A stretch of 64,000 nucleotides of DNA from Bacilli bacterium. Its GTDB lineage: Bacteria; Bacillota_I; Bacilli_A; RF39; UBA660. Where the stretch lies: contig JAFRAK010000007.1 in the NCBI GenBank assembly GCA_017405445.1, forward strand, positions 28,321 to 92,320, given 5' to 3'. How positions within the stretch are numbered: position 1 is the first letter of the stretch; every line of letters starts with the position of its first letter. Under the pieces are notes generated by a model. The model had not been told where the DNA came from and did not search any database. It saw nothing but the letters and a program-made list of their open reading frames with translations. Below are positions 1-64,000 of the stretch, one piece after another. The translations under genes were made by a program, and so were the position numbers.

Positions 1-169
1 CAAATCCAGCTATTGCCATTCCATTTGTTTTTTTAGAAGAACTTTTATTACTAGTGGTAGTTTGTTGATCCATTTTTTTTATGGCACTAGGAACTTTTTC
101 TCCACAGTTAGGACAAAAAACATCAGTTTTTGATAATTCTTTTCCACATTTACCACAATATTTTTCCAT
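1..169 (-). CDS. Zinc-ribbon domain protein, N-terminal part only (gene continues past window start). Translation MEKYCGKCGKELSKTDVFCPNCGEKVPSAIKKMDQQ... from ATG at 169
   Basis: Read by hand on minus strand: two CxxC pairs (CGKCG...CPNCG). Open to window edge. AG-rich region precedes the ATG. Confidence 0.45.
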   Translation of the reverse strand, partial: MEKYCGKCGKELSKTDVFCPNCGEKVPSAIKKMDQQTTTSNKSSSKKTNGMAIAGF

Positions 170-217
170 AATATACCTCTTTTCTTAAAAAAATTATATC
201 TCTTTTTACTGGAATAA

Positions 218-898
218 TCAAATATATCGCGATATTTGGACAATATAATGATCTTGTTTTGTCATTTTTAATACTTGGTCATATCGATATTTTCCAACTT
301 TACGAATACTAAAAATATCTCCTTCTTTTAATTTATAATCATATTTTGTTAAAATATCATAATTTAAAAATACTTGTTTATCTTGAATAATATCAAGTAC
401 ATTTCCTCTAGAAGTATGTAAAATACTAGATAAAACATTATCAATTCTTAAACTAGATACAATTAATTCTAGTACTTCGTAATCTCGATGATAATCTTCT
501 AGAGTAGATAAAGATACTTTTTCTACTTCGACTTTACAATTTCTTACTTGATGGAAATTTGCTTCAAAATAGTTTTCTACAATAGGTAATATATAAATAT
601 AATAATGATGATCAACTAGTATAATATCTCCAAATAAATCATCTGAAATGTTAAGAGAATACATTGTACCTAAAATATCTTGATGTCGAAGATCTACATT
701 ACAATGAATTTCATATAAACATACATCTGGAGTTTTATCTTTATAAAGAATATTTTTTTCACTATCAGGATAGGGTTTATATATCGTATAATCTTTCTTT
801 TTTAAATGAGAAGTTATTTCATGAACTTCTTTTTGATTTAAAAAATAAGTAGATCCATTATTATGAAATCTTGTTAGATTCTTTTGCGTTGTATACAT
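218..898 (-). CDS. S4-domain RNA-binding protein, YlmH-like
   Basis: ORF track 218..907. C-terminal S4-like segment LRIDNVLSSILHTSRGNVLDIIQDKQVFLNYDI. Start moved to ATG at 898, preceded by AGGTGA at 5-nt spacing. Confidence 0.5.
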   Translation of the reverse strand: MYTTQKNLTRFHNNGSTYFLNQKEVHEITSHLKKKDYTIYKPYPDSEKNILYKDKTPDVCLYEIHCNVDLRHQDILGTMYSLNISDDLFGDIILVDHHYYIYILPIVENYFEANFHQVRNCKVEVEKVSLSTLEDYHRDYEVLELIVSSLRIDNVLSSILHTSRGNVLDIIQDKQVFLNYDILTKYDYKLKEGDIFSIRKVGKYRYDQVLKMTKQDHYIVQISRYI

Positions 899-934
899 AA
901 ATTTCACCTATACCTATTATAACAAAAAAAGACT

Positions 935-1363
935 TTATAAATAGTCTTTTAATTGTTCGACAAATTTTTCTTGCATTTTAACAAATTTTTCACAAATATG
1001 ATGTACCTTTTTATCCATCTTTTTATGATTTAATATTTTTCTACCTTCAATAATACCCATAACAGTACCATTTATCATAATTTCGGCTACTTTAGAATTA
1101 CTTCCATCAAATATCGTATCTTTCATAATACCATACCAAGCCATTACCTTTTCAGGCATATTTACTTCATGTATTTCATCATCTGAATAATGGTGATATA
1201 AATCTTTTATTTCTAAAGAAATAGAATCATATCTTTCTTTATATTCTTCTAATAAATCTGCTAAAGAGTGTTCATCTACTTTTTTTAAAATCATATCAAT
1301 TGCTTCAACACCCATATCAGCACCCTTATGTAATTCATCTAAAATATTAATATTATTATCCAT
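935..1363 (-). CDS. Hypothetical protein (about 142 aa)
   Basis: Track ORF 935..1573 runs into the mnmA promoter region. Trimmed to ATG at 1363 (MDNNINILDEL...), preceded by GGAGGT. Confidence 0.4.
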   Translation of the reverse strand: MDNNINILDELHKGADMGVEAIDMILKKVDEHSLADLLEEYKERYDSISLEIKDLYHHYSDDEIHEVNMPEKVMAWYGIMKDTIFDGSNSKVAEIMINGTVMGIIEGRKILNHKKMDKKVHHICEKFVKMQEKFVEQLKDYL

Positions 1364-1514
1364 AAATACCTCCATAAATAGAATGACCAATATTTTTGCT
1401 TTTATACTATTATTTACGAATAAATGGATTTGTAATATAATATAAGAAGAAAATAATTGAAAAATATGAAAAAAATGATATAATATACAAGAATTAAAAA
1501 AGGAGGTGGAATCT

Positions 1515-2618
1515 ATGAAAAAAGTAGTAATTGGTATGAGTGGTGGAGTAGATTCATCTGTTGCGGCAATCATTCTACAAAAACAAGGTTATGAAGTAAT
1601 AGGATTGTTTATGAGAAATTGGGATTCTCTAGCAGATGGAGAATTAAATGGACCTACAACAGATTCTGGAATTTGTCCTCAAGAAGAAGATTATAATGAT
1701 GCAAAAGCAGTATGCGATAAATTAGGGATTCCTCTACATCGTAAGGATTTTGTAAAAGAATATTGGAATTATGTATTTACATACTTCTTAGATGAATTAA
1801 AAAATGGTCGTACACCAAATCCAGATATTATGTGTAACAAATATATTAAATTTGATATGTTTGCAGAAGAAGCTCGTAAATTAGGAGCAGATTATATCGC
1901 AACAGGACATTATGCTAGAATAAAAGATGGGAAATTACTAAGAGGAGTAGACGAAAATAAAGATCAAACTTATTTCTTATCTCAAGTATCGAAAGAACAA
2001 TTTAAAAATGTATTATTCCCAATTGGTGATATGATAAAACCAGAAGTAAGAAAAATAGCAGAAGAATATGATCTAATTACGGCGAAAAAGAAAGATTCTA
2101 CCGGAATATGTTTTATAGGAGAAAGAAACTTTAAAAACTTTTTAAAGAACTATTTACCTAATCAACCAGGTAATGTAGTTAATATTGATACAAATGAAGT
2201 AATTGGAAAACATATTGGTTTAATGAATTATACAATTGGTCAAAGAAAAGGATTAAATATTGGTGGAACAGAAGATAAAATGTTTGTTGTTGGAAAAGAT
2301 CTAGCAAAGAACGTTTTGTATATTTGTTTAGGAGAAGATAATGAATATTTAATAAGTACTTCTTGTATAGTAGATCAAGTAAACTTTCTAGGAGAAGAAA
2401 AAATAAAGAAATGTACTGCTAAATTTAGATATAGACAACAAGATGTCCCTGTAGAATTAGAATGGTTAGACAATAATGAAGTATTAGTAAAATATCCACA
2501 AGGAGTAAAATCTGTAACTCCAGGACAAGCATGTGTTTTCTATGATGGAGAAGAATGTCTTGGTGGAGGTATTATTAAAGAAGTACAAAAAGATGGTAAA
2601 AAACTTTGGTACTTATAG
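1515..2618 (+). CDS. mnmA: tRNA-specific 2-thiouridylase MnmA
   Basis: PP-loop motif [15 protein letters not shown]. Full-length similarity pattern of MnmA. AGGAGGTG RBS 6 nt upstream of ATG 1515. Confidence 0.9.
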
Positions 2619-2628
2619 GAGGTAGATT

Positions 2629-3318
2629 ATGGATCAAAATAAAATAGGAAATTTTATCAAATCCATTCGTATAGAGAATAATTTAACTCAAAAAGATTTT
2701 GCTGATAAACTAGGAGTAACTCCTCAAGCTGTATCAAAATGGGAGAATGGAAAGAATATCCCAGATATCGCAATTATGAAAGATATTAGTGAAAAATTCC
2801 AAGTAAATATTGATGAAATACTAAATGGAGAAAAAATCTATCAAAGAAAATCATCTAAAATATCAATAATAATTCCAGTAATAATCTTATTATTAGGATT
2901 ATTAATAATATTTCTAATAACAAACTCAACAAAGGATTTTGAGTTTAAAACAATTTCTTCTAAATGTAGTGATTTTAAAATTACAGGTAGTGCTGCCTAT
3001 AATAAAGATAAAGCATCTATTTATATTTCTAATATAGAATTCTGTGGAAAAGAAGATATTGAAAAATATCAATCTATTACTTGTAAGTTATATGAAAAAA
3101 ATAATAAAACAAAAACAGAATTAAGTGAATGTATAGAAAAGAATGATATCAGTTTAGAGAATTATTTAAAAGATGTAAATATAAATGTAAATAATTATTC
3201 TTCTATTTGTAAAAATCAATCTACAACGAAATTAGTATTAGAAATCAATGCTACAACAGAAAATAATAAGACAATTATTTATACAATTCCATTAAAATTA
3301 AATGATAACTGCAAATAA
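2629..3318 (+). CDS. XRE-family HTH transcriptional regulator with C-terminal membrane anchor and extracellular Cys-containing domain
   Basis: HTH_3 motif NLTQKDFADKLGVTPQAVSKWENGK. One TM segment (IIIPVIILLLGLLIIFLI). Confidence 0.7.
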   Translation: MDQNKIGNFIKSIRIENNLTQKDFADKLGVTPQAVSKWENGKNIPDIAIMKDISEKFQVNIDEILNGEKIYQRKSSKISIIIPVIILLLGLLIIFLITNSTKDFEFKTISSKCSDFKITGSAAYNKDKASIYISNIEFCGKEDIEKYQSITCKLYEKNNKTKTELSECIEKNDISLENYLKDVNINVNNYSSICKNQSTTKLVLEINATTENNKTIIYTIPLKLNDNCK

Positions 3319-3387
3319 TTCAATGAAAATTGAATTATTTTTTAATTATTAATAAAAAGATGTTATAATAGATACAAGGTGATGAAA

Positions 3388-4080
3388 ATGAAAAAATTAG
3401 GAAAAATACTATTAATTGTAATTTTATTATTTGGATTAACTGCTTGTCATAAAGACAAAAGTGATGCATCAAAATTTAAAAAAGAATATGAATCTTTAAA
3501 TGGTACTAAATCTCAATCAGGAAAAACCATTCGTACTGTTTCTATTGATAAAGAAAATCCAATGATTTATAAGACTGCAGATGAAATAGTTGAAATGATA
3601 GAAGGAAATGAATCTTTTGTAGTTTATTTTGGATTTGCTTCTTGTCCATGGTGTCGTTCTATGATAGAGACATTATTAAAGAGTGCAAAGGATAATAATA
3701 TCAAAACAATTTATTATGTTGATGTATTAAATATTCGTGATAAATATGAAGTAAAAGATGGAAAACTTGAAAAGACAGAAGAAGGAACAGATAGCTATAA
3801 TGAGTTAATTGATCTATTTGCTGAAGTACTAGATGATTATAAAGTAAAAACAGAAGATGGAGAAGAACTAGATACTAAAGAAAAAAGAATATATGCTCCT
3901 AATGTAGTAGCAGTAGTAAATGGTAAAGCAATTAAAATGATTGAAGGAACTAGTTCTAAATTAGAAGATCCATATTCTGAATTAACAGAAGATATGAAAA
4001 CAGAAAGTTATAATTCATTTAAATGTTTATGGGAATGTCTAGAACAAGAATCAACAATTTGTACGAAAAATGCTTGTTAA
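3388..4080 (+). CDS. Lipoprotein with thioredoxin-like CPWC motif
   Basis: Lipobox LFGLTAC. FASCPWCRS CxxC motif. RBS AAGGTGA. Confidence 0.5.
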   Translation: MKKLGKILLIVILLFGLTACHKDKSDASKFKKEYESLNGTKSQSGKTIRTVSIDKENPMIYKTADEIVEMIEGNESFVVYFGFASCPWCRSMIETLLKSAKDNNIKTIYYVDVLNIRDKYEVKDGKLEKTEEGTDSYNELIDLFAEVLDDYKVKTEDGEELDTKEKRIYAPNVVAVVNGKAIKMIEGTSSKLEDPYSELTEDMKTESYNSFKCLWECLEQESTICTKNAC

Positions 4081-4084
4081 GAAA

Positions 4085-4107
4085 AGGAACTGTATAGTTC
4101 CTTTTTG
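4085..4107 (+). terminator. Rho-independent terminator
   Basis: AGGAACTgtatAGTTCCT hairpin followed by TTTTTG. Confidence 0.6.
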
Positions 4108-4143
4108 ATATTTGTGTTATAATTAGTTTTAGGAGATGAGAAT

Positions 4144-5652
4144 ATGAAAAAGACATTTTTATTATGTATATTAGATGGATGTGGGTTAGCACCTAAGAAT
4201 AAATATAATGCTTTTGATAATGCTAATAAACCTACATTGGATTATATAAGAGAGAATTATCCTCATACCATACTAGAAGCATCTGGTAAACCTGTAGGAC
4301 TTCCAGATGGACAAATGGGTACGAGTGAAGTAGGACATATGAACATTGGTTCTGGAAGAATCTGTTATCAATCATTAGAAATGATTAATCATGCAATTGA
4401 AACAGGAGAGTTTTTTAAGAACAAAAATATTTTAAAAGTAATTGATCATGTAAAAGAAAATCATTCTAAATTACATGTAATGGGATTAATTAGTGATGGA
4501 GGAATTCATTCTCATACTTCTCATTTATTAGCACTAGTTGATATGTGTAAACAAAATGGAATTAAAGAAATCTATTTCCATTTATTTACAGATGGTAGAG
4601 ATACTGGAGTAAAAACAGCTCAAAAGTGGATTAAAAAACTAGAAGATAAAATAGATGAGACTAAGTTAGGTACTATTACAACAATATCTGGTAGATATTA
4701 TGCAATGGATAGAGATAATAATTATGATCGCCTAAAACTTGCTTATGATGCAATTTGTTATGGAATAGGAGAACATTATAATACTGTAAAAGAAGTATTT
4801 GAAGATCAATATAGTAAAGATATTACTGATGAGTTTATCTTACCTAGTATTATAAATGATGGAAAACTTGCAGATAACGATGGAATTATTGTATGGAATT
4901 ATAGACCAGATCGTTTAAGAGAAATGTTTACCGCAATAACGAATCCTGAAGAATCTCCTATGGAAACTACAAATTTTAAGAATATTAAATTTGTATCTAT
5001 GATGCCAATTAATGAAACAGTAAAAGGATTAACTGCTTTCGAGCATCAAGAAATTAATAATGGAATAGGAGAATATGTAGCATCTCTTGGAATGAGTCAA
5101 TTGCGTATTGCGGAAACTGAAAAGTATGTACATGTAACTCATTTCTTTGATGGAGATAAAGATATAGAATTACCAAATGAAAAGAAAATATTAATTCCTT
5201 CTCCTAAAGTAGCAACCTATGATTTAAAACCTGAAATGAGTGCTGAAGAAATAACAGATAGTTTATTAAAAGAATTAGACAAAGACTATCTAGATTTAGT
5301 TATTCTAAATTATGCTAATGGAGATATGGTTGGTCATACAGGAGTTTATGACGCAGCAGTAACTGCAGTAGAATTTATGGATAAATGTGTTAAAAGACTA
5401 TATGACAAAATAGAAGAAATTGGTGGTACCATGATTATTACAGCAGATCATGGAAACTGTGATGTTATGGTAAATCCTGATGGAACACCTTGTACAACAC
5501 ATACAACGAATCCAGTACCATTTTATATTACAAAGAAAGATGTTAAACTAAAAGAACATGGTAAACTAGCAGATATTGCCCCAACTATATTAGATGTAAT
5601 GGGATTACCAATCCCTGTAGAAATAACAGGAGAATCTTTATTAATAGATTAG
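4144..5652 (+). CDS. gpmI: 2,3-bisphosphoglycerate-independent phosphoglycerate mutase
   Basis: N-terminal LCILDGCGLAP...GQMGTSEVGHMNIGSGRI signature of iPGM, about 500 aa. Confidence 0.88.
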   Translation: MKKTFLLCILDGCGLAPKNKYNAFDNANKPTLDYIRENYPHTILEASGKPVGLPDGQMGTSEVGHMNIGSGRICYQSLEMINHAIETGEFFKNKNILKVIDHVKENHSKLHVMGLISDGGIHSHTSHLLALVDMCKQNGIKEIYFHLFTDGRDTGVKTAQKWIKKLEDKIDETKLGTITTISGRYYAMDRDNNYDRLKLAYDAICYGIGEHYNTVKEVFEDQYSKDITDEFILPSIINDGKLADNDGIIVWNYRPDRLREMFTAITNPEESPMETTNFKNIKFVSMMPINETVKGLTAFEHQEINNGIGEYVASLGMSQLRIAETEKYVHVTHFFDGDKDIELPNEKKILIPSPKVATYDLKPEMSAEEITDSLLKELDKDYLDLVILNYANGDMVGHTGVYDAAVTAVEFMDKCVKRLYDKIEEIGGTMIITADHGNCDVMVNPDGTPCTTHTTNPVPFYITKKDVKLKEHGKLADIAPTILDVMGLPIPVEITGESLLID

Positions 5653-5673
5653 ACACCAAAGGTGTCTTTTTTT
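5652..5673 (+). terminator. Rho-independent terminator
   Basis: GACACCaaaGGTGTC followed by T7. Confidence 0.7.
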
Positions 5674-5777
5674 GTAAAGTAAAAAAGTAATAACAATAAT
5701 AATTATTATTATTGTATTATAATGGTAATATAGTAAGGTCATGAAAAAAACTCTATCATAAAAAATAAGGAGTAATT

Positions 5778-8654
5778 ATGAACAAATATAAGAATAAAAA
5801 GAATCTTTATTTAATAATGTTATATTTAATACTATCCTTAGGAATCGTATATGCAATACTACATGCAAATTTACAAATCAATGGTACAGCAAAGATTCAG
5901 TCAAATAATTGGGATGTACATTTTGCTAATATAGAAGTAAATGAGTCAAGTGTAGCTCTTAATCAAGATGATAGTGGAGCAACAATAGATCCAGATAATA
6001 ATTGTAAAATAGATTTTGAAGTAACATTATCTCTACCAGGAGACTTCTATGAATTTACAGTGGATGTTGAAAATTCTGGGACAATAGATGCTATGATTGG
6101 AACAATTTCTAAGACATTAAAGATAAATAACACAATTATAGATACAATACCAGAGTACTTGAATTATTCGATAACATATGATGATGGAATAGAAATACAG
6201 GAGCATCATAAATTATCAGCAGGAGAAAGTGAAACCTATCTTGTTCGATTAGAGTTTAAAACAGATATCGAAGAATTACCAAGTGCCACATCAATAGAAA
6301 TGAGTTTAGAACCACAATATATTCAAGCAGATGAAACAGCCATACAAAAACCATTCAATGGATTTATTGATGGTAAGAGTTTCAATATTAAAGTTAAAAA
6401 ATTAGCTGGAGATGCCTCTGCAAAACAATATTCAGATAATACTAGTATTTCAGCTTTTGTGAGATCAAATAATCCACCAGATATTAATTCCATGACGGAA
6501 GATAATATCATTTCAACAGGAGAAGATGTTATTTATGCTTGGATACAAGGAAGTGCATTATACTATTATACAGAATGTGAAAGACCATTATTAAATCCAG
6601 ATGCTTCAGAGATGTTTCGTAATTTTCTTAATTTGTCATATTTACAATTAGATACAATTGATACATCTAAAACAAAAGATATGTCTTATATGTTTATGGA
6701 TACTGGAGATAATGCTACAGGAATATACTTACCAATTGCTAACTGGGATACTTCTAATGTAAAAAAGATGAGACTGATGTTTTATTCTATTGCAACATCA
6801 GCATCAAGTTTTTCACTAGACTTATCAAACTGGGATGTATCAAATGTTACAGATATGTATGGAGCTTTTGAATCGATTGCTTCAGATATGGCTGGATCAT
6901 TTTATTTAAATCTTACTGGCTGGAATACATCCAAGGTAGAAAATATGGACTACATGTTTATGCAAACAGCTTATAGAGCTTCAAAATGGGAAGTTGTAGG
7001 ATTGGCAAACTGGGATGTTTCCAACGTAACTAGTATGTATGAAATGTTCGATCAAACTGGTGGAAAAGATCCTAATTTTAATTTGGACTTATCAAATTGG
7101 AAACCTTTACAAGTAACTAATATGCAGCAATTGTTTTATTTGGCCGGAGTGAATGCGACAACGTTTAATCTTAATCTACAGAATTGGAATGCACCTAAAG
7201 TCACAAATATGAAAATGATGTTTCTGCAAGCAGGAAGCAAGTCCACTTCTTTCACAATAAATATGACAAATTGGAATACGCCAAGTTTAACAGATATTAG
7301 TGAGATGTTTAATTATATAGGACCTTCTGCAACTGATTTTAATATTATTGGTTTATCTAGTTTAGATACTCAAAACGTCACAAATATGTATAAAGTTTTT
7401 TATGGTTCAGGTCAACATGCAACATCTTATACATTAGATGTTGCAACATGGAACACTTCAAATGTTACAAATATGTATAGTACATTTGAGCAAAGTGGAT
7501 ATTATTCTCCAACTTATAATGTAGATATTTCAAACTGGAACACTTCAAATGTCACGAATATGAATAGGATGTTTTATAGTGCAGGAAGAAATGCCACAAC
7601 ATGGAGTATCGGAGATATATCAAACTGGAACACCTCAAAAGTAACTACAACGATAGAAATGTTTTCTTATGCTGGAAATAACACAACAACTTGGAATATA
7701 GGAGATATATCAAACTGGAACACCTCAAAAGTCACCAATATGTCTTCTATGTTTTATTGTGCAGGCTATAAAGCCACAACATTTCATTTAGACTTATCAA
7801 ATTGGAATACTTCTGAGGTTACTTATATGTCATCTATGTTCAACAGTGCAGGCTATAAATCCACAACATGGAGTATTGGAGATATATCAAACTGGGACAC
7901 CTCAAAAGTCACTGATATGTATAGTATGTTTGAGTATGCAGGATATAATGCCACAACATTTAATTTAGATTTATCAAATTGGAATACTTCTGAGGTTATT
8001 TATATGTCATCTATGTTCAACAGTGCAGGCTATAAAGCTACAACATGGAGTATTGGAGATTTATCAAATTGGGATACCTCAAAAGTCACTTCAATGAGAT
8101 CTATGTTTTCTTATGCCGGGTATAATGCCACAACATTTAGTTTAAATATATCAAACTGGAATACATCAAAAGTAACTGATATGTCATCTATGTTTTCTAA
8201 TGCCGGTTATAATGTCTCAACTTTTAATTTAAGTATATCAAATTGGAACACCTCAAAAGTAACTAATATGTATTCAATGTTTGAATATGCAGGAAGAAGT
8301 GCAACAACATGGAGTATTGGAGATTTATCAAACTGGGATACCTCAAAAGTAACTAATATGTCTTATATGTTTTATTATGCAGGGTATAGTTCCACAACAT
8401 GGAATAGTATAGGAACTTTAAAAGTATATGCCACGAATATTGGCAATATGTTCAACTATTGTATAAATGCAAAAGCTACATTAAAAATTTATAATAATCC
8501 TACAAATTATAGTGCTGTGTTTTCGAGTGCCGCTACAGCATCAGGTAGTTTAATTACCGTAGATTACACAAGTGTTGTTACAGATATTGATAAAATTATT
8601 GCGAAAAAGTCTAGTGATTCTAATGTTGTGAAAGGAAGTTTATTTACTGCATAG
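5778..8654 (+). CDS. Paralog-family surface protein A: conserved ~185-aa N-terminal signal-anchor plus domain, then long DUF285/BspA-type leucine-rich repeat array
   Basis: N-terminus about 65-75% identical to ORFs at 31519, 39625 and 45482. About 26-30-aa repeats of the form NWDTSKVTNMSSMF...AGYNATTF. Confidence 0.8.
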   Translation: MNKYKNKKNLYLIMLYLILSLGIVYAILHANLQINGTAKIQSNNWDVHFANIEVNESSVALNQDDSGATIDPDNNCKIDFEVTLSLPGDFYEFTVDVENSGTIDAMIGTISKTLKINNTIIDTIPEYLNYSITYDDGIEIQEHHKLSAGESETYLVRLEFKTDIEELPSATSIEMSLEPQYIQADETAIQKPFNGFIDGKSFNIKVKKLAGDASAKQYSDNTSISAFVRSNNPPDINSMTEDNIISTGEDVIYAWIQGSALYYYTECERPLLNPDASEMFRNFLNLSYLQLDTIDTSKTKDMSYMFMDTGDNATGIYLPIANWDTSNVKKMRLMFYSIATSASSFSLDLSNWDVSNVTDMYGAFESIASDMAGSFYLNLTGWNTSKVENMDYMFMQTAYRASKWEVVGLANWDVSNVTSMYEMFDQTGGKDPNFNLDLSNWKPLQVTNMQQLFYLAGVNATTFNLNLQNWNAPKVTNMKMMFLQAGSKSTSFTINMTNWNTPSLTDISEMFNYIGPSATDFNIIGLSSLDTQNVTNMYKVFYGSGQHATSYTLDVATWNTSNVTNMYSTFEQSGYYSPTYNVDISNWNTSNVTNMNRMFYSAGRNATTWSIGDISNWNTSKVTTTIEMFSYAGNNTTTWNIGDISNWNTSKVTNMSSMFYCAGYKATTFHLDLSNWNTSEVTYMSSMFNSAGYKSTTWSIGDISNWDTSKVTDMYSMFEYAGYNATTFNLDLSNWNTSEVIYMSSMFNSAGYKATTWSIGDLSNWDTSKVTSMRSMFSYAGYNATTFSLNISNWNTSKVTDMSSMFSNAGYNVSTFNLSISNWNTSKVTNMYSMFEYAGRSATTWSIGDLSNWDTSKVTNMSYMFYYAGYSSTTWNSIGTLKVYATNIGNMFNYCINAKATLKIYNNPTNYSAVFSSAATASGSLITVDYTSVVTDIDKIIAKKSSDSNVVKGSLFTA
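7794..8100 (+). repeat. Intragenic higher-order tandem duplication (period 177 bp, two LRR units) with near-identical DNA copies
   Basis: ttatcaaattggaatacttctgaggtt... block recurs at 7794 and 7971 with only a few substitutions over about 130 nt. Confidence 0.6.
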
Positions 8655-8717
8655 ACAAAAGAAGATTTATTTCTTCTTTTCTTTTTGATATAATAATAAA
8701 ACAAGTGAGATGATTAT

Positions 8718-9617
8718 ATGAAAAAATATATTGTGAGTGATATACATGGAAATGGAGATATCTATAATTCTATTATGGGTTATTTAGATAATGTTTCTTT
8801 AGTGGATGATGTAACTTTATATATAAATGGAGATTTATTTGATAGAGGACCAGATTCTTTAGAAGTATTATTAGATACAAAAAGAAGAATTGAAAATAAC
8901 GAGGGTTTTAAAATCAATTATTTGGGTGGAAATCATGAATTAATGATGTACCAAACCCTAAAAAAAAGAAAACCTGGTAAGTGGATATCTCATTGGTGCG
9001 ATTGGATGTTAAATGGAGGATGGATTATCGAAGGAAAACTAGACTGTATGGAAGATGGAGAAGCAAAATGTGATGAGTTAAGAGACTTTGTTGGGAATCT
9101 AAAACTTTATGAAACATTTGAAGAAACAATAGGAGATAAACCAATTTTATTAGTACATGCATCTGCGCCTAAGAAAGTTGAAAATCCATGTATGAAAACA
9201 ATATCTAATAATGATAGAGATACATTTCATATGGTATGGGATAGAGAAAAAGATGAATTTGGTTTTCGCAATTATTTAGGAAATAAAGATTATTTTACCA
9301 TACTTGGACATACTCCGGTAGCAGCAGGTTTTCATCACAATAAACGAGAAAATTATTTAAATATTGATGGAGGTTGTGCTGGATATGCTGTAGGACAATT
9401 CCAATATCAATATGTACCATTAATTGAAATTATGGATGATTATATTATTATTTTATTATTTAATCATAATAATGAAATTGTAAAAGGATTCCAATTTGAT
9501 GGAAGATTATGGGAGTTACCTGCAAAAGAATTAGAAAAGAGAAAAGAGTTTATTGATCACACTTATGATAATCAACAAGAGAAGTATAAACAAAAAGTTT
9601 TAGAAATTTTACAGTAA
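8718..9617 (+). CDS. PPP-family metallophosphoesterase (PrpE/ApaH-like Ser/Thr phosphatase)
   Basis: Motifs SDIHGNGD, GDLFDRGPDS, GGNHELMM in canonical order. Confidence 0.75.
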   Translation: MKKYIVSDIHGNGDIYNSIMGYLDNVSLVDDVTLYINGDLFDRGPDSLEVLLDTKRRIENNEGFKINYLGGNHELMMYQTLKKRKPGKWISHWCDWMLNGGWIIEGKLDCMEDGEAKCDELRDFVGNLKLYETFEETIGDKPILLVHASAPKKVENPCMKTISNNDRDTFHMVWDREKDEFGFRNYLGNKDYFTILGHTPVAAGFHHNKRENYLNIDGGCAGYAVGQFQYQYVPLIEIMDDYIIILLFNHNNEIVKGFQFDGRLWELPAKELEKRKEFIDHTYDNQQEKYKQKVLEILQ

Positions 9618-9683
9618 AGGAAGTAGAAAAAAAGTCTATTTCCTTTTATTATGATATAATTAAAATGATATGGAGGGTTTTAT

Positions 9684-12600
9684 ATGATGAAAATTATGGA
9701 TGGTAATGAAGCTGCTGCTCATGTATCTTATAACTTTACAGAAGTAGCTGGAATTTACCCAATTACGCCAGCATCTCCTATGGCAGAGTTGACGGATAAA
9801 TGGAGTAGTGAAGGAAAATTAAATTATTTTGGTACCCCAGTAAAAGTAGTAGAAATGGAATCTGAAGCAGGAGCTGCAGGTATGGTCCATGGTTCCTTAC
9901 AAGCAGGAGCTTTGACAACAACTTATACAGCTTCTCAAGGTTTATTATTAATGATTCCAAATATGTATAAAATAGCTGGAGAATTATTACCTTGTGTTAT
10001 TAATGTAGCAGCTAGATCTTTAGCAACACACGCATTAAGTATCTTCGGAGATCATCAAGATATTTATGCAACACGTGCAACAGGTTTTGCTATGCTTGCA
10101 GAAAGTTCTGTACAAGAAGTAATGGATTTAACAGGAGTAGCTCATTTAAGTGCAATTAAAGGAAGTGTTCCATTCCTAAACTTTTTTGATGGATTTAGAA
10201 CCAGTCATGAATTACAAAAAGTAGAAGTAATTGATACTGATAAATTAAAAAATTTAATTGATAAAAAAGCATTACAAGAATTTAGAAATAGAGCCATGAA
10301 TCCTAATAAACCAAGTATACGTGGTACTGCTCAAAACGGAGATATTTATTTCCAAGCAGCAGAAGTAAGAAATAAATATTATGATGAAGTACCAGATATT
10401 GTTAATGAGTATATGACAGATATTAATAAACTAACTGGTAAGGATTATAAACCATTTAATTATTATGGAAATCCTAATGCAACAAAGATTATAGTTGCGA
10501 TGGGTTCTGTCTGTGAAACAGTAAAAGAAACAGTAGAATATTTATATGAAGAAAAAAATGAAGCAGTAGGATTATTAGAAGTTCATTTATATAGACCATT
10601 CAGTTCGAAATATTTCTTAAAAGAATTACCAAAAACAGTTAAGAAAATTGCAGTACTAGATCGTACCAAAGAACCAGGAAGCAATGGAGAACCATTATAT
10701 TTAGATGTTTGTAGAGTAATAAAAGAAATTGATGCTAGAGTAAGTGTATATGGTGGAAGATATGGATTATCTAGTAAGAATACTACTCCAGCAATGATTA
10801 AAGGAGTATTTGATTTCCTAGATACTAGGGATGTTCATAGTAACTTTACAGTAGGTATAGAAGATGATGTTACAAAACTAAGTATCCCATATGATGATAA
10901 ATTTATGCTACCAAGTAAGAATATAGAATTCTTAATTTATGGTTATGGTAGTGATGGAATGGTTTCAGCATCAAAAGATTTAATGAAAATAACAGGAACT
11001 TATACAAATGCTTATGTACAAGGTTATTACCAATACGACTCTAAAAAGAGTGGTGGAATAACAATCTCCCATTTACGTTTTGGTAAAAAGCCAATTCATT
11101 CTACTTATTATGTTGAAAGTGCAAGTTTAATTGTTTGTACGAAAGATAGTTATTTAAAAAGAATGAAAATGCTAGATAAGATTAAACAAGAAGGAACATT
11201 TATTTTAAATACCAGTATGACTCCTGATGAAGTATTATCTACTATGAGTAATCAAGATAAAAAGATTCTTCAAAAGAAGAATATTAAGATGTATATAATA
11301 GATGCTTCTAAAATAGCAAGTGATTGTGGTCTACCTGGAAAAATTAGTGCTATTATGGAAACAATTATCTTTAAATTAGGAAAGATTGTAGATTTTAATT
11401 TTGCAGTTGAAAAAATAAAAGAAAACTTAAATGCAAAATTTGCAAATAAAGGTGGAAATATAGCAGAAAAAAATATTAAAGCAATCGATAATGCAGTAGA
11501 AAAACTAGTATCTGTAAAAATACCATATGTAGATTATGATAAAGAAATAGAACCTAAAAAATCTATGTTTGAAATTATTGATAATATGGATGGAGATTCG
11601 CTACCAGTAAGTACTTTCATTAAGATGCCAAATGGAGAATTTGAAGCTGGTACTTCTAAATTAGATAAGAGAGATAGTAGTGAAGTAGCACCTAGTTATT
11701 GTCCTGAAAACTGTATTGAATGTAATATGTGTAGTTTGGTATGTCCACATGCAGTAGTAAGACCTTTCTTATTAGATGAAAAAGAAGTAATGGATGCTCC
11801 AGAATCAGTTACTAGAGATTTGAAAGATGCTAATATCAAAGACCAAGATTATAAATTTACAATTGGTGTTAGTATTGAAGATTGTACAGGATGTGGATTA
11901 TGTGCTGAAATGTGTCCTGGAAAACAAGGTGCTAAAGCTCTAGTTATGAAAATGAAACATGAACTTAGAGAAGATAAAAAAGATGAAGAGGCAAAATATC
12001 TTTTTGAAGAAGTAAAAGAAAAGAAAAATGTAATGCCTACAAACACTGTAAAAGGAAGTCAATTTGTTAAACCTAAATTTGAATTCCCAGGAGCATGTGC
12101 TGGATGTGGAGAAACTCCATATTTAAAACTATTAACTCAATTATTTGGAGATAGAATGATAGTAGCAAATGCTACAGGATGTTCTTCTATCTATGGAGCA
12201 AGTACTCCATCTATGCCTTATTCTATTCCATGGGCAAATTCATTATTTGAAGATAATGCAGAATTTGGATTTGGTATGAAAGTTGCTGATGAAGCAATGA
12301 AAAATCAAATTATTTCTCTAATTCAAACTAATAAAGATAAGATTAAGAAGAGTGAAAAAGAAATATACAATGCTTATTGTAAAGAACAAACATTAGAAAA
12401 TGCAGAAGCATTGATGAATATTATTGATGATACTTCTATTACAGAATTAAAAGATTTGAAAGACTTTATTATGCCTAAATCTGTATGGATGATTGGTGGA
12501 GATGGATGGGCATATGATATTGGTTACAATGGAATTGATCATGTCTTAGCTAATAATAAAAATGTAAATATCTTAGTTCTAGATACAGAAGTTTACTCAA

Positions 12601-13115
12601 ATACTGGAGGACAAGCATCTAAATCTACAAGAACTGGAGCTATTGCAAAATTTGCTGCAGGTGGAAAAGAAACAGCTAAGAAAAATTTAGCTAAAATGGC
12701 AATGAGTTATCCACATGTATTTGTTGGAACAATCTCTTTAGGAGCAAATCCAATGCAAGCAATTAGAGTTATGAAAGAAGCAGAAGCCTATGATGGACCA
12801 AGTATTATTATTGCTTATGCACCTTGTATTGCTCAAGGAATTATTAAAGGAATGAAGAATTCTATTAACGAAGAGCGTGATGCAACCAATTCTGGTTACT
12901 TCCCAATCTTCAGTTATAATCCAGCAAGTAAAGAATTTAAACTAGATAGTAAAGCAGATTTTACCAAATATGATGAATTTATGCTTGGAGAAGATCGTTA
13001 TAAATCCTTATCTAAAGTAAATAAAGAAGGATCAAAACTTCTATCACAGAATAAAGAACAAGCGGAAGAAACATTTAAGTATTATGAATCATTACTAAAT
13101 AAAGAAAGTGAATAA
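9684..13115 (+). CDS. nifJ: Pyruvate:ferredoxin (flavodoxin) oxidoreductase
   Basis: 1143 aa. N-terminal MDGNEAAAHVSYNFTEVAGIYPITPASPMAE. Two 4Fe-4S ferredoxin CxxCxxCxxxCP motifs. TPP domain GGDGWAYDIG. Confidence 0.92.
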   Translation: MMKIMDGNEAAAHVSYNFTEVAGIYPITPASPMAELTDKWSSEGKLNYFGTPVKVVEMESEAGAAGMVHGSLQAGALTTTYTASQGLLLMIPNMYKIAGELLPCVINVAARSLATHALSIFGDHQDIYATRATGFAMLAESSVQEVMDLTGVAHLSAIKGSVPFLNFFDGFRTSHELQKVEVIDTDKLKNLIDKKALQEFRNRAMNPNKPSIRGTAQNGDIYFQAAEVRNKYYDEVPDIVNEYMTDINKLTGKDYKPFNYYGNPNATKIIVAMGSVCETVKETVEYLYEEKNEAVGLLEVHLYRPFSSKYFLKELPKTVKKIAVLDRTKEPGSNGEPLYLDVCRVIKEIDARVSVYGGRYGLSSKNTTPAMIKGVFDFLDTRDVHSNFTVGIEDDVTKLSIPYDDKFMLPSKNIEFLIYGYGSDGMVSASKDLMKITGTYTNAYVQGYYQYDSKKSGGITISHLRFGKKPIHSTYYVESASLIVCTKDSYLKRMKMLDKIKQEGTFILNTSMTPDEVLSTMSNQDKKILQKKNIKMYIIDASKIASDCGLPGKISAIMETIIFKLGKIVDFNFAVEKIKENLNAKFANKGGNIAEKNIKAIDNAVEKLVSVKIPYVDYDKEIEPKKSMFEIIDNMDGDSLPVSTFIKMPNGEFEAGTSKLDKRDSSEVAPSYCPENCIECNMCSLVCPHAVVRPFLLDEKEVMDAPESVTRDLKDANIKDQDYKFTIGVSIEDCTGCGLCAEMCPGKQGAKALVMKMKHELREDKKDEEAKYLFEEVKEKKNVMPTNTVKGSQFVKPKFEFPGACAGCGETPYLKLLTQLFGDRMIVANATGCSSIYGASTPSMPYSIPWANSLFEDNAEFGFGMKVADEAMKNQIISLIQTNKDKIKKSEKEIYNAYCKEQTLENAEALMNIIDDTSITELKDLKDFIMPKSVWMIGGDGWAYDIGYNGIDHVLANNKNVNILVLDTEVYSNTGGQASKSTRTGAIAKFAAGGKETAKKNLAKMAMSYPHVFVGTISLGANPMQAIRVMKEAEAYDGPSIIIAYAPCIAQGIIKGMKNSINEERDATNSGYFPIFSYNPASKEFKLDSKADFTKYDEFMLGEDRYKSLSKVNKEGSKLLSQNKEQAEETFKYYESLLNKESE

Positions 13116-13177
13116 AAAACTTTCTTTTTTTGGTGTTATATGTTATAATATAACGCAATTGAAATGAGGGGACTATT

Positions 13178-13576
13178 ATGAATAAGAAAGAAGACTTCGG
13201 ATTAGAAGAATATGATGGAAAACATCATGATTTAGATGAAGATATTGATGATGATAGAGAAAAAATAGATATTGATTATCAAAATTTTAATCATCCAGGA
13301 GATTTTGATGTAGACGAAGATTATTTAGAAGATGAATATTCACCTGAAAGTTTAGATAATCATTATAGAGATGATTTATCATCATTAGATACATTAAGAT
13401 CATTCTTTAAATGGTTTGGTATCGTAGGAATGATTATTGCATTTATACTAGTAATATATTTTATTTCTAGAGGAAAAATCTTGGGATTAATATTATATTT
13501 ATTATTATTAGTAGGATCCTACTTTTTAGGATATTTCTTAATGTTTTTATACGTAACAAATTATTATCAGAAATAA
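13178..13576 (+). CDS. Hypothetical acidic protein with C-terminal transmembrane helices
   Basis: ORF with Asp/Glu-rich N-terminal half and two hydrophobic segments, followed by a strong terminator. Confidence 0.5.
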   Translation: MNKKEDFGLEEYDGKHHDLDEDIDDDREKIDIDYQNFNHPGDFDVDEDYLEDEYSPESLDNHYRDDLSSLDTLRSFFKWFGIVGMIIAFILVIYFISRGKILGLILYLLLLVGSYFLGYFLMFLYVTNYYQK

Positions 13577-13580
13577 CAAA

Positions 13581-13610
13581 AAGAAGACGTCGGCAACGTC
13601 TTCTTTTACT
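13581..13610 (+). terminator. Rho-independent terminator
   Basis: AAGAAGACGtcggcaaCGTCTTCTT followed by T-rich tract. Confidence 0.7.
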
Positions 13611-13890
13611 TTCTATCTAAGAGGCTGTCCCCCTGAGGCCAGCCTCCAAAAAGAATAAAAAGGGGTTGGCTAGTGTGATACTAGCGACCAATTCGCCTAA
13701 TTCCGAATTGGTGATACTTATACTAATCGAAATAGAGCAATTTGTCAATAAAAAATCGAAAAAAAAATCATTTTTTTTCATTGATAAAACAATGATTTAT
13801 GTAATTACTGACAATTTATAAAAAACACTTATAAAAATCAAAAAAAAAGTACATTTTTTTCTTTGAAAGATAAGTAGTTTATGATATAAT

Positions 13891-15912
13891 ATGCAAGAAG
13901 GAAGTGGTTGTGTGGCAGAGCTCAAAGATGTCAAAGGAATAGGACCAAAATCTCTTTCTTTATTAAATAAAATAGGAATTAATACCATAGAAGATTTAGT
14001 AACTCATTATCCATTTCGTTATGATATTTTAGAAAGAAATGATCTAACTAAAATAGAAGATGGAGAAAAAATTATTATTGATGGAAAAGTAGAAAGTGTT
14101 CCTATTTTAATGAGATTTAAACAAGGTCTAAATAAAATGAATTTTAGATTAGTAACACAATCAGGTGTTGTAGGAGTATCTATCTTTAATAGAGCATTTT
14201 TAAAGAATCAATTAAGTGTAGGTACTGGTATTACTGTAATTGGTAAATTAGATAAATCTAAAAATGTTATTACTGCAAGTGAGATTAAAATGGATTTATT
14301 ATCTAATAGTGTAAAAATTGAACCTGTATATCATTGTACTAGTGGATTAACAAATAAGAATATGTCTACATATATTAATATGGCATTATTAATGTATGGA
14401 AAAACAATACCAGATTATATTCCAGAGGAATATATTGAAAAGTATAATTTTTTAAATAAAAAGACTTCTCTAAATGTAATTCATAATCCAAGTACTGCTG
14501 ATAAATTAAAAGAAGTAACGATAAGATTAAAATATGAAGAGTTATTTGAATTCATGTTTAAGATTAATTATTTAAAACAATTAAATAAGATTAAGAATAA
14601 TGGTTTAGAAAGAGTCATTGATCATGCTGAAATAGAAAAATTTATGAAGAAAATACCATTTGATTTAACAAATGACCAAAAAAAAGCTGTAGATGAAATA
14701 ATTACAGATTTAGAAGCACCACATCGTATGAATCGATTACTTCAAGGAGATGTTGGATCTGGTAAAACAATTGTTTCTTTTATTGGAATGTATGCCAATT
14801 ATTTAAGTGGATATCAAAGTGCTTTAATGGCACCTACTGAAATACTTGCAACTCAACATTATAATAACTTAGTAGAGTTTTTAAAAGGAACAAAAGTAAA
14901 AGTAGCATTATTAACTGGTTCAACACCAAAAAAAGAAAAAACTGAAATCTATAATGGATTAAAAGAGGGAAGTATTCATATGGTAATTGGTACTCATGCT
15001 TTAATCCAAGATGAAGTAGATTATTATAATCTAGGTTTAGTAATTACTGATGAACAACATCGTTTTGGAGTTCATCAAAGAGCTAATTTACAAAATAAAG
15101 GAAAAACACCAGATGTTTTATATATGAGCGCAACACCAATTCCAAGAACTTATGCACTCACAATCTTTGGAGATATGGATGTATCAACAATTAAAGAAAG
15201 ACCAAAAGGTAGACAAAAAATAGATACAGTGGTTAAAAAAACAAGCGAAATTAAAGAAGTATTAGAGTTGATGTATAAAGAATTAAAAGAAGGACATCAA
15301 GTTTATGTAATTGCTCCATTAATTGAAGAAAGTGAAAATAGTGATCTAACAACAGTAAATGAGTTAAAGGATCAAATGAAATTAGCTTTCAAAGATTTAT
15401 ATAAGATTGATATTGTACATGGTAAGATGGCTGGAGGAGCAAAAGACATTATCATGGAACAATTTAAAGAGAATAAAGTTCAAATATTAATATCTACTAC
15501 GGTAGTAGAAGTAGGAGTAGATGTACCAAATGCTACAACAATGGTTATTTTTGATGCAGATCGCTTTGGATTATCAACTCTACATCAATTACGAGGAAGA
15601 GTAGGTAGAGGAACATCAAAAAGTCAATGTATCTTAATAAGTGATAGTGATACAGAAAGATTAAAAATCATGGAAAGAGAAGATGATGGATTTATCATTT
15701 CTGAAGAAGATTTTAAATTAAGAGGACATGGTGATTTATTTGGAACAAAACAATCAGGAGATATGTCATTTAAAATTGCAAGTATTAAAAATGATTATAA
15801 AATCTTACTACAAGCAAAAAAAGATTCCAAAGAATACTTATTAAATAAAGAGACAGATCAAGATGAATTAAAAATAAAACTAATCCATTCGATCTCAACT
15901 AAAGAATCATAA
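13891..15912 (+). CDS. recG: ATP-dependent DNA helicase RecG
   Basis: Helicase motifs LLQGDVGSGKT, DEQHRFGV, LRGRVGRG. Wedge/N-terminal HhH region. The true start may be the in-frame GTG at 13912, because ATG 13891 directly abuts a TGATATAAT -10 element. Confidence 0.88.
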   Translation: MQEGSGCVAELKDVKGIGPKSLSLLNKIGINTIEDLVTHYPFRYDILERNDLTKIEDGEKIIIDGKVESVPILMRFKQGLNKMNFRLVTQSGVVGVSIFNRAFLKNQLSVGTGITVIGKLDKSKNVITASEIKMDLLSNSVKIEPVYHCTSGLTNKNMSTYINMALLMYGKTIPDYIPEEYIEKYNFLNKKTSLNVIHNPSTADKLKEVTIRLKYEELFEFMFKINYLKQLNKIKNNGLERVIDHAEIEKFMKKIPFDLTNDQKKAVDEIITDLEAPHRMNRLLQGDVGSGKTIVSFIGMYANYLSGYQSALMAPTEILATQHYNNLVEFLKGTKVKVALLTGSTPKKEKTEIYNGLKEGSIHMVIGTHALIQDEVDYYNLGLVITDEQHRFGVHQRANLQNKGKTPDVLYMSATPIPRTYALTIFGDMDVSTIKERPKGRQKIDTVVKKTSEIKEVLELMYKELKEGHQVYVIAPLIEESENSDLTTVNELKDQMKLAFKDLYKIDIVHGKMAGGAKDIIMEQFKENKVQILISTTVVEVGVDVPNATTMVIFDADRFGLSTLHQLRGRVGRGTSKSQCILISDSDTERLKIMEREDDGFIISEEDFKLRGHGDLFGTKQSGDMSFKIASIKNDYKILLQAKKDSKEYLLNKETDQDELKIKLIHSISTKES

Positions 15913-15928
15913 CAAGGAGGAAATGATT

Positions 15929-16285
15929 ATGGATATTGAAACATTTTTAGGAAATAAAGGATTTGAAATAGGAACAGATGGGGCAAAATACTTTTCTATG
16001 TTGTTAGAGGATGTTATCTTTGCCCTAGAAGAAAATATACCAAAAGAGATAATAAGAGAAAAAGTTATCCCATCTGCAAAAGATTTTTATTATCGTTTTC
16101 ACAGAGTATCAAAAAAACAATATTTAAATAAAATAAACAAGTTTTGTAATACAATAATTATTGATGGTAATAAGACTATTACGACAGAAAATGTAGATGA
16201 TATGTTACTTCGTTTAGGAACAAAATATATCAAAGAAAACAAAGCAGAGAAAGTAAAATCATATCAAAAATGTAAAAAGAAATAA
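15929..16285 (+). CDS. Hypothetical protein (about 118 aa)
   Basis: ORF after recG. AGGAGG RBS 8 nt upstream of ATG 15929. Confidence 0.5.
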   Translation: MDIETFLGNKGFEIGTDGAKYFSMLLEDVIFALEENIPKEIIREKVIPSAKDFYYRFHRVSKKQYLNKINKFCNTIIIDGNKTITTENVDDMLLRLGTKYIKENKAEKVKSYQKCKKK

Positions 16286-16401
16286 AATTTGAAAATGGAA
16301 TTGACTTTTTCAAATTTATACCTTATGATTAAAGTACGTGATAGTAAATATCACGTGAGTAATATCTCTAACGACTTTATGTTAGAGTATATTCAACCGA
16401 A

Positions 16402-16480
16402 CCCCCTGAAGACACTGTCGAGAGACAGTGTCACTTTTGTTTATAAGGGTTTTCGAAACTTTGAATTTTTTCTAGATACC
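16402..16480. repeat. Repeat R1: CCCCCTGAAG + 9-bp perfect inverted repeat GACACTGTC-gaga-GACAGTGTC + TTTATAAGGGTTTT + ttttctagata tail
   Basis: Seen directly. Near-identical copies at 17030 and 19926. C5 run is conspicuous in this AT-rich DNA. Confidence 0.85.
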
Positions 16481-16554
16481 ATACAGATACCAAAAATTCG
16501 AAAATATTTGAAAATTTTAACTGTTTATTTTAGTTTGTATGCGTTTATGGTATT

Positions 16555-16583
16555 TTGACAAAGATATAAAAGTATGTTATTAT
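16555..16583 (+). promoter_or_regulatory. Sigma-A-type promoter (TTGACA-17 nt-TATTAT) driving a short + strand transcript
   Basis: Consensus -35 at 16555-16560, 17-nt spacer, -10 at 16578-16583. Confidence 0.6.
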
Positions 16584-16610
16584 GTATACAGATGAGGGAA
16601 ACTTCATAAA

Positions 16611-16660
16611 ATAAAAAAAGGGAACATTCAGTTTTCGCAAGTTGAATGTCTACCCTAAAT
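16611..16660 (-). terminator. Minus-strand rho-independent terminator for the small-peptide mRNA
   Basis: On minus strand GGGuaGACAUUCA...UGAAUGUUCCC followed by U7. Confidence 0.6.
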
Positions 16661-16668
16661 TGGGTTTT

Positions 16669-16705
16669 GACACTTAATCAGTGCTGATTAGAGTGTCATT
16701 TTTTT
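16669..16705 (+). terminator. Plus-strand rho-independent terminator (also forms a hairpin in the minus-strand mRNA around its stop codon)
   Basis: GACACTTAATCAGtgCTGATTAGAGTGTC followed by T7. Confidence 0.65.
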
Positions 16706-16788
16706 ATTACTAAAACCAGTAAGGTTAAGAGTAGTAAAATGAGTGATATGTAGCGAAGCAACTTTATGTTGTATTCACGTTTTTTCAT
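16696..16788 (-). CDS. 30-aa hydrophobic peptide MKKREYNIKLLRYISLILLLLTLLVLVIKK, type I toxin-like small membrane protein
   Basis: Hand-translated. GGAGGT RBS 8 nt upstream. Own promoter and terminator. Below the 60-aa ORF-track threshold. Confidence 0.5.
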   Translation of the reverse strand: MKKREYNIKLLRYISLILLLLTLLVLVIKK

Positions 16789-16854
16789 TCTCTCAAACCT
16801 CCTCTCTATGATGGATTGGAGGTAGACACTCAACAACTAAATGTTCCTAAGATT

Positions 16855-16882
16855 AGTATATCAAATATATGTTCTATGTCAA
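16855..16882 (-). promoter_or_regulatory. Minus-strand sigma-A-type promoter (TTGACA-16 nt-TATACT) for the small-peptide gene
   Basis: Reverse complement of 16855-16882 reads TTGACAtagaacatatatttgaTATACT. Confidence 0.55.
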
Positions 16883-17029
16883 TATATGTTTCTAGATACC
16901 AAATCCAGATACTAATTGTAAAAAAACAAGATGTTTTTATAAACCTTAGTAAATTTAAAAAAATGAAAAAGCCTTATTTTATAAGACTTTAACTAATTAT
17001 TAAATTATTATGGGCTGGTTAATTAAATT

Positions 17030-17110
17030 CCCCCTGAAGAGACTGTCGAGAGACAGTGTCACTTTATTTTATAAGGGTTTTAAGAGTTGATAATCATTTT
17101 CTAGACGTAT
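17030..17110. repeat. Repeat R2 (copy of R1, one substitution in left arm of hairpin)
   Basis: CCCCCTGAAGAGACTGTCGAGAGACAGTGTCACTTTATTTTATAAGGGTTTT...ttttctagac. Confidence 0.85.
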
Positions 17111-17146
17111 TTCAAATATTTTGGTTATTTTATAAACTCTTTTTGT

Positions 17147-17155
17147 GTTATAATA
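17147..17155 (+). promoter_or_regulatory. Extended -10 promoter element TGtTATAAT
   Basis: Perfect TGnTATAAT. Would start a transcript near 17162. Confidence 0.45.
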
Positions 17156-17275
17156 AATATACAATTTACATTATCAAGAGCAAGGGAGAGAATTGGCTCA
17201 ATGATCTTGCACCAACCTATTTAGTTAGGTGGCAAAACCAACAAAGCATAGCTTTGAATGATAAATACGAATTAA

Positions 17276-17305
17276 CCTTATACGTTCGTATAAGGTTTTT
17301 CTTTT
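17276..17305 (+). terminator. Intrinsic terminator or attenuator about 30 nt upstream of the cassette's first RBS
   Basis: Perfect 20-nt palindrome CCTTATACGTTCGTATAAGG followed by TTTTTCTTTT. Confidence 0.55.
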
Positions 17306-17336
17306 CTTGATGGTGTCTATTGGGAAAGGAGAAATT

Positions 17337-17621
17337 ATGGAAAACTATATGAGTTACGGAAATGGAACTATAGGTGTTAGAGATGATGAATTATATGAGA
17401 ATTGGAATTCAGATTTTATTAAGTACCTAAAAGAAAGAGGTTTTAGTAACTGGGGACGCAAAGGTTATTTTTGTGGAAATGTATTATATGTTAATCTAAA
17501 TAGTAAAAGATATGCATTTAGTTGGCCTGGGGTTAAATTCACTGAACCTCTAGCATTAAAATATGTTTCAATTGAAGACTTTAAAAAAATATATGAAATA
17601 TTTGAAAAATATGATAAATAG
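17337..17621 (+). CDS. Hypothetical 95-aa protein, first gene of repeat-bounded cassette
   Basis: AAAGGAG RBS 5 nt upstream of ATG 17337. No recognisable motifs. Confidence 0.55.
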   Translation: MENYMSYGNGTIGVRDDELYENWNSDFIKYLKERGFSNWGRKGYFCGNVLYVNLNSKRYAFSWPGVKFTEPLALKYVSIEDFKKIYEIFEKYDK

Positions 17622-17674
17622 TAAATGATTGAAGATATATGTTATAATTTCTTATAAGAAATGGGTGATATTAT

Positions 17675-18451
17675 ATGACTTATTATAGTAACAGGCAAAT
17701 TAATAAGATGGTAAAAGATGCAATAGATAATTATTGCCCTCCTTCAACATATAAAAATAAAATGCCAACTGAGGAAGAATTTGGCATACAAGATATTGAT
17801 ATTGATCAAATAGAAAAAGAAAGAAACATATTTATGAAAAAAAAGGATAAATATGAAACTCTGATGGGTGCTTCGTTTATTTTTGGTTGTTTGCCTGCAT
17901 GGATAGTTTCATCTTTAGTTGGGCTATTATTTGAATTGTCAGACAATGCTTACATGTGGTTGTTTTCCGCTTCTTGGCTATTTTTAATTGTATTCTTCGG
18001 TATAATGAGTAGTAAAAAATATCCAAATGAAAAAACGTATGAAAAAACAAAAAAATATACTCAAGCAATATCTCAATATTATTGGTGGCAGGAAAGAAAG
18101 AAAAAGGATTTTTGGATTAAACTAGATGGAAGAAAGTTTGAAATTGAGGTAGCAAGAATATTTAAAAAATTAGGATATAAGACTAAAATATGCAAACAAG
18201 GTGGAGATGAAGGAGTAGATTTAGAAATAGAAAAAGAAGGAGTTTTAGAGATAGTTCAATGCAAAGCACATAAAGCAAAGGTATCTCCTTCAGTAGCAAG
18301 AGATTTATTAGGTACAATGTTAAATAAAAAAGTTAACCATTCATATTTAGTAACGTTAAATGGTGGTACTACTGGAACTATTGATTTTTGTAAAAAGAAC
18401 AACATTACTTTATGGGATATAGATGACATTATTAGATATGACAAAATGTAA
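17675..18451 (+). CDS. Membrane-anchored (2 TM) protein with C-terminal Mrr-like restriction-endonuclease catalytic domain
   Basis: FEIEVARIFKKLGYKTKICKQGGDEGVDLEIE...EIVQCKAHKAKV matches the Mrr_cat pattern (GxDxGxD...QCK). Two hydrophobic helices at residues about 65-115. Confidence 0.7.
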   Translation: MTYYSNRQINKMVKDAIDNYCPPSTYKNKMPTEEEFGIQDIDIDQIEKERNIFMKKKDKYETLMGASFIFGCLPAWIVSSLVGLLFELSDNAYMWLFSASWLFLIVFFGIMSSKKYPNEKTYEKTKKYTQAISQYYWWQERKKKDFWIKLDGRKFEIEVARIFKKLGYKTKICKQGGDEGVDLEIEKEGVLEIVQCKAHKAKVSPSVARDLLGTMLNKKVNHSYLVTLNGGTTGTIDFCKKNNITLWDIDDIIRYDKM

Positions 18452-18484
18452 TCTATATTAATTATTTGTATGGAGGTGATAGCA

Positions 18485-19792
18485 ATGAGAAAATATGAGT
18501 TACAATTTGATGATGAAAGTATTAAAGATACTATCCACTCTAATACTTTAAATAGAAATGATAAACTATTTAATTTAATAAGATTATTAAATAGTATGAA
18601 TGAAAATCATATTATTTCTATTGATGGTGGTTGGGGAAGTGGAAAAACTTTTTTTATAAAGCAACTTATATATTTAAAAAACAATCATAATGATTGTAAT
18701 TTTCTAAAGCAAGATGTTCATGATATTATTACTGAATTTAATGAAAAATATATAGTAGTTTATTATAACGCTTGGGAAAATGATGATCATAATGATCCGA
18801 TAGAATCAATTATTTATAATATATTAAATATTTTACCAAAGTACTCAGATACATTTATTGATACATCAGAGTTATTTGATTTAATAAAGAAATCCTGGAT
18901 GAATTTTATTGAAGTTTCATCACTAGGAATTGTTAAAACTGAAGATGTCAAAGAAATGAAAACTTTTTCTGATTTGGCAGATTCTGTTAATACAATAGAG
19001 GAAAAGAAAAATGCAGTTTTGACTTTGTTAAGTCATATTACTAAGTATAAAAGAATTCTTTTAATAATTGATGAGTTGGATAGATGTAAACCAGATTTTG
19101 CTGTTAAATCAATTGAAACCATAAAACATTTTTATGATAGTCCTAAAATAAGTACAATTTTTGTTACAAATAATAATCAGTTATCTAAGACAATAAAAAA
19201 ATTTTATGGTAATGAATTCGATGGATATAGTTATTTGAATAAAATATACGATGCAGTTATACCTTTACATTGTGATAATATTGAGCAATACTCTAAAAAG
19301 TATTTAGATATTAATCATAGTACTAATCTTCCTGAAGATGTTTCTATTTTTCTATTTAAACATTATAACCTTTCATATCGTGAATGTAATAAATATATGT
19401 CTATGTATAGGTTAATTGAGCCTTATATCCATTGGAAAGATAAATTTTCTGAAAATAATAGTAATATTGATATTTCATGTATATTTGTTCCTATAGCTAT
19501 TGCTTTAAAGGTAAAAGATATATACTTATATGAAAGATTTATACAAAATGATGCTTCAGATATCTTAAAGGAACTTTTTGATGATGATAAATTAAATAGC
19601 ACCAATGGTAATTTATATAGATGGTTTTGTGAAATCTTCAAAGTTAAAGAAGGAATGGAATTATCTAATAGAGTTGCTAATAGATATAAGGAAATATTTA
19701 GTGTAGATAATGTTTATGATTATAATAAATATCCTTATATGGAAGCTATATCTATGCTAGGTAATCTTATTCATATTGAAGATGATAAATAA
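18485..19792 (+). CDS. KAP-family P-loop NTPase
   Basis: Walker A ISIDGGWGSGKTFF. Walker B plus KAP signature LLIIDELDRCKPDFAVK. GGAGGTGA RBS. Confidence 0.8.
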   Translation: MRKYELQFDDESIKDTIHSNTLNRNDKLFNLIRLLNSMNENHIISIDGGWGSGKTFFIKQLIYLKNNHNDCNFLKQDVHDIITEFNEKYIVVYYNAWENDDHNDPIESIIYNILNILPKYSDTFIDTSELFDLIKKSWMNFIEVSSLGIVKTEDVKEMKTFSDLADSVNTIEEKKNAVLTLLSHITKYKRILLIIDELDRCKPDFAVKSIETIKHFYDSPKISTIFVTNNNQLSKTIKKFYGNEFDGYSYLNKIYDAVIPLHCDNIEQYSKKYLDINHSTNLPEDVSIFLFKHYNLSYRECNKYMSMYRLIEPYIHWKDKFSENNSNIDISCIFVPIAIALKVKDIYLYERFIQNDASDILKELFDDDKLNSTNGNLYRWFCEIFKVKEGMELSNRVANRYKEIFSVDNVYDYNKYPYMEAISMLGNLIHIEDDK

Positions 19793-19925
19793 TAATTTTT
19801 AGGTTCTATTTAGGTTCTATAAATAGTAAAAAATCTTAAAAAATAGTAAAAAATTATAATACAGAGGGTTAACGATTATATTGATTTAACAGGTTTTAAT
19901 AAGCAAAAGGTCTATTAAATCGCGA

Positions 19926-20000
19926 CCCCCTGAAGACACTGTCGAGAGACAGTGTCACTTTATTTTATAATAGTTTGTGAAACTTTATATTTTTTCAAAT
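19926..20000. repeat. Repeat R3 (copy of R1)
   Basis: CCCCCTGAAGACACTGTCGAGAGACAGTGTCACTTTATTTTATAA...gaaactttatattttttc. Confidence 0.85.
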
Positions 20001-20357
20001 ACTAATTAAAAAAATTCACATTTTATATGTGAAGTTTTTTATTATACTATTTTTTCTTTTTATTGTTAATTGTTACATATGCTATACTACCTAATAAAAG
20101 TGATATAGCAACAATCATTACACATATTAGTTTTAAATTATCTGTATTTTCATTTGACTCTTCAATCGTATCAAAACTCATATTCTTATATGATATTAAT
20201 GGATTATATTCTTCATCATTATTACTAGATCCTAATAATAGTCCATTATCTTCTTCATTACTATTTTTATAACATAATAAAAAACATTTTTATGATTATT
20301 GTCTTTGACATTTTAGATTGTTGTAAATATAATAGAAATTTATAGGGAGGATTTATT

Positions 20358-20678
20358 ATGTTAGGAGAAAACATAGTAGCAGCGGTTATCGATGTAGATT
20401 GTTATCAAAATACAGAAGAAGAAATAAAATACGGTGGACCTAAATACTTAGGTTTTGAGTTTTGGGTTAGAAAAAAAGAAAAAGAATTTATGACAGAGTA
20501 TGTTAGATGCATGTTACATGAATATAATGTACCGATTATCAATATAAGAAATACAAAATCAAAAATAGTGAATGAAACAGAACTACATACTTTAGATCAA
20601 ATAAGAGAAGTAATAGAAAATAACAAAGATCACATGTTTGAAGATTACAAGTATTATAGTAAAAAAAGATGCAAATAA
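20358..20678 (+). CDS. Hypothetical 106-aa cytoplasmic protein
   Basis: GGGAGG RBS. Followed by terminator. Confidence 0.55.
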   Translation: MLGENIVAAVIDVDCYQNTEEEIKYGGPKYLGFEFWVRKKEKEFMTEYVRCMLHEYNVPIINIRNTKSKIVNETELHTLDQIREVIENNKDHMFEDYKYYSKKRCK

Positions 20679-20687
20679 TGACTAATA

Positions 20688-20714
20688 AAAACAGATAAAA
20701 ATCTGTTTTTATTA
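20688..20714 (+). terminator. Rho-independent terminator
   Basis: AAAACAGATaaaaATCTGTTTT followed by T-rich. Confidence 0.65.
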
Positions 20715-20826
20715 TGGAATAGTTTAGTTATAAAGAAGTTTTATTGTAAATAATAGTAAACTTATAAAAATTAATTTACTATCAATTATTATTATGAGAT
20801 AATGACAATAGGAGGGTTGTGAAAAA

Positions 20827-23800
20827 ATGGTCGAAGACAATGGATTGATAGAGAATTCTAAAAATAAAGGATTCAAACAAAAGAAAATAAAAGAATTTTT
20901 AGATGAATATGCCGATAGTAATCTAAAATTTACAGATGAAAGAATAAAGTTATGTTCATCAGATGATTTTAATGAATTAGCTGATGTTTTTAAAAGTTTA
21001 CAAAAACAAAAACATGCTCCTATTATGATTAGTCAAGTAGGAGGTTTTTACGTTATGGCTTCTTTGGCAGGCCATGCAGCAGATAATAGTAGAACCAAAC
21101 CAGTTTTACTTTTTTTTGATAAAAAAACGAATAATATTGCCAATGCTATTTACAATACTTTGTTAATGCAAGCATGTGATACAAAAGAAAGATATATCGC
21201 AACTTTATTTGGATTAGATGATAAAGATATTATTATAAGTTTAGATGAAAATAAATATATTGATTATATTGTACAAGTATTTAAAGAAAAAGAAGATACT
21301 ACAAAAATTGATAAGAAAAGAATTACTATAAAAGCATTACGAAAATATAAAGAAAATAAAGAAGAATATGATGAAATCATTGCGAAAGAACATGATTTGG
21401 CTCATAGAGCTATGAGAGAATTAGAAGAAAACTTTAATATTGCGAATATAGAAAAATATGCTGAATCAAAAAAATATGATAAAGAAAAACATCTTAATAT
21501 CATCAATAAAGCAATTGAAGGAAAACTAAGTAAAGAACATAAAGCATTATTTGAACCAATTGCCAAATCTATGACAGATTATTTAGCTAAAGGAGAAAAC
21601 TATTACGACTTAGTCAATTATTTATCTAGAGATATTCAAAAGAATCAAGAAAATCATATTTTATGTAATGATGATATTTATGAAGGATATAAATCATTAA
21701 TTAGTAAAAAAGGACAATCATCCGTAAAATTTGTACCAGGAGTAGATATTTCTACAGAAGCCGGTATTAATAAATTAGAAAAAATACTAACAAATGAAGG
21801 CTTCATTAATAAAAATGATAAACCTAATAATTTCCCAATAGACATTGCTTTTTTACCACATATAGAGACATTCCAAGGAGCTTATCCTTTTATCAAGAAA
21901 AATGTAGAAAAATATATCAGAGTTAACCGTGAAAATGCTAATAATTTTTCAATGCATCCAACTGCTTCATTACATGTAAGAACATATGATAGTATAGGAG
22001 CTAATTTTATAGAAGAAGAAAGAAAAAGTAGAAAGCCATTAACGCATCTAACTCCAATTGAAAAACAAGAAAAAGGATTCCCATTACTTACATTTATCGC
22101 AGGTGCCAATATTGGTAATATTTATAATAGTGAAGTAGATTTACAAAATGTTATTGATATGGCAATTGCAGATAAAGTAGATACAGTTTATATTCAAGGA
22201 TTAATCTATTCTACATACTATCATAATCAAACCAATAGGAGATTACTAGTAGATCCTAAATATGAGACATTAGATCAAAGATTAAAAGCAGCAAAGAAAC
22301 TTGTAAAAAAATTAAATGATAATGGAATTAAAGTAGTCTATCAAATGGGTGATGAAGAATATCACTTATATGAAGATATGTTTAAGATTTATACAAGAGA
22401 ACAAGGTGTAAAAGGAAATGATTTCTTAAGAAGAGATGATTTAAAATCAGCTCATGATTGGGTTAGACCAATTATTATTCAAGAATTGATTCCATATTTA
22501 ATTCGTAGTGGAGAAGATTTAACCAATTTCTATACAGATGAAGAAAGAGAAACAAGAGTTACAGAACTATGTAATGCTTTAAAGAATTATAAAGAAGGAC
22601 TACCTTTAGGAGAACTAGCAAAATATATTAAACCCGAATTTCTAAAAGATACAGATATGTTTAGAGTTGTTTATTCTACAATAGATAGATATGATAAAGA
22701 CCCAGCATTATCTGTAAACATTTTAAGTAATCCAAATTTTTCCACAAATGCACAATATTCCAATCCAACAGGAGGAATAATTAAAAACTTAAAAATCTAT
22801 CAAACAGGGGCACTTGGAAGTGGAAAACTTGCCCAAACTCCACAATTATTTGTAGATGGAAGACAAGGTATGATGTCCATTTCTTATCGTGGTGATCAAG
22901 TAACGATGAATGTACCACAAATGATAGATGATGCCAAATATATAGAACATCCTGAATTATTGTCGGGAATTAAAGAACATATAACTTCTGATCCAACTCA
23001 TGCTAGAGTAACAAAAGGAAGTACTAGACCAAATTATCCAGGTTCTTGGACTATTACTGGAGATGCTCGTGAGAAAATGACAATAGTTCCATATTGGAAA
23101 AGAGCAAGAGAAGTAATGGATTATGTTAATAAAACAGGAAAAGGATTAGAAGAAATTGATGTATTCTATTTAAATGATATACAAGCAGGATCATTAACAG
23201 AAAGATTAGAATATACGTTAAAAGCATTAGATCATTTTTACTATGATTATCCTGCACCTAAAGGAATCTGGGGAAATGGAGATTTTCAACAAGGATGGAA
23301 TTATTCTTCATTTGCTAATGAATCTAGACATTTAGGAACAATGAGTGTAGCAGGGCAAATGGAAGACTTTATTAAACTAATTCGTCCATGGATGAGAGAA
23401 TCATTTGGAGTAATTGATCCAACAGTATTTGTAGGAAAATACCCAGATTATAAAATTGATAAAGAAACAGCCGCAAAGATTATGACTCATCTAAGTAGTG
23501 TAAATGTGATTGATTCTAATAAAGGAATTAATCATAATACAGATTTAATTAAAGATGGTGTTGATTATAAAAAAGTAGATTTAAAATTACCTCCAGATTT
23601 ACAACCATATGAAGATACAATTCGTGAAAAATTATCTAATATTAAATTATTAAAATTTATCCATCTAGCAGAAGGAAATCATGAATATAATTCTGATTGG
23701 GATAAAAAAGGATTTAATTTAATTAAACTATTACGTCAAGAATTAAATGGTATGAAGGATTATTCTGGAGCTGATACAGAAATAGCTTTAAGTGAATTTA

Positions 23801-24348
23801 TTATAAATAAAAGAGGAGATATCCTACAGGCACCTCATGGTAGTAAAACTGTAAATGGATATAATGTAGCATATAGTCATTTGTATAGAGCTGCAACAGG
23901 AGAAACTCCTACGAAAGGAATGTCTAAACATTTTGATCGGATGGGAGATTTATCAAATGAGGTTCATAGAGCTTTCATGGGACATTTACATGTATTTGAA
24001 ACATCTGTTATTGATAATAAACTATTTAGTATTACTGGTAGTGGAGCAGGACAAAGTGGTTTTGAACAAAACCTAGGCCTTGCTAGTAGACCATTATTTG
24101 TAATTGATAGATATTTACCAGATGGTAGAGTTGCTGTAGATACTATTGGTACTGAATTTTTAAAGAATTATAAAATTCAAAATCCAGTTGTAAAAGCAAT
24201 GGGACTTGAAAATTTCATTGATGCCTGTCTAACAGAAGAAGTAGGAGTATATGGATTTAATGGTACTCCAAAAGATATTCAACCAGTTCATCAAAGAAAA
24301 TTAGTGATTGCTGAACCAAATAAAATAGTAGGACCTAAAATAGACTAG
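20827..24348 (+). CDS. Large (1173 aa) cytoplasmic hypothetical protein. Weak C-terminal metallophosphoesterase-like motifs (GNHE ... GHLHVFE)
   Basis: Single uninterrupted ORF. No signal peptide or TM. GGAGGG RBS. Motif assignment is tentative. Confidence 0.6.
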   Translation: MVEDNGLIENSKNKGFKQKKIKEFLDEYADSNLKFTDERIKLCSSDDFNELADVFKSLQKQKHAPIMISQVGGFYVMASLAGHAADNSRTKPVLLFFDKKTNNIANAIYNTLLMQACDTKERYIATLFGLDDKDIIISLDENKYIDYIVQVFKEKEDTTKIDKKRITIKALRKYKENKEEYDEIIAKEHDLAHRAMRELEENFNIANIEKYAESKKYDKEKHLNIINKAIEGKLSKEHKALFEPIAKSMTDYLAKGENYYDLVNYLSRDIQKNQENHILCNDDIYEGYKSLISKKGQSSVKFVPGVDISTEAGINKLEKILTNEGFINKNDKPNNFPIDIAFLPHIETFQGAYPFIKKNVEKYIRVNRENANNFSMHPTASLHVRTYDSIGANFIEEERKSRKPLTHLTPIEKQEKGFPLLTFIAGANIGNIYNSEVDLQNVIDMAIADKVDTVYIQGLIYSTYYHNQTNRRLLVDPKYETLDQRLKAAKKLVKKLNDNGIKVVYQMGDEEYHLYEDMFKIYTREQGVKGNDFLRRDDLKSAHDWVRPIIIQELIPYLIRSGEDLTNFYTDEERETRVTELCNALKNYKEGLPLGELAKYIKPEFLKDTDMFRVVYSTIDRYDKDPALSVNILSNPNFSTNAQYSNPTGGIIKNLKIYQTGALGSGKLAQTPQLFVDGRQGMMSISYRGDQVTMNVPQMIDDAKYIEHPELLSGIKEHITSDPTHARVTKGSTRPNYPGSWTITGDAREKMTIVPYWKRAREVMDYVNKTGKGLEEIDVFYLNDIQAGSLTERLEYTLKALDHFYYDYPAPKGIWGNGDFQQGWNYSSFANESRHLGTMSVAGQMEDFIKLIRPWMRESFGVIDPTVFVGKYPDYKIDKETAAKIMTHLSSVNVIDSNKGINHNTDLIKDGVDYKKVDLKLPPDLQPYEDTIREKLSNIKLLKFIHLAEGNHEYNSDWDKKGFNLIKLLRQELNGMKDYSGADTEIALSEFIINKRGDILQAPHGSKTVNGYNVAYSHLYRAATGETPTKGMSKHFDRMGDLSNEVHRAFMGHLHVFETSVIDNKLFSITGSGAGQSGFEQNLGLASRPLFVIDRYLPDGRVAVDTIGTEFLKNYKIQNPVVKAMGLENFIDACLTEEVGVYGFNGTPKDIQPVHQRKLVIAEPNKIVGPKID

Positions 24349-24368
24349 AAAACTAGTCTTTTTTTATT
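24341..24368 (+). terminator. Rho-independent terminator overlapping stop codon
   Basis: AGACTAGaaaaCTAGTCT followed by T9. Confidence 0.7.
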
Positions 24369-24470
24369 AAAATAATCTATGATATAATAAAAATGATAAG
24401 GAGATATACTAAGGATTAAAAAAAGAAAAAGTAGAAATAAAAATAATAGAGAAAAAATAGAGAGGTTTAT

Positions 24471-25253
24471 ATGAAAAAAAGTTTAATAATAATAGGAATT
24501 ATATTATTAATAGGAATAGGAGTGATTATGATGGTATTATTAAAACCAAAAAAAGAAATAAATTCTATTAAATCATTAGAGTATAGAGAATCAGATGGAA
24601 GAAGTATGTATGGTGCGTTAGAATATACTTATCATTGTGGAAAAGATTGTACTCTAACCACAAAACCACAAGGAGTAAAGGATGAAGATGCTTTAAAAGT
24701 AGAAGTGACAGAGGAAGAACAAGAAGAATTATTAGAATTAGTAAAAAAATATAAAGTTGCTTCATGGGATGGGTTTAAAGGATCAGATAAATATGTATTA
24801 GATGGATCTAGTTTTACACTTTCAATAAAAACAAAAGATGATGTTACCATTGATGCTAGTGGATATATGAAATATCCAAGAAACTTTCATAATTTTATGA
24901 AGGAATTAGAAGAATTATTCGCAAGAATTAATCGAAAAAAACTATTTATCATATTTGATCATGAAAAATATAAAGACTTTAAAATTGAAAATGTATCAAA
25001 ACTAGTAATTACAAAAGAAACAGAAGGTGGATTAGATACAGAAGAAATTATAGAAAAAGAAGAAATTGAAAAGAAATATGATTATTGGAAACATATAGTA
25101 ATAGGACCAAAATGCTCTATGGCTTGTGAAGACAATACAACAATCTATAAATTTATCATGAATGATGGAAAAGAATATACAATTGAAAAGGAATGTGATT
25201 GGGTAATTATTGATAAAGATAGATATTATTATCAATATAGAAAGGATGTATAA
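24471..25253 (+). CDS. Membrane-anchored hypothetical protein (N-terminal TM, Cys-containing ectodomain)
   Basis: ORF with N-terminal hydrophobic helix IIIGIILLIGIGVIMMVLL. Confidence 0.55.
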   Translation: MKKSLIIIGIILLIGIGVIMMVLLKPKKEINSIKSLEYRESDGRSMYGALEYTYHCGKDCTLTTKPQGVKDEDALKVEVTEEEQEELLELVKKYKVASWDGFKGSDKYVLDGSSFTLSIKTKDDVTIDASGYMKYPRNFHNFMKELEELFARINRKKLFIIFDHEKYKDFKIENVSKLVITKETEGGLDTEEIIEKEEIEKKYDYWKHIVIGPKCSMACEDNTTIYKFIMNDGKEYTIEKECDWVIIDKDRYYYQYRKDV

Positions 25254-25254
25254 A

Positions 25255-25473
25255 ATGAATGGTTTTTCATGTTTAATGATAATATTTGGAGTTTTAATCT
25301 TTCTCGCCGGATTATACATTTATACAGGACATAAAAACCCAGTTCTATTATGGAAAGTATATAATCTAGATACGATTAGTAAAAAAGAACTTCAAAATAT
25401 CGGAAAATGGACAATGATTTCCAGTATTATTCCATTTCTACTATCCATATTAGGATTCTTTATAGAAGTTTAA
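25255..25473 (+). CDS. Small 2-TM membrane protein (72 aa)
   Basis: Starts 2 nt after previous stop. Two hydrophobic helices. Confidence 0.45.
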   Translation: MNGFSCLMIIFGVLIFLAGLYIYTGHKNPVLLWKVYNLDTISKKELQNIGKWTMISSIIPFLLSILGFFIEV

Positions 25474-25597
25474 AAATTATTATAAGACTAAATAAAACTT
25501 TTATATTATTACATTTAAAAGTTATATTTACCTTTTTAATAATATTGACTAATCATAATAGCTATTTTATAATCATATTAAAGATAGGAGAAGTATT

Positions 25598-26277
25598 ATG
25601 AATAATAACGAAATTAATGAGAGTGAACAAAATCAAAATATCATGACAGAAGGGAATCAAACACCACAAGTCCCTTTAACAAATTCAAATAATGAAAAAG
25701 GAAAAAATAATAATGTTATTCCAATTGTTCTATTAGTTTTAATAGTTGCAGTAGGGGCATTTATAGTATTTATGAATAAAGATAAATGGTTCAATACAAA
25801 AACAATAAAGAATTTAAATACAGAAGAAAAATCAAATAAAGAAAAAGAAAAACAAACAATTAACAGCGATGAAACCAAAGAAGAAAAAACAGAACGTCAA
25901 CCGAAACTTCTACAAATCAAGAAACGAAAACATCAACCGAAACTTCTGCAAATCAAGAAACACAAACACCTACTGAACCTTCTACACCTCAAGAATCACA
26001 ACCTGCTTCTGACCCTGAACCAACACCTACAGTGAATGAAATTGAAGAAATACCAGGAACAACCTTATATCTATATTCAGATGGTTCTATAGGAATGGAT
26101 GGAATGAATTTTGAATATGTAAGTTCAAATTCAGGTGTATTGAATGTTAATATAACAATTAATGGTAGTACAAAAAACTATAATCTTCCAATTGGACAAG
26201 AAACAAAAATTGATAATTTAAAAAATCCCATTCTAGTGGAAGCGGAAGATGACTATTTTTTAATTAATTTTAGATAA
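25598..26277 (+). pseudogene. Frameshifted gene for an N-terminally anchored secreted protein with Thr/Glu/Pro-rich linker. A +1 shift at the A6 run 25884-25889 splits it into track ORFs 25598..26035 and 26032..26277
   Basis: Adding one A to the A6 run fuses both ORFs into one about 226-aa protein: ...EEKNRTSTETSTNQETKTSTETSANQETQTPTEPSTPQESQPASDPEPTPTVNEIEEIPG... Confidence 0.55.
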
Positions 26278-26390
26278 TATTGAAAAAATAAAAGAATTGT
26301 CAATAAATGACAATTTTTTTTGTATAAATATAATTATAAAGAAAAAGTATTATAGAATATGTTATAATAATAACTTTGAGGAGGAATAAT

Positions 26391-26903
26391 ATGTCAAAAT
26401 CATTACCTTACATAAATAATCTAGAAATATATAATGGAGCATTTATTACACCCTCTAATGCTATTATTTTAGTAAAAGATAAACATGATATTACAGCAAA
26501 AAAGTATTGTGAAGGAGAAAACGAGCAATCATCTCAATTAAGTATAAAAGAACAAGAACTATATGAATATTGGAAAAATTATAATAAATGGAGAAAAAAT
26601 AATAGAGAAACAGATTTTTTAATCACTGTCTTAGGATTTGATAAAATAGAAAATATTGTAAAGCATAGTATTATGACCTCTTCACTAGAACCCCATATTC
26701 GTTTTTATAATTATTTGTTAATGGATTGGACCATTAATTTACAAACTAGAGTTATATATAATCCAGACAAGAAAACATTTGAAAGACAATCTCTTAGTAG
26801 TTGGCATATAGGTAGTTTAGAAGAACAAGAAGCAAGAGAAGAAATCGAAGATATAAAAAAACGTGTAAAAAAAATAGATAGACCATTATTCTTTAAAAGC
26901 TAA
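26391..26903 (+). CDS. Hypothetical protein (about 170 aa)
   Basis: GAGGAGG RBS 6 nt upstream of ATG 26391. Confidence 0.55.
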   Translation: MSKSLPYINNLEIYNGAFITPSNAIILVKDKHDITAKKYCEGENEQSSQLSIKEQELYEYWKNYNKWRKNNRETDFLITVLGFDKIENIVKHSIMTSSLEPHIRFYNYLLMDWTINLQTRVIYNPDKKTFERQSLSSWHIGSLEEQEAREEIEDIKKRVKKIDRPLFFKS

Positions 26904-26963
26904 AATCTTTACAAAATAGAACTTTTATGATATAATACATAACCATTAAAGAGAGGGGTACGT

Positions 26964-27533
26964 ATGGAGAAAAAATTAAATTTATATTTAAATATAATAG
27001 AATCAGTTCTTATCTTTATATTAGTAGGAATGGGAACGATTCTTTATGTAAATCAAATAAGATTTGGAATGTTAGAGAAAAATCTAATTATTACAGGAAG
27101 TTTTATTTTAGAATTTTTATTAATTTCCATTGAATTATTTATTTTCTATAACTTAAAAAATAAATATAAATGGACTACGATGGTATTCTATTTATTAGAT
27201 TTTGTCTTATTATTTGTTATAGCAGCAAAAATACCATTCTATGGAATTATGATATTATTAATATTGAATATAACAAAGAACATTTTAAGAGTATTAAAAT
27301 TAGAAGAAATAAAAGATTTAAATCAATACTATAAAATATGTGAAACATTTAATATAAAAGTAAAAAAATCTACAAAGAAAAGAACAACTACATCTAAAGT
27401 TAGTGCTCCAAAGACTAAAAAAGAACCAACAAAAGTTCCAAAAACAACTACGAAAAAAGCACCTGATAAGAAAGCAACTTCAACAAAACCTAAAACAACA
27501 ACTTCTAAAAAAACAAGAAAAAGTTATGCTTAA
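26964..27533 (+). CDS. 4-TM membrane protein with Lys/Thr-rich (histone H1-like) C-terminal tail
   Basis: Hydrophobic helices then KKSTKKRTTTSKVSAPKTKKEPTKVPKTTTKKAPDKKATSTKPKTTTSKKTRK. Confidence 0.55.
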   Translation: MEKKLNLYLNIIESVLIFILVGMGTILYVNQIRFGMLEKNLIITGSFILEFLLISIELFIFYNLKNKYKWTTMVFYLLDFVLLFVIAAKIPFYGIMILLILNITKNILRVLKLEEIKDLNQYYKICETFNIKVKKSTKKRTTTSKVSAPKTKKEPTKVPKTTTKKAPDKKATSTKPKTTTSKKTRKSYA

Positions 27534-27596
27534 AACTACTATTCATAGTAGTTTTTTTATTTATTATGTTATAATAAAAAAGAATTAGGAGGATTT

Positions 27597-27962
27597 ATGA
27601 AGATATATAAATGTAAAAAATGTGGAAATTTAGTTTTAACTTTAAATGATAAAAATAGTATTACTTGTTGTGGAGAAGAAATGAAGGAGTTAGTCGCAAA
27701 TACAGAAGATGCTGCTTCAGAAAAGCATGTACCAGTAGTTTCTATTAATAATAATGAAGTAACTGTTAAATGTGGAGAAATGCCTCATCCAATGGAAGAA
27801 AAGCATTATATAGAATTTATTTGTATAGAAACAACAAAAGGAATTCAAATTCACTATTTAAAGCCAAATAATCAACCAGAAACATCTTTTACTCTAATAG
27901 AAGGAGAAGAACTATTAAGCGCTTATGCTTATTGTAATTTACATGGATTATGGAAGAAATAG
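27597..27962 (+). CDS. dfx: Desulfoferrodoxin (superoxide reductase)
   Basis: N-terminal desulforedoxin CKKCGN...CCGE plus neelaredoxin-type EKHVPV...H..E..C.LHGLW centre. Confidence 0.85.
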   Translation: MKIYKCKKCGNLVLTLNDKNSITCCGEEMKELVANTEDAASEKHVPVVSINNNEVTVKCGEMPHPMEEKHYIEFICIETTKGIQIHYLKPNNQPETSFTLIEGEELLSAYAYCNLHGLWKK

Positions 27963-28585
27963 TACTATTTGATTTAGATGGAACTTTATGGGATACTTCT
28001 ATTTGTACTTATGAATTTGTAAAAGACTATTTAAAAAATAATAATTATCCCTATGAAGTATCTTTAGAAGTAGTAAAGAATAATATGGGGAATAATCTAA
28101 GTGGTTGTGCAGAAGGATATTTTCCACAAGTAGAAAAGAAGAAAAGAGAAGAATTATTATTAAAAATATTTCAATATGAAGTAGATCGATTAAATGAATA
28201 TCAAAAATCTGATATTATTTATGACAATGTTTATGAAGTATTAAAAGATTTATCAAAAAAATACAAACTAGGAATTGTGAGTAATTGTTCTACAGAAGAA
28301 TACATTGAAAACTTTTTAAGAATATCTAAAACAAAAGAATTTGTTACTGATTATATCCCTGCATCAAAATATAATCTTACAAAAGGTCAAGCCATGAAAG
28401 AGTTAATGAAAAGAACTCATTGTATGAAAGGAATTTATATAGGAGATACAAAAAAAGATCAAGATGAGTCAAATAAGGCCAATATCCCTTTTGTTTATGC
28501 AGAATATGGTTTTGGAAAAATAGAAAATAAGTATAAAATAAAGTCAATCAAAGAATTACCTGCTTTATTAGAAAGAATAATTTAG
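27950..28585 (+). CDS. HAD-superfamily hydrolase
   Basis: Motif I LFDLDGTLWDT. Motif IV GDTKKD. Confidence 0.75.
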   Translation: MEEIVLFDLDGTLWDTSICTYEFVKDYLKNNNYPYEVSLEVVKNNMGNNLSGCAEGYFPQVEKKKREELLLKIFQYEVDRLNEYQKSDIIYDNVYEVLKDLSKKYKLGIVSNCSTEEYIENFLRISKTKEFVTDYIPASKYNLTKGQAMKELMKRTHCMKGIYIGDTKKDQDESNKANIPFVYAEYGFGKIENKYKIKSIKELPALLERII

Positions 28586-28596
28586 GATGAAGAAAT

Positions 28597-29403
28597 ATGA
28601 AAACAGTAGTAATAACTGGTAGTGCCAGAGGATTTGGTTATGCAATGTTAGAATTCTTTTTAAAGAAAGATTATAATGTTGTAGTATGTGATATTAATAA
28701 AGAAGAATTAGAAAAAGCGAAAAAGAATCTAGAAAAAATAGAATCAAAAGGGAAAGTACTATCTTATGCTGTAGATGTAACAAATGAAGAACAAATATCA
28801 AAGATGATAGAAGATATCCTAAAAAAAGGAAATACCATTGATATATGGGTTAATAATGCAGGAGTAAATCAACCAATGAAAGCAATATGGGAATTGGATT
28901 CTAAGGTTATTAATCGTTTAATAGATATTGATTTAAAGGGCACAATTATATGCAGTAAATGTATTATGCCAATTATGTTAAATCAAAAAAGTGGAGCAAT
29001 CTATAATGTAGAAGGATATGGCTCTAATAATGCTACAATGTTAGGATTATCAATCTATGGAACAGCTAAAAGAGCAGTAACATATTTTACAGAAGCTTTG
29101 GCAAAAGAAAGTAAAGAAACTGGAAATATAGTAAAAATTGGAAAGATTACTCCAGGTATTATGATTACAAATTTTATTGGGACATCTATGGGTGATGGAG
29201 AAAAAATAGAGCTAGATCAAAAAACAAAAAATGTATATAATATCTTAGGAGATAAACCAGAGACTATCGCAGAATTTATGGTTGATAAAATGATTTATAA
29301 TACAAAGAATAATGCAAAATTTACATGGTTAACCACCACTAGAGCCTCATTTCGTTTTATAAAAGCATTATTTGGAAAAAAGAATAATTATTTTGACAAA
29401 TGA
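28597..29403 (+). CDS. Short-chain dehydrogenase/reductase (SDR)
   Basis: TGSARGFG glycine-rich motif. NNAG. YGTAK catalytic YxxxK. Confidence 0.8.
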   Translation: MKTVVITGSARGFGYAMLEFFLKKDYNVVVCDINKEELEKAKKNLEKIESKGKVLSYAVDVTNEEQISKMIEDILKKGNTIDIWVNNAGVNQPMKAIWELDSKVINRLIDIDLKGTIICSKCIMPIMLNQKSGAIYNVEGYGSNNATMLGLSIYGTAKRAVTYFTEALAKESKETGNIVKIGKITPGIMITNFIGTSMGDGEKIELDQKTKNVYNILGDKPETIAEFMVDKMIYNTKNNAKFTWLTTTRASFRFIKALFGKKNNYFDK

Positions 29404-29457
29404 TTTATAAATTCATAAAATAATGTTATAATAAAAATAGAATAATAGGAGAAGATT

Positions 29458-29550
29458 ATGAGAGAAAGATTTAGAAAAAGGGATAAGACAGTTTTTTTCT
29501 TTTTGATTATACTAATCATCATCCTATTATTAGGAATTGGATATGCCTAA
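29458..29550 (+). CDS. 30-aa small membrane peptide MRERFRKRDKTVFFFLIILIIILLLGIGYA
   Basis: Hand-found. AGGAGA RBS. Extended -10 TGtTATAAT upstream. Own terminator. Below track threshold. Confidence 0.4.
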   Translation: MRERFRKRDKTVFFFLIILIIILLLGIGYA

Positions 29551-29562
29551 TTAGAGATTAAA

Positions 29563-29589
29563 ATAGAAGATATTTCTTCTATTTTTTTG
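29563..29589 (+). terminator. Rho-independent terminator
   Basis: ATAGAAGAtattTCTTCTAT followed by T7. Confidence 0.65.
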
Positions 29590-29614
29590 TATAATAAAGA
29601 AGAGGAGGGTACTT

Positions 29615-30880
29615 ATGAATGAAATAAAATGTCCAAATTGTAAAACAGTATTTCAAATAGATGAAAAAGACTATCAATCAATAGTAAAACAAATAAGAGA
29701 TCAAGAATTTGAAAAAGAAATAGAAAGAAAAGAAAGAGAATTTGAAAAAGATAAAGAAAGTTCACTAAAACTAGTAGAATCCAATTTAAAAGAAAAATTT
29801 AAAGAAGAATTACATCAAAAAGAAATAGAACTACAAGAATTAAAAAATGATATTAAAGTAAAAGAAGATAATCAAGAAAAAGAATTAAAAATAAAAGAAA
29901 GTGAATGGAAAGAAAAATCAAAAGAAGAAATAGAAAAATTAACAATAGAAATCAACAACCTCAAAAAAGATTTAGATCTAAAAGACAAAGATAAGGAATT
30001 AGCTATAAAAGATACAATTTATGAAAAAGAAAAAGAAGTACAAAAACTAAAAAATGATCTAGTAACGGTAAAAGAAACTTTTGAAGAAAAAATAAAGAAT
30101 AAAGATGAGCAAATTGCTTATTATAAAGATTTTAAGGCAAGACAATCAACAAAGATGATAGGAGAGTCCTTAGAGCAGCATTGTAGTACAGAGTTTAATC
30201 AGATAAGACCTTTATTTGGAGAAAATGTATACTTTGATAAAGACAATGATGCAAAGACTGGTTCTAAAGGAGATTTTATTTTTAGAGAAACAGATGATGA
30301 TGGAATAGAAATATTATCGATTATGTTTGAAATGAAAAATGAAGCTGACGAAACAGCTACAAAACATAAAAATGAAGATTTCTTAAAAGAATTAGATAAA
30401 GATCGAAAAGAGAAAAATTGTGAATATGCAATACTAGTTTCATTGCTAGAGATGGATAATGATTTTTATAATAATGGAATTGTTGATATGTCACATAAAT
30501 ATCCTAAAATGTATGTGATTCGTCCACAATTCTTTATACCATTAATTACATTACTTAGAGGAGCTGCATTAAACACATTAAAATACAAAAAACAATTAAC
30601 CACAATTCAAAATGAAAATTTAGATATTACTCATTTTGAGGATAATTTAATAGAATTTAAAGAAAAATTTGGTAAGAATTATCGACTTGCGAGTGAAAGA
30701 TTTCATAGTGCAATTGAAGAAATTGATAAAAGTATTGCACATCTTCAAAAGATTAAAGAAAATCTATTAAAATCAGAAGACAATCTAAGACTTGCAAACT
30801 CAAAAGCAGAAGATTTATCTATTGAAAAACTAACAAAGAATGCACCTAGTGTTAGAAAAATGTTTGAAGATAAGGCATAA
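29615..30880 (+). CDS. Zinc-ribbon plus long coiled-coil protein with conserved C-terminal domain (DUF2130-like, tentative)
   Basis: N-terminal CPNCKTVF zinc ribbon. About 180 aa of E/K-rich heptad repeats. Globular C-terminus. Confidence 0.55.
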   Translation: MNEIKCPNCKTVFQIDEKDYQSIVKQIRDQEFEKEIERKEREFEKDKESSLKLVESNLKEKFKEELHQKEIELQELKNDIKVKEDNQEKELKIKESEWKEKSKEEIEKLTIEINNLKKDLDLKDKDKELAIKDTIYEKEKEVQKLKNDLVTVKETFEEKIKNKDEQIAYYKDFKARQSTKMIGESLEQHCSTEFNQIRPLFGENVYFDKDNDAKTGSKGDFIFRETDDDGIEILSIMFEMKNEADETATKHKNEDFLKELDKDRKEKNCEYAILVSLLEMDNDFYNNGIVDMSHKYPKMYVIRPQFFIPLITLLRGAALNTLKYKKQLTTIQNENLDITHFEDNLIEFKEKFGKNYRLASERFHSAIEEIDKSIAHLQKIKENLLKSEDNLRLANSKAEDLSIEKLTKNAPSVRKMFEDKA

Positions 30881-30911
30881 TTTGTAAATTAACACATACA
30901 ATATTAATAAA

Positions 30912-30938
30912 TTAGCACTTAGTACTTGACAGTGCTAA
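30912..30938 (+). promoter_or_regulatory. CIRCE operator (HrcA binding site) TTAGCACTT-N9-CAGTGCTAA
   Basis: Matches CIRCE consensus TTAGCACTC-N9-GAGTGCTAA with one mismatch per arm. Overlaps -35. Confidence 0.75.
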
Positions 30939-30954
30939 TTTAAAGTGGTATAAC
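30926..30954 (+). promoter_or_regulatory. Sigma-A promoter of hsp20 (TTGACA-17-TATAAC with TGg extended -10)
   Basis: -35 at 30926-30931, -10 at 30949-30954. Confidence 0.65.
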
Positions 30955-31026
30955 TAAAATGTAAGGAAAAAATGAGACCTTACAGGTACTAATAGATATA
31001 CAATTTAAGAAAGGAAGATGATTTGT

Positions 31027-31452
31027 ATGATGTTAATGCCTAGAAATAATTTTGATTTACTAGATGATTTCTTTGAGGATCCATTCTTTCATAGAGAACC
31101 AGTTCCAACTCACATTAATCAACTAATGAAAACTGATATTCGTGAAAACGAAAATAGTTATATAATGGATGTTGATCTACCTGGATTTGAAAAAGAAAAT
31201 ATAAAAATAGATTTGGAGAATGGATATTTAAATATTCATGCAAAAATGGATAACTCTAAGAATGAAGAAGAAAAAGGAAAATTTATTAAGCGTGAAAGAT
31301 ACTTTGGAGAATGTTCAAGAAGCTTCTATGTAGGAGAAGACGTTAAAGAAGAAGAAATTAAAGCAGCATTTAATAATGGTATTTTAACACTTGAAGTTCC
31401 TAAAAAATCAGAAGAAAAAGAGCAAGAAAAAAAATACATTGATATTCAATAA
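31027..31452 (+). CDS. Hsp20/alpha-crystallin family small heat-shock protein
   Basis: Alpha-crystallin domain MDVDLPGFEKENIKIDLENGYLNIHAK...GILTLEVPK. Start chosen at ATG 31027 (9 nt after AAAGGAAG). Confidence 0.85.
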   Translation: MMLMPRNNFDLLDDFFEDPFFHREPVPTHINQLMKTDIRENENSYIMDVDLPGFEKENIKIDLENGYLNIHAKMDNSKNEEEKGKFIKRERYFGECSRSFYVGEDVKEEEIKAAFNNGILTLEVPKKSEEKEQEKKYIDIQ

Positions 31453-31476
31453 GACAGAGAAATCTGTCTTTTTTAT
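31452..31476 (+). terminator. Rho-independent terminator
   Basis: AGACAGAgaaaTCTGTCT followed by T6. Confidence 0.7.
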
Positions 31477-31518
31477 TTCTTCTAAATATGATAAAATAAT
31501 TACGAAGGTAGAATTATT

Positions 31519-33225
31519 ATGAAAAGAAACAAGAAACAAATCACAACGTATTTTATATTATTTAGTCTTCTTCTTATAGGAGTAGTGTATGCCATATTAC
31601 AAGCTAATCTACAGATTAATGGTACAGCCAAGATTCAGGCAAATACGTGGAATATATACTTTGATAATATTCAAGAGAATGAGAATAGTGTAGTAATAGG
31701 AAATGATGATCAAGAAGCAGTAATAGATCCAGAAAACAATTGTAAAGTCGATTTTAGTGTTTCATTAGCTATTCCAGGAGATTTCTATGAGTTTACTGTG
31801 GATGTTGTAAATGCTGGAACGATTGATGGAATGATAGATAGTATCAATAATAGTTTTAAAATAAATGGAGTAGATTCTGATATTCCGGACTATTTGGATT
31901 ATACAATAACATATTCAACAGGTGTATCAATTGAGCCAAAACATAAATTAAATCATAATTCTACAGAAACATATAAAGTAAGAGTAGAATATAAAAATGA
32001 CATAGAAGAATTGCCTAGTGCAACGACTCTAACAATGTCATTTGAAATTAACTATGTACAAGCTGATGATACAGCAATTATAGTTCCATTTAATATCTAT
32101 AATGTATTTCAATCTGAATTAGATAGTAATAGTGGTTTAGTACTAGAATATACTGGTACTCATCAAGACTCTTTTACACAAACAGGAAATGAAAAAATAT
32201 ATCACTGGTATGCTGATAGTGACGATAATGCAAATATCATTTTAGAGAAATGGAATGTTATTTTTGCAGGATACTGCTGGGAAATGATTCGTACTACAGA
32301 TACAGGAGGAGTAAAATTGACCTATAATGGAGTACCTGTTGATGGAAAATGTACTGCAACAGGAGCAGACCAACAAATAGGTACATCAAAAATGAATACA
32401 TCAGGGAATTCACCTGCTTATGAAGGATACATGATACCAGAGAGTTCTAAGATAAAAAAATATACAGCTGCATCTGCAGTTAGTGGTAGTCTATACGGAA
32501 CAGGAGTTACTTGGGATGGTACGAATTATACTTTGACAAATACCTCTACATCTTATAATAGTACTCATCATTATACTTGTGCTAATACAACAGGAATTTG
32601 TTCAACAGTAAGATACTATTACTATTATATTTGTTATATTACATTAAGTGGAGGAGAAACAATTGAACCAGTTCTTACAAATATGTTAAATAGTAGTGAT
32701 GTAAACTACAGTAATTCAGTACTTAAAACATATCTAGAAACTTGGTATCAAAATAATATGACAACATATGCCTCAAAACTAGAAGATACCATATTCTGTA
32801 ATGATAGAACCTTAACAAATCTATCATCAGCTGGTTGGAATCCAAATGGAGGAGGAACATACACTTATTTGAAATTTAAAAGTTTATCTATTCAAAATGA
32901 TTTAAGTTGTGAAACTGTAACAGATCAATTTAGTACACAGAATCCAAGTGCTCTACTAACATATCCAGTAGGACTAATGACTACAACGGAATCTAATTTG
33001 TTAAACAATAAAAACTTAAGAAAAACGGGTAATGTTTATTGGCTATTTTCACCATCTGCATATACTGATGGTATGGCCAACAATTATTATGTAAAAGCTG
33101 ATGGAACTTTTGATGATTATGGTGCTAGTCAAACAACTGGCGTTCGTCCAACAATATCTCTAAAACCAGGTACCAAAGTATCATCAGGAGATGGGTCCAA
33201 AAACAATCCATATATTGTGGAATAA
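31519..33225 (+). CDS. Paralog-family surface protein B (conserved N-terminal domain, unique Cys-containing C-terminal region ending GVRPTISLK...GDGSKNNPYIVE)
   Basis: N-terminal 190 aa align with A, C and D. C-terminal motif shared with ORF 53553. Confidence 0.8.
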   Translation: MKRNKKQITTYFILFSLLLIGVVYAILQANLQINGTAKIQANTWNIYFDNIQENENSVVIGNDDQEAVIDPENNCKVDFSVSLAIPGDFYEFTVDVVNAGTIDGMIDSINNSFKINGVDSDIPDYLDYTITYSTGVSIEPKHKLNHNSTETYKVRVEYKNDIEELPSATTLTMSFEINYVQADDTAIIVPFNIYNVFQSELDSNSGLVLEYTGTHQDSFTQTGNEKIYHWYADSDDNANIILEKWNVIFAGYCWEMIRTTDTGGVKLTYNGVPVDGKCTATGADQQIGTSKMNTSGNSPAYEGYMIPESSKIKKYTAASAVSGSLYGTGVTWDGTNYTLTNTSTSYNSTHHYTCANTTGICSTVRYYYYYICYITLSGGETIEPVLTNMLNSSDVNYSNSVLKTYLETWYQNNMTTYASKLEDTIFCNDRTLTNLSSAGWNPNGGGTYTYLKFKSLSIQNDLSCETVTDQFSTQNPSALLTYPVGLMTTTESNLLNNKNLRKTGNVYWLFSPSAYTDGMANNYYVKADGTFDDYGASQTTGVRPTISLKPGTKVSSGDGSKNNPYIVE

Positions 33226-33228
33226 TTA

Positions 33229-33263
33229 ATACAGTAATTCTAGAAATTACTGTATTTTTAGTT
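33229..33263 (+). terminator. Rho-independent terminator
   Basis: ATACAGTAATTtctagAAATTACTGTAT followed by T5. Confidence 0.7.
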
Positions 33264-33287
33264 TATAATACTTTTGGAGGGATAAAT

Positions 33288-34178
33288 ATGATAATAGTAG
33301 ACTCTGATGAAGGATTAAGAATAGATTCTTATTTAGCAAACAAATTAGAAATGTCTCGTAGTAAGATTCAGAAATTACTAAAAGAAGAAAAAATACTAGT
33401 AAATGGAAAAAGTGTTAATAGTTCTTATCCTGTAAAAATAAATGATGAAATAGAAATAGAAGATGAATTAGAATATGAAATAGATGTTGAGCCAGAAAAT
33501 ATTCCTCTTAATATTGTCTATGAAGATGATGATTTTTTAATTATTAATAAAGAAAGTGGTATGGTAGTACATCCTGCTCCTGGACATTATACAAACACCT
33601 TAGTAAATGCTCTTCTGTATCGATATCAAAATCTTGCTGGAGATAAACTAAGACCAGGAATTGTCCATAGATTAGATAAAGACACTAGCGGTTTAATGAT
33701 TGTTGCGAAAACAGAAAAAATGTTAGAAGTACTATCAGAAATGATTTCCAAAAAAGAAGTAGAAAGAAAATATCTTGCTATTGTAAAGGGAGTTATTAAA
33801 AATGACTCTGGTACGATAGATGCTCCTATTGGAAGAGATCCTCATAATAGACAAAAAATGGCAGTAACAGATCAAAATAGTAGAAATGCAATTACTCATT
33901 TTAGAGTATTAGAAAGATTTCAAAATAATACTTATATAGAATGTAGGCTAGATACTGGTAGAACTCATCAAATAAGAGTCCACATGTCTTATATTGGTTA
34001 TCCTATTTGTAATGATCCTTTGTATGGAAAAGGAAAAACAACAGAATTTGGACAAATGTTACATTCCTATTCTTTAAAATTAGTTCATCCTGTTACAAAA
34101 AAAGAACTATCTTTTGAAGTAGAACCTCCAAAAGAATTCAAAGATGAATTAGAAAGATTAAGAAATGAATATGAATAA
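33288..34178 (+). CDS. rluD: RluA-family 23S rRNA pseudouridine synthase (RluD-like)
   Basis: N-terminal S4 domain. Catalytic HRLDKDTSGLMIVAKT. Confidence 0.85.
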   Translation: MIIVDSDEGLRIDSYLANKLEMSRSKIQKLLKEEKILVNGKSVNSSYPVKINDEIEIEDELEYEIDVEPENIPLNIVYEDDDFLIINKESGMVVHPAPGHYTNTLVNALLYRYQNLAGDKLRPGIVHRLDKDTSGLMIVAKTEKMLEVLSEMISKKEVERKYLAIVKGVIKNDSGTIDAPIGRDPHNRQKMAVTDQNSRNAITHFRVLERFQNNTYIECRLDTGRTHQIRVHMSYIGYPICNDPLYGKGKTTEFGQMLHSYSLKLVHPVTKKELSFEVEPPKEFKDELERLRNEYE

Positions 34179-34183
34179 GTAAA

Positions 34184-34218
34184 GAAACTGTAAAGCAAGA
34201 AATTTTACAGTTTTTTTA
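34184..34218 (+). terminator. Rho-independent terminator
   Basis: AAACTGTAAAgcaagaaatTTTACAGTTT followed by T7. Confidence 0.7.
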
Positions 34219-34268
34219 ATGGTACTTTATTGTAATCTATATTATGATAATAATAGGAGGGGTATGTT

Positions 34269-35069
34269 ATGAATAAAGAAAGACCTCGTAAACAACATTA
34301 TTTAAGTGATGTACTAAATAAAATAATTATCTTTTTTATTGTGTTATTATTTATTGTTGCGGCATTCTTAGGAGGATATTATGCTGCAGGATCAGAAGAT
34401 TTCACCATAGTTTTAAAAGAATTAATTTCTTGTAAAAAGGAAACAACAGATAATTCTACTGAAACAGATACCAATCAAGTAGATTTAAAAGATTCTTATA
34501 TTGCCAATCTATTACCAAATATCTTAAAAGGATTTGATTGTTGGGAAATAGAAGAATTCACAACAGATAAAAGAGTAACTGCCAATGATATTAGTAGTAA
34601 AAGAGCATATGCAATAGCTGAAGCAAACTCTTATTACTATTCAGAAAGAGAAGCAATTCCTCTTACAGAATATATGAGGGAAATTCAAAAATATTTAGGA
34701 ACAAGTTATAAATTTGATCCTGAAGAAATTATAGATATGGATGAGTATTGTCCTCAATTTGAATATCAAAGCGATATTCAAAAGTTTGTGAGAATACCAA
34801 AAGCATGTAGTAATAAATGTGTTAATAGTCAATCAGCTTATAAGATTGTAGACATGAAAAAAGAAAAGAAAAATATTATTTTCATTGTAAAAGTATTATT
34901 TGCAGATAGAGATGGAAGAAGATATTATAGTGATTATAATAAGACTAAATTTGTAACAGAAGATCCAGGTTCTTTTGAAACAACAATAGGACAAGGAGCA
35001 GAATATAAATTTACATTCCGTGAAGAAAATGGAAATTATGTATTTGTATCAAGTGAACCAATAGAATAA
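34269..35069 (+). CDS. Membrane-anchored hypothetical protein (N-terminal TM, Cys-containing ectodomain)
   Basis: GGAGGGG RBS. One N-terminal TM helix. Confidence 0.55.
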   Translation: MNKERPRKQHYLSDVLNKIIIFFIVLLFIVAAFLGGYYAAGSEDFTIVLKELISCKKETTDNSTETDTNQVDLKDSYIANLLPNILKGFDCWEIEEFTTDKRVTANDISSKRAYAIAEANSYYYSEREAIPLTEYMREIQKYLGTSYKFDPEEIIDMDEYCPQFEYQSDIQKFVRIPKACSNKCVNSQSAYKIVDMKKEKKNIIFIVKVLFADRDGRRYYSDYNKTKFVTEDPGSFETTIGQGAEYKFTFREENGNYVFVSSEPIE

Positions 35070-35166
35070 TGGTTCACTTTTTTTTACACTTCCTTTACAC
35101 TTTTCTTGAAATGGTTAATAATATAAGCTAGAATAATAATTAGGTAGTTGAAAGGTGGGGACATAT

Positions 35167-37152
35167 ATGTTATCCGTAGAACAAGAAAAAATTAGTGAAT
35201 TACTTGCGAATATGAATGAAGAAGAAAGAAGAAATTATTTTGATTACATCAGCTTTCGAGCAAAAGGGATGACAGGTTATGCCTCTATTGATGAACCTTG
35301 GATGAAAAACTATCAACCAAATGCTAGAGAGATTGCCAATGATATTATAAAAGATCGTTCTATTTCAGATGTTGTATTAGAAAAAATTGATGAACATAGT
35401 GAAATTGATGCCTTAAAATATTTCAATGCTACTATCAGTAGACCTGATTTTAAAATATTAGTAGAAAAGTGGGCTAAAGCATTCAGAGAAATTGGAGTAG
35501 AAGCCGATGAAGTAGTACCAATTTATGGAACTTTCTTTCCAGATGTATGTGCTATGATATTAGCTCTAAATCAGATAGGTGCCACAGTATATCCATTAAA
35601 GCTTAATCAAAGTCAAGATGATTTTAAAAGAGAAACCGCCGAATCTAAAGTAGCGATTGTCTATGATGGTATGTGGAAAAATGTGAAAGATATATTCAGT
35701 GATGATAGATTTAAGTATGTTATTTCTGTAAGTGCAGCTGATGGAGTTTTACCACCGATGAAGCAAGTTGTACAATTAAAAAGTTATTTAGATGCTAAAA
35801 AAACAAAGTCTTTAATGCCTTCATCAAAAAAGTATTTACATTCTAAAGATATGATGAAATTAGCAGATGCTTATAGAGGAGAATATAAAGAACCATTTAA
35901 AGAAAATAGAATAGCTTTTATTAATACTAGTAGTGGTTCTACAATTAATGGTCAAGTAAAAGGAATTATGTCTACCAATGAAGCAGCTCTTGCTCAACTT
36001 GCAAAAACAGAGGCTGCTCAAATTCCATATTATAAAGGAGACAAAGTATTAACAAATTTACCTCCAATGGCCTCTACTGCAATGTTTTGTTTATTTATCT
36101 ATCCACTTTACAAAGGTTTAACTTTAATAGATGAACCAAGACTAAGTGCAGATAAATTCTACTCTCAAGTAATGAAATATAAACCACAAGCTGTTTTAGC
36201 ATCAGGTAGTCTATGGAAGAAATTCTTTAGTGAATTAAAAGAAGATGCTAAAAAAAATGGAATTCCAGATTTAAGTTTCTTTAAAATGCCAATCGTTGGT
36301 GGAGAACCAATAACTCCACGTGAAATGGAATCTATTAACGAATTACTAAAATTTTGTGGTTCTCCAGCAACAATGTTTGATGGTTATGGAATGTCTGAAT
36401 TGTTTTCTGTTTTTTCTACTCAAAAAGAAGAAACAAAAAGTTTAGAAGATAAGAGAAAACCAGTAATATGTGCTGGATTGCCATTCCCAAATATTCAAGC
36501 AGGAATATTTGATGAAAATGGAAAAGAATTAATGTATAATCAACGAGGAGAATTATACATGAAAGATAAAGATATTGTAATGCAAGGATACTACAAAAAA
36601 CCAGAACTTACAAAAGAAACACTAAAAGATGATGGTTGGTTACACAGTGGAGATATTGCAGAAATTGATGAAGAAGGTTTAGTATATATTTATGGTAGAA
36701 AAACGGATAAAGTTACTCTACCAAATGGAAAAGAAGTATATTTGTTTGATATTGCTAATAAAATTAGAGAAGATAAGAATGTTAAAGATGTTATTATTTT
36801 CTCAATACCATTAGCCAATGGAAAAAATTCACTATTAGCACATATCATTTTTGAAGAAAATTTCTATGATGATAAGAATAAAGAGTTAGAATTAATTGAT
36901 AAATATTTGGATTATTCTTTCAATGGAGAAGTAGTAATTGATGGTTATAAAGAACATGATAAAGCATTTACAATTTCTCCAACAACATCAAAAACAGATA
37001 GAAATTCTATGTATCTAGATCGAGACGAATATAAAAAAATTAAAGATGGAGAAGAGCATTTTGTCGACCTAATAAACACAGAAAAAGGATTAGTAAAATT
37101 GATAACGAAAACTGATTCTGAAAAAGGAAAAAAATTCATAAAGCAAATGTAA
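35167..37152 (+). CDS. ANL-superfamily adenylate-forming enzyme (acyl-CoA synthetase-like)
   Basis: AMP-binding motif TSSGSTINGQVKG. DGYGMSE. GDIAEIDEEGLVYIYGRKTD. Start set at ATG 35167 after GGTGGGG. Confidence 0.7.
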   Translation: MLSVEQEKISELLANMNEEERRNYFDYISFRAKGMTGYASIDEPWMKNYQPNAREIANDIIKDRSISDVVLEKIDEHSEIDALKYFNATISRPDFKILVEKWAKAFREIGVEADEVVPIYGTFFPDVCAMILALNQIGATVYPLKLNQSQDDFKRETAESKVAIVYDGMWKNVKDIFSDDRFKYVISVSAADGVLPPMKQVVQLKSYLDAKKTKSLMPSSKKYLHSKDMMKLADAYRGEYKEPFKENRIAFINTSSGSTINGQVKGIMSTNEAALAQLAKTEAAQIPYYKGDKVLTNLPPMASTAMFCLFIYPLYKGLTLIDEPRLSADKFYSQVMKYKPQAVLASGSLWKKFFSELKEDAKKNGIPDLSFFKMPIVGGEPITPREMESINELLKFCGSPATMFDGYGMSELFSVFSTQKEETKSLEDKRKPVICAGLPFPNIQAGIFDENGKELMYNQRGELYMKDKDIVMQGYYKKPELTKETLKDDGWLHSGDIAEIDEEGLVYIYGRKTDKVTLPNGKEVYLFDIANKIREDKNVKDVIIFSIPLANGKNSLLAHIIFEENFYDDKNKELELIDKYLDYSFNGEVVIDGYKEHDKAFTISPTTSKTDRNSMYLDRDEYKKIKDGEEHFVDLINTEKGLVKLITKTDSEKGKKFIKQM

Positions 37153-37168
37153 CATTTGCTTTTTTTAT
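37141..37168 (+). terminator. Rho-independent terminator overlapping stop
   Basis: AAGCAAATGTaaCATTTGCTT followed by T7. Confidence 0.7.
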
Positions 37169-37187
37169 GCTATACTAATTATAGTAG

Positions 37188-39620
37188 GTGAAATGTATGT
37201 GGAGCGTATTATACTTATTTCAATCATTGCTATTTGTATGTTTATTAGTAGTTGTCTTTTTATCAAAAAAGACTATAGAATCTGAAGAAAATAAATTATT
37301 TAATATTTTAACTATTGAAGAAATAATTGTCTTAATAACAGAAATATCTCTTCATTTTTCAACAAAATATGCAGGCACGGAAAGTATCCTAACCATATTG
37401 TTAGCAAAAGTCTTTTTAATTGAGATATTTTCTTGGTTTTGTATTTTCTCAATTTATACATATTATGTTACAAGAGCAAAGAAAATTGAAAATAAAGAAA
37501 AAAGAGAATCTACATATAATATTGTCACTTCAATTATTAGTGGCTTAAATATTGTAGGAAGTTTATTGTTTTTAGTATTACCAATTAAAATAATGATGAA
37601 TGGAGAAGCAAAATATAGTTATGGGCCAGCAGTTAATGCATTAAAAGTTTTCTTGGGAATTGGTTTAACTTTTTGGCTAATCCTATTATTAATCAATCGA
37701 AAAGATATGAAACAAAAGCAATTTGCGCCAATCTATTCTGTTATGCTGTTATTAATTGTTAATCTAATCCTACAAACAATTAATCCATCTATTTTAATTG
37801 CTTCTTCAACCATGGCATTTACTTTATTTATCATGTTCTTTACCATTGAAAATCCAGATTTAAAAATGATTGCTGAATTAGAAGTAGCAAAAGAACAAGC
37901 AGAGAAGGCCAATAATGCAAAAACAGATTTCTTATCAAATATGTCTCATGAAATTCGTACACCATTAAATGCTATAGTTGGATTTAGTGATTGTATTATG
38001 GATAGCAATGATATTACAGAAGCGAAAGAAAATGCTAAAGATATTGTAAATGCAACTCAAACGTTACTTGAAATTGTAAATGGAATACTCGATATTTCAA
38101 AAATAGAAGCAGGAAAACTAGAAATAATAAATTCAAAATATAATCCAGAAGAAACTTTCATGGAACTTGCTAGATTAATCTCTACAAGAATGAGAGAGAA
38201 AGGACTTGATTTTACTTATTATATTGCTCCAGACATTCCAAAAACACTTTACGGAGATTATGCGAATATTAAAAAAGTAGTTACAAACTTATTGAGTAAT
38301 GCTTGTAAATATACAGATAGTGGATTTGTTAGATATGAAGTTAATTGTGTAAATATGAAAGACTACACAAGATTAATTATTTCCGTAGAAGATTCTGGAA
38401 GAGGAATAAAAAAAGACAGTGTTGAGAAATTATTTACAAAATTTCAAAGATTAGAAGAAGATAGAAATACAACAATTGAAGGAACAGGATTAGGACTTGC
38501 CATTACAAAACAATTAACAGAATTAATGGGAGGAAAAGTAATTGTTCATACAGTTTATGGAAAAGGATCTAAATTTACAATTGTCTTAAATCAAAAAATA
38601 ACAGAACCTGATATCAAAAATACAAGAAAAGTAAAAGATACACTTGATTTGTATAATATAAAAATATTAGTAGTAGATGATGCATTTACGAATTTAAAAG
38701 TTGCGACTAAACTATTAGAAAAATTCAATGCAAATTGTATAGAATTATGTGATAGTGGTTTTGAATGTATTGATAGAATCAAAGCTGGAAAAAAATATGA
38801 TGTAATTCTATTAGATGATATGATGCCTAAAATGAGTGGAGTATTAACTCTTCAAGAACTAAAAAAACTTCCAGATTTTCATATCCCAACCATTGCATTA
38901 ACAGCTAATGCTATAACAGGAATGAGAGAAAAATATATTCAAGATGGATTTGATGATTTTTTAGCAAAACCAATTGAGAAAGAAGAATTAATACGTGTCT
39001 TAAATCAAGTCCTTGGTAGATGTGTAACAGAAGAATTAGAAATTGTGTCTGAAACAAAGGAAGAAGAGAAAGAAGAAAATAAAAATGAGATTATCCCAGT
39101 AGAAGATAATATTGAACAGATTTTAGGAGATCAAGTTAAATTAAAGATGAAAGAACAAATCAATGAAAAAGAATCCATAGAAATTGTGGAAGAAAAAAAG
39201 AAAGATAGTAATATTCTTCCAGTTGTGGATATTAACACTGAAATACCAAATAAAGAGTCATATGATGAAAAATATTTACAAGAAAATGGAGTAGATTTAG
39301 AAAAAGCACTTGAACTGTTAGGTGATATGGATATGTATAATTCTACGATTCAAGATTTTAAAGAAGAAATGGAAGAAAAATGGAATCGTATTACAGATTA
39401 TAAAAATCAAAAAGATATGGAAAATTATGCAATAGATGTTCATTCCCTAAAAAGTGATTGTAAATATTTAGGTTTTATGACTCTAGCAGATATTGCTTAT
39501 AATCATGAATTAAAAAGTAAAAAAAATGATCAAAAATATATAGATAATCATTTTGAAGAATTAGAAAATGAATTTAACAAAGTAAAAGAAATTGTAAATA
39601 ATTATGTAAATAACAGGTGA
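37188..39620 (+). CDS. Hybrid sensor histidine kinase / response regulator with C-terminal Hpt domain and polytopic N-terminal sensor
   Basis: HisKA H-box [12 protein letters not shown]. HATPase G-boxes. REC domain ILVVDDAF...[12 protein letters not shown]. Hpt [12 protein letters not shown]. Confidence 0.85.
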
Positions 39621-39624
39621 TTAT

Positions 39625-40923
39625 ATGTATCATAAGTATAAACAAACTACAACTTATTTTATAATGATAAGTTTACTTCTAATAGGAGTAGTCTATGCTA
39701 TTCTACAAGCAAATTTACAAATCAAGGGAACTGCTAAAATAAAAGAAAATACTTGGGATATTCATTTTAATAATATAGAGGTCAATGAAAACTCTGTAAG
39801 TATAGGAGAAAATGATTCCCATGCTTCAATTGATCCAGAAAATAATTGTAAAGTAGATTTTGAAGTAACGTTATCTCTTCCAGGAGACTTCTATGAGTTT
39901 ACTGTAGATGTAGTAAATTCTGGAACAATTGATGGTATGATAGGAGAGTTAAATAAAACTCTAAAAGTAAATGGAGAATCAGTACAAGAAACTCCTGACT
40001 ATCTAAACTATTCTGTAACTTATGCAGATGGAATGGAAATACTAGAAAATCATAAATTATCTGCAGGAACTACTGAAACATTTCTAGTACGTTTAGAGTT
40101 TAAAACTGATATCGAAGAATTACCTGATGCAACAACAGTGATAACTACATTAGAACCTCAATATATTCAAGCAGATTCTAGTGCCAGAATTGTTAGAGTA
40201 AATTTTGCGACAGACTCTTGGAATGATATTATTGATGATTATACCGCTGGTAAAACCAAATATTTAAAAATAGCAATGGAAGCGGGAACAACAAGAGAAG
40301 TTAGGTTAGATATGGATAATGATGGAACAGTTGATACAACCTCACATGTTAGAATTGCGAATTTGAGTACTCCAGCAGAATGTGCGACAACAGGATTTAG
40401 TCAAACAGCATGTGGTTTTGTCATAGAATTTGCAGATATTATTTCAACATATCCTATGAAAAACGATAGTAACAATTCTGGAAGTTGGGAAAATTCAACA
40501 ATGAGAACTTATGTTAATGGTATAATATTTAATTCTCTTCCAACTGCATTAAAGAATGTAGTAATTAATACAAAAGTAGTGTCGGGATATGGATATTTAG
40601 ACTCATTAAAATCAAATTATGTAACAACAGACAAATTGTTTTTATTATCTTCAAAAGAAGTACACGGGAATTCATACTCATCTTTTGATACTTCGAGTGA
40701 TTTATCAAGACAAACCGATTATTACAAGCATTTAGAAATTAATAGTAATAATAATACTGGAACAATTAAAAAGTATAATAATGAAAATGCAAATTGGTGG
40801 TTACGATCACCAAGCAGTAATGGAAATTGGGCTTTTTCTATTACCACCAACAATGGCTATCATTCTTGTAGTAGTTCTGAAAATAACAATGGAGTTTCTC
40901 CAGCCTTCCGTATTGCTGAATAA
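39625..40923 (+). CDS. Paralog-family surface protein C (conserved N-terminal domain, unique C-terminal region ending NNGVSPAFRIAE)
   Basis: Starts 5 nt after the kinase stop, using GGTGA within the kinase 3' end as RBS. Likely co-transcribed. Confidence 0.8.
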   Translation: MYHKYKQTTTYFIMISLLLIGVVYAILQANLQIKGTAKIKENTWDIHFNNIEVNENSVSIGENDSHASIDPENNCKVDFEVTLSLPGDFYEFTVDVVNSGTIDGMIGELNKTLKVNGESVQETPDYLNYSVTYADGMEILENHKLSAGTTETFLVRLEFKTDIEELPDATTVITTLEPQYIQADSSARIVRVNFATDSWNDIIDDYTAGKTKYLKIAMEAGTTREVRLDMDNDGTVDTTSHVRIANLSTPAECATTGFSQTACGFVIEFADIISTYPMKNDSNNSGSWENSTMRTYVNGIIFNSLPTALKNVVINTKVVSGYGYLDSLKSNYVTTDKLFLLSSKEVHGNSYSSFDTSSDLSRQTDYYKHLEINSNNNTGTIKKYNNENANWWLRSPSSNGNWAFSITTNNGYHSCSSSENNNGVSPAFRIAE

Positions 40924-40951
40924 AAAAATAAAGAATAGTACAACTATCCTT

Positions 40952-41410
40952 TTAAATATTTAATACATAAATAGAAAGAGAAAGAATAACTGCAAAGATA
41001 GATAAACCTATGTAAGGAAGTAGATAATACTTCTTTTTATTTTGTAACAGAGAAGTTTCTTCATATAGAAGTAAACAACTAATAAAAGTACCTAAACAAA
41101 AAACAAATCCTAAAAAATGACTTTTTAATCCAAAAAATACCAAAGTATATCCTTGATTAAATAAATAATTTACAAGTAGTGATATTTTATAAGACTTTGG
41201 AATATCTTTTATTTTATAACTACTAATAATAGAATATATTGTATATGCAGTTAAAAGATAAATAATTGACCAAGCAATTGCATAAAAATAAGTAGGTGGT
41301 GCAAAAGATGGTTTTATAATTTCATTATAATAATCATAATCAAGTGGAAATAGATTTCCTAAGAACCAAGGCAGTAAACAAACTGTATATAAGAATAATT
41401 TTTTAATCAT
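40952..41410 (-). CDS. tspO: TspO/MBR family (tryptophan-rich sensory protein) membrane protein
   Basis: IKPSFAPPTYFYAIAWSIIYLL matches the TspO kPswaPP..vF..vWt.LY signature. 5 TM helices. Confidence 0.7.
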   Translation of the reverse strand: MIKKLFLYTVCLLPWFLGNLFPLDYDYYNEIIKPSFAPPTYFYAIAWSIIYLLTAYTIYSIISSYKIKDIPKSYKISLLVNYLFNQGYTLVFFGLKSHFLGFVFCLGTFISCLLLYEETSLLQNKKKYYLLPYIGLSIFAVILSLSIYVLNI

Positions 41411-41479
41411 TTTTTCATCTCCTCTTTTATTATTGTATGTTTTATATTATAATATTATTAGTTTTTTAGGAGGAAATTT

Positions 41480-42631
41480 ATGGAAGAAGATATAATGATG
41501 GATAGAAAAAACGTATTAACAATGAAACTATTACATTATTTCATTACAGAAAAGAATTATAATCCTATCATTTTACAAGGTGTTGAAAATGAAATTTGGT
41601 TAGAAAACCTTGAAGAAAATTGTAAAGTAGTCCGTATAGTTTCCAACTATATACATAATGATGAACAATTTGACTTTGATGTTTTTAAGACAAAAAGAAT
41701 TGTAAAAAAGATTAAGAAAAAAACATTATCTTTGAGTATTAATGTAATGAGTATTTTCTTAGATATGAGTGATAATGTAAAAGAAGATATTAATATAGAT
41801 CCAAAATTAATATGTATTAATGTAAAAGATGAAAAAGATATTCAAAATAGTTCTATTATTAAAAATATATTTCCAGATTTATCAAAAAAAATGGTATATA
41901 CAGAAAATGGTGTAGAATTATTTATGAAAATTACTAGTGATATTAATAAACATAATAAAGAAGATGCAAAAAAATTAGAAGAAATATTTAAAAGTAAAGT
42001 TCCATATATAACTTATTTTTTAATTATTATTAATTGTATATTTTTCTTTGTACCAATATTATTTGGACAATATGATGATATATTAAGTAAGTTCTGGATA
42101 TATGGACCTAAGATACGTGGAGGAGAATATTATAGATTACTTACTGGTATTTTCTTACATGGAAGTATTATGCATTTACTATTAAATTGCTATTCTCTAT
42201 ATATTATTGGTTCTCAAATTGAAAGTTTCTTAGGAAAATGGAAATATATTATTATTTATTTATTCTCTGGAATAACAGGAGCACTCCTTTCAATAACATT
42301 AAATGGAATGATTCCATCAATTGGAGCTAGTGGAGCAATCTTTGGACTTATGGGATCTTTATTATACTTTGGATATTATTATAGAGTATATTTAGGAAAC
42401 GTAGTAAAATCTCAAATCATTCCATTAATTGTATTAGAACTTTCGATGGGATTCTTATCAACGGGAGTTGATAACTTTGCTCATATAGGAGGTTTAGTCG
42501 GTGGAATTATTATCACTATGGCTCTAGGAGTAAAAGATAAAACAACGAATTTTGAAAAAGTAAATGGATGGATTGTTACTGGTATATTTTTCATATTCCT
42601 GATATTCATGGCATTTGTTTTAGCAAACTAA
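41480..42631 (+). CDS. Rhomboid-family intramembrane serine protease with N-terminal cytoplasmic extension
   Basis: GASGAIFGLMGS (GxSG) and AHIGGLVGG catalytic His in 6-TM core. Confidence 0.8.
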   Translation: MEEDIMMDRKNVLTMKLLHYFITEKNYNPIILQGVENEIWLENLEENCKVVRIVSNYIHNDEQFDFDVFKTKRIVKKIKKKTLSLSINVMSIFLDMSDNVKEDINIDPKLICINVKDEKDIQNSSIIKNIFPDLSKKMVYTENGVELFMKITSDINKHNKEDAKKLEEIFKSKVPYITYFLIIINCIFFFVPILFGQYDDILSKFWIYGPKIRGGEYYRLLTGIFLHGSIMHLLLNCYSLYIIGSQIESFLGKWKYIIIYLFSGITGALLSITLNGMIPSIGASGAIFGLMGSLLYFGYYYRVYLGNVVKSQIIPLIVLELSMGFLSTGVDNFAHIGGLVGGIIITMALGVKDKTTNFEKVNGWIVTGIFFIFLIFMAFVLAN

Positions 42632-42656
42632 AAGTCACTTAGTGACTTTTTTTCTT
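42632..42656 (+). terminator. Rho-independent terminator
   Basis: AAGTCACttagGTGACTT followed by T7. Confidence 0.7.
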
Positions 42657-42718
42657 TCTATTGAATTTACAAAGTAGAAATGATAGAATAAATATATAAT
42701 ATTGTGTGAGGTGATATT

Positions 42719-42973
42719 ATGCCACAAGAACAAACTAGCTTATTTGATTTAAAAGAAATCGATACTGAAAATGTTAGAACTACATTAAAAGAAGTACATG
42801 ATTCTTTAGAAGAAAGAGGATACAATCCTACGAATCAAATTGTAGGATATTTAATCAGTGGGGATCCAGGATATATTTCTAGTTACAAAGATGCAAGAAA
42901 TAAAATACAATCTGTAGAAAGAGCCAAAATAGTAGAAATATTATTATCTGAATTTCAAAAGAATAACAAATGA
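42719..42973 (+). CDS. ireB: IreB-family (UPF0297) regulatory phosphoprotein
   Basis: GYNPTNQIVGYLISGDPGYISSYKDARN core signature. Confidence 0.85.
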   Translation: MPQEQTSLFDLKEIDTENVRTTLKEVHDSLEERGYNPTNQIVGYLISGDPGYISSYKDARNKIQSVERAKIVEILLSEFQKNNK

Positions 42974-43386
42974 GATATTTAGGTTTAGATTTAGGTAGTA
43001 GAACATTAGGAGTATCTTTAAGTGATAAAACAGGTTTAATTGCGAGTAGTTTAAAGATTATTCATCATAATGAAGAATATGATAGATTACTAAAAGAAGT
43101 AGAAGAATTAGTAAAAGAATATGAAATTGACGCAGTGGTATTAGGTCTTCCTAAGAATATGAATGGAACAATAGGAGAAAAAGGAGAACTAAGTCAAATC
43201 TTTAAAGAAAACTTAGAAAAAATCTTATCAATACCAGTTTATTTACAAGATGAAAGATTATCTACTAAAGAAGCAACAAATACCTTGATACAAGGCAATA
43301 TGTCTAGAAAAAAAAGAAAAGAAGTAATTGATGCAGTGGCTGCAACTATTATCTTACAATCATATTTAGATAGGAGAGAAAAATAA
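42970..43386 (+). CDS. ruvX: Holliday-junction resolvase-like RuvX/YqgF
   Basis: RYLGLDLGSRTLGVSLSD RNase H-like start. Overlaps ireB stop (ATGA). Confidence 0.85.
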   Translation: MRYLGLDLGSRTLGVSLSDKTGLIASSLKIIHHNEEYDRLLKEVEELVKEYEIDAVVLGLPKNMNGTIGEKGELSQIFKENLEKILSIPVYLQDERLSTKEATNTLIQGNMSRKKRKEVIDAVAATIILQSYLDRREK

Positions 43387-43685
43387 TGAAAAAGAATTCG
43401 TTTAGTATGATAGATGAAAATGAAAATGAAATAATTTATGATGTTTTATTTACATTTGAAAATGAAGAAACAAATAAAAACTATATTGTTTATACAGACA
43501 ATACAAAAGATGAAAAAGGAAATATCCAAGTATATGCTTCAACATATGACCCAGAAGATCCACATAGTAAATTAGAAGCTATTAAATCAGATAAAGAATG
43601 GAAAGTTATTGAAACAATCCTTGAAACACTTCAAGAAGAAGTAAGAAACAAAAAGAATAAAGAAGATGAAAATAACGGAGAATAG
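43386..43685 (+). CDS. DUF1292 family protein
   Basis: IIYDVLFTFENEETNKNYIVYTD. Conserved position after ruvX. Confidence 0.7.
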   Translation: MKKNSFSMIDENENEIIYDVLFTFENEETNKNYIVYTDNTKDEKGNIQVYASTYDPEDPHSKLEAIKSDKEWKVIETILETLQEEVRNKKNKEDENNGE

Positions 43686-43711
43686 TATCTGTTATTTTGG
43701 AGGTTGTAAAG

Positions 43712-44782
43712 ATGAAAGGGTTTAAGAAGTTTTTAATATTTTGTTTATTTTTAATCGCAATCGCATCAATAGGAGCTGGAGTTGGATGGATGTATTTTAC
43801 ATCTCCTGTAAATCCAAATAGTAAAAAAGATGTTAAAGTAGAGATTAAAAGTAATACAAATTCTACTAAAATAGCAGAAACGTTAAAAAGAAAAGATTTA
43901 ATTAAAAGTATTCTTATCTTTAAAATCTATTTAAAAGTGAATAATATTAATAATTTAAAAGCATCAAATTATACATTTAATAAAAGTATGACTATGGAAG
44001 AAATAGTAGATGCTTTACAAAAAGGTGTAGTAACAAATGAAAATGATATTAAAGTTACATTTAAAGATGGATTAAGAGTAACGGATTATGCTACAGTAAT
44101 CGCTAATAATTTTAATAAAGAATATGATATTGTACTTGATGTATTTAAAGATAGAGAATATGCTAAAACATTAATTGAAAAATATTGGTTTTTAACAGAT
44201 AAAATATTAGATGAATCAATATATTATCCATTAGAAGGATATCTTGCTCCAGAAACATATTATTTTGAAAAAGATTCAACGATAGAATCTATTATTATTA
44301 AAATGTTAGATCAAACAGAAACAATATTAGAAGATTATAAAGAAAAAATGAGTAGTGATCCACATTACTATATGACAATGGCTTCTATTGTACAACTAGA
44401 AGGAACTAATTCAGAAAATAGAAAAATGATTACTGGAGTATTTGAAAACAGATTAAATTCCGGAATGAATTTAGGTAGTGATGTAACAACATATTATGCA
44501 TTACAAGAAAGTATGACAATAGATTTGACAAAAGATCAATTTAATACAGAGAATCAATATAATACTAGAGGACCAAATATGATTGGTAAAATGCCAATAG
44601 GACCTATATGTAATCCAAATGCAGGTAGTATTGAAGCTGCAGTAAATCCAACTGCAAATGAGTATTATTTCTTTGTAGCAGATAAAAATGGAGAAATCTA
44701 TTTTACAAAAACAAATGCTGAACATGATCAAAAAGTTGCTGAATTAAAAGCAAATGGATTATGGATAGAATTTAGTAATTAG
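43712..44782 (+). CDS. mltG: Endolytic murein transglycosylase MltG (YceG-like)
   Basis: N-terminal TM. C-terminal GKMPIGPICNPNAGSIEAAVNP motif. Confidence 0.8.
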   Translation: MKGFKKFLIFCLFLIAIASIGAGVGWMYFTSPVNPNSKKDVKVEIKSNTNSTKIAETLKRKDLIKSILIFKIYLKVNNINNLKASNYTFNKSMTMEEIVDALQKGVVTNENDIKVTFKDGLRVTDYATVIANNFNKEYDIVLDVFKDREYAKTLIEKYWFLTDKILDESIYYPLEGYLAPETYYFEKDSTIESIIIKMLDQTETILEDYKEKMSSDPHYYMTMASIVQLEGTNSENRKMITGVFENRLNSGMNLGSDVTTYYALQESMTIDLTKDQFNTENQYNTRGPNMIGKMPIGPICNPNAGSIEAAVNPTANEYYFFVADKNGEIYFTKTNAEHDQKVAELKANGLWIEFSN

Positions 44783-44792
44783 AAGGTGTAGT

Positions 44793-45380
44793 ATGCAAAA
44801 CGATTTAATTGCACAAATGAGAAACTATGCAGAAGAATATAATGTACCAATTATGGTAGATGAAGGAATCAATTTTGTAAGAAATTATATCGCAAGAAAT
44901 GATGTAAAAAGTATTTTAGAAATTGGAACTGCAATTGGTTATTCTGCAATATTAATGGCTATGGTAAGACCAGATATTCAAATTACAACAATAGAAAGAG
45001 ATGAAAAAAGATATCTAGAAGCTATCAAAAATATAAAGAAAGCTAATATGCAAGATAGAATTCATCTAATCTACAAAGATGCTTTAGAAGTAGAATTAGA
45101 AGAACAATATGATTTATTATTTATAGACGCTGCCAAAGCTCAAAATATTAAGTTTTTTGAAAGATTTGAGAAGAACCTAAGACCATTTGGTACAGTAATC
45201 ACTGATAATATGAGTTTTCATGGTTTAGTAAATCAAGATGAAGAACAAATTGAAAGTAGAAATGTAAGACAATTAGTTAGAAAAGTAAAAGACTATAAAG
45301 CCTTTCTAGAGCAAAATCAAGCATTTCGTACAGAATTCCTAGAAATAGGAGATGGAATAGCAGTAAGTATAAAGAAGTAG
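44793..45380 (+). CDS. Class I SAM-dependent O-methyltransferase (YrrM/TrmR-like)
   Basis: SAM motif ILEIGTAIGYSAILMA. Position after mltG as in Bacillus yrr cluster. Confidence 0.75.
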   Translation: MQNDLIAQMRNYAEEYNVPIMVDEGINFVRNYIARNDVKSILEIGTAIGYSAILMAMVRPDIQITTIERDEKRYLEAIKNIKKANMQDRIHLIYKDALEVELEEQYDLLFIDAAKAQNIKFFERFEKNLRPFGTVITDNMSFHGLVNQDEEQIESRNVRQLVRKVKDYKAFLEQNQAFRTEFLEIGDGIAVSIKK

Positions 45381-45399
45381 AAATACTTCTTTTTTTTTT
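45373..45399 (+). terminator. Rho-independent terminator
   Basis: AGAAGTAgaaaTACTTCT followed by T9. Confidence 0.7.
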
Positions 45400-45481
45400 G
45401 TCAAATTTTACATATTGTTTTAAAATGAATAAAAGAAGAGTAATCAAACTATGATACAATAAAATCAAAGGTAGAGAAAAT

Positions 45482-47314
45482 ATGAGAAGAAACAAGGAAC
45501 AAGTAACAATTTATTTTATATTATTTAGTTTAATTCTTATAGGGGTAGTCTACGCTATTTTACAAGCAAATCTACAAATTAATGGAATAGCGAAGATTAA
45601 ATCAAATACTTGGGATATTCATTTTGATAATATTCAGATTAATTCTAATAGTGTTTCTATTGGAGATGATGATTCAGCTGCAACAATTGATCCAAATGAT
45701 ACTAGTAAAGTTGATTTTTCTGTTACTTTATCTACTCCAGGAGACTTTTATGAATTTACTGTTGATGTAGTAAATGCAGGAACAATTGATGGAATGATTG
45801 AATTATTAACACAAGAGATGAAAGTAAATAATGAAGTAGTACAAAAAACACCAAATTATTTAAACTATATTGTTACTTATGAAGATGATTCTTCCATTTT
45901 ACTAAAACACTTATTGGAAGCCGGAGAAACATTAACATATAAAGTAAGATTAGAGTTCAAAACAGATATAGAAGAATTACCTGAAGCCGCAACAATCAAC
46001 TCTTCATTTGGAGTACAATTTGTACAAGCAGATGATACTGCAATAAAAAAGAGACCATATTATGCCTGTACTTTTGATGGAGATTTAGTACAAGGAGCAG
46101 AATATACAAATGGACAATATACATATCGGTATATGCAAGAATATGGCACTTGGAATTCTAGTTCTCAGTCTTATGAATGGAGAAATATAGATAATGATGG
46201 CTGGGGAGTCCATTTATCAGACACTTCTTCAACTGATTCTGTTACTTCAAGATTATGTACTTCTATCAATGATAAGCCTATTGTTTCTATGAGTTATATG
46301 TTTTATGAAAGTAAATCCACAAGCGTTGATACTACAAGTTTTAATACATCAAATGTAACAAATATGATTAATATGTTTAATGGATGTAGTAGTCTAACTG
46401 ATATTGATGTAACTAAATTTGATACATCTAACGTAACAAATATGATTAATATGTTTAATGGATGTAGTAGTCTAACTGATATTGATGTAACTAAATTTGA
46501 TACATCTAACGTAACAAATATGTTTGGAATGTTTGCAAATTGTAGTAATCTTAATGATATTGATGTGACTGAATTTGATACATCTAACGTAACAAATATG
46601 TCTGGAATGTTTGCAAATTGTAGTAATCTTAATGATATTGATGTGACTGAATTTGATACATCTAAAGTAACAAATATGAATGGAATGTTTTCAAATTGTA
46701 GTAATCTTAATGATATTGATGTGACTGAATTTGATACCTCTAATGTAACAAATATGGGTGGAATGTTTTCAGGTTGTAGTAGTTTAACAGAATTAGATTT
46801 AAGTGGTTTTGATTTAAGAGGAGCATCTTCCTTTGGTGCAATTGCAGGAAATATTTTTTATGGAACTTCTTCTTTAAAAAAACTAAATCTAAGTAATATG
46901 AAACTTCCACCTGATATGTCTCATGCTATATTTAGAAGTGGTGCAGCAAGTTCTTCACCAATAGAAGAAATAGATGTTACTGGATGGGATTTAAGTAATA
47001 CTACAAATGTTTCTGGAATGTTAGGCAGTTATGGTTCTAATGGATTTGGAGGAACAGGATTAAAAAGAATAATAGGTCTTGATACCTGGGATACTTCTCA
47101 TATTACAAATATGTCTTATATGTTTCAAGGACTATCTTCTTTAACAACATTAGACCTAAGTAGTTTTAATACTTCTAATGTCACTAATACAGATAACATG
47201 TTTGATGGATGTACATCAGTAACTACTGCTTATGGTAGAACTAATTCTGATATCACAAAATTTAATGCATCAAGTAATAAACCATCTAACATTACATTTA
47301 TACCAAAACCTTAA
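45482..47314 (+). CDS. Paralog-family surface protein D: conserved N-terminal domain plus DUF285/BspA-type LRR array
   Basis: N-terminus aligns with A, B and C. Repeats FDTSNVTNMxxMFxxCSxLxDIDVT. Confidence 0.8.
   Translation: MRRNKEQVTIYFILFSLILIGVVYAILQANLQINGIAKIKSNTWDIHFDNIQINSNSVSIGDDDSAATIDPNDTSKVDFSVTLSTPGDFYEFTVDVVNAGTIDGMIELLTQEMKVNNEVVQKTPNYLNYIVTYEDDSSILLKHLLEAGETLTYKVRLEFKTDIEELPEAATINSSFGVQFVQADDTAIKKRPYYACTFDGDLVQGAEYTNGQYTYRYMQEYGTWNSSSQSYEWRNIDNDGWGVHLSDTSSTDSVTSRLCTSINDKPIVSMSYMFYESKSTSVDTTSFNTSNVTNMINMFNGCSSLTDIDVTKFDTSNVTNMINMFNGCSSLTDIDVTKFDTSNVTNMFGMFANCSNLNDIDVTEFDTSNVTNMSGMFANCSNLNDIDVTEFDTSKVTNMNGMFSNCSNLNDIDVTEFDTSNVTNMGGMFSGCSSLTELDLSGFDLRGASSFGAIAGNIFYGTSSLKKLNLSNMKLPPDMSHAIFRSGAASSSPIEEIDVTGWDLSNTTNVSGMLGSYGSNGFGGTGLKRIIGLDTWDTSHITNMSYMFQGLSSLTTLDLSSFNTSNVTNTDNMFDGCTSVTTAYGRTNSDITKFNASSNKPSNITFIPKP
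46355..46744 (+). repeat. Five consecutive 78-bp tandem repeats inside gene D. Units 1 and 2 are 100% identical. Units 3-5 differ at a few positions
   Basis: Direct comparison of 46355-46432 vs 46433-46510 (identical) and following units. Confidence 0.85.
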
Positions 47315-47324
47315 AAAGATAATA

Positions 47325-47360
47325 AAAAAGTATTTAATTATTTCATTAAATACTTTTTTC
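47325..47360 (+). terminator. Rho-independent terminator
   Basis: AAAGTATTTAAttatttcaTTAAATACTTT followed by T6. Confidence 0.65.
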
Positions 47361-47633
47361 TATATTTTTTAGCAAATAGCAGCACCATAACCTTCATTGC
47401 TATATTGCAAAGATTTAGTACTTATAGAAATTAATAACAGTAATATCAATAATATTATTTTTTTCACAATGGCACCACTTTATTATTATCATTATAATAT
47501 GAATGAAAAAAATGTATACATAATAAAGTATTCACAAAAAAAGACTATAAATTTGAAAATACTTTGCTTTTTCTTTACGTTTTATTAAAAAAGGACTATA
47601 ATATTGTAAATAAAGTTTTTGAGGAGGGGTACA

Positions 47634-48479
47634 ATGTTAAAGGTATTAGTAGAAAATGCTCAAAAAGACAATTTATCATTTGATGCTGATGGTCTTATTT
47701 TACCTTTAAAAGACTATGCAGTTGAGTCAATTGAGACCTTTTCTTTAGATGAGATTAAGAATATTAGGGACACTTATACAAAGGAGATTTTCATTAAAAT
47801 CAATAAAAATTTAATGAACGAAGATATTGAAAAGGTTAAAAGTATATTATTGGAATTAGAAAAGTTAAATATTACTGGGATAATGTTTTATGATTTGGCT
47901 ATTCTACAATTAAAAAAAGAATTAAATTTAAAATTAGATTTAGTTTGGAATCAAACTCATATGGTGAATAATTATAAGACTTGTGATTATTATTATGATA
48001 AAGGAGTAAAATATGCTTATCTTGGTAAAGAGATTACATTAGAAGAGATAATTGAAATTATCAAGAAGAGTAAAATAACTTCAATAGTAGAAGTAATCTC
48101 AAGACCTAGTGTTGGTTTTAGTAAAAGAAAACTAGTAACAAACTATTATAAAGATTTAGAAAAAAAAGCTACTTCTAGTTTACTGGTAAAAGAAAAAGTT
48201 ACTGGAGAATTCTATGATGTTGTGGAAGATTCTAATGGTACTTGCTTTTACTTAGATAAAATTGTAAATGGGACATCTATTATTGAAGAGTTATTTGAAA
48301 AGGATTGTCGCTATATTGTATTAAAAGAATATGGAATTGATTCTTTTAATGAGTTAGTTACTGATACTATTCATTATATTCAAGGAGAATGTAAAGATAA
48401 TAGTTATTTAGAAAAATATAAGAAGTTAGGGGATAGTACAAATTTCTTTTTTAAGAAAACTATTTATAAGGTGAAATAG
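47634..48479 (+). CDS. Peptidase U32 family protein (YrrN-like)
   Basis: Position and size relative to the adjacent U32 gene. GAGGAGGGG RBS. Family call partly by synteny. Confidence 0.55.
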   Translation: MLKVLVENAQKDNLSFDADGLILPLKDYAVESIETFSLDEIKNIRDTYTKEIFIKINKNLMNEDIEKVKSILLELEKLNITGIMFYDLAILQLKKELNLKLDLVWNQTHMVNNYKTCDYYYDKGVKYAYLGKEITLEEIIEIIKKSKITSIVEVISRPSVGFSKRKLVTNYYKDLEKKATSSLLVKEKVTGEFYDVVEDSNGTCFYLDKIVNGTSIIEELFEKDCRYIVLKEYGIDSFNELVTDTIHYIQGECKDNSYLEKYKKLGDSTNFFFKKTIYKVK

Positions 48480-49685
48480 ATGAAAAGAATAGAATTGTTA
48501 TCTCCTGCAGGAGACTTAGAAAGATTAAAAGTAACTCTTTTATATGGAGCAGATGCAGTTTATATTGGTGGAGAAAAATATAGTTTAAGAGCGAATGCTA
48601 ATAACTTTTCTATTGATGAAATTAGAGAAGGATGTAGTTTTGCACATAAACTTGGAAAAAGAGTTCATCTAACATTAAATATAGTTTTTCATAATGAAGA
48701 TATGGATGGAGTAGAAGAATATATTAAAGAAGTAGTAGATGCAGGAATTGATGCATTTATTGTAAGTGACCCATTTATTATTTCTCATATTAAGAATAAT
48801 TATCCAAATGTGGAAGTACATTTATCTACTCAAAATTCTACAAGTAACTATGAAGCAATAAAGTTTTTTGAATCTGAAGGAGTCGATAGAGTAGTACTAG
48901 CTAGAGAAGTTTCAAAAAAAGAAATGAAAGAAATCATTGATAAAGTAAATACTGATATTGAAGTGTTTATTCATGGGGCAATGTGTACTTGTTTCAGTGG
49001 ACGTTGTGCCTTATCAAATTATGTAACTAATCGTGATGCCAATAGAGGTGGTTGTGCTCAAGTATGTCGTTTTTCTTTTGAAAACGAAGGAGAAAAAGAT
49101 TTTACTTTCGCAACGAAAGACTTAAATATGGCAAATTATATTAAAGATTTAATTGAGATTGGTGTTACTAGTCTAAAAGTAGAAGGAAGAATGAGATCCT
49201 TATACTATCTCGCAACAGTAATTGGTACTTATCGTTCCATTATTGATGATTATTATAATAATACATTAACATCAGAGAAAATGAAGATATATCAAAAAAG
49301 ATTGGATCGAGTAGCTAATCGTGAAACATCTACTCATTTCTTCTTAAAAGAAGCAGATGAAACAGATCAATATTATACTGGTAGACAAGAATTATCAAAT
49401 CAAGATTATTTAGGTCAAGTAATAGAGTATAATAAAAAAGAGAATTTAATAAAATTCTATGAAAGAAATTATTTTGAAGTAGGAGATACAGTAGAATTGT
49501 TTACTCCTAATCAAGATCATATTGAATTTGTAGTAGAAGAATTATTTGATGAAGAATTAAATCCTGTCGATGTTGCGAGACATCCAGATAGTATTTATTA
49601 TTTAAGATTAAAAACGAATAAAGAGGTTGTTGAATATTCAATGATAAAGGTGGCACGAAGAAAAAATGAAAACAAAAGCATATAG
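48480..49685 (+). CDS. Peptidase U32 family (collagenase-like, YrrO/RlhA-like)
   Basis: IELLSPAGDLERLKVTLLYGADAVYIGG...E.GVDRVVLAREVS conserved U32 N-terminus. Cys cluster CTCFSGRC. Confidence 0.8.
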   Translation: MKRIELLSPAGDLERLKVTLLYGADAVYIGGEKYSLRANANNFSIDEIREGCSFAHKLGKRVHLTLNIVFHNEDMDGVEEYIKEVVDAGIDAFIVSDPFIISHIKNNYPNVEVHLSTQNSTSNYEAIKFFESEGVDRVVLAREVSKKEMKEIIDKVNTDIEVFIHGAMCTCFSGRCALSNYVTNRDANRGGCAQVCRFSFENEGEKDFTFATKDLNMANYIKDLIEIGVTSLKVEGRMRSLYYLATVIGTYRSIIDDYYNNTLTSEKMKIYQKRLDRVANRETSTHFFLKEADETDQYYTGRQELSNQDYLGQVIEYNKKENLIKFYERNYFEVGDTVELFTPNQDHIEFVVEELFDEELNPVDVARHPDSIYYLRLKTNKEVVEYSMIKVARRKNENKSI

Positions 49686-50070
49686 AGTTCCTCTATACGA
49701 GGTTGGATATAATAATTTAAGTTTAGGAAAATTAACTTTTATTGATTACATTATTGTAAAAAAGAATTTTTCTACAATTCATGAAATAATAACAGACTAT
49801 GATGAAATAGATATAATCCATCATTATTTTCTAAAACATGGTAATTTAGATTTTGTTAGTCGTAAACCAATTAAAGCAAAAGAAATAGGGCATCATTTAG
49901 TAGTATTTACAGAAGATTTAATTGAAGATAACAGAATTCGAGAAGAAGATATTGAAAAATATGTTTCTGAATATGAGACTTCAAGATGGAATCAAATATA
50001 TCAAGACTTACATATACTTACAAAAGAAGAAAAAAAAGATATTAAAAAAAGAGAATACTCTAGGTTTTAA
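49666..50070 (+). CDS. Hypothetical protein (134 aa)
   Basis: ORF overlapping previous gene end by 20 nt. Confidence 0.45.
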   Translation: MKTKAYRVPLYEVGYNNLSLGKLTFIDYIIVKKNFSTIHEIITDYDEIDIIHHYFLKHGNLDFVSRKPIKAKEIGHHLVVFTEDLIEDNRIREEDIEKYVSEYETSRWNQIYQDLHILTKEEKKDIKKREYSRF

Positions 50071-50090
50071 TAATTATAAGGAGAGATTAT

Positions 50091-51209
50091 ATGAATAGTT
50101 TGGAAGAAGCAAAAAACAACTTTCTAAAGAAAGAAGATAATCTAAGTGAATTTGCTACAAAAAGTAGTGAAGCATTTCGTCTAAAAGAGGAGAAAGAAGA
50201 TTTTCGACCTCCATTCTTTCATGATAGCGATCGTATTATTCATTCTCTAAGTTATACAAGATATATGGATAAAACTCAAGTATTTACAAGAGAAGAAAAT
50301 GATCATATAAGTAAAAGAATTACTCATGTACAATTTGTGAGTAAAGTAGCCCGTACGATTGGAAGAGCATTAAATCTAAATGAAGACTTAATTGAAGCAA
50401 TTGCCTTGGGTCATGATATTGGACATACTCCACTAGGACATGAAGGAGAATATTTACTAAATGAAATCTCTTTAAGAGAACTTAATGAGTATTTTGCACA
50501 TAATATACAAAGTGTAAGACACTTAACATATGTAGAAAAAAACGGAGAAGGATTAAATCTAAATGTTCAAGTACTTGATGGAATTATGTGTCATAATGGA
50601 GAAATGGTAGAATCTATTTATACTCCAGTTAAGAAAACGAAAGAAGAATTTATAAAAGAGTATGAAGATTCATATAAAAATATTAAAAAATCAAATAAAA
50701 ACCATCCTATGACGCTAGAAGGTTGTGTTGTGCGTATCTGTGATATTATTGGTTATATTGGAAGAGATATTGAAGATGCAATTGTAATTGGAAAGATTAA
50801 AAGAGAAGAGATTCCAGAAAATATTGTAAAAGTACTAGGATGTACAAATAAAGAAATTATTAATACGATTGTTTTAGATATTATTAATAATAGTATGAAT
50901 AAACCATATATTAAATTAAGTGATGATGTTTTTAAAGCAATATTTGATTTAAAGAAATTTAATTATGAAAATATTTATAGTAAGAGCTTATCTGATGAAG
51001 TAAAAGAGTACTACCGAAAAGGTATGAATAAGATATACTCGAGATATTTAAAAGATATTGAAGAAGATAATCACGAAAGTATTATTTTTAAAACATTTTT
51101 AGATAGTCAAATTGATGAATATTTAGTAAATACCAACAATAAAAGAAAAGTTGTAGACTTTATTGCTGGAATGACCGATGAATTCTTTTTAAGAGAAATT
51201 GAGAAATAA
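50091..51209 (+). CDS. HD-domain dGTP triphosphohydrolase-like protein
   Basis: HVQFVSKVAR...LGHDIGHTPLGHEGE HD motif. Confidence 0.8.
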   Translation: MNSLEEAKNNFLKKEDNLSEFATKSSEAFRLKEEKEDFRPPFFHDSDRIIHSLSYTRYMDKTQVFTREENDHISKRITHVQFVSKVARTIGRALNLNEDLIEAIALGHDIGHTPLGHEGEYLLNEISLRELNEYFAHNIQSVRHLTYVEKNGEGLNLNVQVLDGIMCHNGEMVESIYTPVKKTKEEFIKEYEDSYKNIKKSNKNHPMTLEGCVVRICDIIGYIGRDIEDAIVIGKIKREEIPENIVKVLGCTNKEIINTIVLDIINNSMNKPYIKLSDDVFKAIFDLKKFNYENIYSKSLSDEVKEYYRKGMNKIYSRYLKDIEEDNHESIIFKTFLDSQIDEYLVNTNNKRKVVDFIAGMTDEFFLREIEK

Positions 51210-51378
51210 TATTGATTATCATATACTTTTATGATATAATTATGAAATCTTGATGAGTTTATTGACATCTAAAAAAATGTGAAAACGAGTATTGTATTTA
51301 AGAAAAAAATATGATACAATCTAGCATGTTAAGTCAATGAAGACATATACTTAAAAATAAAATTCTGAGGTGATAAAA

Positions 51379-51849
51379 ATGGGAAATAAAAATACAGTTT
51401 ATTTAACACAACAAGGATTAGATGATTTAAAGAAAGAATTGGATGAATTAATTAATGTACGTCGTCCTGAAAATATACAAGCAATTAAGGAAGCACGCTC
51501 TTTAGGAGATCTTTCTGAAAATGCAGAATATGATGCTGCAAGAAATGAACAAGCTCAAATTGAAGGAAGAATTAAACAATTAGAAAAAATGTTAGAGAAT
51601 GTTTCTATTATTGCAGATGTAACAACTGATACAGTAGGAATTGGAAATACAGTTTCAATTAAATATGTAGATGATGATGAAGAAGACGAATATAAAATCG
51701 TTGGAAGTCAAGAAGCAGATCCATTTGAAAGTAAAATTTCTAATGAGAGTCCTATTGCTCAAGCTTTATTTGATCATAAAGTAGGAGACATTGTAACAGT
51801 AGAAAGTCCTAATGGAAGTTACGAAGTAGAAATTATTGAAATAAAATAA
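51379..51849 (+). CDS. greA: Transcription elongation factor GreA
   Basis: LTQQGLDDLKKELDEL...GDLSENAEYDAARNEQAQIEGRI coiled-coil plus FKBP-like C-terminus. Confidence 0.9.
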   Translation: MGNKNTVYLTQQGLDDLKKELDELINVRRPENIQAIKEARSLGDLSENAEYDAARNEQAQIEGRIKQLEKMLENVSIIADVTTDTVGIGNTVSIKYVDDDEEDEYKIVGSQEADPFESKISNESPIAQALFDHKVGDIVTVESPNGSYEVEIIEIK

Positions 51850-51875
51850 GGAAACCGAAAGGTTTCTTTTTTTTA
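51850..51875 (+). terminator. Rho-independent terminator
   Basis: GAAACCgaaaGGTTTC followed by T8. Confidence 0.75.
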
Positions 51876-51981
51876 GACAAAATTTATTTTTTTTAAATTG
51901 GTGTATTTGTTTTATTTTTTTGTTTGAAACTCTTTTAAAATTTGAAATATTAGTTTATACTTATGATGGAGAATAAGGAGA

Positions 51982-53544
51982 GTGGATAGTATGATTATAC
52001 GTAAACCATATGCATTCTTAATTAAAAATTTTCGTAAAATTCATATTGTATTACTAATCGTAGGACTTTTCTTGTTCTATAAAACAATTGATGTTGCGAG
52101 ATTTGTAAATGATTTTATGAGTTTTGGAGTATATGACGCCTATGTAAATCCTATTTCAAAGCATATTACATTCTTAATGCGTTTTTTAATTTTTTTAATG
52201 ATTGTAGGAAGTGCATCTTTAGGATTGGTTTTAAGACACAAACATAAACCATGGAAAGAATACATATTTCCAACTGCATTGTATTTATTATTATTTTTTA
52301 CAGTAGGAATGATTAAGAGTTTCTTTAATAGCTACACAGAATTAGTAGATACTGCCAATCTTCGATTATCTAGAGATTTACTATTAATATTTTTGTTTGC
52401 ACAACTACCGGCTTTAGTAATCTTTATTGCGAGAGTACTTGGTTTTGATATGAAGAGATTTCATTTTAATCTAGATTTGGAGCAACTAGAATTAAGTGAA
52501 GAAGACCGAGAAGAAATAGAAATTGGATTAAAAATTGATAAGTATACTTTTGTAAGATGGTGGAGAAAGTTTAAACGTAATTTAGGTTATTTTTATAAAG
52601 AACATAAAAAACTAAGTATTCTAGTACTTGGTGTTTTAGCGTTTTTATTACTAAGAAATATCTATATTACAGTATTTGTTTATAATCGTTCTTATAAACA
52701 AGGACAATTATATAGTTTTAATGGATATACAATTACTGTAAAGAATTCCTATTATACAGATAAAGATCATAAAGGACAAATTATTAGTAATGATAGTAAC
52801 TTTGTAATTGTAGAAATGGAAGTTAAAAATAATCATCGTGCTAGAACGATTGATACTTCTAAATTTCATTTAAAAGCCGGGACAAAAGATTTTACTACGA
52901 CAGAAACAACTTATGCCTCTGAATTTGAAGATTTTGGAAAATGTTATAGTAAAGTAAGACATCTTCAAAAAGATGAAACACTAAATTTTATAATCGTTTA
53001 CAAAGTAAATAAAAATATCAGAAAAGGAAGATTTGTCTTATTCTATCAAGAAGATACTGGTATTTTTAAACTTAGAAAAATCAAACTAAAAGTAAAAGAT
53101 TTAAGGAGAATGGAAAAAGCTAGAACTTTGAAATTAGGAGATTCCTTTGCTTTAGATATTAAAGATAAAGAAGATACAATTAGTTTTGATTCTTATGAAA
53201 TCCTTTCAAGTGTAGATTATAAAATGAATAAATGTACAACAACAGAATGCAACATTATAACAGAAACTTATTATGCTCCAGAAGGATATAAAATTCTAAA
53301 ATTAGAGTTTTCATCAGACGACCTAGAAGCCAAAAACGTCATTGACTTTTTGCTCAAGTATGGTACAATTGATTATAAGGATACTAAGAATGAGGATGCA
53401 AGTATGGACATGACAATAGCCGTAGATAAAAACTACTTCGGTAAAGATGTTTATATCAAGATTCCACAAGAAGTAGAAGCATCTGAAAAGATAGATTTCC
53501 ATTTTGTTATTCGCGATGACGTAATAATCTATCAATTGATATAG
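51982..53544 (+). CDS. Polytopic membrane protein (about 6 TM in N-terminal 230 aa) with extracellular beta-rich C-terminal domain
   Basis: Hydrophobic helices then soluble domain. First gene of the pilus-like locus. Function unknown. Confidence 0.55.
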   Translation: MDSMIIRKPYAFLIKNFRKIHIVLLIVGLFLFYKTIDVARFVNDFMSFGVYDAYVNPISKHITFLMRFLIFLMIVGSASLGLVLRHKHKPWKEYIFPTALYLLLFFTVGMIKSFFNSYTELVDTANLRLSRDLLLIFLFAQLPALVIFIARVLGFDMKRFHFNLDLEQLELSEEDREEIEIGLKIDKYTFVRWWRKFKRNLGYFYKEHKKLSILVLGVLAFLLLRNIYITVFVYNRSYKQGQLYSFNGYTITVKNSYYTDKDHKGQIISNDSNFVIVEMEVKNNHRARTIDTSKFHLKAGTKDFTTTETTYASEFEDFGKCYSKVRHLQKDETLNFIIVYKVNKNIRKGRFVLFYQEDTGIFKLRKIKLKVKDLRRMEKARTLKLGDSFALDIKDKEDTISFDSYEILSSVDYKMNKCTTTECNIITETYYAPEGYKILKLEFSSDDLEAKNVIDFLLKYGTIDYKDTKNEDASMDMTIAVDKNYFGKDVYIKIPQEVEASEKIDFHFVIRDDVIIYQLI

Positions 53545-53552
53545 GAGGAATT

Positions 53553-55364
53553 ATGCAAGATAAGTTTAGAGCATTAAAATTAATTCTTGTATTAGTAATT
53601 GTCGGCATCTTTGTATGGTTCTTAGTATTATCTCCTATGATAACTTTCCAAAGAAATGAAAAAATAATGGAAGATGCAGCAAGAAGATATTTCGAACTAA
53701 ACAGTGATGAACTGCCTACCGGAGAAAGAGTAAAAACTCTTTCTTTAAGTGTTTTATTTAAGAAGTCTTATATTAAACAAGACTTTTATGCACCAATTTC
53801 AAACAAAGCATGTTCTGTAGAAAACAGCTGGGTAAAAGTTAAACAAGAAAATGGGAAGTATCGTTACTATGTGTATCTTGACTGTGGAACTTTTACATCT
53901 AATGTTGATCATAAAGGACCAGTCATTAAATTAAATGGAAAAGAAGAAATGTCAGTAAACATAGGAGAAGAATTCACAGATCCTGGAGTAGATAGTGTAG
54001 TAGATGAACATGATGGAGTTATGGATGCATCAAATGTTACTGTAAAAGGAGAAGTTGATACTTCAAAAGTTGGAACATATGAAATTAATTATTCTGCTTC
54101 TGATAATTTTAATAATAAATCAACAGTTACTAGAGTAGTAAAAGTTGTGAAAGTATTAAGCAGTGTTATTTCTAAAGAACTAAACGGAGAAACAAATTTT
54201 AAAGGAAATCCAACAAATAACTACATTAGATTATCAAATATGTATTTCCGCGTACTTGGTTTAGATGAAAATAATAATATTATCATGGTTGCGGAAGAAG
54301 ATGCTGCGAATGTTTCATATGATAAATTAGAAAAATGGCTTGATGAAGTATATATTCCTCATTTTACAAAAAAAGCACAGAAATTATTAGTAAAAACAAA
54401 ATACTGTAATATGGCAGTTCCAGAAAATGAAATTGATTCAGTTTCTCAATGTACAGAATATACAGATCAAAGATATGCCTATGTACCATCAGTTCTAGAT
54501 ATTAATAGTACACAATTAGATAATAATAATTTCTTAAAACCAGTTACAATATCATGGACTGCGAATAATAAAGATGACAAAGAAGCATATGTCATAAGAA
54601 ATGTTTTCTTTGGAAATGAATATGGAAAAAATTATATTACAGTAAATTCTACATATAATTATGGAGTTAGACCAAAATTAGTAATGAAAGGGGATGCTCT
54701 TGTTACAGATGGAGATGGTACTCACGATAATCCATTTGTATTTGGAGAAACAAAGCCTGCTAAGGGAGGAACATTACTGAATAAACGTTTCACTGGAGAA
54801 TATATTACAATTAATGGATTTGAATGGAGAATAATAGAAACTCTTCCAGATGGAACAACAAAAGTAATAAGTGATGATACTTTAGGTACAGATAATGAAA
54901 GACCTACAACATATTCCAATCCTGAAAAATCGACAATTGTTTATGATCCAGAAGATAAAGAAAGCTATGCTTACTTTATAAAAAATAAATCTAGTAAATT
55001 TATTGATACAAAATTATTAATCAAACATGAAGTAGAGATACCAGTTTATAAAAATGAAATCAGATATAAAGAGGAGACAAAAATAAAAACTTATAAATTA
55101 AAAGTATCTCCTCCAAATATGTTTGATATGTTTAGTGCTCAATCAAATACTAGAGAAGGAAAAAAATCACATTCTTATTGGTTAAGCAATACTTCTAACT
55201 CAAAAGATAGAATTGCAGGAGTAATTTCAGATATCGGTGTAGTATTAAATGAACCAATTCAAAAATATGGAATGTATGGAATAAGAGCAGTTGGTTATGT
55301 AAAAAGTGATACGGTTATTACAAGTGGAAAAGGAACAAATCTCTCTCCATATAAGTTAAAATAG
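53553..55364 (+). CDS. N-terminally anchored extracellular protein with DUF5011-type Ig-like domain and two copies of the GVRP...GDG..NP[FY] C-terminal module
   Basis: HKGPVIKLNGKEEMSVNIGEEFTDPGVDSVVDEHDGVMDASNVTVKGEVDTSKVGTYEINYSASDNFNNKSTVTRVVKV fits the DUF5011 pattern. Confidence 0.6.
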   Translation: MQDKFRALKLILVLVIVGIFVWFLVLSPMITFQRNEKIMEDAARRYFELNSDELPTGERVKTLSLSVLFKKSYIKQDFYAPISNKACSVENSWVKVKQENGKYRYYVYLDCGTFTSNVDHKGPVIKLNGKEEMSVNIGEEFTDPGVDSVVDEHDGVMDASNVTVKGEVDTSKVGTYEINYSASDNFNNKSTVTRVVKVVKVLSSVISKELNGETNFKGNPTNNYIRLSNMYFRVLGLDENNNIIMVAEEDAANVSYDKLEKWLDEVYIPHFTKKAQKLLVKTKYCNMAVPENEIDSVSQCTEYTDQRYAYVPSVLDINSTQLDNNNFLKPVTISWTANNKDDKEAYVIRNVFFGNEYGKNYITVNSTYNYGVRPKLVMKGDALVTDGDGTHDNPFVFGETKPAKGGTLLNKRFTGEYITINGFEWRIIETLPDGTTKVISDDTLGTDNERPTTYSNPEKSTIVYDPEDKESYAYFIKNKSSKFIDTKLLIKHEVEIPVYKNEIRYKEETKIKTYKLKVSPPNMFDMFSAQSNTREGKKSHSYWLSNTSNSKDRIAGVISDIGVVLNEPIQKYGMYGIRAVGYVKSDTVITSGKGTNLSPYKLK

Positions 55365-55378
55365 AAAGGAAATGTATT

Positions 55379-56209
55379 ATGAGTGGTAGAAAAAAAGTTT
55401 TATCAGAAAAGTTAAAAAGGTATAATGTGATTTTACTGGTACTGTTAGGTATTCTAATTGTAGGACTAACAATAATGTTAGGCGTAAAACTATTTTATAA
55501 TGATAGTTATTATCGAACAGTAAGTAGAAAAGAGAATATTAAAAAGTCTCAAAAACTAGATACAAATGATTATTCGACAATAGGATGGATTAGAGTACAA
55601 GGAACCAATATTGATTATCCATTATATGGTGTTGTACAAGATACCTTTAAATATCCAGTTACAGAATCCTATCTATGGTCTCTAAATATGGATAAAGACT
55701 ATCACAATGTAATGATAACATATGGACATAACATTATGAATTTAGGAGCTAATCCAAGTAGGAAAGATGAAACATTTACAAGAATGGAAGAATTAATGTC
55801 TTATGTTTATTATGATTTTGCGAAAGAAAATAAATATCTTCAATTAAGTATGAATGATAAAGATTATTTATATAAAATATTTGCAGTAAACTTTATGTAT
55901 GTTGCAGATTTAAATGAATATCCAGAAGGAGAATTTAAACAAGAAGAAAGAAATAAATATGTTGACAGATTATTAAAAGAATCTATTTACGACTATGATG
56001 TTAATATTCAAGATGATGATAACATCTTATCAGTAGTAACCTGTTCAAGATTCTTCGATGATGGAAAAAATTATGATTTCATAGTAACTGGTAGACTTGT
56101 AAGACCAGGAGAAAAAATAGATAATTATAAAGTTAGTAGAAATAAAAACTATACAGTTGTTGATGAAGCCATGAAAGGGGAGATAAACAATGAAGAAGAA
56201 ATTGCTTAA
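55379..56209 (+). CDS. srtB: Class B sortase
   Basis: Alignable to S. aureus SrtB: IGWIRVQGTNIDYPLYG, ITYGHN (His), LSVVTCS (Cys), VTGRLVR (Arg). N-terminal TM. Confidence 0.75.
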   Translation: MSGRKKVLSEKLKRYNVILLVLLGILIVGLTIMLGVKLFYNDSYYRTVSRKENIKKSQKLDTNDYSTIGWIRVQGTNIDYPLYGVVQDTFKYPVTESYLWSLNMDKDYHNVMITYGHNIMNLGANPSRKDETFTRMEELMSYVYYDFAKENKYLQLSMNDKDYLYKIFAVNFMYVADLNEYPEGEFKQEERNKYVDRLLKESIYDYDVNIQDDDNILSVVTCSRFFDDGKNYDFIVTGRLVRPGEKIDNYKVSRNKNYTVVDEAMKGEINNEEEIA

Positions 56210-58871
56210 TAAAATATTTATAATTGCTATAGCGGTTGCTTTATATAGTATAGTACTCCCTGTATCTGCAGAAGAAACAATCTGTCCTGATGGAGAACTT
56301 AGCGGAGTAGATGTAGCACAAAGATATGGTATTTCTCTATCAAAAGAAGAAGGAAACTCTTATAAATTAAAAATGAATCCACCAAGTAATACAGAAGAAA
56401 GATGTAAAATGAAATTTAAAGTATCTAAAATCAATGGCAATGATGTTACTATTGATGATAGATTAAGCTGTAATGAATTAACTCTTCAAATTGATGGTAC
56501 TACAGAAGATACAGTATATGGTCTTCCTGGAATAATCATAGAATTAACAAATGAAGAGAAAATTATTAAGAATGAAAATGAGTCTGGATCATGTTATTTT
56601 CAAAATGCAAAAGTAGAATTAACGTATATTCATGCTGAACCTGAAGTCAAAACAATTACATGTGCAGATCCTAATTATGAAGATTCTACTTTATTAATCC
56701 CAACAATTGATTGTGATAATAATACATATAAAAAAGGAAATGATTTTATCACAATAGAACCAGGTAGTTTCGAAGATAAATTCTGTTATGCCAAAAGAAA
56801 TGCCGGAACAAATTATTCATTTGATTTTCACACAAATCCAAATGATCAAGGAAAACAACTAGATTTTAAATGTGAATCAGATTTGGATAGTGGAAAAATT
56901 CCTCTAAAACAAGAAGATTTAGAAGGAGAAAAATATTACGTTAATAAAAACTATCTTTATGGAAAAAATATTGAAACAATAACAGGAGAAAGATATATTT
57001 ATAACTATGCTCCAGGGGATGAAGTAAAAACTGATCCAATCTCATGCGAAGTAACATGTGAAGAATCAGTTGAAGTGGAATATGGACCACCAGTAGCTTC
57101 AAAAGCAGGAATGTGTTTTGAATATAAAGTAAGAGTTACAAGTAGAACAAGTTGTCACATTTCAAAACTACCAGAAAAACCAAGATCAGATTGTAGTTAT
57201 TGTAATCCAGCTCCTGTCTGTGAAAGTGCCAATGGTAGTGTATGGCAACAAGGTGGACCTAATGAAGAATTTGATGCATGTATTAGAAGTTGTGATGGTG
57301 GAAAATATACTAAAAAATGTTCTAATAAATGTTATAAGAAAGTATATGCATCAAAAACAAGTACAAATCAAAATAATGTTGTTGTAAGAAAACTAAGTAT
57401 GACTACAAATGAATGCTTAAATCTAAATCCAGAAGGATGCTATTACAAGAGTAATGGTAATATTCTATGGCAACCAGGAACTTATACAGAAGGTAGATGG
57501 TATTTTGAAGCTCAAAATCCAAAATACTACTCACCTGGTGCACCATATATAGCATTTGCAGACGGCTTCTTTAGACGTGTATATGCAGATGGAAGTGTAT
57601 GTAATGACTCTTGCCATTGGACAGGATGTTCTGGTCAATATCTAAATCCAAATATAGCAAAAATAGATCTTGAAGAAAATGCTAAGAAATATAATAAAGT
57701 AATCACAGCTTGTAAAGCAAAAGCTTCATGTTCAACAACTACAGCAGAATTTACAATTTCTGCAGATTATACACCTGAGGGAAAATCAAAAGTTACAATT
57801 AACTTCCCTTATGATAATCAAAAAGATACAATTACTCATAATAATTCAACAGTAACAGATACTTCAGAAAATGCGAATACAACATTACTACCAAATGATC
57901 CTACACCAGGAGATGGATTATGGGGTTGCTATAAGAAAAACGATTCACAAGAAAACTTATATCGTTCTACATGGAGTTTCCCAGGTACATGGATTAATGG
58001 AAAAACAGGAGAGATTTCATTCTCACCAAAATCAACAAGTAATCCATCATGGAGAGAACATAATGATAAATTCTGTATACCAGCTGATGCTGAACGTGTA
58101 AATAGTGATTGGTGGAACTGGTATAACAATAAATTAATTGGATTAAATAATTTAACTTTATCTGCTAATACAGATGCGACTGTTAAAGATAAATGTGAAA
58201 ATGTAACAACAAAAACAGTTTTAGATCCAGGAAAAGTTGATTTATCAAAAATTATATATAATATTCATGCTCAAACACAAAAATTTGGATATTTTGATTG
58301 GAATATAGGAATGCATTGTTTCTATGCATTAAATCCTAAACCAACAACTCCAACAACACAAACTTCAATATCTGAAGAAGAACAAAAAGCATGTGTTCCA
58401 ACTACAGAAAACTATCGTGTCAGAGCAGTAGATTTGGAAAATGTATTCCCAGCTTTAGATGGTTCAACTGCACAAACAACTACTGAAGCAGGAAGAACAC
58501 CAGGATTTAACTGGTCAGAATATGCTGAAAATACAAAAAATGAGAAATATACAAGTAATCCAAAGAAATACTTAGAAAAGGTACAATCTCTTGGATATGG
58601 AGTATATGATGAAGGAAATCTTGATTATGAATTTACATTATCACCACAAACAATCCGCAATATGAGAAGTAATTCTTCAGGTGCTTACTCAGGTACTAAC
58701 TATACAAATTTTGATGATAGTGGATTCTATGTAGATTCTAACGGAGTATCAAGATATAAGAGTAATAAGATACGTTCTTTATCTGGAAGCAATAAACTTC
58801 CAACAGATAATGCATTATTATGTAATAACATGGTAAATTATAATTCATCAAACTGTGATATAGCAGGATAA
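56190..58871 (+). CDS. Large (893 aa) Cys-rich secreted protein, translationally coupled to the sortase gene. Candidate adhesin or pilus-associated protein
   Basis: Signal peptide MKKKLLNKIFIIAIAVALYSIVLPVSA/EE. Over 40 Cys. 20-nt overlap with srtB. No canonical C-terminal sorting signal. Confidence 0.65.
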   Translation: MKKKLLNKIFIIAIAVALYSIVLPVSAEETICPDGELSGVDVAQRYGISLSKEEGNSYKLKMNPPSNTEERCKMKFKVSKINGNDVTIDDRLSCNELTLQIDGTTEDTVYGLPGIIIELTNEEKIIKNENESGSCYFQNAKVELTYIHAEPEVKTITCADPNYEDSTLLIPTIDCDNNTYKKGNDFITIEPGSFEDKFCYAKRNAGTNYSFDFHTNPNDQGKQLDFKCESDLDSGKIPLKQEDLEGEKYYVNKNYLYGKNIETITGERYIYNYAPGDEVKTDPISCEVTCEESVEVEYGPPVASKAGMCFEYKVRVTSRTSCHISKLPEKPRSDCSYCNPAPVCESANGSVWQQGGPNEEFDACIRSCDGGKYTKKCSNKCYKKVYASKTSTNQNNVVVRKLSMTTNECLNLNPEGCYYKSNGNILWQPGTYTEGRWYFEAQNPKYYSPGAPYIAFADGFFRRVYADGSVCNDSCHWTGCSGQYLNPNIAKIDLEENAKKYNKVITACKAKASCSTTTAEFTISADYTPEGKSKVTINFPYDNQKDTITHNNSTVTDTSENANTTLLPNDPTPGDGLWGCYKKNDSQENLYRSTWSFPGTWINGKTGEISFSPKSTSNPSWREHNDKFCIPADAERVNSDWWNWYNNKLIGLNNLTLSANTDATVKDKCENVTTKTVLDPGKVDLSKIIYNIHAQTQKFGYFDWNIGMHCFYALNPKPTTPTTQTSISEEEQKACVPTTENYRVRAVDLENVFPALDGSTAQTTTEAGRTPGFNWSEYAENTKNEKYTSNPKKYLEKVQSLGYGVYDEGNLDYEFTLSPQTIRNMRSNSSGAYSGTNYTNFDDSGFYVDSNGVSRYKSNKIRSLSGSNKLPTDNALLCNNMVNYNSSNCDIAG

Positions 58872-58886
58872 GGAGGTTGATATTGT

Positions 58887-59384
58887 ATGAATAAAGGAAT
58901 ATTAACAATAGGAATAATACTACTTGCATTAATTGCACTAAACTTATTAAATGTATTAAATAATTATTCTACAGGTAGTGAATTAGATTATTACTTATTA
59001 AAAGAAACAACAGATGCTGCTATGGTAGATGCCATAGACAAATCTTATCTTAGAACTTGTGGCTTATATCGTATCGATAAAGAAAAGTTTGTTGAAAGCT
59101 TTCTTTATCGATTCGCAAGCAACATTGATGCTTCTCGTGGTTATACAGTAGGCTTCTATGATATAAATGAAGTACCTCCAAAAGTAAGTATCAAAATTGA
59201 TTCATTAACGACATTAAGTTTCAATACAGGTACGGGAGCGGAAGGAAATAAAGAAGCTGCAAACATTTCTACAAGTTATGATGCTATTCTAGAATCAAAT
59301 TATTTAACTGATACACAAACAGAAATTGGTCTTAATACAGATGATGATATGTGTAAAGACTTAAACAAGATCACTAGAAAATAA
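58887..59384 (+). CDS. N-terminally anchored small protein (165 aa), possible minor pilin or assembly factor
   Basis: Single N-terminal TM (ILTIGIILLALIALNLL). Position immediately upstream of cpaB-like gene. Confidence 0.45.
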   Translation: MNKGILTIGIILLALIALNLLNVLNNYSTGSELDYYLLKETTDAAMVDAIDKSYLRTCGLYRIDKEKFVESFLYRFASNIDASRGYTVGFYDINEVPPKVSIKIDSLTTLSFNTGTGAEGNKEAANISTSYDAILESNYLTDTQTEIGLNTDDDMCKDLNKITRK

Positions 59385-59399
59385 TATAGGAGGGATAAA

Positions 59400-60203
59400 A
59401 TGGGGAATTTAACGACAAGCTTTCGAAAATTTTTACAAAATAAAAATACGGTTACCGTAATAGGAATCGTATTAGGAATAATGGTTATCTATATTGCTTA
59501 TACTATGCGTATTAAGGCAGAGATAAATCCCATTACAGTTCCTTATGCAGCAGAGCAAATAAAAGCAGGTGCTCAAATTACAGAAAGTATGATATCTACA
59601 AGAAAAGTTCCACCTTCAATGCTAGAAGGAGAAGTTATTACAAATCTAGGAGATATTGTGGATAAATATGCAGCTGCAGATACGGTAATTCCAAAAGGAA
59701 GTTTATTCTATAAAAGATCTGTAGTAGAAAAAGAACAATTACCAGGAAATATTATCCTACAATATCCAAAAGGATATGTATTATATAATTTATCTGTAGA
59801 TACAGCCAGTACTTATGGTAATTCTGTTTTCCCTGGAAACTACATTGATATTTACTTAAAAGCAGTAAATAAAATAGAAGAAGGTAGTGGATATGGTAGT
59901 GAAGCAGATAGAGTTATGCTTGGAAAACTAATCTCTAATATTGAAGTATTAGCTGTAAAAGATAGTGCTGGACAACCAGTATTCCAAAATATAGATGAAA
60001 ATAGAACTCCAGCTATGGTAGTATTTGCCGTACCTGAAGAATACTTTATCTTACTTAAGAAGACAGAGTATATGAGAACTTATGATACATCTTTAATTTT
60101 AGTACCAACAAATGAAAGTTTAAAAGATGATCCAGCTGATTTGGAAATTAGTAGTGACCAATTAAAACAATGGATCAATGATCATACATATTGGACTGAA
60201 TAA
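59400..60203 (+). CDS. cpaB: Flp pilus assembly protein CpaB/RcpC-like (SAF domain)
   Basis: N-terminal TM then ITVPYAAEQIKAGAQITESMIS...PSMLEGEVITNLGDIVDKYAAADTVIPKGSLF, typical CpaB SAF-domain pattern. Confidence 0.6.
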   Translation: MGNLTTSFRKFLQNKNTVTVIGIVLGIMVIYIAYTMRIKAEINPITVPYAAEQIKAGAQITESMISTRKVPPSMLEGEVITNLGDIVDKYAAADTVIPKGSLFYKRSVVEKEQLPGNIILQYPKGYVLYNLSVDTASTYGNSVFPGNYIDIYLKAVNKIEEGSGYGSEADRVMLGKLISNIEVLAVKDSAGQPVFQNIDENRTPAMVVFAVPEEYFILLKKTEYMRTYDTSLILVPTNESLKDDPADLEISSDQLKQWINDHTYWTE

Positions 60204-60234
60204 TAAAAAAGAATAATAAAGAATAATAAAGGGT

Positions 60235-61998
60235 GTGAACTCCATGAATGAAAATATTTTTGACAAATTAGATTTTGGACCATTTCGTGAATTATTAGAT
60301 AATGATGATATTACCGATATTTCCTACGATAATAATGGACAGATTTGGATTAGATCATTGACACAAGGATCTATGAGAGTAGAAATTGAAGGAGCCACTC
60401 CCGAATTTGTAGAGAAATTAGCTTTTCAATGCTCGAATGTTATGGGTACTACATTTAACAATGCCAAACCATTCCTAGATGCTGAATCTGCTGAGTTACG
60501 TATGAACTTTGTACACCAAAGTATCGCTACCAATGGTATTGCTTTAGTTATTCGTAAAACTCCGGCTAAAATTCGATTATCAAAAGAAAAACTAATTAAA
60601 GAAGATTACTTTACTCCTGCTATTCATGATTTGTTAATCAAATGTGTAGAGGGACATTGTAATATTATGGTTGCTGGAGAAACTGGTTCTGGTAAAACAG
60701 AGTTTGTTAAGTATCTTGCCAGTCATACCATACAAAATGAAAAAATAATTACGATTGAAGATACACTAGAATTACACTTAGATAAAATTTATCCACAAAG
60801 AGATATTGTAGCGATGAAAACAAATAATGTAGCTAGTTATACTGATGTATTAGTTACATGTATGAGACAGAATCCAAAATGGATTTTACTATCAGAAGTT
60901 CGTTCTGCAGAAGCCGTTTCTGCCGTACGTAACTCAATATCTTCAGGACATAATATTTTATCAACAATCCATGCGGATAAAGCATCTGCTATTCCTTATC
61001 GTATGTATTCTTTAATGGAAACAGATTTGGATGTACATCAGTTCTTAACAACAATTTATCGTTACATTCAAATAGGTGTTCACATTAAAGCATTTTATAG
61101 TAAAGAATATGGACAATTTCACCGTGAAGTAGATGAAGTATGTGAATTCTTTGTTGATGATAAAAATGAACCTCAATCAAGAATTATTTATCAAAAACAA
61201 ATGGGTAAAATTATGATGTGTAAACCAAGTTATAATTTAATTGAATACTTGGAAAATCAAAATATTAGTATTCAAGAAATTATTAAAGATTTACCAGATG
61301 AGTTACCAATTACAGAACAAGAAGAATTTAATTCAGAAACAGAAAAACCTGTTGAAAACACAGAACAAAAAAACAATAATCCACAAGAAGTTGTGGAAGA
61401 AAATAATAATGAAGCAGGTACTGAAACAGTAACACCAGATCCTAATTTACCTGGTGCAAAACCAGATGAAGAAGTAACAAAAGAACCTGGGGCAGAAGTA
61501 GGAATAGCAGAATCTATTCCTGTTGTATCAGAGGATGGAAATGTACAATTAAATAATCCAGTAGTAACACCAGGAGGACTAACAACATTAGAACAACAAA
61601 TGACTCCTCCACCACAAAATACTGAACAACCATTTCAAATTCCTACAGCAGTAGAACAGCCTCCAGTTGCTCAGACAGCTCCACCAGTTACAGTAGAACA
61701 ACCAACTGTTCCTATTGCTCCACAAGAAGTTGCAGCACAACCTCCAGTAAATCCACCAGTACAACCAGCAACAGTAGAGCAACCACCTGTACAACCAGCA
61801 ACAGTAGAGCAACCACCTGTAGTACCTGGAATAGTAGCACCTCCTGTGGTAGAAGAGGCACCACCTCCTGCACCACCTGGAGTACCTGTGGCAAATAATC
61901 AATTGCCACAAGCTACAACAAATCAACAATTAATTCAACCAGTAGCACAACAAGCTATGCCAAATGTTATTCCAAATGTTGTGAGATTAGATGCATAA
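60235..61998 (+). CDS. tadA: CpaF/TadA-type secretion ATPase with about 220-aa Pro/Gln/Val-rich repetitive C-terminal extension
   Basis: Walker A MVAGETGSGKTEF. Asp-box ILLSEVRSAEA. His-box LSTIHADKA. Tail has repeats such as PVQPATVEQP. Confidence 0.8.
   Translation: MNSMNENIFDKLDFGPFRELLDNDDITDISYDNNGQIWIRSLTQGSMRVEIEGATPEFVEKLAFQCSNVMGTTFNNAKPFLDAESAELRMNFVHQSIATNGIALVIRKTPAKIRLSKEKLIKEDYFTPAIHDLLIKCVEGHCNIMVAGETGSGKTEFVKYLASHTIQNEKIITIEDTLELHLDKIYPQRDIVAMKTNNVASYTDVLVTCMRQNPKWILLSEVRSAEAVSAVRNSISSGHNILSTIHADKASAIPYRMYSLMETDLDVHQFLTTIYRYIQIGVHIKAFYSKEYGQFHREVDEVCEFFVDDKNEPQSRIIYQKQMGKIMMCKPSYNLIEYLENQNISIQEIIKDLPDELPITEQEEFNSETEKPVENTEQKNNNPQEVVEENNNEAGTETVTPDPNLPGAKPDEEVTKEPGAEVGIAESIPVVSEDGNVQLNNPVVTPGGLTTLEQQMTPPPQNTEQPFQIPTAVEQPPVAQTAPPVTVEQPTVPIAPQEVAAQPPVNPPVQPATVEQPPVQPATVEQPPVVPGIVAPPVVEEAPPPAPPGVPVANNQLPQATTNQQLIQPVAQQAMPNVIPNVVRLDA
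61761..61820 (+). repeat. Perfect 30-bp tandem duplication (acaaccagcaacagtagagcaaccacctgt x2) in the ATPase tail
   Basis: Direct sequence comparison. Confidence 0.85.
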
Positions 61999-62022
61999 AA
62001 TATTTAGAAAAGGGGTGAAATC

Positions 62023-62925
62023 ATGTACATCGAAGAATTATTTATTATTACGATATTTGTAGTGTTCTTTGTCACAATAAGAAACTATAAAGGAGATAAT
62101 TTAGGAAAATTTATTGTTGAACAAATTCAAGGGATGTATGAGAAATTCACTCCATACTCTTTTCGAGTTGTTAGAGAAAAAACAAAACAACTTGGTCAAG
62201 AATATACACCAAGACAATATATGATACAGGTATGTTTATTTGCAGGATTTGCTGGAATTGTATCTTATTTATATTTCTATAATTTGATTATTAGTATTAT
62301 ATATGCAATTGTTGCAGTATCCTTTGTACCATATTTATCTTATTTAAGATGTAAAAAAGTATATTCAGAATTTATTTTTGAACAAATACAAGTATATACA
62401 TCAAATACGATTATGGAATTTAGTACAACTCAATCTTTTGTTAAAGCTCTAGAAGGAGTAAAAGCATCAGGAGTATTAGAAGATCCTGTATTATCCGATG
62501 TTGAGCAAATGATTAGTATGTCATATGATAATGGTACAATAGATGAAGCCTTAGAATATATGAGTAGATTATATCCATACTTTATTGTTAAAAATATGCA
62601 TCAATTATTCTTACAAATTACAAAAGAAGGAGCAAGAAACTCTGCTGATTCTTTAGAAAATATGCAATTAGATATTGATATGCTAGTAGAAAGTGTTTAC
62701 CGCGATAGAATTGAAAGAGCAACCTTTCATAAAAACTTTTTACAATTTGGTATTATGTTATACTTACTTGTTATGTTAGTTCAATATTTATTAGGTAGAG
62801 AAACTTATCTACAATTACTGAATAGATGGTATATTCGTTTCTTAATGCATAGTGTTTTAATTGTAAATACATACTTCCTGATTAAAGGAGAAAAATATTA
62901 TTATGAGAATGTGGGGGCTGAATAA
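62023..62925 (+). CDS. tadB: TadB-like pilus assembly inner-membrane protein (T2SS-F domain)
   Basis: Size, TM topology (N-terminal helix, central cytoplasmic domain, C-terminal helices) and position after the ATPase. Call by context. Confidence 0.55.
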   Translation: MYIEELFIITIFVVFFVTIRNYKGDNLGKFIVEQIQGMYEKFTPYSFRVVREKTKQLGQEYTPRQYMIQVCLFAGFAGIVSYLYFYNLIISIIYAIVAVSFVPYLSYLRCKKVYSEFIFEQIQVYTSNTIMEFSTTQSFVKALEGVKASGVLEDPVLSDVEQMISMSYDNGTIDEALEYMSRLYPYFIVKNMHQLFLQITKEGARNSADSLENMQLDIDMLVESVYRDRIERATFHKNFLQFGIMLYLLVMLVQYLLGRETYLQLLNRWYIRFLMHSVLIVNTYFLIKGEKYYYENVGAE

Positions 62926-63728
62926 TGGAAATAATTATTGCAGGTGCCATTTTGATGTATGTATTTATTTATAATGGAACAATCAATAAAGATAAATTTT
63001 ATGCAGATAATCAAAAATATTTAGAGGCATTAAAAGAAGAAGATTATCAATTCTTACTCTATGCTAAATATGGAGAAGATGTTGATGTAGATAAATTATA
63101 TTCAAAAAGAATTACAATGGGAGTAATTGCATTTTTATTTGTACTCGCTATGACAATTTCTCGTAATAATTCTGTTGAAATTATAAATGCTCAATTCTTT
63201 TTAAATCTTGTTATTGCAGGACTTGCAGGAATAGGAGCATTTAAATTACCTTATTTACAACTAAAGAATTATTATAAACAGCATTTACAAGAAATTGATA
63301 TTTTGCTTCCATATTATTTAAAAAGTTTGGAAATATTAATTCAACATTATACTGTACCAGTAGCGGTAGGAAAATCGATTGCTGATGCACCTGATTTATT
63401 TAAACCAGGACTTAGAAGAATGATTGATAGAATTAATTCTGGAGACTCTTCCGTAGATCCTTATATGGAATTTGCTAATACTTATCCTGTAAGAGATTCT
63501 ATGAGAATGATGCGTTTATTGTATCGTTTAGGAATTGGTTCTCAAGAAAGAAAACAAGAAAGACTAATGATGTTTTCTAAAACGGTGTCTTCTCTTCAAA
63601 ATAAAGCAAGAGAAACAAAATACAAAGAGCGTTTAAATCATATGGAAAGTCAAACAATGATTATGTTAGTATGTACAGGTATTGGAGTTATGCTTGTCAT
63701 ATTAATTTCAATGATGATGATGTTTTAA
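62925..63728 (+). CDS. tadC: TadC-like pilus assembly inner-membrane protein (T2SS-F domain)
   Basis: Start overlaps tadB stop (ATAATGG). Similar topology. Call by context. Confidence 0.55.
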   Translation: MEIIIAGAILMYVFIYNGTINKDKFYADNQKYLEALKEEDYQFLLYAKYGEDVDVDKLYSKRITMGVIAFLFVLAMTISRNNSVEIINAQFFLNLVIAGLAGIGAFKLPYLQLKNYYKQHLQEIDILLPYYLKSLEILIQHYTVPVAVGKSIADAPDLFKPGLRRMIDRINSGDSSVDPYMEFANTYPVRDSMRMMRLLYRLGIGSQERKQERLMMFSKTVSSLQNKARETKYKERLNHMESQTMIMLVCTGIGVMLVILISMMMMF

Positions 63729-63814
63729 AATGTAAACAAAATGTTTAATGATTGTTATTAAAAAATTATTTTGTTATAATTAATTTAGAATACGAAAGGA
63801 TAGGTGATAATTAT

Positions 63815-63961
63815 ATGAAAGCAGCTACAGGTGAATTAAACTTAACAGTAATCACACTTTTGGCTATTTCTGCCGTAATTGCATTTTTCTGGTTAATGTG
63901 GCCTAGTATAAAGGAATCTATTAATACTCAGTGGAATAATCTTTCAACATACAGAGGATAG
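63815..63961 (+). CDS. Small (48 aa) Flp-type pilin-like protein MKAATGELNLTVITLLAISAVIAFFWLMW...
   Basis: AGGTGA RBS 7 nt upstream. Short polar leader ending in Gly followed by about 22 hydrophobic residues. Position after tadC. Lacks canonical G/xxxxEY motif. Confidence 0.4.
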   Translation: MKAATGELNLTVITLLAISAVIAFFWLMWPSIKESINTQWNNLSTYRG

Positions 63962-63979
63962 AATAACAGGAGGCAATAA

Positions 63980-64000
63980 ATGAAAGAAGCATACGGAGGA
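63980..64000 (+). CDS. Start of a further gene (MKEAYGG...), truncated by window end
   Basis: AGGAGG RBS 6 nt upstream of ATG 63980. Confidence 0.3.

Follow-up and report, generated by a model that had tools for sequence, protein, structure and literature searches.

The fibres of the TasA superfamily have been studied so far as biofilm matrix scaffolds, both in Bacillus and in extremophile archaea. According to Bohning et al. 2022, as cited in PMC11821415, TasA fibres are built by donor-strand exchange. In the tapA-sipW-tasA system of Bacillus subtilis a secreted beta-sandwich subunit is encoded alongside its dedicated ER/archaeal-type signal peptidase, and an N-terminal strand of the subunit has been proposed as the link between neighbours. 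AbpX of Pyrodictium abyssi is a donor-strand protein that forms a biomatrix fibre of the TasA superfamily, with homologs in Bacillota and Chloroflexota, and its N-terminal extension is unstructured in the monomer (bioRxiv 10.64898/2026.01.04.697558). In the abpX loci, a signal peptidase I with 10 TM segments and a DUF5305 protein are encoded together with minor subunits, with tips that differ in fold and with LPXTG anchors, and histidine kinases lie nearby (bioRxiv 10.64898/2026.01.04.697558). A signal peptidase is likewise paired with a DUF5305 protein in the haloarchaeal Tat-fimbriae (peptidase TafD, DUF5305 protein TafG), in which several small sandwich subunits (TafA/C/E), thought to be strand-donating, are encoded next to this pair and tip and anchor are separate proteins (PMC11821415, PMC12337348).

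The stretch of DNA analysed here, called the window (64 kb), comes from the genome of an uncultured member of the gut or rumen Bacilli and carries four + strand open reading frames that are paralogs of each other (A to D); all of them, starting at 5778, 31519, 39625 and 45482, are present where the earlier note had placed them. Searches with each N-terminus against the window (tblastn) gave 58-71% identity across 168-195 aa (E 1e-69 to 1e-85), so that the conservation reported for residues 1-190 stands while the figure given for it, 65-75%, was slightly high. No fifth copy of the family was found in the 64-kb window with any of the four N-termini. The motifs quoted for this region, GVVYAILQANLQINGTAKI, PGDFYEFTVDV.N.GTID and DIEELP, are all found, and the likeness among A-D does stop at about residue 190. 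The shared segment consists of a Sec-type leader ending in G-V-V-Y-A, an extension of 18 residues and a beta-sandwich.

Paralog A (958 aa, 5778..8654, + strand) begins with a leader (residues 1-26, ending in G-I-V-Y-A) and the extension ILHANLQINGTAKIQSNN, which together cover 5778..5909 (+) and hold the candidate peptidase site and the candidate donor strand. Its beta-sandwich module runs to about nt 6350 and is followed by about 12 DUF285 leucine-rich repeats (E 1.7e-197, 12 stretches). Paralog B (568 aa, 31519..33225, +) has its leader (residues 1-25, ending in G-V-V-Y-A) and extension ILQANLQINGTAKIQANT at 31519..31647 (+), a module reaching about nt 32088 and a Cys-containing C-terminal domain. 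The same order is seen in paralog C (432 aa, 39625..40923, +), with leader (residues 1-25) and extension ILQANLQIKGTAKIKENT at 39625..39753 (+), the module to about nt 40194 and then a C-type-lectin-like DUF6273 domain. Paralog D (610 aa, 45482..47314, +) carries its leader (residues 1-25) and extension ILQANLQINGIAKIKSNT at 45482..45610 (+) and, after a module that ends near nt 46051, DUF285/LRR repeats (DUF285 6.4e-58; LRR_8).

The four genes are scattered among housekeeping genes, as had been observed before, their neighbours coding for iPGM, PFOR, RecG, a pseudouridine synthase, YceG, an O-methyltransferase and U32 peptidases. The reported joining of C to the operon of a hybrid histidine kinase (HisKA, HATPase_c, REC, Hpt; 37188..39620, +) was also borne out: 4 nt separate the end of the kinase gene from C, with no predicted terminator in between. 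Judging from this spacing, both genes are probably co-transcribed, and a functional link between the kinase and the paralog family is possible. The arrangement of a histidine kinase gene with a family gene was found again on another contig. The upstream regions of A-D share nothing distinctive, the promoter scan staying at background level; those of B and D are alike in the -10 region and the ribosome-binding site.

Regarding the C-terminal domains, the DUF285/LRR arrays attributed to A and D were borne out by the matches given above, and B and C carry, as had been said, domains other than these: DUF6273 in C (5e-20) and a sub-threshold DUF6273 match in B (2.4e-4). The description of the C-termini as hypervariable holds in the sense that they belong to unrelated domain families; it does not hold in the sense of mutational hypervariability, each family being met again in other genomes at 35-59% identity. 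The C-terminal domain of B is of the type found in the tip proteins of related loci (59% identity to a 566-aa protein of locus L011; E 6e-43 to a 452-aa protein of locus L005), and the architecture of C is repeated in proteins of 422-433 aa that lie inside the peptidase loci of relatives. So far the binding domains of the family comprise LRR arrays, giant repeats and C-type-lectin-like domains, some of the latter being diversified by diversity-generating retroelements (DGR). For instance, the relatives L005 and L065 encode a 912-aa module protein whose C-terminus is a DGR variable region, with all mismatches at adenines of the template copy. No DGR template repeats for the 3' ends of A-D were detected in the window, the matches of A and D being their own internal DUF285 repeats. 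The DUF6273 domain of C and the DGR variable C-terminus of L005/L065 recall the DGR-diversified phage tentaclins (PMC10743442). However, the known DUF6273 targets of DGR are phage tail proteins, whereas here they would be fibre subunits, and the window has neither a reverse transcriptase nor a template repeat for B or C.

The earlier note had taken the shared module for a TasA/CalY (camelysin, peptidase M73) domain with a SipW-cognate signal, a proposal that failed every direct test. PF12389 has no match in A-D at E <=1 (Pfam scan), the model of the SipW-cognate signal has none on the four N-termini at E <=10 (NCBIfam scan), and no SipW-type signal peptidase is encoded within the window. When the family was aligned with 90 TasA-family (PF12389) sequences by hhalign, Prob was 2% and P was 0.02, and the alignment extended over no more than the 27 columns of the PGD..N.G motif. 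What can be said for true membership is that PGD-x5-F-x4-N-G aligns with KPGD...FENNGSL of TasA, that AbpX, linked to the module, is itself linked to TasA, and that the peptidase neighbouring the family in relatives scores 69 bits on the SipW model. However, this score is far under the 190-bit cutoff, and it is the cutoff of the archaeal-type model TIGR02228 that the peptidase passes. By these profile comparisons, in which homology between TasA and the window module is not detectable at family level, TasA/CalY membership is refuted at that level, and we regard it as extremely improbable that A-D are genuine members. The genetic organization differs too: TasA has no fused adhesin domains and the tasA operon is a single locus, whereas the window family is fused, dispersed and multigenic, and SipW has two TM helices in contrast to the polytopic domain of the peptidase of relatives.

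The N-terminal module was not matched by any family model in Pfam, NCBIfam or the PDB sequence profiles, and a Foldseek search of the module model against PDB gave nothing below E 1e-3. One PDB sequence match (2kpn, a 'Bacillolysin' chain, E 0.045) was treated as noise. Other known classes of surface proteins were considered and rejected. The C-termini of A-D (...GSLFTA, ...NPYIVE, ...AFRIAE and ...TFIPKP, respectively) lack the LPXTG-type sorting signal that a sortase-assembled pilin would have, and equally a TM segment and a basic tail. Type IV or Tad class III prepilin motifs (G↓F/M-T-L-x-E or the Flp G↓xxxxEY) are absent, the leaders being composed of a basic n-region, an h-region and G-V-V-Y-A. 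Lipobox Cys residues are also absent, which discards lipoproteins.

Of the known systems, AbpX comes closest. With the leader included, the hhalign comparison of the family profile with AbpX gave Prob 86.9% and E 4e-6 over 142 columns; with leader and extension removed, it gave Prob 68.5%, score 34.2 and P 4.6e-5 over 97 columns. For this core score of 34.2 the nulls were 12.4 +/- 2.5 with shuffled columns (maximum 19.1), 17.9 +/- 3.3 with 7-column blocks (maximum 27.4) and 13.0 with the reversed alignment. The match is about as strong as that between AbpX and TasA, used as positive control, and falls short of the 90-95% usually asked for confidence; the homolog search gave no more than 5 sequences for the AbpX profile, which makes it a thin one. 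The likeness, which is at profile level only (25% identity, Prob 61-87%), is suggestive, not decisive. In the alignment, the cleavage site and donor strand of AbpX, IGLTYA↓QWSETLSLSATIST, fall on IGxGYA↓xLSTTLNINGTxxI of the family. Both have a signal peptidase I site ending in Y-A, which is a putative one in the family; behind it come an amphipathic extension to which monomer models give no structure and an acidic sandwich, about 160 aa long, that contains PG....FT...N.GTI. AbpX has a pI of 4.05 and 14.7% Asp+Glu, and the window modules have pI values of 4.05-4.20 and 16.4-18.2% Asp+Glu. However, the aromatic clamp of AbpX at extension position 2 is replaced in the family by Leu (84%) or Ile (13%), and its acidic residue at position 4 by Ser, Thr or Ala (Ala in the four window proteins). 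Since position 4 is not acidic, the family lacks the donor-strand residue with which AbpX helps to bind calcium. It also differs from AbpX in being confined so far, in the sampled data, to uncultured gut/rumen Bacilli-type MAGs, and in its expansion to many paralogs per genome, mostly adhesin-fused and dispersed from the core locus, some of them reduced to the extension.

Of the 25 related genomes sampled, 9 contain this core locus, and it is also present in metagenome loci, among them L001, L005 and L088. The species of the window is missing from the species-representative genome collection, in which the best identity was 53%. The order of the locus is one to five modules of about 180 aa, a polytopic peptidase of about 385 aa, a DUF5305 protein of about 200 aa (38 bits against a gathering threshold of 29) and module+cargo or extension+cargo proteins. 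The peptidase is an archaeal-type signal peptidase I, with 93 bits on TIGR02228 (cutoff 51.85), the motifs SxSMxP, HRL and GDAN, and a large polytopic domain with 7-10 hydrophobic segments. The plan of the abpX locus is matched in relatives, including the minor subunits, the varied tips, the LPXTG-type anchors and the histidine kinases. A complete set is seen in L088: besides the peptidase and a DUF5305-like protein, this locus encodes a subunit of 191 aa, a module protein of 422 aa with a lectin-like domain and an anchor-type module of 234 aa. The last of these begins with an ordinary signal peptide, lacks the extension and has NVQTGD-TM-KKK as its C-terminal anchor. Sorting-type C-terminal signals occur only in the anchor-type relatives P0088 and P0099. 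The Tat-fimbriae, compared here by locus plan and description, differ in their use of the Tat pathway, the window leaders being Sec-type without twin arginine, and adhesin fusions of the window kind are not known in them.

In the window, neither tblastn nor Pfam scans of ORFs of at least 150 aa detected the signal peptidase, DUF5305 or a stand-alone subunit; its 64 kb are also free of anchor copies, and the 10 kb past its 3' end contain none of these four components either. Across the relatives, the peptidase lies within 6 kb of 21 of the 29 short modules and of 10 of the 91 long fused forms (Fisher p 6e-10). Therefore, dispersed long forms, as in the window, are the rule. The family comprises at least 6,093 clusters at 50% identity, and the loci of a single MAG contain up to 15 module copies.

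The extension is the best conserved segment of the four window paralogs, with an identity of 0.81 as compared to 0.70 for the hydrophobic leader, 0.61 for the sandwich and 0.35 beyond it. It reads ILQANLQI(N/K)GTAKI in A-D, and the pattern G-Y-A-x-L-x-x-x-L-x-I-x-G is present in 113 of 122 module ORFs (L7 94%, I9 92%, G11 94%). AlphaFold predicts a confidently folded sandwich (mean pLDDT 90.9 and 92.4) preceded by about 19 unstructured mature residues; in mature C the extension has no secondary structure, with pLDDT values of 47 (residues 1-10) and 79 (residues 11-20), and the sandwich exceeds 92.

When the leader is kept, AlphaFold models residues 2-33 as a single long helix, as would be expected if A-D were monomeric adhesins whose uncut leader stays in the membrane, with the sandwich as a stalk and the juxtamembrane motif serving for targeting or for interaction with a membrane partner. 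The dispersion of the genes, the lack of a nearby peptidase and the generic character of the fold matches are in line with such proteins. The same is true of the capacity of the sandwich to fold confidently alone and of the modules to be repeated in tandem like a stalk: the natural protein P0129 has three modules joined by linkers of about 10 residues and no extension between them, which indicates, against a donor-strand fibre, that the sandwich can fold without a donated strand. However, signal anchoring leaves unexplained why a post-leader extension should be conserved above the fold, why it matches the cleavage and donor-strand region of AbpX, why many genomes encode a stand-alone module beside DUF5305 and a dedicated signal peptidase, and why the anchor copy has exchanged leader and extension for an ordinary signal peptide and gained a sortase-type C-terminus. 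The V-Y-A end of the leader also presumably fits the -3/-1 rule of signal peptidase I, which we count against an uncut leader. On balance, we consider it unlikely, though worth keeping in mind, that A-D are signal-anchored monomers.

Ten ORFs consist of leader and extension without the module, joined straight to the same types of cargo. TapA of B. subtilis, which gives a strand without being a full subunit, is comparable to them. These proteins could also mean that leader and extension are a sorting tag that does not polymerise, which the peptidase would cut and perhaps couple to envelope attachment (cf. exosortase/rhombosortase), the sandwich being just the commonest first domain. The large polytopic domain of the peptidase would suit such an enzyme, and extensions are more alike within one genome than across genomes (0.65 versus 0.44, with core identity matched at 0.55-0.7), genome-specific flavours of this sort being expected from co-evolution with a single enzyme. 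A sorting tag, however, does not account for the tandem cargo-less modules of about 180 aa that adjoin the peptidase in L059 and L083, for an anchor copy that has the sandwich without the tag, or for the profile likeness to a proven donor-strand polymer. This explanation appears even somewhat less probable than signal anchoring.

We consider it reasonably likely that A-D are subunits that carry adhesin domains on a surface fibre, and that this fibre is akin to those of the AbpX clade in the TasA superfamily. Each protein would be exported by the Sec pathway and cut after G-x-x-Y-A by a polytopic archaeal/SipW-type signal peptidase I with its DUF5305 partner, both of whose genes would have to lie outside the window in this genome. 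The cut would bare the amphipathic N-terminal extension, which would act as donor strand, inserting into the beta-sandwich of a neighbouring subunit and so joining the protein to the fibre. This fibre would be made mainly of stand-alone copies of the ~180-aa module and, in some relatives, would be based on a sortase-anchored copy without extension. The C-terminal domains would be ligand-binding heads, those of A and D being DUF285 LRR arrays and those of B and C resembling C-type lectins. In relatives, leader, strand and sandwich are parts of a fibre system that has a signal peptidase to itself, and so A-D are probably interchangeable adhesin heads. The broader proposal of the earlier note, a strand-donating module combined with a SipW-type peptidase and adhesin domains, is thus upheld in part, by the AbpX profile likeness and by the archaeal/SipW-type peptidase and DUF5305 of relatives; the window itself has no peptidase, and strand donation is what we infer. 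Tip adhesins that combine a pilin domain with a lectin domain, such as FimH and PapG, are found in the chaperone-usher pili of Gram-negative bacteria, which depend on a chaperone and an usher. In these the N-terminal domain is the lectin and the C-terminal one the pilin, whereas the cargo is C-terminal here, and homology is not implied.

More tentatively, and with the odds somewhat against it, uncultured gut and rumen Bacilli may possess a large, unannotated plug-and-display adhesin system. In it, a cassette of leader and donor strand, with or without the AbpX-like sandwich, would attach any binding domain, by means of one dedicated polytopic signal peptidase, to a TasA-superfamily fibre. Extension-only proteins would cap the fibre and sortase substrates without extension would be its anchors, while the dispersed paralogs, in their dozens, would provide every cell with a repertoire of adhesins that can be combined and exchanged. 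Despite its size, the family has no Pfam or NCBIfam model. If the proposal is true, the AbpX/TasA scheme would take in subunits with fused cargo as well as a donor strand that lacks the calcium clamp, and leader and strand would be a portable tag for annotating surface proteomes. TasA-type assembly would then serve a major group of Bacilli from gut and rumen, unculturable to date, as a chassis for large, modular adhesin repertoires, some of them DGR-hypervariable, which would give a concrete handle on how commensals with reduced genomes attach to hosts, particles and other microbes.

The four paralogs, A (5778-8654), B (31519-33225), C (39625-40923) and D (45482-47314), are ORFs on the + strand, which holds nearly all genes of the window (G+C ~27%). 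Their N-termini are 58-71% identical over 168-195 residues (E 1e-69 to 1e-85, tblastn of each against the window), and chance is excluded as the source of this similarity. The existence of a four-member family with a conserved N-terminus is thus confirmed, since searches with each of the four N-termini find these four places and no fifth copy in the window, although the identity of 65-75% given in the earlier note was slightly too high. The likeness ends near residue 190. The shared part has no Pfam assignment; behind it, A and D carry DUF285, as had been read from the sequence (Pfam, E 1.7e-197 and 6.4e-58, respectively), C carries DUF6273 (5e-20) and B shows a match to DUF6273 below threshold (2.4e-4).

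The neighbours are housekeeping genes, among which the paralogs are indeed scattered as described. The placing of C in the operon of a hybrid histidine kinase is probably right too: C starts 4 nt after the end of the kinase gene, no terminator is predicted between them, and the same arrangement is found on an independent contig. B and D, unlike C, look like independent transcription units. Their upstream regions (31451-31518 and 45398-45481) are alike, reading TATGATA[A/C]AATAA ... AAGGTAGA ... ATG, and a terminator-like hairpin at 31451-31470 precedes that of B. A rhomboid-family intramembrane protease of 383 aa (41480-42631) is encoded ~550 nt downstream of C, past an opposite-strand TspO gene. 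The genes for an Mrr-type restriction endonuclease (17675-18451), a KAP-family P-loop NTPase (18470-19792) and a 1,173-aa protein without Pfam match (20827-24348) may form a defence island amid housekeeping genes. A second surface/secretion cluster, which resembles a Tad or type IV secretion-like apparatus, occupies 51982-63728 and continues into L085:10800-20800, a locus running past the window. It comprises DUF4352-like and Bact_surface_Ig-like proteins, a sortase (55379-56209), an 893-aa secreted protein, DUF5411, RcpC/CpaB, a T2SSE/Tad-type ATPase and two polytopic proteins and, past the window, small ORFs followed by TrbL_4, TraC-like, a VirB4/DUF87-type ATPase and SpoIID.

AlphaFold2, run on a 76-sequence alignment, gave a confident model of the shared part (mean pLDDT 90.9), in which a helix (residues 2-33) is followed by a low-confidence linker and a beta-sandwich (residues 46-182). 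In a second model, started at residue 26, after the predicted V-Y-A cleavage, the sandwich has a pLDDT of 92-98, and the segment in front of it shows no secondary structure (pLDDT 47 for the first 10 residues, 79 for the next 10). The main rival to a processed subunit is that the leader stays uncleaved and the proteins are signal-anchored monomeric adhesins, which we consider unlikely.

The unstructured extension is the most conserved segment of the four paralogs: identity is 0.81 there, 0.70 in the hydrophobic leader, 0.61 in the sandwich and 0.35 past the sandwich. Its motif, G-Y-A-x-L-x-x-x-L-x-I-x-G, is present in 113 of 122 family ORFs from other genomes, L7, I9 and G11 being conserved in 94%, 92% and 94% and the W at the sandwich start in 95%. 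When core identity is matched (0.55-0.7), extensions from one genome resemble each other more (0.65) than those from different genomes do (0.44), which fits co-evolution with one shared partner. A sorting tag, with no polymerisation, is a further reading of this segment, though a rather improbable one.

The earlier note had proposed a TasA/camelysin module with a SipW-cognate signal, to be checked by profile and structure comparison. Neither a PF12389 match at E <= 1 nor a match to the SipW-cognate signal model was found in A-D; a profile of the four N-termini retrieved nothing credible among PDB sequences, and Foldseek gave no PDB match below E 1e-3. Against 90 bona fide TasA/CalY proteins, hhalign aligned the 27-column PGD...N.G motif alone (Prob 2%, P 0.02). 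We therefore reject TasA/CalY membership as very improbable. By contrast, the family profile matched AbpX, a donor-strand fibre protein of the TasA superfamily whose sequence was taken from a preprint (10.64898/2026.01.04.697558), over 142 columns (Prob 86.9%, E 4e-6), although the fold evidence is generic and hhalign probabilities are moderate. The core alone, deprived of leader and extension, scored 34.2 against a 5-sequence AbpX alignment (P 4.6e-5, 97 columns). As nulls, shuffling of columns gave 12.4 +/- 2.5 (maximum 19.1), shuffling of 7-column blocks gave 17.9 +/- 3.3 (maximum 27.4), and reversing the alignment gave 13.0. With AbpX against TasA as positive control (Prob 74%, P 2.8e-5), profile comparison suggests a link between module and AbpX of about the same strength as that between AbpX and TasA, with no direct link between module and TasA. 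The cleavage/strand region of AbpX, IGLTYA|QWSETLSLSATIST, lines up with IGxGYA|xLSTTLNINGTxxI of the family, and acidity is also similar (pI 4.05-4.20 and 16-18% Asp+Glu in the window modules, 4.05 and 14.7% in AbpX).

The gene context of P0116, a stand-alone homolog of 179 aa, provides a lead to what the module is related to. It is followed by a 384-aa peptidase, a DUF5305 protein (above the gathering threshold) and two larger proteins with the same leader and extension. The N-terminal half of the peptidase is polytopic and a signal peptidase domain lies at its C-terminus; crude counting by hydropathy gives 7-10 hydrophobic segments, and the motifs SxSMxP, HRL and GDAN are present. Its score is 93 bits on TIGR02228, which models archaeal-type signal peptidase I (cutoff 51.85), and 69 bits on the SipW model (cutoff 190). 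Haloarchaeal Tat-fimbriae involve the TafD peptidase and the DUF5305 protein TafG (PMC11821415). In the abpX loci of archaea and Bacillota, the major subunit is accompanied by minor subunits, tip proteins that vary in fold, anchors of LPXTG or SLH type, a DUF5305 accessory protein and a signal peptidase I with ten TM segments, annotated TIGR02228; histidine kinases are frequent there (10.64898/2026.01.04.697558).

Across 78 loci of 25 genomes, 125 module ORFs (88-1,658 aa) were collected. Nine genomes and the metagenome loci L001, L005 and L088 share one gene order, in which one to five modules of ~180 aa precede the peptidase; DUF5305 comes next, and proteins with module plus cargo or extension plus cargo follow. 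The peptidase is within 6 kb of 21 of 29 short modules and of 10 of 91 long fused forms (Fisher p 6e-10), so that dispersed cargo-bearing paralogs, as in the window, are the family norm. L088 is complete, encoding a subunit of 191 aa, the peptidase, a DUF5305-like protein, a module plus lectin-like protein of 422 aa and a further copy of 234 aa, which lacks the extension, has an ordinary signal peptide and a spacer, and ends in an NVQTGD-TM-KKK signal. L001:1-12489 is identical to L052 (MAG RGIG5784), and its core locus lies directly downstream of a 7,725-aa glycine-rich protein with ALK_LTK_GRD repeats. Its 388-aa peptidase homolog is without SxSMxP, HRL and GDAN (33 bits on TIGR02228) and may be inactive, and a 226-aa paralog there has a proline-rich spacer between leader and sandwich. 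The window was found to contain neither a peptidase or DUF5305 gene nor a short subunit or anchor copy; any such machinery of this genome would lie elsewhere.

The most economical reading is a fibre built in four steps. The proteins would be exported, a dedicated peptidase would cleave after Y-A, and the freed extension would enter the neighbouring sandwich as donor strand, giving a fibre ordered from a sortase-anchored base (sandwich without extension) through ~180-aa shaft subunits to cargo-bearing subunits. At its free end, proteins with the extension alone would act as caps. The window proteins, having both extension and sandwich, could occupy any position, and their C-terminal domains would be binding heads.

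These domains had been called hypervariable, which is the wrong word; every type of cargo in the window is also found elsewhere, preceded by leader and extension with or without the module. For instance, an extension-only protein shares 37% identity over 679 aa with the DUF285 array of A. The domain of B has its counterpart in a module protein (59% identity) and in extension-only proteins 452-476 aa long, and that of C in module proteins 423-443 aa long, of which two lie in a core locus. A C-type-lectin-like structure has been modelled for DUF6273, a known target of diversity-generating retroelements (DGRs; PMC10743442). At L005:16370-19500 a DGR adjoins a fibre core locus, and L065 is arranged alike. 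The 3' end of a 912-aa module-bearing protein (~16370-16482) differs from a downstream copy (~16801-16913) solely at adenines of the copy; next come bAvd and a reverse transcriptase, and there is a third copy at 17111-17222.

A profile search of 1.84 billion cluster representatives retrieved 6,093 proteins of ~200 to >900 aa at E <= 1e-3, a count maybe slightly inflated because the profile took in some C-terminal-extension positions of one subfamily, and 1,902 at E <= 1e-30. None of the homologs listed is named and nearly all are without Pfam annotation. In species-representative genomes, the peptide pattern PGDFYEFT alone found 169 relatives, all from uncultured gut/rumen MAGs (Bacilli, Bacillales, Erysipelotrichaceae, Firmicutes, Tenericutes) or Clostridium sp. 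CAG:417, with up to 15 copies in the loci of one MAG. The best identity to the window is only 53%, which places its own species outside this collection. The homolog P0129 (480 aa) has three tandem modules with ~10-residue linkers, behind one degenerate leader and extension and with no extension in between, which indicates that the sandwich can fold unaided and is also used in repeats as a stalk unit; unaided folding would agree with TasA-style strand exchange and also with a simple stalk. In another homolog, P0234 (695 aa), a Cys-rich region comes after the module, and the C-terminal stretch, GCLSGETEVEVYD..., resembles, by eye only, a Hint/intein-like domain.

AbpX-like loci with tips and anchors are a system type already described. 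What is new is a very large unannotated subfamily in uncultured gut/rumen Bacilli, with a putative donor strand without calcium clamp, heavy paralog expansion in which adhesin cargo is fused to the subunit and the genes are scattered round the chromosome, cargo proteins bearing the extension alone and, in relatives, a cargo domain diversified by a DGR.

Follow-up and report, generated by a model that had tools for sequence, protein, structure and literature searches.

The window analysed here is a 64-kb stretch of DNA in which, downstream of recG, three copies of a hairpin-forming repeat delimit two short gene-bearing segments: islet 1 (R1-R2, 628 bp) and islet 2 (R2-R3, 2.9 kb). A sequence search of the window located the repeat, CCCCCTGAAGAsACTGTCGAGAGACAGTGTC, at 16402, 17030, and 19926, always on the + strand, confirming the three copies of an earlier sequence-only reading; there were no matches in 100 dinucleotide-preserving shuffles (0 expected by chance vs. 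3 present). A repeat search grouped R1, R2, and R3 into a single 72-nt family, and a profile search of the 64 kb found just these three cores, all within 3.6 kb. The sRNA gene and the three cores are as follows:

16301..16329, + strand: sigma-70-type promoter of a small-RNA (sRNA) gene (TTGACT, 17 nt, TATGAT; promoter scan)
16336..16444, + strand: sRNA gene, ~107 nt, ends approximate (fold, covariation, conserved promoter)
16336-16356, + strand: hairpin P1, part of the sRNA gene
16366-16387, + strand: hairpin P2, part of the sRNA gene
16411-16432, + strand: terminator hairpin and U-run, part of the sRNA gene
16402..16437, + strand: core R1, last 36 nt of the sRNA gene (CCCCCTGAAGACACTGTCGAGAGACAGTGTCACTTT); putative regenerated target end and attL-type junction
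17030..17065, + strand: core R2, putative displaced 3' fragment with one stem mismatch
19926..19961, + strand: core R3, putative displaced 3' fragment, which in sequence is a terminator as well, following the KAP gene

The array, whose upstream neighbours are recG and a 120-aa ORF, starts at a predicted sRNA that is conserved, promoter-driven, and previously undescribed. Its promoter (TTGAC and TATGAT/TATAAT) is kept at equal spacing in 46 distinct loci. The RNA has a fold z-score of -6.05, and a 32-sequence alignment displayed compensatory changes in 12 of 24 pairs with 98% of cells paired, a covariation level reached by none of 500 shuffles. A conserved single-stranded UAUAUUCAACCGAACCCCCUGAAG precedes the terminator hairpin. 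The 5' part of the gene occurs only once in the window and is conserved in 53 loci; the core follows it in 52 of them and is diverged in the other one (L038). No Rfam family matched 16336-16444, SRP RNA included, and ARAGORN detected no tRNA or tmRNA in the window. A regulatory-type role seems plausible for this sRNA.

By sequence, R1 is the end of the predicted sRNA gene, and R2 and R3 are copies, probably displaced, of its last 36 nt, the only part that they have in common with it. Among 69 distinct copies, each position of the 36-nt core is ≥90% conserved except the loop base, flanks are ≤65% conserved, and conservation drops sharply at both edges. Two details of the sequence-only reading need correction. 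The 9-bp inverted repeat, described as perfect in all three copies, is perfect in R1 and R3, but the R2 stem reads GAGACTGTC...GACAGTGTC, with one mismatch, and folds more weakly as DNA (-6.5 vs. -9.7 kcal/mol). Similarly, TTTATAAGGGTTTT follows R1 and R2, but TTTATAATAGTTTG follows R3. The terminator scan lists R1 and R3 as intrinsic terminators (a G+C-containing hairpin, then a T-run); R2, with its stem mismatch, is absent from that list.

In related rumen and gut Bacilli, both in genomes and on metagenome contigs, elements of 7.6-10.5 kb are bordered by this 36-nt core. Their genes include one for a tyrosine integrase, located ~130 nt from the core, and others for a Mob_Pre relaxase and an AAA_25 ATPase; short tandem "arm" repeats stand at a fixed distance from each core. 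Tyrosine integrases adjoin cores in 16 places (PF00589 with an arm-binding or SAM-like N-terminus; phrog_1), in 10 of them on the minus strand ~130 nt downstream of the core; one of the integrases matches the Arm-DNA-bind_4 domain weakly, below threshold. A single contig (L018 and L013) carries recG, the sRNA, arm repeats, int, Mob_Pre, AAA_25, and, further on, a second core, delimiting an 8.08-kb element. The integrases form at least seven lineages (35-77% identity), and their clades match the arm motifs. Left and right candidate arm sites match each other in integrase-bearing elements, and their type follows the integrase clade. Short arm-type motifs, AGATACyA among them, lie on both sides of the core and are integrase-lineage specific, as would be expected of lambda-type heterobivalent att sites. 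Contigs with flanks that cannot be aligned share an int-mob-rep module at 97-99% identity.

None of the 64-kb window's ORFs ≥60 aa belongs to the integrase family of the relatives (3-iteration jackhmmer), so no such gene lies next to a junction here, as it does in the related loci. The sequence-only reading saw no integrase or transposase in the window; this holds for the relatives' integrase family, and for serine recombinases and transposases the Pfam check covered ORFs between 9.7 and 34 kb. The recombinase missing from the window is present in relatives, as element-borne tyrosine integrases. With no integrase in the window, present-day mobility of the islets is a putative trait.

Exact core copies number one to three per MAG and are clustered, downstream of the sRNA gene wherever the contig includes it, and next to integrases in relatives. 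Many contigs end at a core. The relatives are without exception MAGs or metagenome contigs, in which assembly breaks often truncate the arrays. Among 54 sRNA-linked cores, we found eight arm types and apparently empty sites. Even where contigs encode the very same RecG protein, the elements that follow the sRNA differ (L089 vs. L090; L091 vs. L092). Cassette content thus does vary between strains, and close relatives that have kept the flanks differ in both occupancy and content. Over the length of its contig (L087), a second sample of the same strain matches the window exactly. The viral collection contained no copies of the core, and neither an empty site nor an excised circle was seen for the window's species.

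Islet 1 comprises:

16438..16495, + strand: left arm, AGATACCA at 16474 and 16485 (+72 and +83 from the core)
16555..16706, + strand: putative antitoxin RNA of a type I toxin-antitoxin (TA)-like module (promoter 16555-16583, terminator hairpin 16669-16698 plus T-run)
16696..16788, - strand: 30-aa hydrophobic peptide ORF (MKKREYNIKLLRYISLILLLLTLLVLVIKK), putative type I toxin (promoter 16882-16855, minus strand)
16886..17029, + strand: right arm, AGATACCA at 16894 and AGATACTA at 16907 (-136 and -123 from core R2)

The partial tail copies TTCTAGATACCA noticed before at ~16470 and ~16889 are real: they are the AGATACyA pairs at 16474/16485 and 16894/16907. Their offsets in islet 1 (+72/+83 and -136/-123) compare with +72/+84 and -135/-122 in three integrase-bearing elements, and the right arm is 80-89% identical to element right ends in four loci (L013, L049, L034, and L063). 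Thus, islet 1 appears to be a miniature of a AGATACCA-type element that carries a type I TA-like module. Type I TA loci of Firmicutes, of the txpA/RatA and bsrG/SR4 type, have convergent transcripts that overlap at their 3' ends. Islet 1 resembles them: its ORF for a 30-aa hydrophobic peptide has a Shine-Dalgarno sequence, and a convergent promoter and terminator would yield an antisense RNA overlapping the 3' end of the ORF. The putative antitoxin promoter scores 11/12 with TG (promoter scan), and its RNA would converge on and overlap the toxin transcript. The putative toxin peptide is 97-100% conserved in L012, L020, L063, and L069. This putative module had no sequence or Rfam match to a described family. 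Islet 1 lies between two cores, keeps its two arm pairs in register, and encodes neither integrase nor relaxase, the gene content and att sites of a cis-mobilizable element (CIME). With its arm-repeat pairs preserved in this way, it could still be movable in trans by a cognate integrase. That it recurs as one unit on at least 10 contigs, beside differing neighbours, hints at mobilization by the integrase of a related element.

Islet 2 and the DNA after R3 comprise:

17066..17125, + strand: left arm of islet 2, one AGACGTAT at 17103 (+73); second repeat degenerate
17168..17267, + strand: SAM-I riboswitch aptamer, islet 2 cargo (RF00162, 64.6 bits vs. threshold 44.4, model positions 1-108)
17274-17297, + strand: SAM-I riboswitch terminator (terminator scan; whole feature 17168..17297)
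17337..17621, + strand: 94-aa ORF downstream of the riboswitch (23 homologue clusters)
17675..18451, + strand: Mrr_cat nuclease-domain protein (PF04471, 7e-20; PADLOC PDC-S02, 1e-10)
18470..19792, + strand: KAP-family P-loop NTPase (PF07693, 1e-33; PADLOC PDC-S20, 4e-43)
19790..19925, + strand: right arm of islet 2, TAGGTTCTAT at 19790 and 19801 (-136 and -125 from core R3)
19962..20010, + strand: decayed AGATACCA-type left arm after R3 (82-87% identity to left arms up to TTTTTTC)

The left arm of islet 2 matches the arms with two AGACGTAT of L032 and L034. Its right arm is of another type and is 92.7% identical to L003 4764-4941. Islet 2 is probably a chimeric remnant, judging from these arms. 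Its cargo had no DNA match in any locus compared and its arms are mismatched and partly degenerate; it is from its ends, therefore, that we infer an origin as an element remnant. The 94-aa ORF had no matches in Pfam, NCBIfam, or PADLOC. The suggestion of defence-type cargo is borne out by the KAP (PDC-S20) and Mrr-like (PDC-S02) proteins; another locus carries a type I restriction-modification system. After R3, the tail is the element-type CACTTTATTTTATAA and not the native CACTTTTTTT. As a decayed left arm follows R3, R3 would not be the distal end of the array.

The anatomy of the array, its conservation, the integrase linkage, the arm offsets, and the strain variation point to an integration hotspot. 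We consider it highly probable that mobile elements accrete in tandem at the 3' end of the sRNA gene, leaving integrase-less remnants; such a hotspot is a new example of a well-known route by which bacteria collect foreign genes. The chromosomal attachment site would be the last 36 nt of the gene, i.e., the C-rich single strand CCCCCUGAAG and the intrinsic terminator, used by integrative mobilizable elements (IMEs) encoding phage-type tyrosine integrases. Each element would bring its own 36-nt copy, so that recombination at the core would regenerate an intact sRNA gene proximally and leave a displaced copy distally. The window has this layout, with the intact target gene at one end (R1) and displaced 3' direct repeats at the other (R2 and R3). 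Crossover probably takes place in the invariant CCCCCTGAAGAC, left of the hairpin. Successive integrations would build the tandem array, and later deletions would strip integrase and transfer genes, giving integrase-less islets between cores. The earlier view of the repeats as recombination-site copies delimiting DNA inserted at a hotspot by recG is therefore supported.

An alternative, rather unlikely in our opinion, is that the sRNA end works as a cassette platform, where the integrases of full-size elements would excise and reinsert in trans miniature integrase-less units that retain both arm pairs, the 628-bp TA islet for one, and cargo transcripts would gain a C-rich stretch and a terminator. 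Because the core contains the invariant C-rich strand of the sRNA, each insertion would put that stretch and the terminator at the ends of cargo transcripts (e.g., after the KAP gene). If so, defence and addiction cassettes would be shuffled as in integrons, but by phage-type integrases, and mobile-element load could be tied to the sRNA regulon. It is improbable that R2 and R3 instead belong to additional regulatory RNAs, each supplying a 3' module (seed plus terminator) to a different 5' part and retained for its function. The C-rich stretch is indeed invariant and single-stranded, transcripts reading out of the islets would end in seed and terminator, and the contexts upstream of R2-type copies are conserved across genomes. 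However, those contexts contain arm repeats and are explained by their being the right ends of elements, the ~150 nt before R2 and the ~450 nt before R3 contain no + strand promoter-like site ≥9/12, and the R2 stem is weakened. Such sibling sRNAs could exist alongside the integration hotspot, not replace it.

Independent copies of a favoured intrinsic terminator (REP-like or generic), arisen without site-specific recombination, are very improbable, even if R1 and R3 score as terminators and R3 follows the KAP gene. Identity continues past the hairpin for another 9 nt on its upstream side, into CCCCCTGAAG, and then stops sharply. Exact copies are few per MAG and cluster downstream of the sRNA gene wherever the contig includes it, the window has only three in 64 kb, all within 3.6 kb, and copies are flanked by integrases and by arm repeats at fixed offsets. 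The sequence-only reading held that the repeats do not look like terminators: in form they do, as the hairpin is the intrinsic terminator of the sRNA, but termination is not why they are repeated. We give next to no credence to its integron analogy, in which attC-type sites would flank promoterless cassettes captured by an integron integrase encoded elsewhere. As in attC arrays, direct hairpin-forming repeats separate short one-orientation gene units that are reshuffled between strains, and the recombinase is absent from the window. The analogy breaks down on the repeat itself, which is nearly identical in sequence between copies and not merely alike in structure (attC sites keep structure while sequence and length vary), lacks GTTRRRY/RYYYAAC boxes, and in R1 is part of a transcribed gene, with a conserved promoter and covariation. 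Besides, no IntI with attI and Pc lies beside the array, and the window has no tyrosine recombinase homologue. Promoters are present within the islets, which also contain a riboswitch and genes on either strand, and the recombinases of relatives are element-borne phage-type integrases with arm repeats.

The integration hotspot is in line with several known systems. In the published Islander/TIGER scheme for tRNA/tmRNA islands with tyrosine integrases (PMC4383910), the 3' part of a small stable RNA gene is likewise duplicated on the integrase-bearing element. There, too, insertion restores the target gene and leaves a displaced fragment at the far end, one target is common to several integrase lineages, and occupancy differs between strains. 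Here, in contrast, the target is an undescribed ~107-nt sRNA, neither tRNA nor tmRNA, the identity block is a C-rich single strand plus an intrinsic terminator, and the window has integrase-less islets only. CIMEs and tandem accretion of ICEs/IMEs are described in streptococci for ICESt1/ICESt3 (review PMC5704250, its refs 79-80). In these as well, decay strips an integrated element of its integration and transfer genes while attL and attR stay, later elements enter a resident att site giving tandem arrays, and IMEs have Mob_Pre-type relaxases and TA modules among their cargo. Their targets are the 3' ends of protein-coding or tRNA genes, not an sRNA gene, and islet 1 is far smaller than described CIMEs and recurs as a unit. 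Finally, phage phiEf11 has its attachment site within ffs, which encodes the 4.5S RNA of Enterococcus faecalis (PMC12540744); the phage is likewise a Firmicutes tyrosine-integrase element with its core inside a non-tRNA small-RNA gene and attP near the integrase gene. The RNA described here differs from it (no SRP RNA match), and the elements are relaxase-bearing IMEs, not phages (no viral-collection match), that form arrays and use many integrase lineages.

These findings identify an unannotated, strongly conserved sRNA in uncultured rumen and gut Bacilli, whose 3' end would be a landing site common to at least seven integrase lineages. They would extend the tRNA/tmRNA island-target rule to a regulatory-type sRNA, with a seed-like stretch and a terminator as identity block. 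The 36-nt core and arm motifs are a precise marker for the boundaries of mobile elements and their defence cargo in assembled metagenomes, where contigs otherwise break at the core. They also supply matched integrase/att-site sets, which are potential integration tools.

The related motif CCCCCTGAGG reported at 13626-13650 exists, but it is not a copy of the repeat, as the profile search gives three cores only. It sits in the hairpin loop of a separate conserved intergenic element.

The window contains three copies of the repeat core (CCCCCTGAAGAsACTGTCGAGAGACAGTGTC), R1 at 16402, R2 at 17030 and R3 at 19926, all on the + strand, and the pattern gave 0 matches across 100 shuffles. A repeat search placed these copies in one 72-nt family with tails 79-89% identical, and a search with the module profile found no fourth core copy in the 64 kb. 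The sequence-only reading had described three repeats sharing a perfect 9-bp inverted repeat; the three copies are real and the hairpin is perfect in R1 and R3, but folding displayed one stem mismatch in R2. The additional tail copies it had noticed at about 16470 and 16889, which contain AGATACCA, were confirmed in the sequence. When 69 distinct copies were compared, CCCCCTGAAGACACTGTCGnGAGACAGTGTCACTTT was conserved at ≥90% at each position except the loop base, whereas the ten positions 5′ of this block were conserved at ≤65%, and conservation also fell 3′ of it.

R1 forms the 3′ end of a small-RNA gene that is genuine and undescribed. We base this on a conserved promoter, covariation, and the fold, together with the lack of any Rfam, tRNA or tmRNA match. 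A scan of 185,579 species-representative genomes retrieved 24 loci, and one metagenome scan retrieved 58 further loci. For most MAGs from the scan the label was Erysipelotrichaceae, Bacilli or Bacillales; ruminant gut samples were the source of many. The same ~65-nt sequence found at 16335-16400 preceded the module in 53 places, usually after recG and a small ORF (locus L067 is an exception). In a 32-sequence alignment, 12 of the 24 pairs presented compensatory changes and 98% of the cells were paired; these values were reached by 0/500 shuffles, and slid controls were only 19-52% paired. The fold z of the window copy was -6.05. Rfam retrieved no family, whether at the gathering threshold over the full 64 kb or at E up to 10 in a local search, and ARAGORN no tRNA or tmRNA. 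R2 and R3 have only the last 36 nt of the gene in common with it.

Features of the window around the small-RNA gene and the repeats
13748 (TTGACA) and 13720 (TAGTAT), minus strand: promoter upstream of recG
13607-13579, minus strand: terminator
16301-16329: sigma-70-type promoter (TTGAC, 17 nt, TATGAT), conserved upstream of the small-RNA gene
16336-16444 (ends approximate): small-RNA gene of ~107 nt, with two hairpins, then near-invariant single-stranded UAUAUUCAACCGAACCCCCUGAAG, then a terminator formed by the hairpin of the repeat and a U-run
16438-17029: islet 1 (between R1 and R2), both arms kept
17066-19925: islet 2, cargo between R2 and R3; AGACGTAT-type left arm (one of its repeats degenerate) and TAGGTTCTAT-type right arm; SAM-I riboswitch and terminator, 94-aa ORF with no assigned family, Mrr_cat protein, KAP NTPase
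20047-20181, minus strand: small membrane-like ORF
R3 to ~27.6 kb: familyless ORFs of 106, 1173, 260, 145, 175, and 189 aa

In related loci, the core was followed by CACTTTTTTT and a gene at sites that looked unoccupied, and by CACTTTATTTTATAAGGG and an arm (short tandem repeats at fixed offsets from the core) at occupied ones. Next to cores in L006, L013, and L024, Pfam detected Phage_integrase domains whose N-termini are arm-binding or SAM-like; L013 additionally encodes a relaxase (Mob_Pre) and an AAA_25 protein. L018 and L013 are neighbouring pieces of one contig, with the integrase ORF continuous across the join. Together they present an 8.08-kb element in the order recG, small RNA with core, three AGATACCA repeats, integrase, relaxase, AAA_25, cargo, and second core; 134 nt separate the core start from the stop codon of the integrase. 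A profile search retrieved 16 integrase ORFs adjoining cores, 10 of them on the minus strand and ~130 nt downstream of the core; L067 harbors two in tandem. The same search found none among the ORFs of the window, in agreement with the earlier remark that it lacks an integrase. The core-adjacent integrases belong to phrog_1, the main family of phage integrases. A viral contig collection contained no core copy, so nothing indicates that the elements themselves are phages. Another type of element with its integrase on the + strand was seen at the hotspot (L024 3-6317, L057 3759-4868); in L024 it carries type I restriction-modification genes (HsdM-HsdS fusion and HsdR), which is more defence cargo at this site.

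The arm motif type tracks the integrase clade. Three elements with an integrase (8.1, 7.6, and 10.3 kb) have AGATACyA pairs whose offsets are +72/+84 (and +105) relative to the left core and -135/-122 relative to the right one; in islet 1, the offsets are +72/+83 and -136/-123. Both sides carry the same arm motif in integrase-bearing elements, which is not so in many islets lacking an integrase.

Arm motifs and their integrases
AGATACCA: three contigs, whose integrases are 100% identical
AACTACCA: integrase sharing 76% identity with those of the AGATACCA type
TACCCATTAT, TAGGTTCTAT, TAGGTACC, AAACCAC, and other arms: integrases 35-49% identical to those of other lineages

Comparison among close relatives confirmed that the content of the site varies. 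L089 and L090 encode an identical RecG protein, yet the DNA after the small RNA is different: in L089 the arm is AAGGAyATTT and the element carries genes for PcfJ, SSB, and a resolvase, and in L090 the arm is AACTACCA and the integrase shares 98% identity with its L040 counterpart. Likewise, L091 and L092 share an identical RecG and differ after the small RNA. The int-mob-rep module is 97-99% identical among L049, L067, and L018+L013, and the flank of L067 does not align to those of the other two. L087, whose RecG is 100% identical to that of the window, matches the window exactly until its contig ends at 16832. Exact-sequence searches returned no match for three window proteins; the RecG on record starts 7 residues further in.

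The crossover most likely falls left of the hairpin, within invariant CCCCCTGAAGAC. We place it there because L088 (RecG 98% identical to that of the window) keeps the same 5′ part of the small RNA with a different, internally compensated terminator stem, and because the two cores flanking one element in L067 and in L069 also differ in their internally compensated stems. On the same evidence, a crossover in the hairpin loop was judged less likely. In that case the element would bring the hairpin with it and so restore the small-RNA gene, as with tRNA-targeting elements.

The proposal that the repeats are recombination sites at a variable hotspot is upheld by the integrases beside cores in relatives and by the different content of contigs with identical RecG. 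Its analogy to integrons did not hold: IntI and attI are absent, the repeat has a conserved sequence and is part of a gene, and the islets, in contrast to integron units, have their own promoters and arm repeats. A generic terminator is also ruled out, because exact copies are few (1-3 per MAG) and clustered. The locus follows the same scheme as tRNA and tmRNA islands, where the target is regenerated and the displaced fragment lies at the far end (PMC4383910), and it matches the decay of elements to CIMEs and the tandem accretion of IMEs (PMC5704250). A recent precedent for a core in a non-tRNA small RNA is phiEf11, with its core inside ffs (PMC12540744). The points of interest here are the new conserved small RNA, its end as a shared target of many integrase lineages, and a miniature element of 628 bp with complete arms.

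Between the arms of that miniature element, islet 1, a 30-aa hydrophobic ORF is flanked by predicted convergent promoters and terminators, as in a type I toxin-antitoxin locus. The whole unit is found again, at 76-92% identity and beside different neighbours, in at least 10 contigs. Variant miniature islets encode a second small hydrophobic peptide, MSKKDFLISSLVLIILLLIALLFVILK (L012 7071-7151; L021 4227-4307; L034 126-206; L059 6144-6224). In L012 and L020, two miniature units stand in tandem, and their junction is made of arm repeats, not of the core.

Islet 2 is best read as a chimeric remnant. Its Mrr_cat protein and KAP NTPase match the PADLOC candidate systems PDC-S02 and PDC-S20, and no fetched locus presented a DNA match to its cargo. 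The SAM-I riboswitch (62-67 bits) lies directly 5′ of a conserved 92-94-aa protein in the window (17168-17621) and in three unrelated contigs (L083 7671-8279; L084 1169-1777; L086 81-689). In L083 and L084 the gene for this protein is followed by MTaX1 and a C5 DNA methylase, in the window by the Mrr-like nuclease and KAP NTPase. A SAM riboswitch before an accessory gene of methylation/restriction-type modules is unusual, and might couple restriction or defence to SAM levels. In the PDB, no fold matched the AlphaFold model of the protein (pLDDT 78.6).

A decayed left arm lies 3′ of R3, and therefore the array continues. Pfam, NCBIfam, and PADLOC assigned no family to the ORFs at 20047-27533, which may represent more cargo of decayed elements; among them the 1173-aa protein, with no domain match, stands out. 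The first housekeeping-type genes after the array appear at ~27.6 kb. Downstream of the array, no fetched locus displayed DNA or protein synteny, and GC content gave no island signal (23-31% throughout).

The intergenic region upstream of recG (13575-13748) is 85-90% identical in ~25 loci, above its coding flanks, and contains a hairpin with a covarying stem. With its minus-strand promoter and terminator, it looks like a second undescribed small RNA of ~140 nt, which would run from 13713 to 13575; Rfam had no match at E up to 1. Its invariant loop CCUCAGGGGG is complementary to CCCCCUGA of the small RNA downstream of recG. The duplex (-17.3 kcal/mol) was not significant, being reached by 53/500 shuffles, and pairing between the C-run of the small RNA and this G-run loop is a lead only.

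Many MAG and metagenome contigs start or stop in or just past the core or the miniature islet (L039, L041, L070, L022, as well as L055, L058, L087, L088, L091, and others). The repeats break short-read assemblies, and thus the arrays are under-sampled. Finally, two MAGs labelled Muribaculaceae, L008 (CAZVUP010000003.1) and L010 (CAZWXX010000019.1), contain the recG and small-RNA locus with a RecG 79-85% identical to the Bacilli-type protein of the window; these labels are probably due to mis-binning or mislabelling.

Follow-up and report, generated by a model that had tools for sequence, protein, structure and literature searches.

A probable type I toxin-antitoxin-like module and its hitherto unannotated family in gut and rumen bacteria

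Introduction

Do two short transcription units that face each other in the genome of a Bacilli bacterium form a type I toxin-antitoxin (TA) pair? The stretch of DNA analyzed here, called the window, has 64,000 nucleotides and is AT-rich (27.8% G+C); in its region 16555-16882 a 30-residue peptide gene, as read from the sequence, faces a convergent antisense RNA unit. Type I systems are poorly annotated owing to the tiny size of both partners. Based on the comparison of the locus with its relatives in other genomes and in metagenomes, on RNA folding and on searches of family databases, we consider it likely that the locus is a type I TA-like module of a family that has not been annotated previously.

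Layout of the locus

The predicted elements of the module are listed in Table 1. The sequence-only reading of this DNA had proposed a TTGACA-16-TATACT promoter, a leader of about 60 nt with a GGAGGT ribosome-binding site, an ORF of 30 aa and a stem followed by U7 on the minus strand, and a TTGACA-17-TATTAT promoter driving a non-coding transcript of about 115 nt on the plus strand. All of these elements were recovered in place, the transcript as a prediction from sequence. The predicted length of the peptide mRNA is about 238 nt. The non-coding transcript had also been described as fully complementary to the mRNA 3' end; this holds over about 93 nt, including the stop codon, but ~23 nt at the start of the sRNA fall outside the mRNA, past its predicted 3' end.

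Table 1. Predicted features of the module (window coordinates)
Feature	Position	Strand	Basis or remark
Toxin-candidate promoter: TTGACA (16882-16877), 16-nt spacer ending in TGa, TATACT (16860-16855)	16855..16882	minus	consensus scan
5' leader of the peptide mRNA, 60 nt	16789..16848	minus	predicted TSS ~16848; fold and covariation
Leader clamp strand, GGAACAUUUAG..GUUGAGUGUCUACC	16847-16822	minus	shares two bases with the anti-SD ACCUCC (16823-16818)
SD GGAGG, 9 nt before the ATG	16802-16798	minus	read from sequence
30-codon ORF, MKKREYNIKLLRYISLILLLLTLLVLVIKK, with stop TGA	16696..16788	minus	ORF translation and conservation
Terminator of the peptide mRNA: stem-loop (16655-16620), U7 (16619-16613)	16613..16655	minus	folding; both arms are the 3' partners of the clamp
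Antisense promoter: TTGACA (16555-16560), 17-nt spacer ending in TGt, TATTAT (16578-16583)	16555..16583	plus	consensus scan
Predicted antisense sRNA of ~116 nt, candidate antitoxin	16590..16705	plus	predicted TSS ~16590; fold, covariation
sRNA 5' hairpin with GAAA loop	16592-16607	plus	followed by an A-rich linker
sRNA middle hairpin	16620-16655	plus	folding
sRNA terminator: hairpin (16669-16697), T7 (16699-16705)	16669-16705	plus	folding
Perfect RNA-RNA complementarity, ~93 bp	16613..16705	both	mRNA 3' UTR, stop codon and last three codons

The consensus scan found 17 promoter-like sites in the interval 15800-17700, compared to 11.9 +/- 3.6 in shuffled sequences, and the count alone is unremarkable; the two module promoters hold ranks 1 and 2 among these sites, each with a score of 11/12 and an extended -10 TG. 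Neither module terminator was called by a simple terminator scanner, because one stem is bulged and the loop of the other is 12 nt long; both were confirmed by folding. The ORF listing contains no ORF of 20 aa or longer on the plus strand across the sRNA.

The module is located downstream of recG, between copies of a 52-nt terminator-like hairpin repeat (at 16402, 17030, and 19926). The next segment contains a SAM riboswitch, a gene for a 94-aa protein of unknown function, and genes for an Mrr-type nuclease and a KAP NTPase, the latter two matching candidate defence families of PADLOC. Other copies of the module adjoin tRNA genes, germination genes or further module copies, and other sub-families have different flanks. 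Such a variable location is expected for an accessory module. The 52-nt hairpin, together with GTATC repeats, was considered as a general part of the module or as a mark of a mobile element and was rejected in both roles, being found in only a few close relatives.

A family of compact modules

The first relatives were searched for using an in-frame, TTG-extended form of the ORF of 46 aa as the query. Two metagenomic relatives were recovered; in both of them the conservation starts exactly at the proposed ATG, and their DNA retains the leader, the ORF, both hairpins, and the antisense promoter. Among GTDB species representatives, 33 loci match a codon-degenerate DNA pattern, all of them in MAGs from gut or rumen that carry the label Bacilli, Erysipelotrichaceae, Tenericutes or Firmicutes, and several of these genomes have 2-3 copies. 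A metagenome scan with a pattern derived from the terminator arms yielded at least 120 stretches; among the matches listed, 23 of 120 stretches contain two or three matches.

When the copies are aligned, homology extends from the -35 box of the toxin-candidate promoter to the -35 box of the antisense promoter, that is, over ~330 bp (approximately 16885-16552 in the window), and collapses outside. Since it ends at the two -35 boxes, the conserved unit consists of precisely two convergent transcription units, and as more than 100 related copies retain every element, the arrangement is beyond chance. A profile of this block detected 49 copies in the DNA of the fetched loci, including tandem arrays and divergent paralogs. 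The peptides of divergent paralogs, for instance MKTKTFIVKVLNLISIILFLLIILIIVIKKGI and MKKRTFIIKVLRLIAIILLLLTILVIAIKI, are 27-32 aa long and are encoded within the same RNA layout, which is also unchanged in a second peptide type, represented by MNKKDFLILSLVIIIFLLLFLLFIVLI and MSKKDFLISSLVLIILLLIALLFVILK. Paralogous ORFs have diverged to ~45% identity, yet both the ORF and the RNA layout are kept.

The distant-mode DNA search of phage and plasmid collections detected no similar DNA, and the search of viral contigs with two degenerate patterns gave no match; hence nothing suggests a phage or plasmid origin of the module.

The peptide gene

The N-terminus of the peptide is basic, a single transmembrane helix is predicted, and the C-terminus is KK; its single hydrophobic stretch, L10-I28, is flanked by K and R residues. 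A first codon-position test was biased, the sample having been picked with a peptide-based pattern. In that sample the start codon is ATG in 24 copies, TTG in eight, and disrupted in five, of which three have an extra A in the A-run following the ATG. The test was replaced by one on metagenome copies picked by the terminator arms alone, independently of the ORF.

In this ORF-independent sample, the 30-codon ORF is intact in 58 of the 77 distinct copies among the matches listed, to which the following counts also refer. Of the remaining copies, 14 are frameshifted, three have premature stops, and two have in-frame indels. The intact ORFs start with ATG (47 cases), GTG (eight) or TTG (three). 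The dN/dS ratio is 0.30, with dN below dS in 98% of 1520 pairs; the entropies at codon positions 1, 2, and 3 are 0.71, 0.48, and 0.98, respectively; and stops interrupt the two remaining frames in 58 and 41 of the 58 intact sequences. Lack of conservation of the ORF in related copies, which had been named beforehand as grounds for abandoning the proposed module, is therefore not the case: judging by its pattern of substitutions, the peptide ORF is a real gene under purifying selection.

The consensus of the peptide is M-K-K-R-x-[FY]-x-I-K-V-L-R-Y-I-[ST]-I-I-L-[LF]-L-L-[IT]-[IL]-[ML]-I-[VI]-V-I-K-K. The C-terminal IKK is invariant because its codons complement the U-tract of the sRNA terminator, ATA-AAA-AAA-TGA being the complement of this tract. 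Among the matches listed, approximately 25% of copies are inactivated by a frameshift, a stop or the loss of the start codon.

Promoters and antisense RNA

Both promoters are recognizable in the related copies. The antisense promoter has the TG-extended -10 box in 34 of 35 copies and a score of at least 10 in 28 of 35, and for the toxin-candidate promoter, taken in the same register, the corresponding numbers are 27 of 35 with the TG and 26 of 35 with such a score. The sRNA (117 nt) folds with -33.1 kcal/mol (z = -4.0). RNAalifold, applied to 24 distinct sRNAs, recovered the middle and the terminator hairpins, and 12 of 23 sRNA pairs show compensatory changes on both sides.

Stabilities of the hairpins were also compared between the two strands across variants, a comparison made possible because G·U pairs turn into C·A mismatches in the complementary strand. 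Of 22 variants of the post-stop hairpin, which is the terminator hairpin of the sRNA, 18 have the higher stability on the sRNA strand (p = 0.0005); the same holds for 12 of 15 variants (p = 0.002) of the 5' hairpin, whose loop is commonly GAAA. The hairpin of the toxin terminator was expected to be more stable on the toxin strand. This expectation failed: either the strands do not differ or the sRNA strand has the advantage, which indicates that this hairpin is also a genuine stem-loop of the sRNA. On the toxin strand the terminator is modest (about -9 kcal/mol), and copies with the second peptide type form this hairpin far more strongly in the sRNA strand. By these comparisons of related sequences, the promoter and the terminator of the antisense RNA, which had already been recognized in the single copy of the window, are conserved in related copies, as are all three of its hairpins.

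Predicted fold of the peptide mRNA

The fold predicted for the peptide mRNA has an energy of -75.9 kcal/mol (z = -8.0), which none of 200 shuffled sequences matches. In this minimum-energy fold, the first ~25 nt of the leader pair with both arms of the terminator, forming a 5'-3' clamp, and the anti-SD ACCUCC located beside the clamp pairs with the SD. The open form has -59.4 kcal/mol compared to -75.9 in the closed one, so that forcing the terminator hairpin costs 16.5 kcal/mol.

The pairing was assessed in 29 family members. Clamp helix 1, in which the 5' end pairs with the 3' arm of the terminator, is paired in 93.9% of cells, with five pairs changed on both sides; for clamp helix 2, formed by the leader and the 5' arm of the terminator, the values are 93.4% and three pairs. 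These predicted helices comprise 13 and 11 bp and together have eight pairs changed on both sides. The anti-SD/SD helix (ACCUCC:GGAGGU) is paired in 94.5% of cells, with two pairs changed on both sides, the terminator hairpin in 97%, also with two, and a hairpin formed by the leader alone in 85.6%, with one, whereas slid controls give ~43% of paired cells; with structures derived from the window sequence and copies related to each other, all these figures are supportive counts and not probabilities. For the same reasons, the shuffle controls overstate the significance. The terminator and the clamp are both kept paired, which fits a transcript that terminates first and refolds afterwards.

The leader resembles the antisense RNA. 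Its segment GGAACATTTAGTT-GTTGAGTGTCTACC is a loop-deleted near-copy of the middle hairpin of the sRNA, GGAACATTCAGTT[TTCGCAA]GTTGAATGTCTACC, and the likeness is kept in every divergent paralog. The leader thus copies an sRNA hairpin, which makes the mRNA's 5' end and the antisense RNA alternative partners of one 3' element. In cofolding predictions, the intermolecular duplex gains -88.4 kcal/mol net, the leader folds on itself, and the SD is still paired. In fact, the SD is paired with the anti-SD in every predicted state, including the sRNA-bound complex, and therefore the model does not account for activation of translation. Further, the loop of the post-stop hairpin is exposed in the clamped form, which may leave the mRNA open to the sRNA in spite of the clamp.

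The clamp arms (mean identity 0.93-0.95) and the ORF are the most conserved parts of the module. Variability is highest in three parts of the RNA-RNA overlap: the spacer, the terminator loop, and the post-stop hairpin, with values of 0.41, 0.56, and 0.65, respectively. Co-resident copies differ in these variable parts even when their ORFs are 97% identical. We infer from these sequence differences that the variable elements of the overlap carry cognate specificity.

Comparison with known systems

In Pfam and NCBIfam, the searches with the window peptide and five paralogs (E <= 10) returned noise only, the best family match being HokA with E = 0.12 and 12 bits against a cut-off of 89. Nothing relevant was found in Rfam 15 on either strand (E <= 10). 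In the searchable literature, the peptide strings are absent and no paper ties type I systems to Erysipelotrichaceae.

The module has the generic features of type I systems: a gene for a small (<60 aa), hydrophobic, membrane-directed peptide; at the sequence level, an antisense RNA that pairs with the mRNA and has a promoter and a terminator of its own; and, as a prediction, SD/anti-SD restraint within the mRNA. The sequence-only reading had likened it to bsrG/SR4 and txpA/RatA. The likeness stands for the layout but does not extend to membership by sequence in any family of Pfam, NCBIfam or Rfam. TxpA is 59 aa long. The peptide considered here has 30 aa versus 38 aa in the bsrG/SR4 system, and neither the peptides nor the RNAs of the two are related in sequence. 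The present mRNA has a covarying predicted 5'-3' clamp and a leader copying the antitoxin hairpin, whereas to our knowledge no 5'-3' clamp has been reported for bsrG. SR4 induces a change at the SD of bsrG, whereas the predicted complex of the present RNAs shows none.

Shared with bsrG/SR4 and BsrE-G-H/as-Bsr of Bacillus subtilis are the convergent genes, the antisense RNA covering the mRNA 3' end and the end of the ORF, the small hydrophobic peptide with terminal lysines, the partial sequestration of the SD in the mRNA and, by analogy, the expected formation of a duplex followed by RNase III-dependent decay (PMC8309996, PMC8594479). In the case of SR4, the sRNA pairs with the 3' region of bsrG, the duplex is cut by an RNase specific for double strands, and decay follows (PMC8309996). 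More generally, the antisense RNAs of Gram-positive systems in T1TAdb lie on the 3' side and overlap the ORF, except for Fst and SprA1 (PMC8594479), and the module has this 3'-overlap layout known from TxpA/RatA, BsrE-G-H, YonT, and SprG/SprF (PMC8594479). In the txpA/RatA and sprG/SprF systems, too, the antisense RNA overlaps on the 3' side and reaches over the end of the ORF (PMC8594479), and from a single frame SprG1 yields a peptide of 44 aa and another of 31 aa (PMC8309996); they differ in that the present module has no profile or Rfam match.

Fst/RNAII (par of pAD1), a member of the Fst/Ldr superfamily, is similar in several respects: its toxin has ~30 aa and a single transmembrane helix, the two genes are transcribed convergently and overlap at their 3' ends, and a 5' structure sequesters the SD. 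The Fst motif APxxxGxxx, in which P11 and G15 are essential (PMC8309996), is however absent from the present peptide, which has neither P nor G. In the profile of the 58 sequences among the matches listed, P and G are outside the six commonest residues at every position. In par, the two RNAs make their productive contacts outside the overlap, and the ORF is not covered by the antisense RNA (PMC8594479), whereas complementarity in the present module resides in the overlap itself, which includes the stop codon.

A parallel to the predicted clamp is found in Gram-negative systems. The hok and aapA mRNAs of many loci are predicted to form a stable long-distance interaction that joins their 5' and 3' ends, with occlusion of the SD (PMC6733600), and a predicted 5'-3' interaction that locks the full-length mRNA and is conserved across loci is common to hok/Sok, aapA/IsoA, and the present family. 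On the other hand, the antisense RNAs of hok/Sok and aapA/IsoA target the 5' part of the mRNA, and the 3' end of aapA carries the anti-SD, which here is local and stacked on the clamp. The present antisense RNA targets the 3' partner of the clamp and resembles the leader without complementing it; thus the leader and the antitoxin are competitors, not partners.

We conclude from these sequence comparisons that the family is a new Gram-positive type I TA-like group with a 3'-overlapping antisense RNA.

Interpretation of the module

The type I TA interpretation is supported by the available comparative evidence in silico; under it, the peptide is a candidate toxin. Traits typical of type I systems observed in the family are the predicted sequestration of the SD, the covarying 5'-3' fold-back, the tandem divergent copies, and the frequency of inactivated copies.

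The evidence demonstrates a conserved peptide gene and an antisense RNA and does not bear on toxicity, and known toxin families do not match the peptide; accordingly, the product could be a benign small membrane protein, such as a regulator or a subunit of a complex, tuned by a cis-antisense RNA and not forming a TA pair. We regard this as unlikely. Tandem arrays of diverging paralogs within one genome are type I-like and unusual for housekeeping small proteins, and equally unusual for such proteins would be the variable genomic sites beside tRNA and defence genes, the inactivation of ~25% of copies among the matches listed, and two predicted layers of translational silencing.

The main product could instead be the plus-strand RNA, for instance a trans-acting sRNA with three hairpins whose overlap with the mRNA is secondary. 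Its promoter is the best-conserved signal of the module, its 5' and terminator hairpins are strand-specific, and several partial matches comprise the sRNA half but no obviously intact toxin (e.g., L007 4973-5117 and L023 4526-4394). Such a role is nevertheless very improbable: the ORF is clearly under purifying selection, the toxin promoter is invariably one boundary of the conserved block, and the best-conserved segments of the sRNA complement the clamp arms of the mRNA.

Finally, a selfish MITE-like repeat, conserved through recent spread and having no RNA or peptide function, would explain multiple ~330-bp copies at variable positions, often beside tRNA genes, the internal inverted repeat formed by the leader and the terminator region, and the direct repeats flanking copies in some lineages, but it is highly unlikely, as the conserved block is bounded by two -35 boxes and not by inverted repeats, the flanking repeats are confined to particular lineages and vary from one sub-family to another, the substitutions are codon-structured (the dN/dS ratio given above), the stems change by compensatory substitutions, and paralogs with strongly diverged ORFs still keep the ORF and the RNA layout.

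Proposed mechanism

If the module is a type I TA-like pair, it may operate as follows. A sigma-A-type promoter on the minus strand would produce the ~238-nt mRNA for a 30-residue, single-helix membrane peptide, and the convergent promoter would produce the ~116-nt antisense RNA, perfectly complementary to the last ~93 nt of this mRNA. After termination, the mRNA would refold into the clamped form, which is expected to be poorly translatable and protected at both ends and could thus constitute a stable pool. The sRNA and the leader would then compete for one 3' element. Where the sRNA wins, the long duplex would be cut by a double-strand-specific RNase, leaving an mRNA without its protective 3' hairpin and destined for decay, as in bsrG/SR4 and txpA/RatA. 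When the supply of the sRNA ends, the residual mRNA would be translated and the peptide would damage the membrane. Variable loops and stems in the overlap could give each co-resident copy its own cognate specificity.

The distinctive part of this scheme is that a mimic of the antitoxin in the 5' leader clamps the 3' target, keeping the mRNA stable, silent, and possibly shielded, until the sRNA displaces it and triggers decay, while the fast-evolving overlap sets specificity among tandem copies. Such a design would be undescribed in Gram-positive type I systems, and we put it forward tentatively, as a possibility about which we are rather doubtful.

Significance

The module family is abundant in gut and rumen metagenomes (at least 120 stretches) and is absent from Pfam, NCBIfam, Rfam, and the searchable literature; its carriers are largely uncultured low-GC Bacilli and Erysipelotrichaceae-like lineages. 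A covariance model or an HMM built from the present data would enable its systematic annotation. As a compact 330-bp unit with many natural variants, the module suits the study of antisense specificity, and also that of mRNA fold-back control in Gram-positive bacteria and of the link between type I systems and defence islets. A leader that mimics the antitoxin is an unusual design feature, and would make the family all the more interesting if true.

The hairpin repeat and a candidate small RNA

The module, that is, the ~330-bp type I toxin-antitoxin-like unit of a 30-aa peptide gene and its antisense sRNA, lies among several repeated sequences (see the table). One is a 52-nt repeat, read in three copies in the window, in which CCCCCTGAAG is followed by a hairpin whose 9-bp stem is perfectly paired and whose loop is GAGA, and then by a tail rich in T; copies A and C have ~87 nt in common. 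Each copy ends one segment, these being a 120-aa ORF, the module itself, and the riboswitch-Mrr-KAP cassette. The repeat is restricted to a few close relatives (metagenomic loci L011, L015, L025, L035, and L082), and in another relative, L014, the stem carries compensatory changes and the loop is GTGA. It looks like a lineage-specific terminator placed at cassette boundaries.

Upstream of the module, a promoter-like site is followed by two hairpins and then by copy A of the repeat, including the T-tract. This plus-strand region (16301-16440) could encode a separate small RNA of ~105 nt, for which no match was found in Rfam.

Features of the window around the module and in large ORFs
Feature	Position	Strand	Remark
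In-frame tandem repeat, 90 nt x 9.9 copies	7523-8403		within a large ORF
Promoter-like site TTGACT-17-TATGAT	16301-16329	+	
52-nt hairpin repeat, copy A	16402-16453	+	
Direct repeats TTCTAGATACCA..CAGATAC	16470-16491 and 16890-16912		just beyond both module ends
A-run after the toxin ATG	16785-16780	-	
52-nt hairpin repeat, copy B	17030-17081	+	
SAM riboswitch/94-aa gene/Mrr/KAP cassette	17168-19792	+	
Terminator of the SAM riboswitch	17274-17297	+	
Uncharacterised 94-aa protein gene	ATG 17337	+	downstream of the SAM riboswitch
52-nt hairpin repeat, copy C	19926-19976	+	
In-frame tandem repeat, 78 nt x 5.7 copies	46340-46781		within a large ORF

Flanks and variants of the module copies

The direct repeats bordering the module contain two GTATC half-sites apiece, ~12 nt apart, and the same motif also borders module copies in L011, L014, L015, and L025, including the junctions between tandem copies. 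These repeats could be either a protein-binding site or the remnant of a tandem-array unit. Another sub-family (L004, L005, L007, L017, L024, L032, and L036) has a different direct repeat of ~80 nt, AACGTGTTTACGAAAAATCGGCACAAATCTATGAATTGAGA..CTCAATTACTTGAATAAAATATAACA, on one or both sides of the module. Further, tRNA-like sequences, judged by eye, adjoin the antisense-promoter side in the downstream flanks of six loci (L006, L007, L009, L012, L019, and L024).

Some copies are altered internally. For instance, the A6 run immediately after the toxin ATG is replaced by A7 in L017, L019, and L021, putting the ORF out of frame, which may reflect slippage-prone inactivation or an assembly error. 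The copy at L011 733-420 is chimeric: its ORF and post-stop hairpin (the sRNA terminator hairpin region) are of the window type, the terminator and the arms of the clamp, the predicted pairing with the toxin mRNA leader, are those of the second peptide type, a group of divergent paralogues with the same RNA layout, and the leader has diverged. This mosaic suggests recombination between paralogues.

Tandem repeats in large ORFs

The units of both in-frame tandem repeats presumably resemble those of DUF285/BspA-type leucine-rich surface proteins, a likeness that would be in keeping with a host of Mollicutes- or Erysipelotrichia-like type.

The SAM riboswitch cassette

On the MAG contig L035, whose module copy has no antisense promoter, the homologue of window positions 19798-19966 abuts the toxin promoter directly; the window therefore holds an extra ~2.9 kb relative to L035 (window 16885-19800 compared with L035 6769-6952). 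This segment comprises repeat copy B, a SAM riboswitch (RF00162, 64.6 bits), the 94-aa gene, and, 3' of the latter, genes for an Mrr-type nuclease (PADLOC PDC-S02) and then a KAP NTPase (PADLOC PDC-S20, 4e-43). The pair of riboswitch and small protein is retained in all five informative metagenome contigs, with differing cargo downstream, which in L157 and L158 is MTaX1 and a DNA methylase. We speculate that SAM-responsive control may adjoin restriction and defence genes here.

Follow-up and report, generated by a model that had tools for sequence, protein, structure and literature searches.

The type IV restriction enzyme Mrr recognizes modified DNA and carries an N-terminal winged-helix DNA-binding domain (Mrr_N), and in Zorya type I the protein ZorD, a SWI2/SNF2 helicase fused to Mrr, has ZorABC as its partners. 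In another family, the KAP P-loop NTPases, inserted transmembrane (TM) helices are reportedly typical of many members (Aravind and colleagues, 2004). Helices inserted in the NTPase domain are typical of many KAPs and yet not universal, and KAP NTPase proteins of an architecture other than the one described below have been found by experiment to be antiphage (PMC13552941). EF_KAP and the KAPs from gut metagenomes each combine TM helices and a long, fused C-terminal part in one polypeptide (PLoS Biol 2026, PMC13552941), and the validated single-protein KAPs carry a TM region as well as a large C-terminal region, the latter being required for defense (PMC13552941). PDC-S20 is a single-gene KAP NTPase candidate obtained by “guilt-by-embedding” (Payne et al. 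2024, bioRxiv 10.1101/2024.01.29.577857), and the PDC systems of PADLOC are candidates not yet tried for antiphage activity.

The locus described here carries a Mrr-type nuclease gene next to a KAP NTPase gene and lies in the window, the 64,000-nucleotide stretch of DNA that was analysed. The first-pass annotation took both, with a smaller gene before them, for a three-gene defense module in one cassette between two repeats. The reading preferred here, with a probability of roughly 0.6, is that the locus is a composite of a SAM-I riboswitch unit, a mobile cassette and repeats (R1 to R3) derived from a small RNA, and that the cassette would serve in defense against phages or mobile genetic elements (MGEs). 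Its anatomy is plain from the following features.

16333..16446, plus strand: predicted, uncatalogued small RNA gene of ~110 nt (conservation, covariation)
16401..16472, plus strand: R1, a 72-nt repeat copy made of the small RNA 3' end and its downstream flank
17029..17100, plus strand: R2, repeat copy with 79% identity to R1 over 72 nt
17146..17154, plus strand: extended -10 promoter TGTTATAAT of the riboswitch-small ORF unit (read from the sequence)
17168..17267, plus strand: SAM-I riboswitch aptamer (S-box; RF00162 match)
17274..17307, plus strand: intrinsic terminator, the riboswitch expression platform (hairpin 17274-17297, 10-bp stem, T-run)
17337..17621, plus strand: called ORF, riboswitch-controlled gene for a soluble 94-aa protein, outside the Mrr-KAP cassette
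17637..19935, plus strand: mobile two-gene cassette of promoter, Mrr, KAP and a 3' UTR that carries arm-type repeats, its 3' end formed by the CCCCCTGAAG core of R3 (nucleotide homology)
17640..17648, plus strand: extended -10 promoter TGTTATAAT of the cassette (read from the sequence)
17675..18451, plus strand: called ORF, membrane-anchored Mrr-type PD-(D/E)xK nuclease of 258 aa (Pfam, PADLOC, alignment, hydrophobicity)
18485..19792, plus strand: called ORF, soluble KAP-family P-loop NTPase of the PADLOC PDC-S20 type, 435 aa (Pfam, PADLOC, structure model)
19799..19854, plus strand: tandem short repeats, TTAGGTTCTAT twice and AATAGTAAAAAAT twice, putative arm-type sites of an integrase
19925..19996, plus strand: R3, repeat copy with 89% identity to R1, proposed attR

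The native unit would consist of the SAM-I riboswitch, a transcription-terminating OFF switch, and the 94-aa protein; the 2.3-kb mobile cassette would have been inserted 16 nt past the stop codon of the 94-aa ORF; and the R repeats would be duplicated 3' ends of the ~110-nt small RNA gene, itself the likely attachment site of an island. Every sequence feature that the first-pass annotation listed is present, including the R2 and R3 copies on either side of the three genes (R1 being a further copy), both extended -10 promoters and the three ORFs, the first of which encodes 94 and not 95 residues. The leader terminator is there too, but its nature as a SAM-I expression platform had been missed. 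The view of R2 to R3 as one cassette has to be given up for the composite, with the R copies as duplicated small RNA 3' ends. Nor are the three genes one system: a riboswitch-headed small gene is followed by a separate Mrr-KAP mobile cassette. None of the small-ORF loci has Mrr or KAP, and none of the Mrr or KAP loci has the small ORF or the riboswitch. A three-gene module is thus not supported, since the trio is not co-conserved, an outcome that the annotation itself had named as speaking against its proposal.

The riboswitch aptamer matches the RF00162 covariance model over its full length (model positions 1-108) with 64.6 bits against a gathering score of 44.4, and the start of the 94-aa ORF is backed by an alignment of homologues. 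A SAM-I riboswitch is found 5' of the small ORF not only in the window but also in each of the 11 related loci whose upstream sequence is long enough (L001, L002, L004-L010, L023 and L024), and the extended -10 TGTTATAAT of the unit is kept in L023, L010 and L001. The riboswitch-small ORF unit is a member of the SAM regulon in a clade of Bacilli from gut and rumen that are uncultured. As in the S-box (SAM-I) regulon of Firmicutes, a canonical aptamer is followed by a terminator, and in relatives the regulated gene precedes a MetK-like gene; unlike in that regulon, the 94-aa protein under riboswitch control falls outside all described families and defense-type cargo shares the transcription unit. 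In more divergent relatives the small ORF heads an operon with the MetK-like gene, whose product is compact (260 aa), and the genes 3' of the small ORF vary, being a mini-MetK, PHO4, a type II restriction-modification (R-M) pair, an oxidoreductase, or none in the same orientation. For example, L001 and L002 have the order riboswitch, small ORF, extended -10, a 50-aa ORF, type II REase and C5 methylase, with the first terminator only after the methylase, and L024 has a type I R-M system 1.8 kb 3' of the riboswitch and small ORF. In the syntenic MAG L023 the order is recG, small RNA, riboswitch, small ORF and terminator, with neither Mrr nor KAP.

The cassette is mobile and independent of the small ORF. 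Homology to its other copies begins at 17637/8 and stops at 19932-19937, with 96% identity to L014/L015 and 86% to L017/L018, and the left contexts differ among the window, L014/L015 and L017/L018. It recurs in two other contexts that lack both the riboswitch and the small ORF, one of them an integrase-bearing island, and its extended -10 is kept at the left edge in L014, L015, L017 and L018. The Mrr and KAP genes are tightly linked, being separated by 33 nt, and have one promoter and one terminator in common, and the pair is also found in loci L014-L020. At the protein level, the copies in L014/L015 and L017/L018 are 97% and 69% identical to the window for Mrr and 94% and 91% for KAP. A module resembling type I toxin-antitoxin systems adjoins the cassette.

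The small RNA gene has a promoter (TTGACT-17-TATGAT at 16301-16329), two hairpins, a single-stranded AUUCAACCGAACCCCCUGAAG and a terminator hairpin, and R1 is its 3' end. L014, L023 and L026 have kept the gene, promoter and terminator included, with compensatory changes in 9 of its 17 predicted pairs. Its covariance model, run on the first 99 of the 112 loci, matches only these three and, in part, R2 and R3; an Rfam search at E values up to 1 placed it in no family, and ARAGORN found no tRNA or tmRNA within the window. A 36-nt core of the repeat occurs at 16402, 17030 (with 1 mismatch) and 19926, where 0 such occurrences are expected by chance, and it extends to 72 nt. The right flank of R2 runs into the riboswitch promoter, as it does in L023. 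In L015, L017 and L018 the cassette stops at the same core and is followed by a different, host-specific hairpin.

The complete form of the island is seen in L014, in the order small RNA gene, integrase and, further on, DEDDh exonuclease, Mrr, KAP and att; it has the integrase, the small RNA as attL and, at either end, arm-type repeats, but on the right the contig breaks off within the core of the junction. The TTAGGTTCTAT pair, which is found in one place only within the window, stands at both ends of this integrase-bearing element (993-1015 and 8610-8631). These comparisons identify the cassette as the apparent right-end cargo of an integrative island, with the small RNA gene 3' of recG as its likely attachment site; in L026, too, the small RNA lies 3' of recG and is followed by an island with KAP and type I R-M. 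The arrangement resembles islands in the 3' ends of tRNA and tmRNA genes, where (as in L014) a tyrosine integrase lies beside the target gene with arm-type repeats at both ends, and where the junctions carry direct repeats of the target gene 3' end. It differs in its target, a ~110-nt small RNA absent from the catalogues, and in that the copy in the window is without its integrase half, only the right half of the island being present. The order that has to be derived is R1, insert, R2, riboswitch-ORF, Mrr-KAP and R3, and simple integration, tandem integration, and excision with re-integration each fail to fit every flank. One point against the composite is that the right end of the island lies downstream, and not upstream, of the riboswitch unit, which simple site-specific integration does not explain.

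The domain identities of the two cassette proteins are firm and agree with those first proposed. The 258-aa protein matches Mrr_cat (PF04471) at residues 149-254 with an E value of 7e-20 and 71.7 bits (cut-off 21), and it consists of a conserved 60-residue N-terminal segment, two TM helices (hydrophobic residues 63-88 and 92-114) and the C-terminal Mrr_cat domain. The motif GGDEGVD...QCKAHK is unchanged in 22 of 22 members of the family, and D178, D182, Q195 and K197 are invariant in these sequences (n = 22). By its layout, the N-terminal segment would be cytoplasmic and the catalytic domain would be held on the cytoplasmic side of the membrane, with DNA as its probable target. The PADLOC model PDC-S02 matches at 1e-10, in the nuclease domain only. 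The protein shares the C-terminal PD-(D/E)xK Mrr_cat domain with its invariant D...D...QxK with type IV Mrr, ZorD and PDC-S02, but has the conserved 60-residue segment and a 2-TM hairpin in place of the Mrr N-terminal DNA-binding domain or a helicase. It is not a type IV Mrr proper, having no Pfam match to Mrr_N, and it is not Zorya type I, matching only the nuclease end of ZorD (profile positions 910-1055) with no helicase and no ZorABC. A phage or prophage origin was also rejected, a scan of viral contigs with the Mrr family alignment having returned no relative. A lookup of the exact Mrr sequence from the window likewise gave no record.

The 435-aa protein matches KAP_NTPase (PF07693) at residues 35-268 with an E value of 1e-33 and 117.3 bits (cut-off 20), and its Walker A (GGWGSGKT, K54) and Walker B (IIDELDRC, D196 and E197) motifs are invariant among 50 KAP relatives. 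No convincing TM segment was found in it, nor any hydrophobic one between the Walker motifs, and its insert at residues 129-170 is polar and modeled with low confidence. The PDC-S20 model PDLC04959 matches nearly end to end (4.3e-43, 146.5 bits, profile positions 15-378 of 464, residues 21-377), and three more PDC-S20 models match at 1e-28 to 1e-37. The two proteins thus both match candidate-defense models in the PADLOC check that had been suggested, PDC-S02 and PDC-S20. Qat was rejected (NCBIfam QatA 27.7 bits against a cut-off of 600, PADLOC QatA 1.5e-6 and local only, no QatBCD-like neighbors), as was PifA (PADLOC 4e-9, local only). The structure model holds an ATPase core and a helical C-terminus only, and neither Pfam nor the model reveals a recognizable effector domain. 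Its best structural matches are RdrA, BrxC and ORC/Cdc6, those to RdrA and BrxC having Foldseek E values of 3e-5 to 6e-4 with low TM-scores (0.36-0.44); searches of PDB sequences with the KAP and Mrr profiles gave no matches.

The relatives of both proteins are found in R-M and defense islands, in line with the enrichment that the first-pass annotation gave as established. KAP relatives lie inside R-M operons of type I and of other kinds, as guilt-by-embedding would predict for PDC-S20, or are paired with HEPN_Apea or NERD proteins, and very often they stand in tight operons (4-nt overlaps or gaps below 35 nt) beside nuclease or methylase genes. Mrr relatives adjoin AbiU/AIPR and DpnII R-M genes. 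The Mrr-KAP cassette is accordingly regarded as a candidate for defense against phages or MGEs, and a coupled system of ATPase switch and membrane nuclease is plausible. In such a system the KAP NTPase, with no effector domain of its own, would be an NTP-dependent sensor or switch that would form an oligomer, as do the RdrA and BrxC ATPases of similar fold, and would license Mrr to cut DNA at the cytoplasmic membrane face. That the nuclease might be an effector of abortive infection, as the first-pass annotation proposed, is a conjecture. Judged by the structure model, this would resemble RADAR and BREX in combining an ATPase with a separately encoded effector, although no match is seen at the level of sequence and the partner is a nuclease and not a deaminase or a BREX protein. 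EF_KAP and the gut-metagenome KAPs share with the window the KAP NTPase domain with its Walker motifs and, as an idea, an NTPase that regulates a linked antiphage module (PMC13552941). Unlike these, the window KAP is soluble and carries no additional domain, and a separate protein bears both the TM segments and the nuclease.

The pairing of Mrr and KAP is evolutionarily shallow. It is confined to close copies of a single cassette (KAP identity of 91% or more), relatives of KAP at 63% identity have different partners, relatives of Mrr at 56-57% identity have an AbiU/AIPR partner or none, and the window-type Mrr stands beside KAP relatives in 0 of 80 metagenomic KAP loci, so that co-conservation has little depth; neighborhoods are known for 4 of the ~22 Mrr family members. 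The locus also departs from PDC-S20 in that the KAP gene shares its operon with the gene of a membrane-bound Mrr nuclease. Literature searches returned no papers for “PDC-S20” and no description of KAP with Mrr. The epithet “undescribed” holds only in part, the KAP family being already catalogued as a PADLOC candidate and KAP NTPase proteins of another architecture being antiphage (PMC13552941).

A serious rival to the coupled system, if still a doubtful one, is that the cassette holds two independent single-gene candidate defense systems, a PDC-S02-like Mrr and a PDC-S20 KAP, which travel side by side as cargo with no interaction. Both PADLOC models describe single-gene candidates, the KAP family is ~100-fold larger (1918 clusters against ~22 for the 2TM-Mrr), and the many other neighbors of KAP, like the Mrr relatives that stand alone or with AbiU/AIPR, point the same way. 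Single-protein KAP NTPases, moreover, can defend on their own (PMC13552941); however, those that have been validated carry the TM region and the defense-required C-terminal region (PMC13552941), whereas the KAP in the window has no recognizable effector domain. The shared promoter and terminator of the two genes, and the frequency with which KAP relatives form tight operons with nuclease or methylase genes, also argue for the coupled system.

Phage SAM lyases lower SAM and disarm methylation-dependent defenses. No terminator is predicted on the plus strand from 17308 to 19935, and the R3 hairpin (19935-19956) with its T-run is the only one predicted 3' of the riboswitch terminator, so SAM-responsive read-through into Mrr-KAP is possible, if unproven. 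With the cassette placed after the riboswitch-controlled ORF but ahead of the first terminator, a drop in SAM, for instance through a phage SAM lyase, would relieve leader termination and boost Mrr-KAP transcription, and the riboswitch would act as a sensor of infection or of metabolic state. This gating of defense by SAM is unlikely. In its favor, a hairpin and T-run are read in the cargo-free L023 ~130 nt past the small ORF stop, the type II R-M genes of L001/L002 precede any terminator as an independent case, and type I R-M lies nearby in L024. Against it, the cassette has its own promoter and recurs as a unit with no riboswitch, each cargo arrangement is known from one lineage, read-through is deduced solely from the absence of a predicted terminator, and the site may be a mere permissive landing spot. 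Quite unlikely, too, is a bolder form in which the SAM-I riboswitch would be a metabolic alarm for defense cassettes that lodge there repeatedly (Mrr-KAP here, the type II R-M pair in L001/L002, each between the riboswitch-controlled ORF and a terminator). In this form, a “split” KAP would license the membrane-tethered nuclease, the soluble KAP and the 2-TM Mrr being a two-protein version of the classical membrane-inserted KAP NTPase. A literature search for SAM riboswitches with defense systems gave nothing relevant. The presence of a SAM riboswitch and defense cargo in one transcription unit in two independent lineages makes a wiring of immunity to SAM directly testable.

That the pair has no part in defense and serves the mobile element instead, either in addiction and stabilization or in membrane-associated DNA processing during transfer, is improbable. 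As such a role would have it, the pair forms the terminal cargo of an island that bears an integrase, with a DEDDh exonuclease and the toxin-antitoxin-like module as neighbors, but relatives of both proteins are far commoner in chromosomal R-M and defense islands than in transfer modules. Last, a three-gene system with the small protein as an accessory subunit of Mrr-KAP is highly improbable: the genes are adjacent and co-oriented with no terminator between them, but the small ORF is beside Mrr or KAP in no other locus and heads a MetK-like operon in relatives, while the cassette recurs without it and homology among the cassette copies starts 3' of its stop codon.

If Mrr and KAP are a unit, a membrane-tethered Mrr nuclease joins the effectors driven by KAP ATPases, and the pair would offer a simple two-protein model for defense by KAP NTPases, the mechanism of which is not yet known. 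The side findings may prove more useful than the Mrr-KAP module. The conserved 94-aa riboswitch-controlled protein and the neighboring 260-aa MetK-like protein are both without a described function, and the uncatalogued small RNA 3' of recG would be both an island attachment site and a defense hotspot in uncultured gut and rumen Bacilli.

The first-pass annotation had proposed a three-gene defense module, and the three co-oriented genes are indeed present:

17337-17621, + strand: small ORF, 94 aa
17675-18451, + strand: Mrr ORF, 258 aa
18485-19792, + strand: KAP ORF, 435 aa

The first protein had been given as 95 aa; its ORF is there, but the length is 94 aa. Residues 149-254 of the Mrr protein match the Pfam family Mrr_cat (PF04471, 7e-20) and the 435-aa protein matches KAP_NTPase (PF07693, 1e-33), which bears out the domains assigned to both, and the two extended -10 promoters and the leader terminator are found where they had been placed. 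The Mrr protein also has two hydrophobic segments (residues 63-88 and 92-114), and since lysine-rich stretches border each of them, both termini, and hence the nuclease domain, should be cytoplasmic. No convincing TM segment was found in KAP. Among the candidate-defense models of PADLOC, KAP corresponds over almost its full length to PDC-S20 (4e-43); for the Mrr domain the model hit is PDC-S02. Qat, PifA, Zorya, and canonical Mrr were rejected as identities of Mrr or KAP since the defining features of each are missing.

The grouping of the three genes into one module did not survive comparison with related database loci (handles beginning with L). The leader at 17168-17267 is a SAM-I riboswitch (full-length hit to Rfam RF00162 at 64.6 bits; gathering score 44.4), with the leader terminator, 17274-17297, as expression platform. 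A SAM riboswitch lies directly 5' of the small ORF in all 11 of the related loci, besides the window, that were scanned and had enough upstream sequence (L001, L002, L004-L010, L023, and L024), and the genes 3' of it vary from locus to locus; the small ORF thus goes with the riboswitch and not with Mrr-KAP. Its family comprises 23 clusters at 63-84% identity, none of them annotated.

Downstream of the small ORF in related loci
L001/L002: type II REase and C5 methylase
L003: another gene without assigned function (following an identical small protein)
L005-L009: compact 260-aa MetK-like protein, translationally coupled
L010-L013: PHO4/PhoU
L023: hairpin-plus-T-run terminator (read from sequence), then HTH/AAA_28 gene
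L024: oxidoreductase, then type I R-M system
GCA_016648615.1: convergent gene

The gut MAG L023 ("Bacilli bacterium") and the window are syntenic over recG, a small RNA, the riboswitch, and the small ORF (77-88% nucleotide identity), and both Mrr and KAP are absent from L023. Other genes stand there in place of 17637-28590, so this part of the window is a variable region. The 260-aa MetK-like protein found under a SAM riboswitch (L007, 4877-5659; also L005, L006, L008, and L009) has an N-terminal SHPDKLADRI motif but falls well short of the metK cut-off (46.8 against 309 bits); it is perhaps a reduced or divergent form of SAM synthetase. An additional ORF of 46-74 aa separates the riboswitch terminator from the small ORF in some lineages (L001, 7840-7998; L004, 250-408), and L024 has an ORF in the same position (7753-7977).

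The Mrr-KAP block is a discrete mobile cassette. At the nucleotide level it is 96% identical to L014/L015 and 86% to L017/L018, and in these cassette relatives the Mrr proteins are 97% and 69%, and the KAP proteins 94% and 91%, identical to those of the window. The shared sequence starts at 17637/8, 16 nt past the small-ORF stop and at the TGTTATAAT promoter, and stops at 19932-19937, inside the CCCCCTGAAG core of the hairpin repeat R3. To the left of the cassette lies the small ORF in the window, whereas L014 has a gene for a DEDDh exonuclease there and L017 has different sequence; no riboswitch was found in L014, L015, L017, or L018.

The hairpin repeat reported around the genes occurs in three + strand copies (R1 at 16402, R2 at 17030, and R3 at 19926; none expected by chance) and extends to 72 nt. 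R1 forms the 3' end of a unit that runs from a promoter through two hairpins and an unpaired stretch, AUUCAACCGAACCCCCUGAAG, to a terminator. This small RNA gene is kept in L014, L023, and L026, with compensatory changes at 9 of 17 predicted pairs; it belongs to no Rfam family and is neither a tRNA nor a tmRNA. The gene is about 110 nt long (window 16301-16446, + strand; L014 838-947; L023 7643-7748; L026 3365-3471) and lies 3' of recG; it has a promoter and a terminator of its own, hairpins supported by covariation, and an unpaired C-rich motif, ACCCCCUGAAG. Mobile or defense genes follow it in three of four distinct loci. A conserved intergenic element 5' of recG (window 13600-13740; L023 4255-4385; 83% identity between the genomes; no Rfam match) carries the same C-rich motif, as CCCCCUGAG/AAG, in a hairpin loop.

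From their sequences, R1-R3 are read as putative attachment-site copies of the small RNA gene. In L014, a tyrosine integrase directly follows the RNA gene, Mrr-KAP comes about 7.8 kb farther on, and the contig stops inside the same core, with tandem TTAGGTTCTAT repeats just within both ends of the element. The cassette also ends at the core in L015, L017, and L018, and the hairpin that follows is of differing, host-specific sequence, as expected with a crossover inside the core. In L026, the RNA gene, again 3' of recG, is followed by an island that carries a type I R-M system and a KAP of 63% identity. The window has arm-type repeats beside R3 only and no integrase, so it would hold only the right half of an L014-type island. 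R1 and R2 bracket a separate 0.6-kb insert, and a simple integration history does not give the observed order, in which the riboswitch unit is 5' of the cassette.

Between R1 and R2 lies a type I toxin-antitoxin-like insert (16555-16900). Its minus strand encodes a hydrophobic peptide of 30 aa (MKKREYNIKLLRYISLILLLLTLLVLVIKK, 16786-16696) with a promoter (16882-16855), a ribosome-binding site (GGAGG), and its own terminator. On the + strand there is a convergent promoter (16555-16583), and a hairpin followed by a T-run was read by eye at roughly 16670-16705; the transcript would be antisense to the toxin 3' UTR. Just past R3, a 44-aa peptide ORF of the same style (20047-20181, minus strand) has a C-terminal TM helix and a KKKK tail. 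Farther on, a 1173-aa protein (20827-24348, + strand) has no match in Pfam, PADLOC, PHROGs, or NCBIfam, and the four ORFs after it, to about 27533, have none in Pfam or PHROGs.

The Mrr-KAP cassette is plausibly a new form of candidate defense built on a KAP. The PDC families are candidates found inside BREX, DISARM, and type I R-M loci, and phage-blocking activity has been demonstrated for KAP NTPase proteins of another architecture (PMC13552941). Among 80 metagenomic loci with KAP, neighbors of the gene include DUF4391 with N6_N4 methylase (10-12 loci), HsdM and HsdS (8), DUF4268, HEPN_Apea, and NERD/Zn-ribbon proteins, and 4-nt overlaps are frequent. One Mrr relative adjoins AbiU/AIPR in a DpnII R-M island (L021), and another lies in an MGE-like region (L022). 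The commonest context in the 80 loci is DUF4391, a KAP about 30% identical to that of the window, and an N6_N4 DNA methylase, joined by 4-nt overlaps (L066, L069, L073, L074, L081, L087, L103, L112, and others). In L034 (3251-6720), KAP and HEPN_Apea come after a NERD plus Zn-ribbon protein, and in L021 (6121-9559) such a protein stands before a 2-TM Mrr and AbiU/AIPR, which suggests repeated shuffling of a small nuclease/NTPase module set.

The leading reading of the pair is an ATPase switch coupled to a membrane nuclease. Mrr and KAP have a common promoter, a common terminator, and a gap of 33 nt, which speaks against their being two independent single-gene candidates, as does the KAP model, an ATPase core with a helical C-terminus that lacks an effector domain and resembles ring ATPases acting with separate partners (RdrA, BrxC, and ORC/Cdc6). 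In canonical KAPs, TM helices are typically inserted between Walker A and Walker B, whereas the insert at this position in the window's KAP (129-170) is polar, of low confidence, and free of TM segments; the partner Mrr protein would supply a 2-TM anchor in their place. Independence is favored, however, by the restriction of the pairing to one cassette lineage (this Mrr stands beside KAP in 0 of the 80 metagenomic loci), by the change of partners once identity drops to 63% for KAP and to 56-57% for Mrr, and by the far larger size of the KAP family (1918 hits against about 22 for Mrr). On this balance, the coupled reading is only modestly ahead.

Terminator-like sites on the + strand between 16200 and 20900 are limited to R1, the riboswitch terminator, and R3, and with none between the small ORF and Mrr-KAP, transcripts that pass leader termination should run from one into the other. 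In the cargo-free L023, a hairpin plus T-run about 130 nt past the small-ORF stop is read as a terminator. L001/L002 parallel the layout of the window independently, with a type II R-M pair as cargo: an extended -10, TGTGATATAAT, comes directly after the small ORF, and there is no terminator before the methylase end. In L001 (8001-10901) and L002, the REase, a 396-aa protein (Pfam MTaX1; PADLOC type II REase, 1.7e-52), directly follows the riboswitch-controlled small ORF with no terminator between, and a C5 DNA methylase comes next. The cassette has a promoter of its own and occurs elsewhere without a riboswitch, which speaks for an incidental position of the riboswitch relative to the cassette; SAM-responsive expression of the defense cargo would be allowed by the arrangement of the sequence.

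The components are of known kinds, namely a SAM-I riboswitch, an Mrr_cat nuclease, a PDC-S20-type KAP NTPase, and an integrative island at an RNA gene. What is new is an Mrr protein built with two TM helices and paired with a soluble KAP, a small RNA as the apparent attachment site, and the placement of defense cargo inside an S-box transcription unit.
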